From positions 1 through 26,916 of IMG/VR virus record IMGVR_UViG_3300049166_000023: a stretch of 26,916 nt of DNA; one strand, 5' to 3'. Each line of letters starts with the position of its first letter. The stretch's first letter is position 1. A program made the translations under genes and the position numbers. This stretch comes from a virus. Its lineage: Duplodnaviria > Caudoviricetes. Below are positions 1 to 26,916 of this stretch, piece after piece. Below the pieces are notes generated by a model. It made no database searches. It was not told the origin of the DNA and saw nothing but the letters and a program-made list of their open reading frames with translations.

Positions 1-4
1 GTAT

Positions 5-181
5 ATGTTAGATTTAGATAATGAGACATTAATAGAATCTTATTACGAAGCCATTAAATTAAACTTAGATATAGATTTTATTTCAATTTTAAAAGATGAG
101 ATTAAAGAACGAGGGCTATGTGAAAAATTAAAAAGTAAATCAGCGGGTGATCGGCATGATTTATCACTAATAATTGATTGA
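5..181 (+). CDS. sda: Sporulation histidine kinase inhibitor Sda-like protein (58 aa, below the ORF-track cutoff)
   Basis: Manual translation MLDLDNETLIESYYEAIKLNLDIDFISILKDEIKERGLCEKLKSKSAGDRHDLSLIID matches the Sda pattern (LsdElLiesYxkAxxlnLxxdFixlixxEikrRxL). The RBS would lie outside the window. Confidence 0.82.
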   Translation: MLDLDNETLIESYYEAIKLNLDIDFISILKDEIKERGLCEKLKSKSAGDRHDLSLIID

Positions 182-298
182 TCACTATATTGCGGTTCTC
201 ACATAAATAACAAATACACTTACTGGATAATATTAAAATACATGGTTTCTATACAGTGAACAAACACCCCGCGTAAGATATGTCTAACCATGTAAAAG

Positions 299-329
299 AA
301 GCCCTCAATGATGGTATGAGGGCTTTTTG
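299..329 (+). terminator. Intrinsic terminator downstream of sda
   Basis: AAGCCCTCA...TGAGGGCTT stem followed by a T tract. Confidence 0.7.
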
Positions 330-410
330 TTTAGGTCATCTTTTCTAAGCATTGTAAATTGGTCAGTGTATCAAGATGAGACTATTCGCCCCATCCCCAC
401 TAATCAAATT

Positions 411-1376
411 TTAATCTTGAATTGTCGTTAAAACTCCGTCATCAAAATACAAATACACATAATTAGGATAAACCCATTGTTCGCTAGTTCCATATTTAGT
501 AATAGTTCTATTAACATCTTTTGGTTCTCCCCACCTTGATAATACTTCTTCACTAGTCATACCTAATCTAATTGTTCGTGCTTCTTTTTCTTTTTTTCTT
601 TGCTCCTCGATTAACTTGTCTTCTCTAAAAGCTTCTTTAGTCCTAATCCTTGATTCTCTTGCAGCTTCTTTCACTAATATATCTACATTTTTTGGATTTA
701 GTACCTCACCTTTTTCGTTTTTAATGATGAAAATTTCCTTTACTTCCTGATTCTCAAATTGAATCACTCGATTTGAAAGTGCGATAAACCCACAATACGG
801 AAATTTCCCATTAGAACATAAATCATATTTTATGTCCTCAATTATTAGCATACTTGTAACATCCGATTCCCGATCATTAATTTTTATTCCATTAAAAGAA
901 CTCATCGTTTCTACAACATATCCATCCTCTTCTAATTTTTCAAATAGTGGTACATTCAACGCCAATTCAATTTCTTTAGATTTCTCTTTTTCTTCTTTTA
1001 TTTCTGAAGATAGCACACCCCTATACTCGTCTGGAATTTCATTTAGAGCGTCCAAATATGCATCAGTGTTTCCACTTCCTTTTGATGCGAGAGCATATGC
1101 GTAGTTGTATAATTCTGTATACTCATTTTTCTTATAATAGTTTTTAAGTTTTTTAGTGACTTCTTTATATTCCTCGTTTTCAATTAATTTGACTACTACT
1201 TCTTCAAGACTATCTATTTCTTCCTGTTCTTTATCGAATTCTTCATTACTTTCCGCATTAATACTTTCGACGTTTCCTTCCTGTTCAGTTTCCTTTAATT
1301 GCTTTGTTGAACTTGAACAGGAAGCGAGTAAAAAGCAAAAAGCAAGTAATACAACAAATTTTTTAATTTTGACCAC
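411..1376 (-). CDS. Lipoprotein with a C-terminal SmpA/OmlA (BamE/BLIP)-like domain; possible moron or superinfection exclusion factor
   Basis: Basic N-terminus, hydrophobic stretch and lipobox LLASC; C-terminal GMTSEEVLSRWGEP...EQWVY...YLYFDDGVL motif; AAGGAG RBS with GTG start. Confidence 0.7.
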   Translation of the reverse strand: MVKIKKFVVLLAFCFLLASCSSSTKQLKETEQEGNVESINAESNEEFDKEQEEIDSLEEVVVKLIENEEYKEVTKKLKNYYKKNEYTELYNYAYALASKGSGNTDAYLDALNEIPDEYRGVLSSEIKEEKEKSKEIELALNVPLFEKLEEDGYVVETMSSFNGIKINDRESDVTSMLIIEDIKYDLCSNGKFPYCGFIALSNRVIQFENQEVKEIFIIKNEKGEVLNPKNVDILVKEAARESRIRTKEAFREDKLIEEQRKKEKEARTIRLGMTSEEVLSRWGEPKDVNRTITKYGTSEQWVYPNYVYLYFDDGVLTTIQD

Positions 1377-1480
1377 TCCTTAAGTATGTAATATATGAAA
1401 ATTTTACCATACGGTCAATTTAAATAGAACTATTTAACTAGTAATATATAACTTTTTCGTTTAATTAGTCCTAAAAAAAC

Positions 1481-1537
1481 AAAAAAAGGGGTTTACTCCA
1501 CTAGTCGCCTTCTTAGTAACCAGTCGAGTAAACCCCT
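1481..1537 (-). terminator. Terminator-like hairpin upstream of the lipoprotein gene
   Basis: Perfect 12-bp inverted repeat AGGGGTTTACTC/GAGTAAACCCCT with a T tract on the minus strand. Confidence 0.65.
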
Positions 1538-1716
1538 CTAAAAAACATGTGCATATGGTTCGATTTTCCCCTTTATAGCTCATATGAGAAACGATAATAA
1601 GCTTCAAGTATAAATACATAGGTCAGCACTTACCTACCCTCAAAACGTCTTATTTTTTGTAATGTGGTACATGAAATTATATACGTCCTGTCATGTCTTT
1701 TGCATCTCCTTAAACG

Positions 1717-1755
1717 AAAAAAGGCTTATCCACTGGAAGAACCAATGAATAAGCC
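1717..1755 (-). terminator. Terminator immediately after the tape measure gene
   Basis: Minus strand GGCTTATTCATTGG...CCAGTGGATAAGCC-TTTTTT. Confidence 0.75.
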
Positions 1756-1761
1756 AAAATA

Positions 1762-3897
1762 TTATATTTTCCCTCGTGCTTTCAATTTCTTATGTACTTT
1801 AGTAAATATATTGTTTACGTCATCTTCTGAACCAACCATTTTATCTACATGGAAATAAAACTTATATTCATGATTATAAGTGTCGTTACTTGTACTATTC
1901 GAATTGGTTACGTTATTAGCTTCAATTCTCTTAGCTAGTCTTTGATAAACAGCATCAGCAAATGGATCCATTTGTTTACCGACTAAGGGAACAATTGCTT
2001 CTTTTCCTGCTTCACCAAGACCAGCGATTGTAGGTGTATCAAAGAAACCACCATTTTTGTGCCATTCAATATTAAAGTCTGGATAAGGAATGCCCAAACT
2101 GTTCTTTTTCATATCAACTGACACTTTAGGAAGTTTCAACTTAGGTAATGACCACTCAAAGTTGAACGCATCCTTAATTCTATCAATCATAGTACGGACA
2201 ACATCGACTGATTCTGTAATTGGTGAAGTAATTGCATCTTTAATTTTATTAAAGATTTCTTGAGCTGTTGAGTAGATATTGTCAAAGATTTCTGAAACTC
2301 TATTTTTCATGGTATCAAAGGTTGTTCGAACAGTATAACTTATCCCCGAAACTACAGAAGAAACAAAAGAGCTAATCCCATTCCAAATAGTGGAAAAGTA
2401 CTCTTTGATATATGCTAAAGCTACGCTCACCACCGTTTTGATAACATTAAGAGCCTGTGAAATAACTCCTTCAATTACAGACATGACACCGTCTACAATT
2501 TGTTTGATGCCTTCCCATGCTTTATCCCAGTCACCAGTTAAAACACCTAGAACAGTGTTTACGATACCTAAAATAACATCTAGAACACCAGATATTACTG
2601 TTTTAGCATTTTCCATTGTATTTGTCACATAGTCGATTATTATGCTACCGTATTTATCCCATAAATCAGAAACTCGTTCTAGAACAACGCTAATAATTTC
2701 GCCAATGGTTTCCATGATTGTCTGAATGGTTTCTTTCATTGCTGAAAATGTTCCATCAGAATCAGAACGCATAACCTCAATCTTCTCTCTGAAAAAATCA
2801 ATGATTCCAGCAATAAACTCAAAGGTTGCATTCATTGCGTCTTGAAGCTTTGGAAGAATCTTTTCAGCAAGGTTCATCATGACTTCACCAACTGGCATAA
2901 GTCCAACCATTGCATTATTTTTCATTATTTGAAAACGTTCACCAAGAGTAAGAGTGTCTTCACCAGCTTTATCTATTGTTTCAGAAGAGTCGGCAAGTGT
3001 ATCTTGTAATTCCTCAATAGAAAATGCACCTGACTTAATCATTTCAGCCATTTCGGGTCCTGCTTTAGAACCGAATATTTCCATTGCTCTAGCGGTTGCA
3101 TCCCCTGCATCTTCCATATTCTCAATCTCTTCTATTACTTGAGGTAATACTTCGGCTGGGTCTTTTCCTTCTTTGGCAATATTAGCAATACCCTTACTGA
3201 AAGCTGACATTGCTTTGTCTGCATCATAACCTTTAGCTTCTAGATTCCCCATTAAAGTAGCTGCTTCATCATATTCCATTCCTGCTTGTCTCATAGTGGC
3301 ACCGTGTTTATCCATCTGACTCATTAAGTCACCCACACCAGCACCTGTTGTCTGTGCAACATTCCATAAAAGATCCATCTTGTCCATAGATTCTTCAGCA
3401 CCAATTCCCCAAGCTTCAAAACCACGAGAACCTGATTCAATTAGCTGGTCAGAAGCTTCACCACTGATACGTGATAAATCAAGATATTGCTTTGTTAAAT
3501 CCTCTAATCCATCACCAGTTTCACCAGTACGAGTGTTCAAATCTGCTAAGGCTGTAGCTACTTCCTCCGCATCTTGTGGAACTTCCTTAAAGACATTCTT
3601 AAATGAATCCTCTAAATCATTCAGTGCATCACCAGTAGCGCCTGTTCCAGCTCTAATAATGCCACTAGCTTTTTCAAATTCTTGACCAGCATTGAAAGAA
3701 GCTGTACCAATTCCAACAAGGGCTGCACCAATACTTGCGACAGCTCCTAGAGCGATACCTCCAAGCACCTTCCCCATCTTAGAACCTTTTTTCTCTGTGT
3801 TGTTCATGCCTTTTTCAGCATTAGCTAATCCTTTTTCTAGACCTGAGCTATCAACGGATATTTTAGCTTGATAGGAACCTAAATCATATGTAGACAT
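1762..3897 (-). CDS. Phage tail tape measure protein (711 aa)
   Basis: N-terminal YDLGSYQAKISVD; TP901-like Ala/Gly-rich helical core; amphipathic W/F repeats (LTGDWDKAWEGIK); C-terminal GG..PTIAGLGEAGKEAIVPL motif; position after the tail chaperones. Confidence 0.93.
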   Translation of the reverse strand: MSTYDLGSYQAKISVDSSGLEKGLANAEKGMNNTEKKGSKMGKVLGGIALGAVASIGAALVGIGTASFNAGQEFEKASGIIRAGTGATGDALNDLEDSFKNVFKEVPQDAEEVATALADLNTRTGETGDGLEDLTKQYLDLSRISGEASDQLIESGSRGFEAWGIGAEESMDKMDLLWNVAQTTGAGVGDLMSQMDKHGATMRQAGMEYDEAATLMGNLEAKGYDADKAMSAFSKGIANIAKEGKDPAEVLPQVIEEIENMEDAGDATARAMEIFGSKAGPEMAEMIKSGAFSIEELQDTLADSSETIDKAGEDTLTLGERFQIMKNNAMVGLMPVGEVMMNLAEKILPKLQDAMNATFEFIAGIIDFFREKIEVMRSDSDGTFSAMKETIQTIMETIGEIISVVLERVSDLWDKYGSIIIDYVTNTMENAKTVISGVLDVILGIVNTVLGVLTGDWDKAWEGIKQIVDGVMSVIEGVISQALNVIKTVVSVALAYIKEYFSTIWNGISSFVSSVVSGISYTVRTTFDTMKNRVSEIFDNIYSTAQEIFNKIKDAITSPITESVDVVRTMIDRIKDAFNFEWSLPKLKLPKVSVDMKKNSLGIPYPDFNIEWHKNGGFFDTPTIAGLGEAGKEAIVPLVGKQMDPFADAVYQRLAKRIEANNVTNSNSTSNDTYNHEYKFYFHVDKMVGSEDDVNNIFTKVHKKLKARGKI

Positions 3898-4205
3898 TAG
3901 TTTTCACCTCCTTCTGCTTGAGAAGTGGTGTAACCAGTCAACGCTCTAATAGCAGATAGATCAGCATTTTTTCTTGGATTCATGTATCTACGTGCTTTAT
4001 CTAAATACTCTCTTCCTTCTTCTGATTTCCGTAGTTCTTTAACATGGCATTGTTTGATATATGCTAGGAAATGGCTGTGAGGCATTTGTAGAATACGATC
4101 ATGAGGAAAATTATAATAAGAGGCTAATAGAGCGAAGTCACTAAACAATTCATACTCATCATTAAAAGAAGCCGTATCCCCTTTATTAGAAGGAAGATAC
4201 GGCAC
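3897..4205 (-). CDS. Tail assembly chaperone GT-like C-terminal part, reached by -1 frameshift
   Basis: Lies in the -1 frame relative to the upstream chaperone, has no obvious RBS and abuts the TMP start. Confidence 0.75.
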   Translation of the reverse strand: MPYLPSNKGDTASFNDEYELFSDFALLASYYNFPHDRILQMPHSHFLAYIKQCHVKELRKSEEGREYLDKARRYMNPRKNADLSAIRALTGYTTSQAEGGEN

Positions 4206-4217
4206 TTTTAGTTTGGG
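4171..4217 (-). promoter_or_regulatory. Programmed -1 ribosomal frameshift signal
   Basis: Correctly phased heptamer C CCA AAC just before TAA, then 7 nt, then hairpin GCCGTATC...GATACGGC. Confidence 0.78.
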
Positions 4218-4534
4218 TTCTGTGCATTTTCAGTTACTTTTTCTTGATAAATCTCAACAACACGCTTCATTTGTGAAACGCTTAGATTTTTTTCAACGAA
4301 TTCCTCTGTAACGTCTTTTGATTCGTCTTGGCTTAGGATTAAAGTAACCATCTTCACGAACAAACCAAACTGAGCTTTATTCGTTTTTACTTTCGTTGCC
4401 TTATCTTCAAAATCTAAAAGTTGATTTACAAGATGCACACTCGGTTCTGGTGGAATAGTAAACATATTATCCTCACCGAATTTTAAAATTAACTGTTCTT
4501 GTGTTACTAAAGAAAGATCAATAATTTTTGACAT
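4208..4534 (-). CDS. Tail assembly chaperone G-like
   Basis: Located between the major tail and TMP genes; AAGGAG RBS favours MSKIIDL (4534) as the start. Confidence 0.75.
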   Translation of the reverse strand: MSKIIDLSLVTQEQLILKFGEDNMFTIPPEPSVHLVNQLLDFEDKATKVKTNKAQFGLFVKMVTLILSQDESKDVTEEFVEKNLSVSQMKRVVEIYQEKVTENAQNPN

Positions 4535-4576
4535 ATAATACACTCCTTATAATTGTTTGATATTTTTTGTGTAAAT

Positions 4577-4600
4577 AAAAAAAAGAAGGGTTTCCCCTCC
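4577..4600 (-). terminator. Terminator after the major tail gene
   Basis: GGAGGG-GAAA-CCCTTC followed by T8. Confidence 0.7.
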
Positions 4601-4602
4601 TC

Positions 4603-5106
4603 TTAGATTTCTTCAGTGATTGTTACGATGTTTCCATCTGATTTTGTTGTATCAGCTAATAATGTAAATTCAAAATCAAAGGCAGTTGCTTCTTCAGCAT
4701 TAAATGTCCATTGAAGACCACTACGATTTTGTGCTCTATGCATCTCTAGAGTAATAGTCTTTCCATCTTCTTTCGTATGGACAAAACGTAATCGCTTAAT
4801 AGGAACAGTTCGTTTACCGCCAATTCCTAGTGTGCGAGTCCCTGCTGTTGTATCTTCACTAAAATATCCTGCCATAAATTCACTGATATTTTTAAGATCA
4901 TAAGTCACGATTCCAGCATTAAAAATAACAGTTTCCGATGTCATGAAGCTTCCAATAATCTGATTCTTAACTCCACCCCTTACATCTGTGAATTCGTTAG
5001 AGGCATTTAATGTAGCTTCACCACTACTTTCACCAACCTTAGTTTCTGTTTCATCCTCCGCAACAATAAAAAGTTCACCTGTACCAAATAAAATTTCTTG
5101 TGACAT
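4603..5106 (-). CDS. Major tail tube protein
   Basis: Synteny; beta-rich sequence (ILFGTGELF...VGESSGEATL...FEFTLLAD) typical of siphovirus tube proteins. Confidence 0.75.
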   Translation of the reverse strand: MSQEILFGTGELFIVAEDETETKVGESSGEATLNASNEFTDVRGGVKNQIIGSFMTSETVIFNAGIVTYDLKNISEFMAGYFSEDTTAGTRTLGIGGKRTVPIKRLRFVHTKEDGKTITLEMHRAQNRSGLQWTFNAEEATAFDFEFTLLADTTKSDGNIVTITEEI

Positions 5107-5113
5107 TAATTAA

Positions 5114-5557
5114 TCATCCTTTCGTTTTTACAATAAAATAGTTAATCTGTTCGAATACATTTTCGCTTTCATGAAAAAATAAACTCCCACCTGTCATAAG
5201 TTGAGAGTTTAAAATAACCGTATTATTAACAGTTGTTGATGGTCGCTCTACATTTGCTTTGCTAAAATCCATTAATTCAACTAATCTATTTGAAATGTTA
5301 CTAAGCTCTTCTTCCTTATCTGTTACGATTGTTAATTGCACACGGTACTCATTCGTGACAATGTTGTGAGAGAAAGGTACAAGATTATAAACAACATATG
5401 GGTAGTCTACAAAGCTTCCCTTTTCATTCTCTTGATCTTTATTAAAAACTTGTGGTCTCATAAAGAATATTTTCAACTTATTCTCATATGGATAGTGATT
5501 GAGTAGTTCACTTAATTTTTCATCAGAAGTTAGGTATTGAAAGAAAGTTGTAATCAC
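5114..5557 (-). CDS. Tail terminator/completion protein
   Basis: Synteny; YPYVVY motif. Confidence 0.6.
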   Translation of the reverse strand: MITTFFQYLTSDEKLSELLNHYPYENKLKIFFMRPQVFNKDQENEKGSFVDYPYVVYNLVPFSHNIVTNEYRVQLTIVTDKEEELSNISNRLVELMDFSKANVERPSTTVNNTVILNSQLMTGGSLFFHESENVFEQINYFIVKTKG

Positions 5558-5889
5558 TTAGGAGTCATCCCCTTAGCAATCATCTGTTGCATATTACCTT
5601 GGTTTTGCTCAATTGCATCACGTATATATGGCTGAGCTGTAATATTACGAACAACTGAACCCTCGTGTACCACCTCAGCATATTCAACATTTGAGGTTCC
5701 AACTGTAATATCACTTTGATTTTCTTTATGATCAACTTCTGAATTAGTATTTCTACGCAAATTGCCTGTCTCTCCGACTGGACTCCGCATTTTCGACTCT
5801 CTTTCCATCAACATACTAATCTCATTAGCTACTTTTTCACGTTGATTTCTTACGTCTTTGATAGCTTGCTGAAATTTGAAATTCTTCAT
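5554..5889 (-). CDS. HK97 gp10-like neck protein
   Basis: SPVGETGNLRR...VEYAEVVHEG...AQPYIRDA motif. Confidence 0.85.
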   Translation of the reverse strand: MKNFKFQQAIKDVRNQREKVANEISMLMERESKMRSPVGETGNLRRNTNSEVDHKENQSDITVGTSNVEYAEVVHEGSVVRNITAQPYIRDAIEQNQGNMQQMIAKGMTPK

Positions 5890-6209
5890 TAATTAGCCCC
5901 CTTTCGAATGAGGACTTCGTAATGTTTATCATATTTCATGATTTCCGTAACCTTGTACGGCTCTTCTTGATATTCTATATCTGAAAGAATCTTTAGCTTG
6001 TCGTTAGGTTTGCAGAATACACGATTCGTACATTCTACATAAACACCATATGTATGCTCAGCTAAAGTATTGGAATACGGTTCAACGTCACCCTTAAACG
6101 GGGTTTTAACTATTTGAGTATCATCATAAATTGGCTGACCTATAGATGTGTAACCAATAATTTCACCCTGCTCCTCAGTAACGATATATAGAGTTTTAGT
6201 AAGTCTCAT
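5889..6209 (-). CDS. Head closure / head-tail adaptor
   Basis: Synteny, size, overlapping start and stop codons with neighbours. Confidence 0.6.
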   Translation of the reverse strand: MRLTKTLYIVTEEQGEIIGYTSIGQPIYDDTQIVKTPFKGDVEPYSNTLAEHTYGVYVECTNRVFCKPNDKLKILSDIEYQEEPYKVTEIMKYDKHYEVLIRKGAN

Positions 6210-6511
6210 ACAAACTTCATCCTTCTGTTTTCATTCAACCTACGAACAATATCAGGAGGAAGATCATCCCTATAAGATTCACTCAAACTACCCTTACCCT
6301 CAGATACAATATTTTCAACACCCTTATTACGGTAATTAAAAATAGAAATACCCTCAGCTAATTCATCAAGAGTAGAATCAAGCTCTGTTACATTGCAATA
6401 TTTCAAGACTTGGTTTGTTGCTCTGGATAAATAAAGTGATAGAATATTATCCTCACTTGTATCATCTGCTGCAATATCTAACAATACTTTGATATTTTCA
6501 ATAGTAGGCAT
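6206..6511 (-). CDS. Head-tail connector (SPP1 gp15/HK97 gp6-like)
   Basis: IKVLL...DNILSLYL..A...YCN...YRNKGVEN..SEGKGSLSESY pattern. Confidence 0.85.
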   Translation of the reverse strand: MPTIENIKVLLDIAADDTSEDNILSLYLSRATNQVLKYCNVTELDSTLDELAEGISIFNYRNKGVENIVSEGKGSLSESYRDDLPPDIVRRLNENRRMKFV

Positions 6512-6522
6512 GTATCACACCT

Positions 6523-6690
6523 CTATTCCTTTTGTTTTACTTTACTGACTCGTTTAGTTGTTGGTTTACTTGTCGGCTTAGGCTTTACTGCCTTCACCTC
6601 TTCATAATTAGCATCTTTCGTACAACGCTTGATATGATCAGCATCTACAACATCCCAAACAAGACCAGTTAGCTTATTTTTAAACTTCAA
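6523..6690 (-). CDS. Small basic protein after the capsid gene (55 aa, not in ORF track)
   Basis: AAGGAG RBS and TTG start; MKFKNKLTGLVWDVVDADHIKRCTKDANYEEVKAVKPKPTSKPTTKRVSKVKQKE fills the gap exactly. Confidence 0.75.
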   Translation of the reverse strand: MKFKNKLTGLVWDVVDADHIKRCTKDANYEEVKAVKPKPTSKPTTKRVSKVKQKE

Positions 6691-6713
6691 TTCACATCAA
6701 CTCCTTACTATAT

Positions 6714-6744
6714 AAAAAGAGATAGAGCATTAAGCCCTATCCCT
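6714..6744 (-). terminator. Terminator after the major capsid gene
   Basis: AGGGATAGGGC-TTAAT-GCTCTATCTC-TTTTT on the minus strand. Confidence 0.7.
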
Positions 6745-6760
6745 TCAGTTATGTATTTGA

Positions 6761-7573
6761 TTAAACTGTTGCTGTAAGTACTGCTAGTGCCTCAGAACGA
6801 ATTACTTCACTTCCGTAAACCATAAGTCCACGTACTCCATCAGCCATAGTGGATTCCAGACGCATAGCTTCAGTTTTATCAAGTTGCTTACCATGTCCAA
6901 TAGCAGATTTATGAAGAGCAAGGAATTTGTAATCACCATTAGCATTAGTAGCAATTTCTTCTGAAACAACTACTTGCAAGCCATTGATTCGTTGCCCCTC
7001 CACTATTCCATTTTCTAATACTGTTGGATTTTTTGTAAAACGATCATCCTTAGAAAGAAGACCAAGCGCCTCAGCATTAATTACAACAAAACGGTCTGAT
7101 TTAGGTACTTTCTTTTTAGAAAGCTTTGTTCCTAAGTCAACGATAGTATCATAAATGTTAGTTTTACTTAATGTTACTGGAGTTGTATCATCACCAATCA
7201 CATTATCAGCATGTGCTCCAGTGTATAGACCAAGAATAAACTTATCTACTGTTTCTTGAAGTGAAGCTGAAGCTTCTGAAGTATGTGTATCAACTAAATC
7301 TCCTGCACTTTGGATGGCATCTACATCATCAACTGAAAATGCGAAATATTTCTTTTGATCCATGTTTAGCTCTACAGGAGTTGTACTTACTGTATCCCAT
7401 GAAATTGTACCTTCATAATCTTTAACTGCTACTGCTCCAGCACGATTAAAGATAATCTTATTACCTTCAATTTTTACTGGTTTTGAAGTAATTACTTCTG
7501 CAATAGAAGCCTTTCGGAAGTTTGTTAATAGACGACTTTCCCATACACTTGGAATAAATGATTGTACTGACAT
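6761..7573 (-). CDS. Major capsid protein (270 aa, HK97 fold, P22 coat/N4-gp56-like type)
   Basis: FIPSVWESRLL start, DQKKYFAFSVDDVD, ADGVRGLMVYG end; follows the scaffold gene. Confidence 0.9.
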   Translation of the reverse strand: MSVQSFIPSVWESRLLTNFRKASIAEVITSKPVKIEGNKIIFNRAGAVAVKDYEGTISWDTVSTTPVELNMDQKKYFAFSVDDVDAIQSAGDLVDTHTSEASASLQETVDKFILGLYTGAHADNVIGDDTTPVTLSKTNIYDTIVDLGTKLSKKKVPKSDRFVVINAEALGLLSKDDRFTKNPTVLENGIVEGQRINGLQVVVSEEIATNANGDYKFLALHKSAIGHGKQLDKTEAMRLESTMADGVRGLMVYGSEVIRSEALAVLTATV

Positions 7574-7680
7574 AATAATATCACCTTTACCTTTTCTAAT
7601 TTTTTATTATAGTGCTTTCATCTTTTAAGTCTTAAAGCCCGAAACAAGACATAAAAAGAGACTTGCTATACAAGTCTTAA

Positions 7681-8328
7681 TTAGTTACTTTTTAATGCTT
7701 CACTCACAACTTCCCAATCTAAAGCACTGACTTCTTCAGTGGACATACCTTCGAGTTGTTCACGAGTGATTGTTTTTGGCTTCTCTCCATCTTTAGGAGT
7801 AAAACCATTCGACTTTAATTTTTCATTTACAACTGTCTGTAAATTGTTTGACCAAACGTTCTTTAGGCTTTCTAAATTGGACATTGTAGACTCTTTACTT
7901 TTCGTACCATCTTCATCATCGTCTTTTTCCAAAGAGATAAAATAATCAACGATTTCAGAAGGTAATTTATTATCTGTTGCAAATTTTAATGCATCATTGC
8001 GAACAGATTCACGAATTGTTTTCGACTTCCAACGTTCAATCTCTGCTAAAGCCTTTTCAACCTCTAAAGCCTCTGGACTCTTATTTGCAGGGTTACGCTT
8101 TGCAATTTCATCCTCAATAAGCTGAGGCATAGTTTTCTGTTTAAACGTGTCTAAACCTTTAGTAAAATAACTATCTAGTTTTGGTTGTAAAAGCTTCTTA
8201 CCATCTTCTGTATCAAGAAACGCTTGAACTCCCTCAGGTGTTACTTGAGATAACCCCTCTAGGTATGCTTTTACTTCTTCTTGATCCTTGTTCTCTTCTA
8301 AAAACTTCTTAATTTCTTCTAATGTCAT
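7681..8328 (-). CDS. Capsid scaffolding protein (DUF4355-like)
   Basis: Acidic and helical; LLQPKLDSYFTKGL motif; GGAGG RBS gives start MTLEEIKK at 8328. Confidence 0.8.
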   Translation of the reverse strand: MTLEEIKKFLEENKDQEEVKAYLEGLSQVTPEGVQAFLDTEDGKKLLQPKLDSYFTKGLDTFKQKTMPQLIEDEIAKRNPANKSPEALEVEKALAEIERWKSKTIRESVRNDALKFATDNKLPSEIVDYFISLEKDDDEDGTKSKESTMSNLESLKNVWSNNLQTVVNEKLKSNGFTPKDGEKPKTITREQLEGMSTEEVSALDWEVVSEALKSN

Positions 8329-8445
8329 AGATATAACCTCCAACCCTTTATGTACGAGCCATAAAGTGCAATATTTTTGTTTTTCACGTTGTTCTTTTAC
8401 GTCTGCAACATAAAAAAAGACATACAAAAAAGCCACTATAAGTGA

Positions 8446-9309
8446 CTATATTTCATTAGCTTCTGCCCATTCCTTATAGTTTTGATAAGAAATGTACTCT
8501 TTTGTTTCATTATCTTTTCTGATATTCGTACCACCTTCAACTACTGGTACAATATCGCATTTACAATTTGGATGAAAAGGAACGATAGGACGCATAGAAT
8601 CATTAAGATCAAATATTTGTCCATCTAATTCAGCACAATCAGCACATGTATTAGCTTCAAGAGTGGCTAACCATTGAACTTGTTGAATCCCATTCTCTTC
8701 ATAAATCTTTTCACGAGACTCAGTAATGATATGAGCAGTCTCAGTCCTTACAAGTCTTTGAGACTGATAAGCTTTACTATCAAACTGCTCATCAAACACT
8801 TTTGCAATCTTATCAAGCTTATGACCTTCACGAATTCCGCGTTCTAGATTAGTTGACAAAGCTTCTTTTAGTGCCTGTTGATTCATCCATATTCGTTCAG
8901 AATAATGAGCACCTGACCAATCATTATTAATGAACCCATCAAGTATAGAATCATTTACACGATCAAAATTAATGCCAAAACCTATATTCTGCTCTAATGT
9001 GAAAGCACTTCTATAATAAGATTGCGTAAAAGCTGCACCAATAATTGCTGTCATTGTTACAACTTCAAGAGTAGCAATATTATTTAGTTCTTCATCAACT
9101 TGCTCCTCAAACTTATCAATAACACCAGTCATATAAACTTGGTTGTAATCAATAACTCCATCTTCTGAATGATCCATATATAATTGAGCAACTAATTGTT
9201 TCAATTTATTCTTACTGTTTTTATACTGCTTTAAGACAACATCGTAATCATTATCAGATTCCCCTAATAGATCTTCTAAAATCTTTAATAAATCATCATT
9301 CAGAGCCAT
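8446..9309 (-). CDS. Minor head protein (SPP1 gp7 / Mu F-like)
   Basis: WSGAHYSERIW, RLVRTE, WLATLE.NTCADC..LDG, PFHPNCKC motifs. Confidence 0.9.
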   Translation of the reverse strand: MALNDDLLKILEDLLGESDNDYDVVLKQYKNSKNKLKQLVAQLYMDHSEDGVIDYNQVYMTGVIDKFEEQVDEELNNIATLEVVTMTAIIGAAFTQSYYRSAFTLEQNIGFGINFDRVNDSILDGFINNDWSGAHYSERIWMNQQALKEALSTNLERGIREGHKLDKIAKVFDEQFDSKAYQSQRLVRTETAHIITESREKIYEENGIQQVQWLATLEANTCADCAELDGQIFDLNDSMRPIVPFHPNCKCDIVPVVEGGTNIRKDNETKEYISYQNYKEWAEANEI

Positions 9310-10618
9310 TATTATTACCTAACATTTGTTGATTTCTATTTCTTAAATCAGCATCTAAACCAGTAGAATCTAATCCATTTTTCAATTTTTTAATTTCTAA
9401 TGAAGGTTCTTGGATCTTTGGATGCCATGAAAGGAGAGTTTCTAGGGGTACTATATTGACTAATTTAGCAATTTGATCTGTAATAGCTGCCTCATCTGCT
9501 GGGATATCTCTAGAAAATTTAAATGTAATGTCAGAAGGAATGTATTCCTTACCTTGTTTATTTAACATGGTTACAATCATACGAATACGTTTCCTTAATG
9601 CCTTTTCCATCTTACGTTCCTTCATACTGCTCTTTGTTTCAAGTCCGAAAAGGTGAAATTTAAGAGCTTGCCCACTTAGGTTACTGGAGAATTTAGAAGA
9701 AGTTAATCGAGGAGTATCTGATTGCTCATGAATTAAATGATCAAGTGTTTCGTATAAATTATTTTGAAATTCTGCATTAGCATCTTTCGTTAAAAACTTG
9801 GCTTGCCCAACATCATCCAATAAAAGTACTCCATCTTGCTTCATTTGTTCAATGTCTTCTTTTTCTGTGGCTTTATACCCTGCCAAAATTAAGTACGCAT
9901 TAACAAAACTTTCATTACTATTAATAGCATCAGAAAGTAAGGTGTTTATTGCATCTACTTGAGTAATAATTTCCTCAAAATCGCCTTGTTCTTCTTCATT
10001 GTTTAGGTAAATAGTAATTGGAACTTCACCAAAATAATGCTCAAGATCATTTTCATTTTTATCTGAAACGTATGTTTTCCCACCATCATTAGAAATAAAA
10101 TGATAAATTCCATTTTTATCATACACTTCAACTTTTATTTCCTTTGAATTATCATCTTTTTTCAATTCCCAATAACGTAAACCAAAGAGAATATTATTCT
10201 TACTATCTCTTTCTATATACATTTCGAGTGGACTGTAATGATTGAATCGTATGTTGCCATTCCTATCAATAAAGTACAGTTCATAGCATTTGCCGTATAT
10301 GGAAAATGTCTTAATAATTTCAGCGTTTGTATCTTCCTCATTATTTATATAGTTAATTATCTTTAAATCATTCAAGAAATTTTGATTACCTGATTGTGAC
10401 ACATAAGCAAGTGGCATAGATGCAAAGTACCCTAACATCGTGTTAATTATTTTCTTAGGATACAAGGTAACTACTTTATTGTTTGGCTTCTGCGGATCAG
10501 GTAATTTACGATTTAAAATTTTATGCTTTCCTATGTAATAATCAAATAATTTTTGATACCTGGGTAATTCTAATTTGTGTTTCTTAATCGCTTCTTTAAT
10601 TTGATTGCTTGTAATCAA
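9296..10618 (-). CDS. Portal protein, SPP1 gp6-like
   Basis: YYIGKHKIL, PNNKVV, HYFGEVPI..Y.NNEE..GDFE, NLSGQALKF motifs. Confidence 0.93.
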   Translation of the reverse strand: MITSNQIKEAIKKHKLELPRYQKLFDYYIGKHKILNRKLPDPQKPNNKVVTLYPKKIINTMLGYFASMPLAYVSQSGNQNFLNDLKIINYINNEEDTNAEIIKTFSIYGKCYELYFIDRNGNIRFNHYSPLEMYIERDSKNNILFGLRYWELKKDDNSKEIKVEVYDKNGIYHFISNDGGKTYVSDKNENDLEHYFGEVPITIYLNNEEEQGDFEEIITQVDAINTLLSDAINSNESFVNAYLILAGYKATEKEDIEQMKQDGVLLLDDVGQAKFLTKDANAEFQNNLYETLDHLIHEQSDTPRLTSSKFSSNLSGQALKFHLFGLETKSSMKERKMEKALRKRIRMIVTMLNKQGKEYIPSDITFKFSRDIPADEAAITDQIAKLVNIVPLETLLSWHPKIQEPSLEIKKLKNGLDSTGLDADLRNRNQQMLGNNNGSE

Positions 10619-10629
10619 TGTCTAACCTC

Positions 10630-12396
10630 CTATAGTCCTAATATTTTTCTATCTAGTGATTGAATGCGCTTATTATTAATCTTTATTTCATCTATTCTGT
10701 TTGCAAACTCAGCTAAACAATCGGCTGCGTCATCATGGAGAGTAAATTGCTGACCAGAAAAATCCATTACCTGATCTAAGAATGTCTTTTCAACTCTTTC
10801 TTCACAAAAAATAATCCTACCGTTATCCACATCAGAGACAATAGTAGAAATCTTTTCATCCTTATTCTTTCTTTGCATTTCATTAATAAAGGTAATATTT
10901 CTTTTTGCAATGGATGGATGTTTAATAATCTCATTTTCGATACGCTCAACATCTAAACCGTTATATGTATTCTTCTCAATAAATACATGCGTAAGATCCT
11001 CAAATTCTTCAAGCAACTCAATCACATGATTTATATAATGATCAAATTCATCAAACTTTCTAAGTTGTCCTTTGCGAATATATTTGAAATCATTATCAGC
11101 TAAAGAGCCAACAACAAATGCAAAGTAATCGGAACGAGTCTTATTTTTATTTTTAACACCAGCAGTATCAATCGTAAGCAATGTTTTCTTAAAGCTATGA
11201 TCTTCAATTTCTTCAATTGTTTGTGTACGATTTGACTTGAACCACTTGTCACCAATATTTTCAACGTTACACATTAGCTCTTGCATGAAAGCTAATCGTT
11301 TAGTAAAATATTTTAGCGCTAAATTATAGCAATCATACTTCTCCCAAATTGTAAGAAATTCCATACAATCTTGATTCTCAATAAAATATTGTTTAGCATC
11401 TTCTGTTGAATCTTCACGCTTATCATCAAAAAGGATATTTCTGAATTCCTGCCAATACTCATGATTATCAAAATACTCATCAACATTAAATTCTACAACA
11501 CTTCTGTGAAAGACTTTATATTCAGGATTCTTTGAGATTGAATCAATGAAATCACCTTGAGCAAGTGGAGTACCTAGAACTAAAAACTTAGTAGCTGGTT
11601 TAATCAATTTACCATTACGATAAACCGCTGCATCTCCACCTTCTTCTACTTCTTTTAGCCACTTCTGATACTTCTTTTGCTTGCTATCATCGGTTAAGAT
11701 ATCACTCTCAGCAATATAATCATCAGCTATGTAGACCATAGGACGGTAAATACCTTTAGGGGATATATAACCAGCACCACGAACAGAGGAACCAGAGGAA
11801 TAAGCCTGTATTTTAGTATCATTATCCAATTCTAATTCAAGTTTATTGACAGTACGTTTACGAGGATTAACCAAGTTTCCGAATGCGTGGACAATGTGAG
11901 GAGTTTTCAATGCTTGCTTAGTTTGATCAACAAAATTAACCGCATCTAACTCACGATTAGCGAGTACAATTGTATAACGACTTAAGCCATAGCAATGGAG
12001 ATAACAACTCAGAGCCATATCAATAATAGTTGTTTTGGCACAACCTCTAGGTAGAATGAATTCTTGCTTATCATGTTTGTGATTAATGAATATATCTTCT
12101 AATTGCTTCCATACTTCATAATGAACAGGAGCTAAAGGACGAACAACATTATTATCTTTAGGGATAAAGAAGTCCTGTAGGAAATATTGACAGAAGAATG
12201 ATAAGGAGCGTTTACCAAGAGAATATGCGAGGCTATTTTCACCAAATAGGTTCTTGTCGTGCTTAGTCATGAGAGCTTTCACTCGTGCTTTAGCTGTGCT
12301 AGAGTCTAAGCCTTTATTTTGCGTTAATTCTTTATACAAGTAATCTCTGAGTAGATTACGATTTTCAATGGTGTTAAAATTAGTTATTTTGTTCAC
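10630..12396 (-). CDS. terL: Terminase large subunit
   Basis: Walker A PRGCAKTT, Walker B YIADD, coupling motif LGTP, nuclease motifs TIDTA and HDDAAD. Confidence 0.92.
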   Translation of the reverse strand: MNKITNFNTIENRNLLRDYLYKELTQNKGLDSSTAKARVKALMTKHDKNLFGENSLAYSLGKRSLSFFCQYFLQDFFIPKDNNVVRPLAPVHYEVWKQLEDIFINHKHDKQEFILPRGCAKTTIIDMALSCYLHCYGLSRYTIVLANRELDAVNFVDQTKQALKTPHIVHAFGNLVNPRKRTVNKLELELDNDTKIQAYSSGSSVRGAGYISPKGIYRPMVYIADDYIAESDILTDDSKQKKYQKWLKEVEEGGDAAVYRNGKLIKPATKFLVLGTPLAQGDFIDSISKNPEYKVFHRSVVEFNVDEYFDNHEYWQEFRNILFDDKREDSTEDAKQYFIENQDCMEFLTIWEKYDCYNLALKYFTKRLAFMQELMCNVENIGDKWFKSNRTQTIEEIEDHSFKKTLLTIDTAGVKNKNKTRSDYFAFVVGSLADNDFKYIRKGQLRKFDEFDHYINHVIELLEEFEDLTHVFIEKNTYNGLDVERIENEIIKHPSIAKRNITFINEMQRKNKDEKISTIVSDVDNGRIIFCEERVEKTFLDQVMDFSGQQFTLHDDAADCLAEFANRIDEIKINNKRIQSLDRKILGL

Positions 12397-12445
12397 CTCC
12401 AGTTAAAGAAGATATTTAATATGAGTAAATAAAAAGAACCCATCC

Positions 12446-12934
12446 CTAAGTGGATGAGTAAGTAGTTGTTGCTTCACCTAATTTAATTTTCTTGGTTTTG
12501 CCTTTATTATCAACTATCCTCATAATTGACTTGTAATCAATTATTGTATTTGCTTCATAGTAGCTAATGCCAAGTTTTAAGGTAATGGATTTGCTTGTTC
12601 CTGCATCTAATTCAATAATTTCTGTCGGAATAATAATAGGATTCTCTAATCTCCGATTCTCAATTTGAATTGAGGTTATTGAAATCTTACGCTTACCTAT
12701 ATTGTTCAAAAGCAAATCTAGAGTGAGCATTATTTTAACATAAGCATATTCATTAGCTGCCAATGGAGTCTCTTCGAATCCTCCTCCACCGTCAGATTGG
12801 TAAGCCTTAATGTAGTAATCTTTTTTGTTGATAGTTAGTTTACCTTTATCAATGAAATAGTGCAGGAAAATGAATAAAGCAACTGGTATAAGAGCAGTGA
12901 TAAAACCCTGAATATGGTCAATTGTAATTTCCAT
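12446..12934 (-). CDS. Single-pass membrane protein with an Ig-like beta domain; moron-like
   Basis: N-terminal TM (GFITALIPVALFIFLHYFI); AGGAGG RBS gives start 12934; hairpin plus T tract at its 3' end (about 12430-12459). Confidence 0.6.
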   Translation of the reverse strand: MEITIDHIQGFITALIPVALFIFLHYFIDKGKLTINKKDYYIKAYQSDGGGGFEETPLAANEYAYVKIMLTLDLLLNNIGKRKISITSIQIENRRLENPIIIPTEIIELDAGTSKSITLKLGISYYEANTIIDYKSIMRIVDNKGKTKKIKLGEATTTYSST

Positions 12935-13068
12935 AGTACCTCCTCCTAACATGTCATGTTATCAGATTATCATATTAGAAGTCCAAACCTAGAAAATTTT
13001 ATAAAAAATTGTGTAGCTCGTTGCAGGGATATTTCAATTTCCCAAAATAGAATACCCCTACCCTATCC

Positions 13069-13104
13069 AAAAAGAAAAAGACCATCACTTATCTGTGACC
13101 GTCT
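13069..13104 (-). terminator. Terminator after the recombinase gene
   Basis: AGACGGTCAC...GTGATGGTCT-TTTCTTTTT. Confidence 0.65.
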
Positions 13105-13663
13105 ATAATACAAACGTATCTAATTCTTTTTCAATCTCTTCATCAGTAATACCAATGTAAGTTAACGTTATCTTCGGTGTACTGTGATTAAGAATGTGTT
13201 GAAGCTTTGCAACGTCCTTTGTCTGCTTATAGAACCAGTAGCCAAACGTCTTACGCATTGTATGAGTACCAATTCCTTCCTCAATATCAACCATCTCTGC
13301 TGCTTTGTTAAGCTGTCTATAAGCTTGAGTAGAACTGATAGGCTTATCACCTTTACGAGAAGGGAATAACCACTCACTATCCACTGTCTTAATATACTCT
13401 TGAATCTCATCATATATATTGCCTAGGTTTAATACTCTAGCCTTCTTTGTTTTACCTTCTTGAATAGTAACCTTTCTCTTCCTTTTAAGATCACTAACTT
13501 TAAGCTTTAACAAATCGCCTACACGTAGTCCAGTATTGATACCAATTAAGAATAATATGTAATCACGCTCATTACACCATTTCTTAAGCGACCACTTCAT
13601 GTCCTCTAATAGTTCTTTGCTTCTAATTGGCTGAACATCTTTAATTTGATTTTGTGTAGTCAT
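13103..13663 (-). CDS. Tyrosine recombinase, catalytic domain only (186 aa)
   Basis: GLRVGDLL (R), KTKK (K), HTMRKT (HxxR), LNHS (H), TLTYIG (Y). Confidence 0.92.
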   Translation of the reverse strand: MTTQNQIKDVQPIRSKELLEDMKWSLKKWCNERDYILFLIGINTGLRVGDLLKLKVSDLKRKRKVTIQEGKTKKARVLNLGNIYDEIQEYIKTVDSEWLFPSRKGDKPISSTQAYRQLNKAAEMVDIEEGIGTHTMRKTFGYWFYKQTKDVAKLQHILNHSTPKITLTYIGITDEEIEKELDTFVL

Positions 13664-13775
13664 TATTTATCACCCTTCCTTAACTCAATAGAATCAACGT
13701 TTTGAATGTACGTTTTTTTAATTAAGTTGAGTATATCATGATAAATTAGTTAAAGCTAGTAGTATCAACAAAACG

Positions 13776-13805
13776 AATGTAAGTTTTTATTTAAAAACGT
13801 ACATT
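13776..13805. promoter_or_regulatory. Candidate tyrosine recombinase core site
   Basis: AATGTAAGTTT-N8-AAACGTACATT imperfect palindrome; an extra half-site AATGTACGTTT at 13705-13715. Confidence 0.55.
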
Positions 13806-13823
13806 GGAAAAGGATAAAAAATA

Positions 13824-14249
13824 TTACTCTTCTTCCTTATCAACTTCCCACTCTTCAAACTCAGCATCAAGAATGTCTTTATCTACTTCATTAGCTACAT
13901 TCATTCCAGTATCAATATCAAGTTTGCTAGTAGGCTTACCAAGGTTTCTATTGATAAAATACTGGTATCCCTCAGCCTTCACACGTTGATTGTCTGTAGA
14001 ATCGATTAGATCCCAATACTTATGTACAGCCTCAGCTAATTTACCAGCAATCATATCCATACCAAAAACTTTTATTTCCTGTTTAAGCCTGTCTATCTCA
14101 GCCTTAAACTTTTCATCATTCTTTTCCCACGTCCACAAGGTTGTTCTATTCACTCCAACAACGCTTGCAATCTCTTGTTTTTCCATTGCTCCCTGTGCAA
14201 TTAACTGTGCTGCCATTTGCTTATTTTGTGGTAATTTATTATCTGACAT
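13824..14249 (-). CDS. Terminase small subunit-like HTH protein (phBC6A51-type)
   Basis: N-terminal HTH (QEIASVVGVNRTTLWTW), RNLGKPT motif, acidic tail; located upstream of terL. Confidence 0.75.
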   Translation of the reverse strand: MSDNKLPQNKQMAAQLIAQGAMEKQEIASVVGVNRTTLWTWEKNDEKFKAEIDRLKQEIKVFGMDMIAGKLAEAVHKYWDLIDSTDNQRVKAEGYQYFINRNLGKPTSKLDIDTGMNVANEVDKDILDAEFEEWEVDKEEE

Positions 14250-14346
14250 ATACTACTTACACCTCCCAACATTACAACATAATTCAAACACATAAATTCC
14301 TAATTCTTAAATATAAATGGAGTACAAACTTAAAGGGGGAAATACC

Positions 14347-14643
14347 TTGTCAAATGATTATAAGTTAAATGAACTAGACCTAAATTATCTTAAAGATTTA
14401 GACAAGAAGCTAAATGAAATTCAAGCTGCCGCTACTACTTATGGCACTTATCAATCAAACCAAGAACTTCTTTCTATTGTTGATCACCTATGTCGTGTAG
14501 CAGGAATGGTTACAAGCTTACAAATACAAAAGCTTGAAAAAGGCTATGTTGAAACTTATAGACCACAAGGCTATATAGATGGTAAACTCAGCATAGCTTA
14601 TAATGGTATGATGAGATACAACAAGAAAACACGTGAAGTTTAA
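14347..14643 (+). CDS. Hypothetical protein (98 aa), opposite orientation
   Basis: AGGGGG RBS with TTG start at 14347. Confidence 0.6.
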   Translation: MSNDYKLNELDLNYLKDLDKKLNEIQAAATTYGTYQSNQELLSIVDHLCRVAGMVTSLQIQKLEKGYVETYRPQGYIDGKLSIAYNGMMRYNKKTREV

Positions 14644-14649
14644 TCTCTC

Positions 14650-14811
14650 TTAGGAGAGATTTTTCTTCTCCTCACCAATCCTCTTATCAATCATCCCTAA
14701 CAAACTCTTCATCACTATCTTCTTTCCCTCTTCATCTGAGCTATCATATATCCTAACTAACTCTCTAATCTGTCGCTCAAACAAAGCTGACATATTCTTG
14801 TATTCAATCAT
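14650..14811 (-). CDS. Hypothetical protein (53 aa)
   Basis: GGAAGG RBS before MIEYKN; the longer track start overlaps a terminator. Confidence 0.55.
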   Translation of the reverse strand: MIEYKNMSALFERQIRELVRIYDSSDEEGKKIVMKSLLGMIDKRIGEEKKNLS

Positions 14812-14831
14812 TTTTAATTTCCTTCCAAAAT

Positions 14832-14854
14832 AAAAAGCACCCATTATGGATGCT
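14832..14854 (-). terminator. Terminator / direct repeat copy 1 flanking GNAT
   Basis: AAAAAGCACCCATTATGGATGCT. Confidence 0.7.
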
Positions 14855-15384
14855 TATACAATATCAAAATATTTCCACTCAATATCTCCTGATAGATATC
14901 CATCTTTTACTTTTACCGTAAAGCCATGCTTACTATAGAAATGTTTTAACTTAGCTAAATGTTCAGAATCATCAGGAGCCAAATCTCCAGTAATCAACTT
15001 TATTCCATCGTTTACAGCTAATTCTTGAAGATATCTCATAAGGATCGACCCATAACCCCTATGCTTTTTGTTCCCCATTATATCTCCAATATGTAGCCCG
15101 TTACCAAGTTTATTTGCTAATATTCTAAAATCTGCATCCCAATGTATCTTTTCACAATCCTTCAGAAATATATAGTAACTGTCTTCATCGGCAAGCTTAT
15201 AAATAATAACCCAATTTAAATTTTTGTCTTGTTCAATACCTAAAATTTTGAAATTACATGCAGAATTTGAACTAATCAACTTAATGTTTTCTCTGATAAT
15301 CTCAAACTGATCTAATTCATTTTCTAAAAGGTTTATCCTATGTTGGTAGTAATCTTCAACTTGTTTTCTTCTTGTAAATAACAT
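14854..15384 (-). CDS. GNAT family N-acetyltransferase
   Basis: LHIGDI...HRGYGSILM (acetyl-CoA motif A) and FYSKHGF (motif B). Confidence 0.8.
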   Translation of the reverse strand: MLFTRRKQVEDYYQHRINLLENELDQFEIIRENIKLISSNSACNFKILGIEQDKNLNWVIIYKLADEDSYYIFLKDCEKIHWDADFRILANKLGNGLHIGDIMGNKKHRGYGSILMRYLQELAVNDGIKLITGDLAPDDSEHLAKLKHFYSKHGFTVKVKDGYLSGDIEWKYFDIV

Positions 15385-15470
15385 ATGTCACCGCCCAATA
15401 ATTTAAGATTAATAAATTATACTGGCTTTTAAATTGAAATAGTACTTACTTTGAAATTCTCCTCCATATA

Positions 15471-15493
15471 AAAAAGCACCCTTTACGGATGCT
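15471..15493 (-). terminator. Terminator / direct repeat copy 2 flanking GNAT
   Basis: AAAAAGCACCCTTTACGGATGCT, 21/23 identical to copy 1. Confidence 0.7.
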
Positions 15494-15511
15494 CTCTTGT
15501 TTTGCACATAA

Positions 15512-15637
15512 TAAAAAAGACCCCACTCAAATTAATGAGAGAAGTCTTTTAGAATGAATCTCTAACGCATTAGAAAATCATTAAAGTTTAAATCAGACAG
15601 TTATTAGCGCACTAATAATGTCGAACGTTTATTGTTT
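15512..15637 (-). ncRNA. Candidate structured small RNA (about 125 nt) downstream of the PemK/MazF-like gene
   Basis: Own promoter, two hairpins sharing a UGCG loop, and a terminator whose G-U pairs work only on the minus strand. Confidence 0.6.
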
Positions 15638-15643
15638 AATTAA

Positions 15644-15673
15644 ATATTAACAAAATACAACTACAATTGTCAA
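15644..15673 (-). promoter_or_regulatory. SigA-type promoter for the small RNA
   Basis: TTGACA-18 nt-TAATAT with extended TGn. Confidence 0.65.
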
Positions 15674-15679
15674 TACTTT

Positions 15680-16315
15680 TTATCTGTATTCTATTCCTTC
15701 AGTTATAATATTTTTATAGTTATCTAATATTTGTTTAGTCTGCTCATTAGCTAATTGCTTACGTCCTTTATCCTTTTTTGGAAGTCTATTGATTACTTCA
15801 ATTCTTCTTGAGTGAACGTATTTTATTTGAGAAAAACTAACATAACTTTTATTAACACTCACTCCTGTAGCACTTGGTAAATTGAGGTTTTCAAAATACA
15901 AAGTGTTACTACCAAAATCTTGTACTTTAGAAGTTAAAGGGGCTACTAAAAACATCTCTCCTTTTCTTGAAAGAACTACAGCATAATGAGTATCATTAAT
16001 TTCATCAGTGAATCCAAAACCATAATGAACATTTATGATATCACCGTGCTTTAAATTGTAGGGAAAATTCTTCTTTTTAACTTTGTCTAAATCGGCTTTG
16101 ACTTTATCCTTTGATACGATTCCGTTTTTAATTTGATTTTTTAAAAATCTTTCTTCCGAGTGTTTTCTGGCACTAACAAGTTTATGTATATACCAATCTG
16201 AAACAAAAATTGCGTTTTCAGTATCTAATTTTAACAATTCACCTTTTAATGCATTTATCTTCCCTAATAATTTACCATCTATTCTCACTCTAGTATCATT
16301 TTGCATCATCTTCAT
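15680..16315 (-). CDS. PemK/MazF-like endoribonuclease with N-terminal extension
   Basis: HGDIINVHYG...E....HYAVVLS....LVAPLTS...S.V...QI..V...RI pattern. Confidence 0.78.
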   Translation of the reverse strand: MKMMQNDTRVRIDGKLLGKINALKGELLKLDTENAIFVSDWYIHKLVSARKHSEERFLKNQIKNGIVSKDKVKADLDKVKKKNFPYNLKHGDIINVHYGFGFTDEINDTHYAVVLSRKGEMFLVAPLTSKVQDFGSNTLYFENLNLPSATGVSVNKSYVSFSQIKYVHSRRIEVINRLPKKDKGRKQLANEQTKQILDNYKNIITEGIEYR

Positions 16316-16561
16316 CTCCCATCCTATCCATTATACGACAAGATAAGAGATAATTCCTACTAATCTGCTAATATTTAACTAATAAAGTAAACTCCTCTAA
16401 TCAAAGGCAATCCCCTTGCTTTTCTCCTTTAAAGAAGTGTCTAGCATTTTCCACCCTTCTTGGTAATATCCTTAATTAAGTCATCAAGTTTTTCTTCATC
16501 TCTCTTCTTTTCAACCAACACATAAACCACCTCTTTAAATATTCTCTCAGGAGTTGTTGTT

Positions 16562-16987
16562 ATGACAAATGAATATGTTCATATTGAAATCGCAATTAAG
16601 AAGGAAAATTATGAACGGTTAGTTAAAATTGTTGAATATTACAACGCTAAAACCGATCTTCTTAATAAAGATTGGGAACTTACAAGTGTAGATAAGCTCA
16701 TTAAAGGTTCTATAATAAAACAAATTGAAGAAATAGAAACAATCTTGAAGCCAGTAATTCTAAAAGATGATGAACTCAATAATGAGGGAAAGTTAAAAAA
16801 CAGCCTTCAACAAATCATTAAAGACAATGGTTTACGACAAACTGATATTACCGAGTTGACTGGAATAGCTAAAACAACGTTGAGCGGTATTCTCAATAAC
16901 CGAAATCAACCATCATTAGATCACTTTTTACGAATTTGGTCTGTGTTGGGATTTCCAGATATTAGAAGGTGCTTCTATAGAGAATGA
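16562..16987 (+). CDS. Transcriptional regulator with C-terminal XRE/Cro-C1 HTH
   Basis: LRQTDITELTGIAKTTLSGILNNRNQPSL; AGGAG RBS. Confidence 0.8.
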   Translation: MTNEYVHIEIAIKKENYERLVKIVEYYNAKTDLLNKDWELTSVDKLIKGSIIKQIEEIETILKPVILKDDELNNEGKLKNSLQQIIKDNGLRQTDITELTGIAKTTLSGILNNRNQPSLDHFLRIWSVLGFPDIRRCFYRE

Positions 16988-17031
16988 TTTATTCTATATA
17001 CTATTCACTAGTTAATAATTTTATTTGTAAG

Positions 17032-17104
17032 TGGACTTAGAGGGAATTGAACCTCCATCACACCAGTTATGAGCTGGTTGCTTTACCTATTAAGCTATAA
17101 GTCC
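17032..17104 (-). tRNA. tRNA with CAU anticodon (Ile2-like or Met), CCA not encoded
   Basis: Cloverleaf: acceptor GGACTTA/TAAGTCC, D stem GCTT/AAGC, anticodon stem ACCAG/CTGGT with loop CTCATAA, T loop TTCAATT. The T stem has one G-U pair and one A-C mismatch. Confidence 0.9.
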
Positions 17105-17134
17105 AAAAAGAAAAAGCTAAGCATCACGCTTAAC
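17105..17134 (-). terminator. Terminator-like hairpin directly upstream of the tRNA
   Basis: GTTAAGCG-TGA-TGCTTAGC-TTTTTCTTTTT. Confidence 0.55.
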
Positions 17135-17136
17135 CG

Positions 17137-17337
17137 CTAATCATCAATTTCTACATCTTCATAAACTTGATCATACCAATAATCTAAAATGGCACTCTTG
17201 ATATCATCAGTCATATGTTCTTCTTTATCTAACATTTCACCGAACTTATCAAACTCTCTAGCAATCAACTCTTTATCACTCATTTTCTTATCCATATGCT
17301 CACCACTCATCATCATTTTGCATATGTGATAAATCAA
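17137..17337 (-). CDS. Small acidic hypothetical protein (true start probably MDKKM)
   Basis: ORF track; co-oriented and tightly packed with neighbours. Confidence 0.55.
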   Translation of the reverse strand: MIYHICKMMMSGEHMDKKMSDKELIAREFDKFGEMLDKEEHMTDDIKSAILDYWYDQVYEDVEIDD

Positions 17338-17527
17338 TAAACGGATACTGCTGCCAACGCTGAAAAGGATCTTCTACAAAATAAAACCGATCATTATTCT
17401 CCTCATCTATGACAACCGGCACTGTATTCCATTCACACTTGTTTCCTGATTCACCCATACATTGCTCATTATCTTTAAACCTAGCAAAAGCACCGCATTC
17501 TAAACAGTAATAAAAATTACGCTTCAT
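17300..17527 (-). CDS. Small Cys-rich (zinc-ribbon-like) protein
   Basis: CLECG...C.....KC; AAGGAGAGG RBS. Confidence 0.65.
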   Translation of the reverse strand: MKRNFYYCLECGAFARFKDNEQCMGESGNKCEWNTVPVVIDEENNDRFYFVEDPFQRWQQYPFIDLSHMQNDDEW

Positions 17528-17619
17528 GACCTCTCCTTTTGTCCGCTTTGATATGTAATGACAATATCCCTTTTCTCACTCTCACATGGCTTACAATAGC
17601 TCTTATCGTCAATCACCAT
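17524..17619 (-). CDS. Possible 31-aa CxxC peptide or gene remnant
   Basis: MVIDDKSYCKPCESEKRDIVITYQSGQKERS; ATGA overlap with the next gene; no clear RBS. Confidence 0.3.
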   Translation of the reverse strand: MVIDDKSYCKPCESEKRDIVITYQSGQKERS

Positions 17620-17623
17620 ACAA

Positions 17624-18145
17624 TTAGTGCAATACTGTAAATTCTTGACCTTCATCTAGCTCAACCTCGCATAATTTCCTAATATCAGCACTCAGCCACT
17701 CATTACCTTCTATAAGCTTCCTGGCAATAAAATAATATAAATCTGAATCAAAAGTAGGTTCATTATCAGAGCGTATGTAATTTATATATTGATCTGCATA
17801 TGCAATTTCATCGCCAAAGAATATCCGAATGTTACTCTCAATCAATTCATCAACAAATTGTTCTATCTGATCCACTACAACACATGCTGCTAAAACGTTA
17901 TCCGTATAGCCCAATGATAATGTTGGATTAAAAATATACTCACCATCTAAAAAACAGAATTTTTCAAGAAAGCTCATATTAATAGCCTTGTCCTCTATAT
18001 ACTCCCTGAACGTTTCATTAACTGACTCAATCTTTGCAAGCTCATCCATACACTCATGTTCATTTGAAGCTACAAATAAGCGAACATCATCATCTAAATT
18101 TTCTATATCTTCATTCGCAACTAAAAACAAATATTTTTTACTCAA
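17624..18145 (-). CDS. Acidic hypothetical protein
   Basis: GGGGAG RBS with TTG start; 173 aa. Confidence 0.7.
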   Translation of the reverse strand: MSKKYLFLVANEDIENLDDDVRLFVASNEHECMDELAKIESVNETFREYIEDKAINMSFLEKFCFLDGEYIFNPTLSLGYTDNVLAACVVVDQIEQFVDELIESNIRIFFGDEIAYADQYINYIRSDNEPTFDSDLYYFIARKLIEGNEWLSADIRKLCEVELDEGQEFTVLH

Positions 18146-18146
18146 A

Positions 18147-18569
18147 TTAATAACTCCCCTTAATTTTCAATTTTGAAGTATACTTTTTCTTCTGTTTCTC
18201 TTCATCTCTTTTTTCTTTTTCTAAATATCGTTTAACCGCTTCAAGCTCTTCTTCACTTGGCTCCTCATATACTTCTTCTGGAGTTGTCACTCTTAATTGT
18301 TCATCCTTCTGAGTAGCTTCAATTGGTTTTTGTTCAACAGCTTCATCCTCTATAGGCTTCACAAGAGGTTTATCTGTGCTTTGCAGGTAACATTTTATAT
18401 ATTCCAACTCTTTAAGTATCATTTCATTCTCATCCATAAGCCTATTTATAAAAGGCAATATCCCACCAAACAAATGATCATTAGCTTCCTTCGACTTTTT
18501 ATATAGCAATCTATCCAACTCATAAAAACTCATTTCCGCAACTTTATATTCTCTGTCTGTTTTTCTCAT
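18147..18569 (-). CDS. Hypothetical protein
   Basis: AAAGGA RBS; 140 aa, charged. Confidence 0.7.
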   Translation of the reverse strand: MRKTDREYKVAEMSFYELDRLLYKKSKEANDHLFGGILPFINRLMDENEMILKELEYIKCYLQSTDKPLVKPIEDEAVEQKPIEATQKDEQLRVTTPEEVYEEPSEEELEAVKRYLEKEKRDEEKQKKKYTSKLKIKGSY

Positions 18570-18826
18570 TTTTTCATCTATCCTTTCGGCTCTAATTTAT
18601 ATTTATAAAACTAAGAGGATTGCAATTCGTGGAACACATGAACAGAGCTAGATAAAAATACCTAGCTCACTGTCTCTCATGTGCAATAAAAACTTAATTA
18701 AATTGGAGGAAATACAATAATGAAAATTACTAAAAATTCTCAAATTGTACAAATTCAACCTTATGTTTAACGACCGAGGAAGAATAGGGCGACTGCAAGA
18801 AATATCAGCCGATACGGTCAAGATTA

Positions 18827-19039
18827 TTACCTATATCTACTTTCCCATTGTTCTGTTTGAAGTATCACATTTTTTATTTTCTGCTCAGTAGATACACTCA
18901 ACGTTGATTTAAAATTAAACCATTGAGAAAGTGCTGAACCTGAAACACCGATAGATTCAGATATCTCTCTATATCGAATTCTTTTTAAACGTCTTGTTTG
19001 ATCAAGTTCTATAATTTCATTTTTTGTTAGTCGTTTCAT
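18827..19039 (-). CDS. Small XRE/Cro-like HTH protein (70 aa)
   Basis: IRYREISESIGVSGSALSQWF; GGAGGGAG RBS gives start MKRLTK. Confidence 0.8.
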   Translation of the reverse strand: MKRLTKNEIIELDQTRRLKRIRYREISESIGVSGSALSQWFNFKSTLSVSTEQKIKNVILQTEQWESRYR

Positions 19040-19085
19040 TTCACTCCCTCCTTCTTTTTGGATTATCAATAATACTATTTAAGTA

Positions 19086-19394
19086 AATTTTATTAAGTTT
19101 AAAAAGAGAACAGGCAGGAGATTAATCAGAACCTGTTCTTCTAAAGACTTAGTAAGCATGGCTACTTACTAAAGTTAATAACATATGGAAATGGGCGAGA
19201 TTAACTTAAAGCTTTACATTCGTAATATATCATGTTATGATATATTTACGGAATCGTATAAACTTTATTAAGTTAAAAAGAAAGGTATCACTACACACCG
19301 TATAGGTTATCGTGCTACCCTCTCCATAAGGCGAACTTTATTAACATAAAAAAACCTTGAAAATCTAGCTAAAACACTAGTTTTTTTCAAGGTT
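19086..19394 (-). repeat. Array of three terminator-like hairpins, each followed by a 14-bp near-palindrome AACTTTATTAAGTT, plus extra hairpins
   Basis: Motif copies at 19086-19099, 19261-19274 and 19334-19347; hairpins at about 19106-19140, 19149-19172, 19172-19207, 19218-19254, 19280-19322 and 19353-19394. Confidence 0.7.
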
Positions 19395-19401
19395 CACTTT
19401 T

Positions 19402-22107
19402 CTATTGGTGTGAATTTTTTGACTTAAATGCGTTCAAGAAAACTTCTCGTTGTGTCGAATGTAAAATATTCAACAATTTAATCGCATCTTCACTATTATC
19501 TTTGATCATTCGCATTAAGATAGCACACATCGTATCTTCTTTCACATTTAATTTTTCAATATGAAAATTGTAGTATTTAACAATATTTTTGATGCGATTG
19601 TTACGCTCATCCTCATCTCGAATACTGCTATATGCATTTTTTATATTACTACTGTATTTCTTTACGTTATCTCTTATCTTCTTTTGCTGGTGGCGGTTAG
19701 CTTGTTTTACTTTATGCATCACCAGCAAGCTTCTGAAATCAACATTCTCTCGTTTAGTTGCATATTCTAAATTACCTAATTCTTGAGCAAGATAATCCAT
19801 CGGACATCTGTAATATTTAACTCTATTTCTAATAGTGTCGCTTTCACTTATGAACTGCCAAAATTTAGGCTTCCTTTCAGCTAATTCAGGTAATTCTTCA
19901 ATATGCTCAATCTCATCTTTAATATTGATTTTATAAAGCTTTTTACTCAGGTCAATGACTACACCGGATAAAACTGTTAGAACATCAGTCTTCTTCAACA
20001 ACCTTTCGAGCTTCCTTCCTTTCAACCCTTTATCTTTAAGATCCCAATATGTCGATAAACAAAATTGACCTAAATTTACCACATCTCCAATTTTCTTTGA
20101 GCTTTCAGCTAAGGTATTATCAATTTCACACATACTCGTTTTATTTAAGCTATATTGCTTCTTTTCACTTTCCAATTTATTAATACAGACACGATATCCC
20201 TTCTTACAATCCTGAGCAATAACTTTCAATTTTTCGCTATCAATCAGAAGCACCGTATCTGAGTCATAGTCGCAGCCTGATAAAGTATCCTGCAATGGAT
20301 ATTCCCAAGCGTTAACTGCCACAATATTCTTACTAAAATTAAAATACTGTTCTAACTTATCATTATCCGTATTCTTAGCTAATAAAACGTTACTCGGACT
20401 GGTATTAGGATTTCTAAACCCTACCAATTCAATTCCAAAATCAAATAATTTTGTATGTACCTCATTACCTTCAAGCGTTAATACTGGATTATCAATATCA
20501 AATTCTCCAATACTATGTAGAAGCATTTCGTAAGGATTGCCGACCATGACACAATAGTCTGCTTTAGGAATACGAACCTTTCCACTTTTGACTTTTTTAC
20601 CATAATCATAGATTTCCTTAGAACGAAACTCCCTGAAAATTTCAGTATGTACAATATCATTATTTTGTATATATAGATCAACCAACATCTGATTACTATT
20701 CATTTCATTAGCATTTTTTTCAAGATGTTTTATGAAATGGTCATCATTCTCTTTTAAGTCCATTATGTAGTTTCTCTCATAGCTTGCAAGCTCAGCGACT
20801 TCATCTTTACTTAGCGGTAAGCAATTAATCATTTGGTAAGAAAGTGATTGAAGTATATTACCCTCTTCATCTGTTCCGTGTTTGGATTGCTTTTCATGCT
20901 TGCAAATTCCAAAGGAACAACCTTCATCACTGACTAGCTGTTTCCAATGCTGAAACATTTTATCGTTTAATTTCCTCACAACTTCCTTATCTTTAAGATT
21001 GTCACCTTCTTCAGCAAAGACATGACTGAACTTAAGACATTTAAGGCTAGAAGGAGTCGTTATCATGTGAACGTCCTTTGCATGAATCGTATTACCGAAC
21101 ATGTCAGTAAGCTCCCATTTATCATAAGCAATATCATCTGGACAGTTATCTTCAAGAAACTGCTGAATATTAGTATTAAACGCTGCTGATTTAAAGAAAT
21201 GGTGACGTAATAGCTTCATTGATCCAACATCATCATAATATTGCTCATCCAGCAATGATTGTCCATCAAATAAACTATTGCTAACTTTAACATTCTCTTT
21301 GAAGCTGTCTAGAAGCTTACTCTTCTTATCAGTTTTTACTACATTACATACCTCATCAAATTCACTCTCAATATCATCCACCACAAGAATGTTGTTAGGA
21401 TTAATTTTAATCGTTTCTTCAATACTCGAACCAACAAGAGACTCATAAGCAAGTAGGCTAGCTAAATCAATTGGTTGATCTTCTTTGAATGGCAAGTACA
21501 TTCTTGACCAATCAATCATTTCGTCATAAAGCTCTTCTCGGATAAACAACACCTGTCCAGTGCGACTTTTTGAGCTAGAGCGCCTATAAACCTTATAGAC
21601 AATTTCTTCAACTTCGTGTGTCTTTTCATCTACAAATTTAATCGTAAAGCCATTCTCATAAAGATATTCTCTCAAGTCATCATTTTTAATCTCTTTCCAT
21701 TTCTCCTTATAAACTTCGGGATCAGTTTTTTCACTTTCTATATAACTAATGAAGTCTTCAAGAGTTTTCTTGTAGTTCTTTAGCTTATCCTTTTTTTCTT
21801 CAGTTTCAGAATTAGCTATCTTCTTATCTTGTTTTCTAATTTTACTTTTACATGCTTGAATAATCTGATCTCCCGACTTAACCTTTTGTTTAAATTTCAC
21901 ATTGATTATGTCATTGCTAATTTCTTTGTCACTGGTTTTAACAGGCATTGTTGACAATCCTTCATCCTTCACCTTCATCAATTCTAGACTATGCGGTATC
22001 ATTCCCACGTAATCAAGATTAACTTCTTTATCTCTGAACACGTGACCGTAAATATCATTTCCCTCAAGACTTAATATGTATACTTGCTTATTGTTGTTTG
22101 CTTCCAA
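19402..22107 (-). CDS. Single-subunit two-barrel RNA polymerase, YonO-like (related to eukaryotic RdRP), 901 aa
   Basis: RRSSSKSRTGQ, SLFDGQ, LLRHHFFKSAAF, SYQMIN, FRNPN, catalytic GCDYDSD (DxDxD at 20257-20271), IGDVVN and VIDLSKK motifs in RdRP/YonO order; AAGGAG RBS with TTG start. Confidence 0.85.
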   Translation of the reverse strand: MEANNNKQVYILSLEGNDIYGHVFRDKEVNLDYVGMIPHSLELMKVKDEGLSTMPVKTSDKEISNDIINVKFKQKVKSGDQIIQACKSKIRKQDKKIANSETEEKKDKLKNYKKTLEDFISYIESEKTDPEVYKEKWKEIKNDDLREYLYENGFTIKFVDEKTHEVEEIVYKVYRRSSSKSRTGQVLFIREELYDEMIDWSRMYLPFKEDQPIDLASLLAYESLVGSSIEETIKINPNNILVVDDIESEFDEVCNVVKTDKKSKLLDSFKENVKVSNSLFDGQSLLDEQYYDDVGSMKLLRHHFFKSAAFNTNIQQFLEDNCPDDIAYDKWELTDMFGNTIHAKDVHMITTPSSLKCLKFSHVFAEEGDNLKDKEVVRKLNDKMFQHWKQLVSDEGCSFGICKHEKQSKHGTDEEGNILQSLSYQMINCLPLSKDEVAELASYERNYIMDLKENDDHFIKHLEKNANEMNSNQMLVDLYIQNNDIVHTEIFREFRSKEIYDYGKKVKSGKVRIPKADYCVMVGNPYEMLLHSIGEFDIDNPVLTLEGNEVHTKLFDFGIELVGFRNPNTSPSNVLLAKNTDNDKLEQYFNFSKNIVAVNAWEYPLQDTLSGCDYDSDTVLLIDSEKLKVIAQDCKKGYRVCINKLESEKKQYSLNKTSMCEIDNTLAESSKKIGDVVNLGQFCLSTYWDLKDKGLKGRKLERLLKKTDVLTVLSGVVIDLSKKLYKINIKDEIEHIEELPELAERKPKFWQFISESDTIRNRVKYYRCPMDYLAQELGNLEYATKRENVDFRSLLVMHKVKQANRHQQKKIRDNVKKYSSNIKNAYSSIRDEDERNNRIKNIVKYYNFHIEKLNVKEDTMCAILMRMIKDNSEDAIKLLNILHSTQREVFLNAFKSKNSHQ

Positions 22108-22153
22108 ATAATCGACTCCTTAAGTTGTAATTTAGTATGTAAAGATCAAGTTC

Positions 22154-22260
22154 AAAAGAAAGACCTTGGGGGCTCCACCATCTAAATTTTTTTCTCCGCT
22201 ACGCTACAAAAAAATTTTACCTCAGCAGCCCCCAAACCCCCGCTGAATAGTCTTTCTTTT
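22154..22260. other. Nested inverted-repeat structure; candidate replication origin or single-strand initiation site
   Basis: Three nested arm pairs (AAAAGAAAGAC, TTGGGGGCT, AAATTTTTTT) closing a loop that contains TAGCGT on the minus strand. Confidence 0.55.
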
Positions 22261-22350
22261 AGTTGTTAAATATGTAATATTAAAATTTGACACTTTGAGT
22301 ACCTAGCAGTATTTTATGTATTTACTAGTAGGCTAAGGTGTCATATTTTT

Positions 22351-23445
22351 TCAACAGAATAAATCATCTAACTCATTAGCGATATTATGTGTGATTTCAT
22401 TCGGTAGTGTTGGTTCTAGCTCTATTTTCCTAACCTCATGAACTATGTTGGTTGATCCTGCTTTTATAAGAACATGTAGTAACTTTTCTGTGTCTTCTAT
22501 GTAATTATCTTCAACTCGGCAATCACTTGTTTTTAAAGTGCCCCATACTGCCTCGTTTTCCTTTATTGCCTTTTTTCGTCTTTCGTTGGCATTATGTAAA
22601 AATTTATTTATTACCGTTTCGTTTAATTTGCCTTTCTGAATATCAACATCTTTCAGAAGAAGATCCAATATACTGTTATATGTTGAGAGAATCCCTTTTT
22701 GATTAAGAGTTATATCGTATGCAGAGTAATAAAAATCAATTTCAAAAGCATTATCATTATGTATCTTTTCTTTCACACGTTGCTTAAAGTCAAACCATTT
22801 ATTTGTACCTACCACATCTGAAACTTTATGTATTTTCGCTCCAAGAAACTCAGTATTCATTTCATCTAACACTTCTCGTTCGCAACTGATTATAAATTCC
22901 TCTTCATCTACATCAGCTATTTCATGCTTATATTCATCTAAACGCTTAATCATTATTGCCTTTTTGAAAAAGATACACCGTCTATCTTCAAGGCTTTTTA
23001 GCGCTCGTTTAATAGTCCCTCTGAAACTCGAATCACTTGAGTTATAAAAATCATAGACAATCGCTCGATTAACATTGATATGCTGCGCAAACTTTGGTAT
23101 CATTCGACCACACTCAGAATAATTCGAGTTAGCCATGTTCATAGTCCGCAATAGTTGATTATTAGTCTTCACTATCCGTTTTTCCTTATTGCGTGCTAAT
23201 AAATCTAAAATAAGTAGTTCAACAAGGCGAATAAAGTCTGAACCGTTTTTAAGTTTTGGTTTAGGTTTCTCGTATATCTCTTCGATAATAAACGAGTGTC
23301 CTTTTTTGGAGTATCGAAAGTAACGTTCCAAGTCCAATAGTTGATATTTTTTACCTTTACCAGCTTTAATGGGAATTTCCAACTCAGCACACAAAGCCTT
23401 GTAGTTTTTTATTACTTGCCCTTCTCCTAGATTGCTAACCTTCAA
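22351..23445 (-). CDS. Hypothetical DNA-binding protein (364 aa), possible replication protein
   Basis: Basic N-terminal domain KNYKALCAELEIPIKAG..K..QL; lies directly upstream of the origin-like hairpins. Confidence 0.65.
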   Translation of the reverse strand: MKVSNLGEGQVIKNYKALCAELEIPIKAGKGKKYQLLDLERYFRYSKKGHSFIIEEIYEKPKPKLKNGSDFIRLVELLILDLLARNKEKRIVKTNNQLLRTMNMANSNYSECGRMIPKFAQHINVNRAIVYDFYNSSDSSFRGTIKRALKSLEDRRCIFFKKAIMIKRLDEYKHEIADVDEEEFIISCEREVLDEMNTEFLGAKIHKVSDVVGTNKWFDFKQRVKEKIHNDNAFEIDFYYSAYDITLNQKGILSTYNSILDLLLKDVDIQKGKLNETVINKFLHNANERRKKAIKENEAVWGTLKTSDCRVEDNYIEDTEKLLHVLIKAGSTNIVHEVRKIELEPTLPNEITHNIANELDDLFC

Positions 23446-23503
23446 TTGACCACTCCTTATTTAGATTAGAGGGGCGGTTAAGCCCCCATATGTTATGTAT
23501 GTA

Positions 23504-23701
23504 TTAAAAATTAAGCTTTGATTCTAATTCCCTTTTTACTTTTTCAAGAGGTTCACATCTCTCTACAAGTTCCACTTTAGTCATTTTTCTTTCTTCGTGA
23601 TACTTATCCAAAATTTCTTTTTTCTCATTAGAAACATCGATCATTTCATCAAGAGTTGACACATCTTCTTTTAACTTGTTTAACTTTTCAATTGGGTTCA
23701 T
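23504..23701 (-). CDS. Small coiled-coil hypothetical protein
   Basis: GGAGG RBS; TAATG coupling to the upstream gene. Confidence 0.7.
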   Translation of the reverse strand: MNPIEKLNKLKEDVSTLDEMIDVSNEKKEILDKYHEERKMTKVELVERCEPLEKVKRELESKLNF

Positions 23702-24261
23702 TAGTTGTTCCCTCCATCTTTATTAGTTTGCATCCAATCACCTAATACTTGTTTCGCCGCCTCATCGTACTCATCAGAAAAATTAGTTCTAACAAACTCT
23801 TGTACTTCAATTCCACTCACTTCACGATCACTATTGGTTAAATTATCGAAAACAGCTAATTGGATTTTATCATTTTCTAACGCATGGTTCAGAACATCAG
23901 ATTCAATATCAGTTAAACTTTTAGTTGCTTTCATAGCTTTTCGATAATTATCGAAATATCTTTCACTAGCCTCATCGGCTCCGAATTCCACAAGACATGT
24001 CTCAATTTCATCTAAATGTTCTTGAAAATCAGGATTTTTCTTCAATCCCTTTAAATGAGCAACATAATGTTCATGTAAATCCTCATTATTTTCAAGGAAT
24101 TCATTGAATATTGCATAATCTCTTTGAAGACTCTCCTTCTGTTCAATAAGCATTTTAATAAAATCTTTCTGCATTGCTACTAGCTCCAGTAATTGATCCT
24201 CATTAGTCATTTCTCTTACAACTTGCTCCATGTTTGTTGAATCTGCGTTATAAATTTTCAT
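23701..24261 (-). CDS. Acidic helical hypothetical protein
   Basis: GGAGG RBS favours the MKIYNAD start at 24261. Confidence 0.7.
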   Translation of the reverse strand: MKIYNADSTNMEQVVREMTNEDQLLELVAMQKDFIKMLIEQKESLQRDYAIFNEFLENNEDLHEHYVAHLKGLKKNPDFQEHLDEIETCLVEFGADEASERYFDNYRKAMKATKSLTDIESDVLNHALENDKIQLAVFDNLTNSDREVSGIEVQEFVRTNFSDEYDEAAKQVLGDWMQTNKDGGNN

Positions 24262-24387
24262 TTTGTTTTCCTCCATGATTTTTAATTTTATTTACCATTG
24301 ACCAGTACAATAAGTACGACTAGGGTCGATCTATTACTCTCACATTGTAATCACCCCCAAGAAAAGTTAACTTTTTAAATAAAACTA

Positions 24388-24416
24388 TTGCATGTAGCCC
24401 TAAATCTTGATATATT
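24388..24416 (+). promoter_or_regulatory. Antisense SigA-type promoter within the early leader
   Basis: TTGCAT-17-TATATT with extended TGn. Confidence 0.45.
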
Positions 24417-24542
24417 ATTATTACAACAAAACAACATTTACCTTATTCCTCCCCGATTCATTAATACTGGGGTTCATATCAAGTTTTCAAAGAGCTATTC
24501 ATTCCCAAAAATGAATACAGTAACTTTTGTCTAGTTATGTTA

Positions 24543-24572
24543 ACAATATACTAGTCTTATTTTAGTTGTCAA
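24543..24572 (-). promoter_or_regulatory. SigA-type promoter for the early operon leading to the RNA polymerase gene
   Basis: TTGACA then TATATT (16-nt spacer) or TATTGT (18-nt spacer); upstream A/T tract. Confidence 0.55.
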
Positions 24573-24596
24573 TAAAAAAATAATAGTTTGATAGAT

Positions 24597-24740
24597 TTAT
24601 AATAGAAATTCTTTTACATACTCCTCTTCTGTTTCTACAGTTTGATTGAATTCCTCATTTGCTACTTTAAGTGCTTCGTGATCTGATTCAGTTAAGGCTT
24701 GGTATGCTAGTGTAAATTGTGCTGCGATTGATTGGGTCAA
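24597..24740 (-). CDS. Small acidic protein (47 aa, not in ORF track)
   Basis: Perfect AAAGGAGGTGA RBS with TTG; MTQSIAAQFTLAYQALTESDHEALKVANEEFNQTVETEEEYVKEFLL. Confidence 0.7.
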   Translation of the reverse strand: MTQSIAAQFTLAYQALTESDHEALKVANEEFNQTVETEEEYVKEFLL

Positions 24741-24773
24741 GAATTGTCACCTCCTTTGATTAATAAAAATTAT

Positions 24774-25244
24774 TTATCCAATGTTGTTCCCTTTTTGTTT
24801 CTCCTTCAAATTCCTCTTTAGCATTTCTTCAAGTGAACCACTCTTAATCATTTTACTCATTAATTCCGTAGTATTTAGCTTAGATTTACCTTCTTCAAAT
24901 TGAGTTAGGTTCATATCAAGTAAAGTCAATTCATTACTTCTAATTGCCTTCATAAATAACTGTAATCGATATAAATTCTCTTCTTCTTTAGTTTTTATTT
25001 CTCCATCAAATTCACGTTCAAATTTAATTAACAATATATCAATTTGATCTAATATTGAAATGTCTTCCTGTAAATAAGCAGGGGGTAAACCAAAGTATTC
25101 AACTAACTGATCTAATCTTTGCTCTGGTATAGCTCTTCTTCCCTTAATCCAATCCTGAATAGTTGGCTGTGATACACCTAAAATAGTTGCAAGCTCCTTT
25201 CTTTTTACTTCAAAGGTTTCAATAACAAACTCTAAGCCAATCAT
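24774..25244 (-). CDS. XRE-family HTH repressor-like protein (156 aa)
   Basis: KRKELATILGVSQPTIQDWIKGRRAIP; GGGAGTGA RBS gives start MIGLEF. Confidence 0.85.
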   Translation of the reverse strand: MIGLEFVIETFEVKRKELATILGVSQPTIQDWIKGRRAIPEQRLDQLVEYFGLPPAYLQEDISILDQIDILLIKFEREFDGEIKTKEEENLYRLQLFMKAIRSNELTLLDMNLTQFEEGKSKLNTTELMSKMIKSGSLEEMLKRNLKEKQKGNNIG

Positions 25245-25256
25245 AACTTCACTCCC

Positions 25257-25311
25257 TGACACGTTTTCGTGGCTATAAACACATATTACACCTGCCACGA
25301 AAATATGTCAA
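25257..25311 (-). promoter_or_regulatory. SigA promoter overlapped by an inverted-repeat operator
   Basis: TTGACA-17-TAATAT; arms TGACACGTTTTCGTGGC (25257-25273) and GCCACGAAAATATGTCA (25294-25310). Confidence 0.75.
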
Positions 25312-25490
25312 CAACACCATTTGATAATATTCATTTTACTTTTTTCATCTTTTCAGAAAACGACCATTTAAACTGCCAGAGGGATCAACTTACAATATAT
25401 ACTCCAAAGATAACAACAAGCTCATAGCACCAGTAAACAATATAAACCACTCTATACTTTCCAAACGTCTAATGTAGCGTTCTACAAGCC

Positions 25491-26303
25491 TCATGCTGAC
25501 ACCTCCAGCCATGACATACTAGTTGTACCTGTAAAGTTTTCTGCACGCTCTCTGCGCTTCTCAGTAACGAAAACAGACAACAGACCACTATAGAAATAGC
25601 CCATGAAATCTTTCTTGATACGGTTAGACTTCAGCATGAATATAGACTGTTTGAACGTGGAGATAATAGTCTTGATGTAATCGTTTGGGCTAGTTATATT
25701 AGAGTGCTTAGCTGCAAGTAAGACCTTTCCCCATGATTTGAAGATATCGGATGCACAAAAGAAACCTTTAGCAACTCGAACGTATTCTTTAGGGATATGG
25801 TTAGGAACAAACGATTCATCTAATTGTTCAATTTTCGGCTTTTCTTTACGTATTGCTTTATTAGTATTAGATTGTTTTTCAGTTTTAATTAAGTTCGCCT
25901 TTCTGTCATCCCCCTGCTTTTCTTCACTTTTCACAACCTCACAAGGCAAAATAATGTAGATATTAGCCCCCTGCTTAGCTCTTCTAGACTTAGTAAGTGT
26001 ATAAGTCTCAACTACTTGAATAACTCTCAGATCAACTAATTTAGCTATATAACGAGATATAGAACGTTCTGATAATTCAAGCTCATTTGCTAACTCAGAT
26101 ACTTTTCTCCAACTAACTCCAGTATGATTTTCAAAAGTAGAGTATTGAGATAATAGTTTTAAAAATTGACGCTCGTTACGGTTCAGTGATGGATTTTTAC
26201 AATGTGCGTTGATATGCTTGTTCATTTCTGAAACATCATTAAACTGCTTGAATTGCTTTAGCTTTTGGAATTCATTTTGTGAAATCATAATTCTTTTCTG
26301 CAT
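25491..26303 (-). CDS. Winged-HTH protein, probable plasmid-type replication initiator (270 aa)
   Basis: GVSWRKVSELANELELSERSISRYIAKL....I.....QGANIYII (HTH_36-like); GGAGG RBS gives start MQKRIM at 26303. Confidence 0.7.
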   Translation of the reverse strand: MQKRIMISQNEFQKLKQFKQFNDVSEMNKHINAHCKNPSLNRNERQFLKLLSQYSTFENHTGVSWRKVSELANELELSERSISRYIAKLVDLRVIQVVETYTLTKSRRAKQGANIYIILPCEVVKSEEKQGDDRKANLIKTEKQSNTNKAIRKEKPKIEQLDESFVPNHIPKEYVRVAKGFFCASDIFKSWGKVLLAAKHSNITSPNDYIKTIISTFKQSIFMLKSNRIKKDFMGYFYSGLLSVFVTEKRRERAENFTGTTSMSWLEVSA

Positions 26304-26362
26304 GACAAATAGCCCTCCAGTATTGGTATTTTGAAAATTTAGCGCAATACGAGCAGGACATC

Positions 26363-26391
26363 TTGACCTTAAATATACAGTTTTATAAAAT
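26363..26391 (+). promoter_or_regulatory. SigA promoter of the antisense RNA
   Basis: TTGACC-17-TAAAAT. Confidence 0.7.
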
Positions 26392-26397
26392 AAGGTT

Positions 26398-26464
26398 AGA
26401 TAGTTTGTGTCTGCTCGTTTGCAGATGTAAGGTTGTAGAAGTTGCCGCTTCTGCAACCTTTTTT
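26398..26464 (+). ncRNA. Countertranscript-like antisense RNA to the rep leader (about 67 nt)
   Basis: Promoter, hairpin TGTCTGC/GCAGATG, and terminator AAGGTTGTAGAAG/CTTCTGCAACCTT-TTTT. Confidence 0.65.
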
Positions 26465-26627
26465 ATTTGGATTGATTAATTTTTTGGGACATTAACTTCT
26501 TATAGCTCATCAGTCGCTTATGACGATACGTATATGATTTTGGTTGCTTCTTACTTGGATGAATAGAACCAAATTCAGCGACTTTCTTTGTGTAATATGC
26601 GATTCTGTAAGTGATGTTTTTGTTCAT
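26463..26627 (-). CDS. Small basic protein (54 aa)
   Basis: AAAGGAG RBS before MNKNITY. Confidence 0.6.
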   Translation of the reverse strand: MNKNITYRIAYYTKKVAEFGSIHPSKKQPKSYTYRHKRLMSYKKLMSQKINQSK

Positions 26628-26648
26628 TTTGATTTCTCCTTTAGAAAT

Positions 26649-26686
26649 AAAAAAAAGAGTGCCCTTTATTATCAAAAGGCACTCTT
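26649..26686 (-). terminator. Terminator near the right end of the element
   Basis: AAGAGTGCC...GGCACTCTT-TTTTT. Confidence 0.7.
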
Positions 26687-26703
26687 ATCACACGGTATTT
26701 AGT

Positions 26704-26787
26704 TGGTCACTTCTTTTTTTATTTACAAACTAAGTTTCATCACTTTTGGTCACTTTTTTACTAAAATGGTCACTTTTTAACCACTTT
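26704..26787. repeat. Cluster of TGGTCACTTT direct repeats
   Basis: Copies at 26704, 26747 and 26767; partial copies at 26740 and 26781. Confidence 0.7.
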
Positions 26788-26916
26788 ACACCAGCCCTTT
26801 TACCGATTATCAATCGTCTCTGGGTACAAGTCATGATTCATCATACGGTACTCTGCCATTTTTTCATACTTTGTTCCTGGCTTACCGTAATTTGTGTATG
26901 GATCGATGCTGATGCC

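Follow-up and report, generated by a model that had tools for sequence, protein, structure and literature searches.

The window, meaning the whole stretch of DNA analysed here (26,916 nucleotides), corresponds to positions 1 to 26,916 of the Caudoviricetes record IMGVR_UViG_3300049166_000023. It carries genes for a head, a neck, a tail tube, two tail assembly chaperones and a tape measure protein (TMP), together with genes for an RNA polymerase, a replication initiator-like protein and cargo (Table 1). The first-pass annotation, made from the sequence alone, had described the head, neck and tail-shaft genes as apparently intact, and all of these ORFs do lie on the minus strand, at the full length seen in relatives. 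The best match of the portal in INPHARED phage records was 36.7%, and PLSDB held no close match to it (best, 32%). An Rfam scan returned nothing besides the tRNA.

Table 1. Features of the window, ordered from its left end, with the evidence for each assignment
Feature	Position	Strand	Evidence
Sda sporulation inhibitor, cargo	5..181	+	PF08970; element runs on past position 1 (L001)
Lipoprotein-like cargo, where tip genes normally start	411..1376	-	N-terminal lipobox-like sequence; phrog_11546
Terminator-like hairpin and T run after TMP	1717..1755	-	homologous hairpin in G005 and G421
TMP, last virion gene	1762..3897	-	PF10145, phrog_991; conserved C-terminal segment, ~residues 612-656
Tail assembly chaperones gpG and gpT	3897..4543 (gpG 4208-4543, gpT 3897-4205)	-	slippery heptamer
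Tail tube protein, defines family	4603..5106	-	fold match to siphophage tubes
Neck block	5114..6511	-	PF05135, phrog_132, phrog_5, phrog_78
Tail terminator, neck	5114-5557	-	
Neck1	5554-5889	-	
Likely head closure, neck	5889-6209	-	position only
Head-tail adaptor, neck	6206-6511	-	
Major capsid protein	6761..7573	-	phrog_267 E 1e-66
Scaffold	7681..8436	-	PF14265, phrog_172
SPP1 gp7-like minor head protein	8446..9309	-	PF04233, phrog_115
SPP1-type portal	9296..10618	-	PF05133 E 5e-100
Terminase large subunit	10630..12396	-	phrog_38 E 2e-62
186-aa catalytic-domain-only tyrosine recombinase, likely not integrase	13103..13663	-	PF00589, phrog_216
Terminase small subunit	13824..14249	-	phrog_2538 E 2e-18
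PemK/MazF-like protein, cargo	15680..16315	-	PF02452 E 6e-6
tRNA-Met (CAT), cargo	17031..17104	-	
Single-chain two-barrel (YonO/RdRP-like) RNA polymerase	19402..22107	-	motif DYDSD; 901 aa
364-aa protein of unknown function	22351..23445	-	phrog_36702; no Atlas family
XRE/HTH regulator	24774..25298	-	PF01381 E 9e-10
Winged-helix replication initiator-like protein, phage type	25491..26303	-	phrog_1835 E 5e-37, phrog_428 E 9e-8
Three AAGTGACCA repeats, likely integrase arm-type sites of attachment region	26699..26775	-	3 copies vs 0.16 expected; role inferred
3′ end of host queF (QueF), right boundary, host DNA	26800..26916	-	68-87% identity to single-copy gene in 5/5 Bacillales genomes

Boundaries, replication and transcription genes

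At its right end the element is integrated in the chromosome beside queF, and a 15-nt sequence, GAAGTGACCAACTAA, is common to one of the adjacent AAGTGACCA copies and a site upstream of the tyrosine integrase of the closest relative, G005. On the left, a record 99.99% identical to the window (L001) adds 3.46 kb beyond position 1 and brings the element to at least 30 kb. This extension holds three cargo ORFs that are 62–86% identical to cargo ORFs of G005 in conserved order, and in G005 these are followed by FtsK, a relaxase and a 388-aa tyrosine integrase. From L001 and G005 we infer a full size of ~35 kb, with ~5 kb lying beyond L001, so that the window would represent most of an intact-looking element of a Bacillus-type (Bacillales) bacterium, and not the ~26-kb mini-element first proposed, as the record ends inside the element. 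We rejected sda as a host boundary and count it as cargo since the element runs on in L001. The reported lack of a full integrase holds within the window, but G005 carries one and the window ends at queF with AAGTGACCA sites. At the position of the 186-aa recombinase gene, relatives have a gene of the same type, a longer tyrosine recombinase or a resolvase, with a full integrase additionally at one end. The suggested plasmid-like replicon had to be abandoned: the initiator-like protein, with 29–33% homologues in three relatives (G002, G417 and G421), matches phage HTH/replication-initiator families, and five bounded relatives are chromosomal. The record contains no terminal repeats or sign of circularity, and with its right end joined to queF it does not resemble the extrachromosomal replicon of a phage-plasmid.

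A polymerase profile run against PDB sequences gave 0 matches, and the identity of the RNA polymerase was settled by a fold search, in which the predicted structure (pLDDT 89) matched QDE-1/RDR2 (Foldseek E 2e-12) and next the Thermus phage polymerases. The canonical two-barrel polymerase motif is DxDGD; here it reads DYDSD, and the three catalytic aspartates of the single chain (D613, D615 and D617) are invariant in 34 homologues. The dN/dS of the polymerase gene against G005 is 0.077. Homologues of the 364-aa protein precede the polymerase in several loci. The YonO polymerase of SPbeta transcribes late genes, according to the accessible text of its report (PMC5467207), and by likeness to it the element polymerase may do the same; it is only a distant relative of YonO, as tblastn found no match to SPbeta at E 1e-5. 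The element has in common with SPbeta and with complete polymerase-bearing Bacillota prophages a single-chain two-barrel polymerase upstream of late genes in SPP1-like siphoviral order, whereas those complete prophages run on into tip and usually lysis genes. A viral scan with the single polymerase protein found nothing and an alignment-based scan found 47 loci; among 20 small records of 46, 12 matched control Dit/Tal by BLAST, 6 had co-oriented ORFs after TMP that looked tail-type from their position and size, and 2 had none. Thus the polymerase that the first-pass annotation treated as a private hallmark is real, as judged from its fold, but is also common in complete prophages and is not recognisable in several tip-less relatives, and we rejected it as a family marker. 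The capsid was rejected likewise, since ordinary tipped prophages carry capsids 66–70% identical.

The end of the virion operon in the window and its relatives

The tube protein defines the family. Its assignment relies on a predicted fold whose top PDB matches are tail tube proteins (E 4e-7), foremost the SPR tube at an identity of only 11–16%, and tblastn gave zero matches in 50,697 phage records. The proposed dN/dS check on the structural genes, applied to 12 virion genes of the window and G005, gave values of 0.05–0.26 at dS 0.4–2.5 (tube, 0.17; TMP, 0.126); purifying selection acts on these genes. The slippery heptamer CCCAAAC at 4211-4217 is an in-frame, intact −1 site from which the −1 frame runs for 106 codons to the TMP start, and it is kept in 19/20 elements.

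The hairpin (1755-1723) starts ~6 nt past the TMP stop, in line with the immediate terminator noted at first, and a terminator-like site lies 3′ of TMP in 18/20 elements versus 8/28 control prophages, in which the next ORF after TMP begins within −28 to +19 nt. Single contigs in three soil runs, which may be the source of the window DNA, span the TMP–terminator–lipoprotein junction. Pfam and PHROGs gave no Dit, Tal, RBP, holin or endolysin match among the 41 window ORFs, in agreement with the first reading, and no tip or lysis gene was found in the further 3.46 kb of L001 (3 of its ORFs profile-scanned), where such genes might have lain just outside. The expectation that TMP is recurrently the last virion gene was also borne out: none of the 21 tube-family elements with sequence past TMP carries Dit/Tal behind it. 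In PHROG/Pfam scans of 150, 150 and 124 ORFs, the elements gave neither a holin nor a canonical endolysin nor a tip block; the identical scan did pick up Dit and Tal as well as holin and endolysin in a prophage remnant nearby. The element accordingly differs from a complete siphoviral prophage, which has Dit–Tal–RBP and holin–endolysin after TMP. Counting against a tip-less reading are a lone Dit encoded by G001, a lone virion-protein C-terminal domain upstream of the terminase small subunit in G419, and an M23 peptidase in G285, G560 and L136.

Host genes flank five elements, all chromosomal and ~32–37 kb long, and both G669 and G001 have direct repeats at their ends, of 216 bp and 10 bp respectively. 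In Alteribacillus sp. the element sits in comGC, with its ends bounded and its genes intact. In the tube tree the tip-less set forms one side of a 99%-supported branch, although with two long outgroups two changes are needed, not one. At least four relatives have damaged core genes, namely a split or interrupted terminase large subunit in G001, portal and polymerase in G421 and tail terminator in G417, and an IS insertion in the head-neck block of G415. At least five elements have, behind their last virion gene, a 65-aa ORF of unknown function; we rejected this ORF as a tip substitute, as it has no family in PHROGs, Pfam or Atlas and is missing from the window.

Probable helper dependence and its alternatives

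Because the genes look intact, the tip and lysis genes are missing and this layout is common to ~20 relatives, the element likely spreads with the tip and lysis functions of a helper. Judging from gene content, it is probably a helper-dependent Bacillales element that borrows only these two. Of the distinct satellite class proposed at the outset, the recurrent head, tube and TMP element without tip or lysis genes is real, and its dependence on a helper is what the gene content suggests. Like satellites in general, the element is missing essential virion and lysis genes while the remainder is intact and selected, although it is phage-sized, above the size of satellites. In such a cycle, the element would be excised by an integrase beyond the left end of the record, replicate from its own initiator, transcribe its late operon with its own polymerase and package ~35 kb in its own head. 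Chaperone-bound TMP would dock its conserved C-terminus into the helper Dit–Tal and nucleate the element's tube, giving a chimeric tail with helper Dit, Tal and receptor-binding protein and hence the helper's host range. Release would come when the helper lyses the cell, and capture of tips would lower the helper's burst.

Two reports propose that tube assembly requires an initiator made up of the TMP C-terminus, Dit and Tal (PMC5099701, PMC4493119). Among 28 motif-bearing TMPs, a set chosen by the motif search itself, 16 belong to phages that also have Dit/Tal-type genes. Over the 31 residues that precede the searched motif, identity between the window and those phages is 58–68%, and further upstream it is 20–30%. 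This points to Bacillales siphophages with this TMP segment as candidate helpers. Against this, the last 55 TMP residues show only 13–24% identity to tipped phages, Dit/Tal genes occur elsewhere in the host genome of only two of five hosts tested, and in G002 and G285 the TMPs of the co-resident prophages end without the family motif. An SPbeta-like helper, hinted at by the G001 Dit (32–36% to large Bacillus siphophages) and by the SPR tube matches, was set aside as a weak lead given the low tube identity.

An unlikely alternative is that heads join whole helper tails, as in cf-PICIs, with tube, chaperones and TMP serving mainly as a decoy that soaks up invaders' tip complexes. The tube module is missing in two family members, G418 (only head, adaptor and closure) and G004 (a head with a TMP of 2157 aa), the lone tip-like genes of G001 and G419 could be decoys, and satellites are known to interfere with tail assembly, as far as the available part of one report goes (PMC11364771); yet Neck1, the tail terminator, the chaperone pair and the frameshift have all been conserved by purifying selection, exceeding the needs of a decoy, and the shaft genes share the late operon with the head genes.

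It is quite improbable that the element forms a helper-independent particle, tip-less or tailless, with the TMP end or an unrecognised small protein as initiator and release by host autolysis or sporulation. Three of the five hosts tested gave no Dit/Tal family match, the TMP C-terminal motif is kept across distant hosts (14/20), the element has its own replication and transcription genes, and the 65-aa ORF recurs behind the last virion gene. That ORF, however, also stands behind the tip block of the tipped prophage G428, the identical TMP motif serves with Dit/Tal in complete phages, no receptor-binding candidate is common to the whole family, and tube assembly is thought to require Dit–Tal.

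That these are defective prophages, deprived of the tip–lysis block by one or several losses and by now either stranded or retained for their cargo, seems to us very unlikely. There are related complete prophages that have this polymerase and are similarly laid out, several relatives have broken genes, and purifying selection could predate the loss, but the 18 viral loci and the matches in six genome samples yielded no tipped phage within the tube family, and without exception the break coincides with the TMP stop, in most cases accompanied by a terminator. The different sites, the serine or tyrosine integrases and the swapped terminase, portal and capsid types further argue for continued mobility. 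Hardly credible is a split prophage with tip and lysis genes at a separate host locus or in the unseen ~5 kb: a head-less tail-and-lysis remnant adjoins G004, but G005 was followed to its integrase without meeting such genes, and among the relatives' genomes those of G001, G560 and G669 contain nothing that matches PF06605 or PF05709, the sole PF20195 match in G001 being its lone Dit.

Returning to a borrower of tip and lysis functions, we give an even chance to a broader idea, that Bacillales harbour a so far undescribed class of phage-sized "tip pirates", temperate and nearly autonomous, which make all but the receptor-binding tip and lysis, whose conserved TMP end plugs into unrelated siphophage tips, shifting host range with each helper and draining tips, and whose head-only, head-plus-TMP and head-plus-shaft members record a stepwise evolution from phage to satellite.

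Relation to known satellites

By the accessible text of their reports, cf-PICIs measure ~10–18 kb, carry no tail genes of their own and attach complete tails at the neck (PMC10085698, bioRxiv 10.1101/2025.02.11.637232). The element resembles them, as so described, in being integrated, in encoding its own terminase subunits, portal, capsid, adaptor and connector, and in having no holin or other lysis gene in the sequence seen (~5 kb lies beyond it); cf-PICIs need phage parts for infectivity and release, as the element probably does. It departs from them in size (at least 30 kb with L001), in its SPP1-type scaffolded head, and in its own Neck1, tail terminator, tube, chaperones and TMP, tail genes being forbidden in SatelliteFinder, so that borrowing would be at the tip end. 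The cf-PICI integrase–AlpA/Stl–primase–HNH–protease module is also absent: the window gave no primase, HNH or head protease match and has scaffold and gp7 instead.

Vibrio cholerae PLEs, in the part of the report available, depend on the myophage ICP1 for their capsid, tube and sheath and for the greater part of the baseplate, and encode a baseplate hub (bioRxiv 10.1101/2025.01.29.635557). There, the TMP and chaperone of PLE11 are built into chimeric tails with helper parts; the element has conserved genes for both kinds of protein and may do likewise. Unlike PLEs, it has a Bacillales host and encodes head and tube without hub and tip. EPIPs of Mycolicibacterium, compared by a partly accessible description, are ~11 kb with no portal, terminase large subunit or tube listed (PMC12822802); they too have a capsid protein, terminase small subunit, adaptor, stopper and TMP and no holins, but they lack tail proteins and live in a different host phylum, whereas the element has portal, terminase large subunit and tube. 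We found no description of this family in literature that was mostly without subscription journals or supplements.

Known satellites, as far as these sources describe them, take over an entire virion, an entire tail (cf-PICIs) or the larger part of a tail (PLEs). An element that relies on a helper for nothing but tip and lysis would stand at the near-autonomous extreme of the satellite range, the outsourced parts would be exactly those that set host range, and the TMP–Dit–Tal and tube–Dit interfaces would have to be workable across unrelated phages. Such elements are likely missed routinely, because they resemble incomplete prophages (CheckV completeness of tip-less provirus records, 36–50%) and are rejected by tail-forbidding SatelliteFinder models. 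In a metagenome scan, family members accounted for 1 among the 15 loci listed. Named, cultured carriers are Sutcliffiella horikoshii, Alteribacillus sp. and Tuberibacillus calidus.

A recurrent head-and-shaft layout without tip genes

The 26,916-bp window, which is the whole virus record, has no terminal repeat. None of its 41 ORFs matched Dit, Tal, RBP, holin or endolysin, in agreement with the first-pass annotation of a head and tail shaft lacking tip and lysis genes. The stop codon of the tape measure protein (TMP) gene is followed by a hairpin plus T run, beyond which lie a lipoprotein-like gene and sda. Mis-assembly of this junction is unlikely because single contigs from three soil runs, possibly the record's own source, cross it.

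Relatives were collected by portal and tube profile searches of viral contigs and genome samples, yielding 21 elements (window counted) that carry this tube family and continue 1.8–32 kb beyond the TMP; L137, G650, L021 and L135 end too soon past the TMP to judge. Three of the 21 have near-identical tubes, and therefore about 19 elements are independent. Dit or Tal followed the TMP in none (0/21), so that the layout first noted in the window recurs throughout. PHROGs scans covered 146 of 157 downstream ORFs from 12 elements plus four other ORFs, then 124 more, and a Pfam scan covered 150 mostly upstream ORFs out of 239; these scans passed over ORFs that were short, antisense or previously matched, and for G788 the search was by local BLAST only. 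No Dit–Tal–holin–endolysin set was found within the scanned elements; the sole one, the positive control of the scans, lies in a separate head-less tail-and-lysis remnant adjoining the G004 element. Two exceptions, both upstream of TerS, are lone tip-type genes in G001 and G419 (see table), possibly adaptors or decoys. M23 peptidases occur in distal cargo of G285, G560 and L136.

Features of the window element and its relatives
Feature	Location	Strand	Content
Early/cargo part of window		minus	In order: Rep-like initiator, HTH regulator, 364-aa unknown, 901-aa polymerase, small ORFs and cargo
Packaging/head part of window		minus	In order: TerS, small tyrosine recombinase, TerL, SPP1-type portal, gp7, scaffold, capsid
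Neck/tail part of window		minus	In order: adaptor, closure, Neck1, tail terminator, tube, two chaperones, 711-aa TMP
Cargo segment	window 14854-17104		GNAT-like protein, PemK/MazF-like protein (without obvious antitoxin partner), HTH protein, tRNA-Met
28-nt element	window 19328-19355, 25874-25901		82% alike, inverted orientation; 3′ of polymerase and within rep gene
~40-nt hairpin repeat	window 289-328		Between cargo genes; three copies in L001 extension
Lone Dit, G001	L080:4578-5405		Large Bacillus siphophage type
Lone virion-protein C-terminal domain, G419	L138:15869-16648		
MrpR-like repressor, G418	L122:1233-2168		SPbeta type; head-only variant
65-70 aa ORF	L029:15912-16109		Conserved; homologues after last virion gene in many relatives

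Tubes at 25–36% identity belong to tipped phages (for example L004, G467, G762 and G164). In a tube tree without two long outgroups, the 20 tip-less rows form one side of a 99% branch; with these outgroups, two changes are needed. The window tube matched nothing among 50,697 phage records, where the portal reached 36.7% at best. Terminase, portal and capsid types reassort among members, and the integrases, found at either end, are serine or tyrosine enzymes. The family is rare: a portal search recovered it from 4 of 401 Bacillales genomes, and a tube search at family-level scores from 5 of 269 genomes of one family. It is real and recurrent, and apparently undescribed: literature searches, with subscription journals thinly covered and supplements not included, found no published description.

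The 65–70 aa ORF is also present in the tipped prophage G428 and absent from the window. Tube-less variants carry a head and a 2157-aa or 2295-aa TMP (G004, L092-L094; G458, L221-L222) or only head, adaptor and closure (G418, L122-L123).

Boundaries and integration

The right-hand 117 nt of the window are the queF 3′ end, beside which AAGTGACCA occurs three times (0.16 copies expected). The left end is a truncation: the 99.99% identical record L001 extends it by 3.46 kb of cargo, with three ORFs 62–86% identical to counterparts in the closest relative, G005, in the same order. Beyond these, G005 encodes FtsK, a relaxase and a 388-aa tyrosine integrase, and the site before this integrase shares 15 nt with the window right end. 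We infer that the element is integrated, spans about 35 kb and encodes its integrase beyond the record; the earlier description of an element of about 26 kb with a plasmid-like replicon and without a full integrase therefore falls. Host genes flank both sides of five relatives (G001, G002, G285, G560 and G669; ~32–37 kb), G669 having 216-bp end repeats. Both G001 (L078-L081) and G002 (L086-L089), each with a large serine recombinase, interrupt comGC, which encodes a competence pilin, at one shared position, and excision would likely restore the gene.

The two 28-nt copies are possibly an operator or origin site. The ~40-nt hairpin repeat, without a match in an Rfam search, has more variants at loose ends of run contigs and could be a marker of cargo cassettes or a small terminator present in several copies.

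Maintained virion genes and a possible external tip

The dN/dS check proposed for the structural genes gave 0.05–0.26 over 12 virion genes compared with G005 (dS 0.4–2.5; TMP 0.126, tube 0.168, chaperones 0.10 and 0.14), and other element pairs were similar, some being saturated. Of 20 elements, 19 carry an XXXYYYZ heptamer in frame at the end of the first chaperone, and the −1 frame extends from there to the TMP start; the single exception may be an ORF-calling issue. The same loose rule placed a terminator-like site no more than 90 nt 3′ of the TMP in 18/20 elements versus 8/28 controls.

In phage TP901-1, the TMP C-terminus, Dit and Tal are the proposed initiator required for tube formation, deletion of the last 30 TMP residues leaving heads only (PMC5099701, PMC4493119). 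A tube and TMP retained by selection in elements that lack Dit/Tal thus imply that the latter come from elsewhere. A PFADAV motif marks the TMP end in 14/20 elements and 0/28 controls. Scanning viral contigs for it returned 29 loci, 28 within TMPs, followed by Dit/Tal-type genes in 16 and by none in 12. In these 16 motif-selected tipped TMPs, the 31 residues preceding the motif are 58–68% identical to the window, versus 20–30% upstream and 13–24% over the last 55 residues. Listeria phage PSA and other isolated siphophages match the same region at ~45%, and the tip-less locus L283, whose neck and tube module differs, has the same C-terminal motif. These sequence patterns fit a putative conserved docking segment and, within the motif-selected comparison, a pool of candidate helpers. 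Dit/Tal occurred elsewhere in the genomes of two of five hosts tested, in prophages whose TMP ends differ; incoming phages could act as helpers. Tip and lysis functions are probably borrowed from a helper phage.

A decoy function combined with borrowing of whole tails seems unlikely, and a helper-free, tip-less particle slightly more so. Decayed prophages are a still less probable reading; core genes split or interrupted in at least four relatives count against maintenance. A split locus holding the tip and lysis genes is very improbable. With a borrowed tip, the element would work like a capsid-forming satellite; it is not a cf-PICI, from which its tail genes, size and modules differ, nor a PLE or EPIP.

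The RNA polymerase

The model of the 901-aa protein (pLDDT 89) matched QDE-1/RDR2 (E 2e-12) and next Thermus phage polymerases, and three aspartates are invariant among 34 homologues. Judged by its modelled fold, it is a YonO-type enzyme; YonO itself transcribes the late genes of SPbeta (PMC5467207). The annotated private polymerase thus stands as a two-barrel enzyme but not as a satellite marker, a use we rejected because the same family occurs in tipped genomes. An alignment scan placed it at 47 loci, in large phages and 28–46 kb proviruses. Among 20 small polymerase-bearing records, 12 had control Dit/Tal BLAST matches, six others had tail-type ORFs (by position and size) directly 3′ of the TMP, and two had neither. 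G005 and G669 share the window polymerase type, several tip-less relatives have a divergent type and others no recognisable one. In G426 (L247-L248), a polymerase of this family lies directly upstream of a tail-only block of TMP, two Dit-like genes, Tal and fibres; head genes are absent from the 40 kb examined out of 76 kb.
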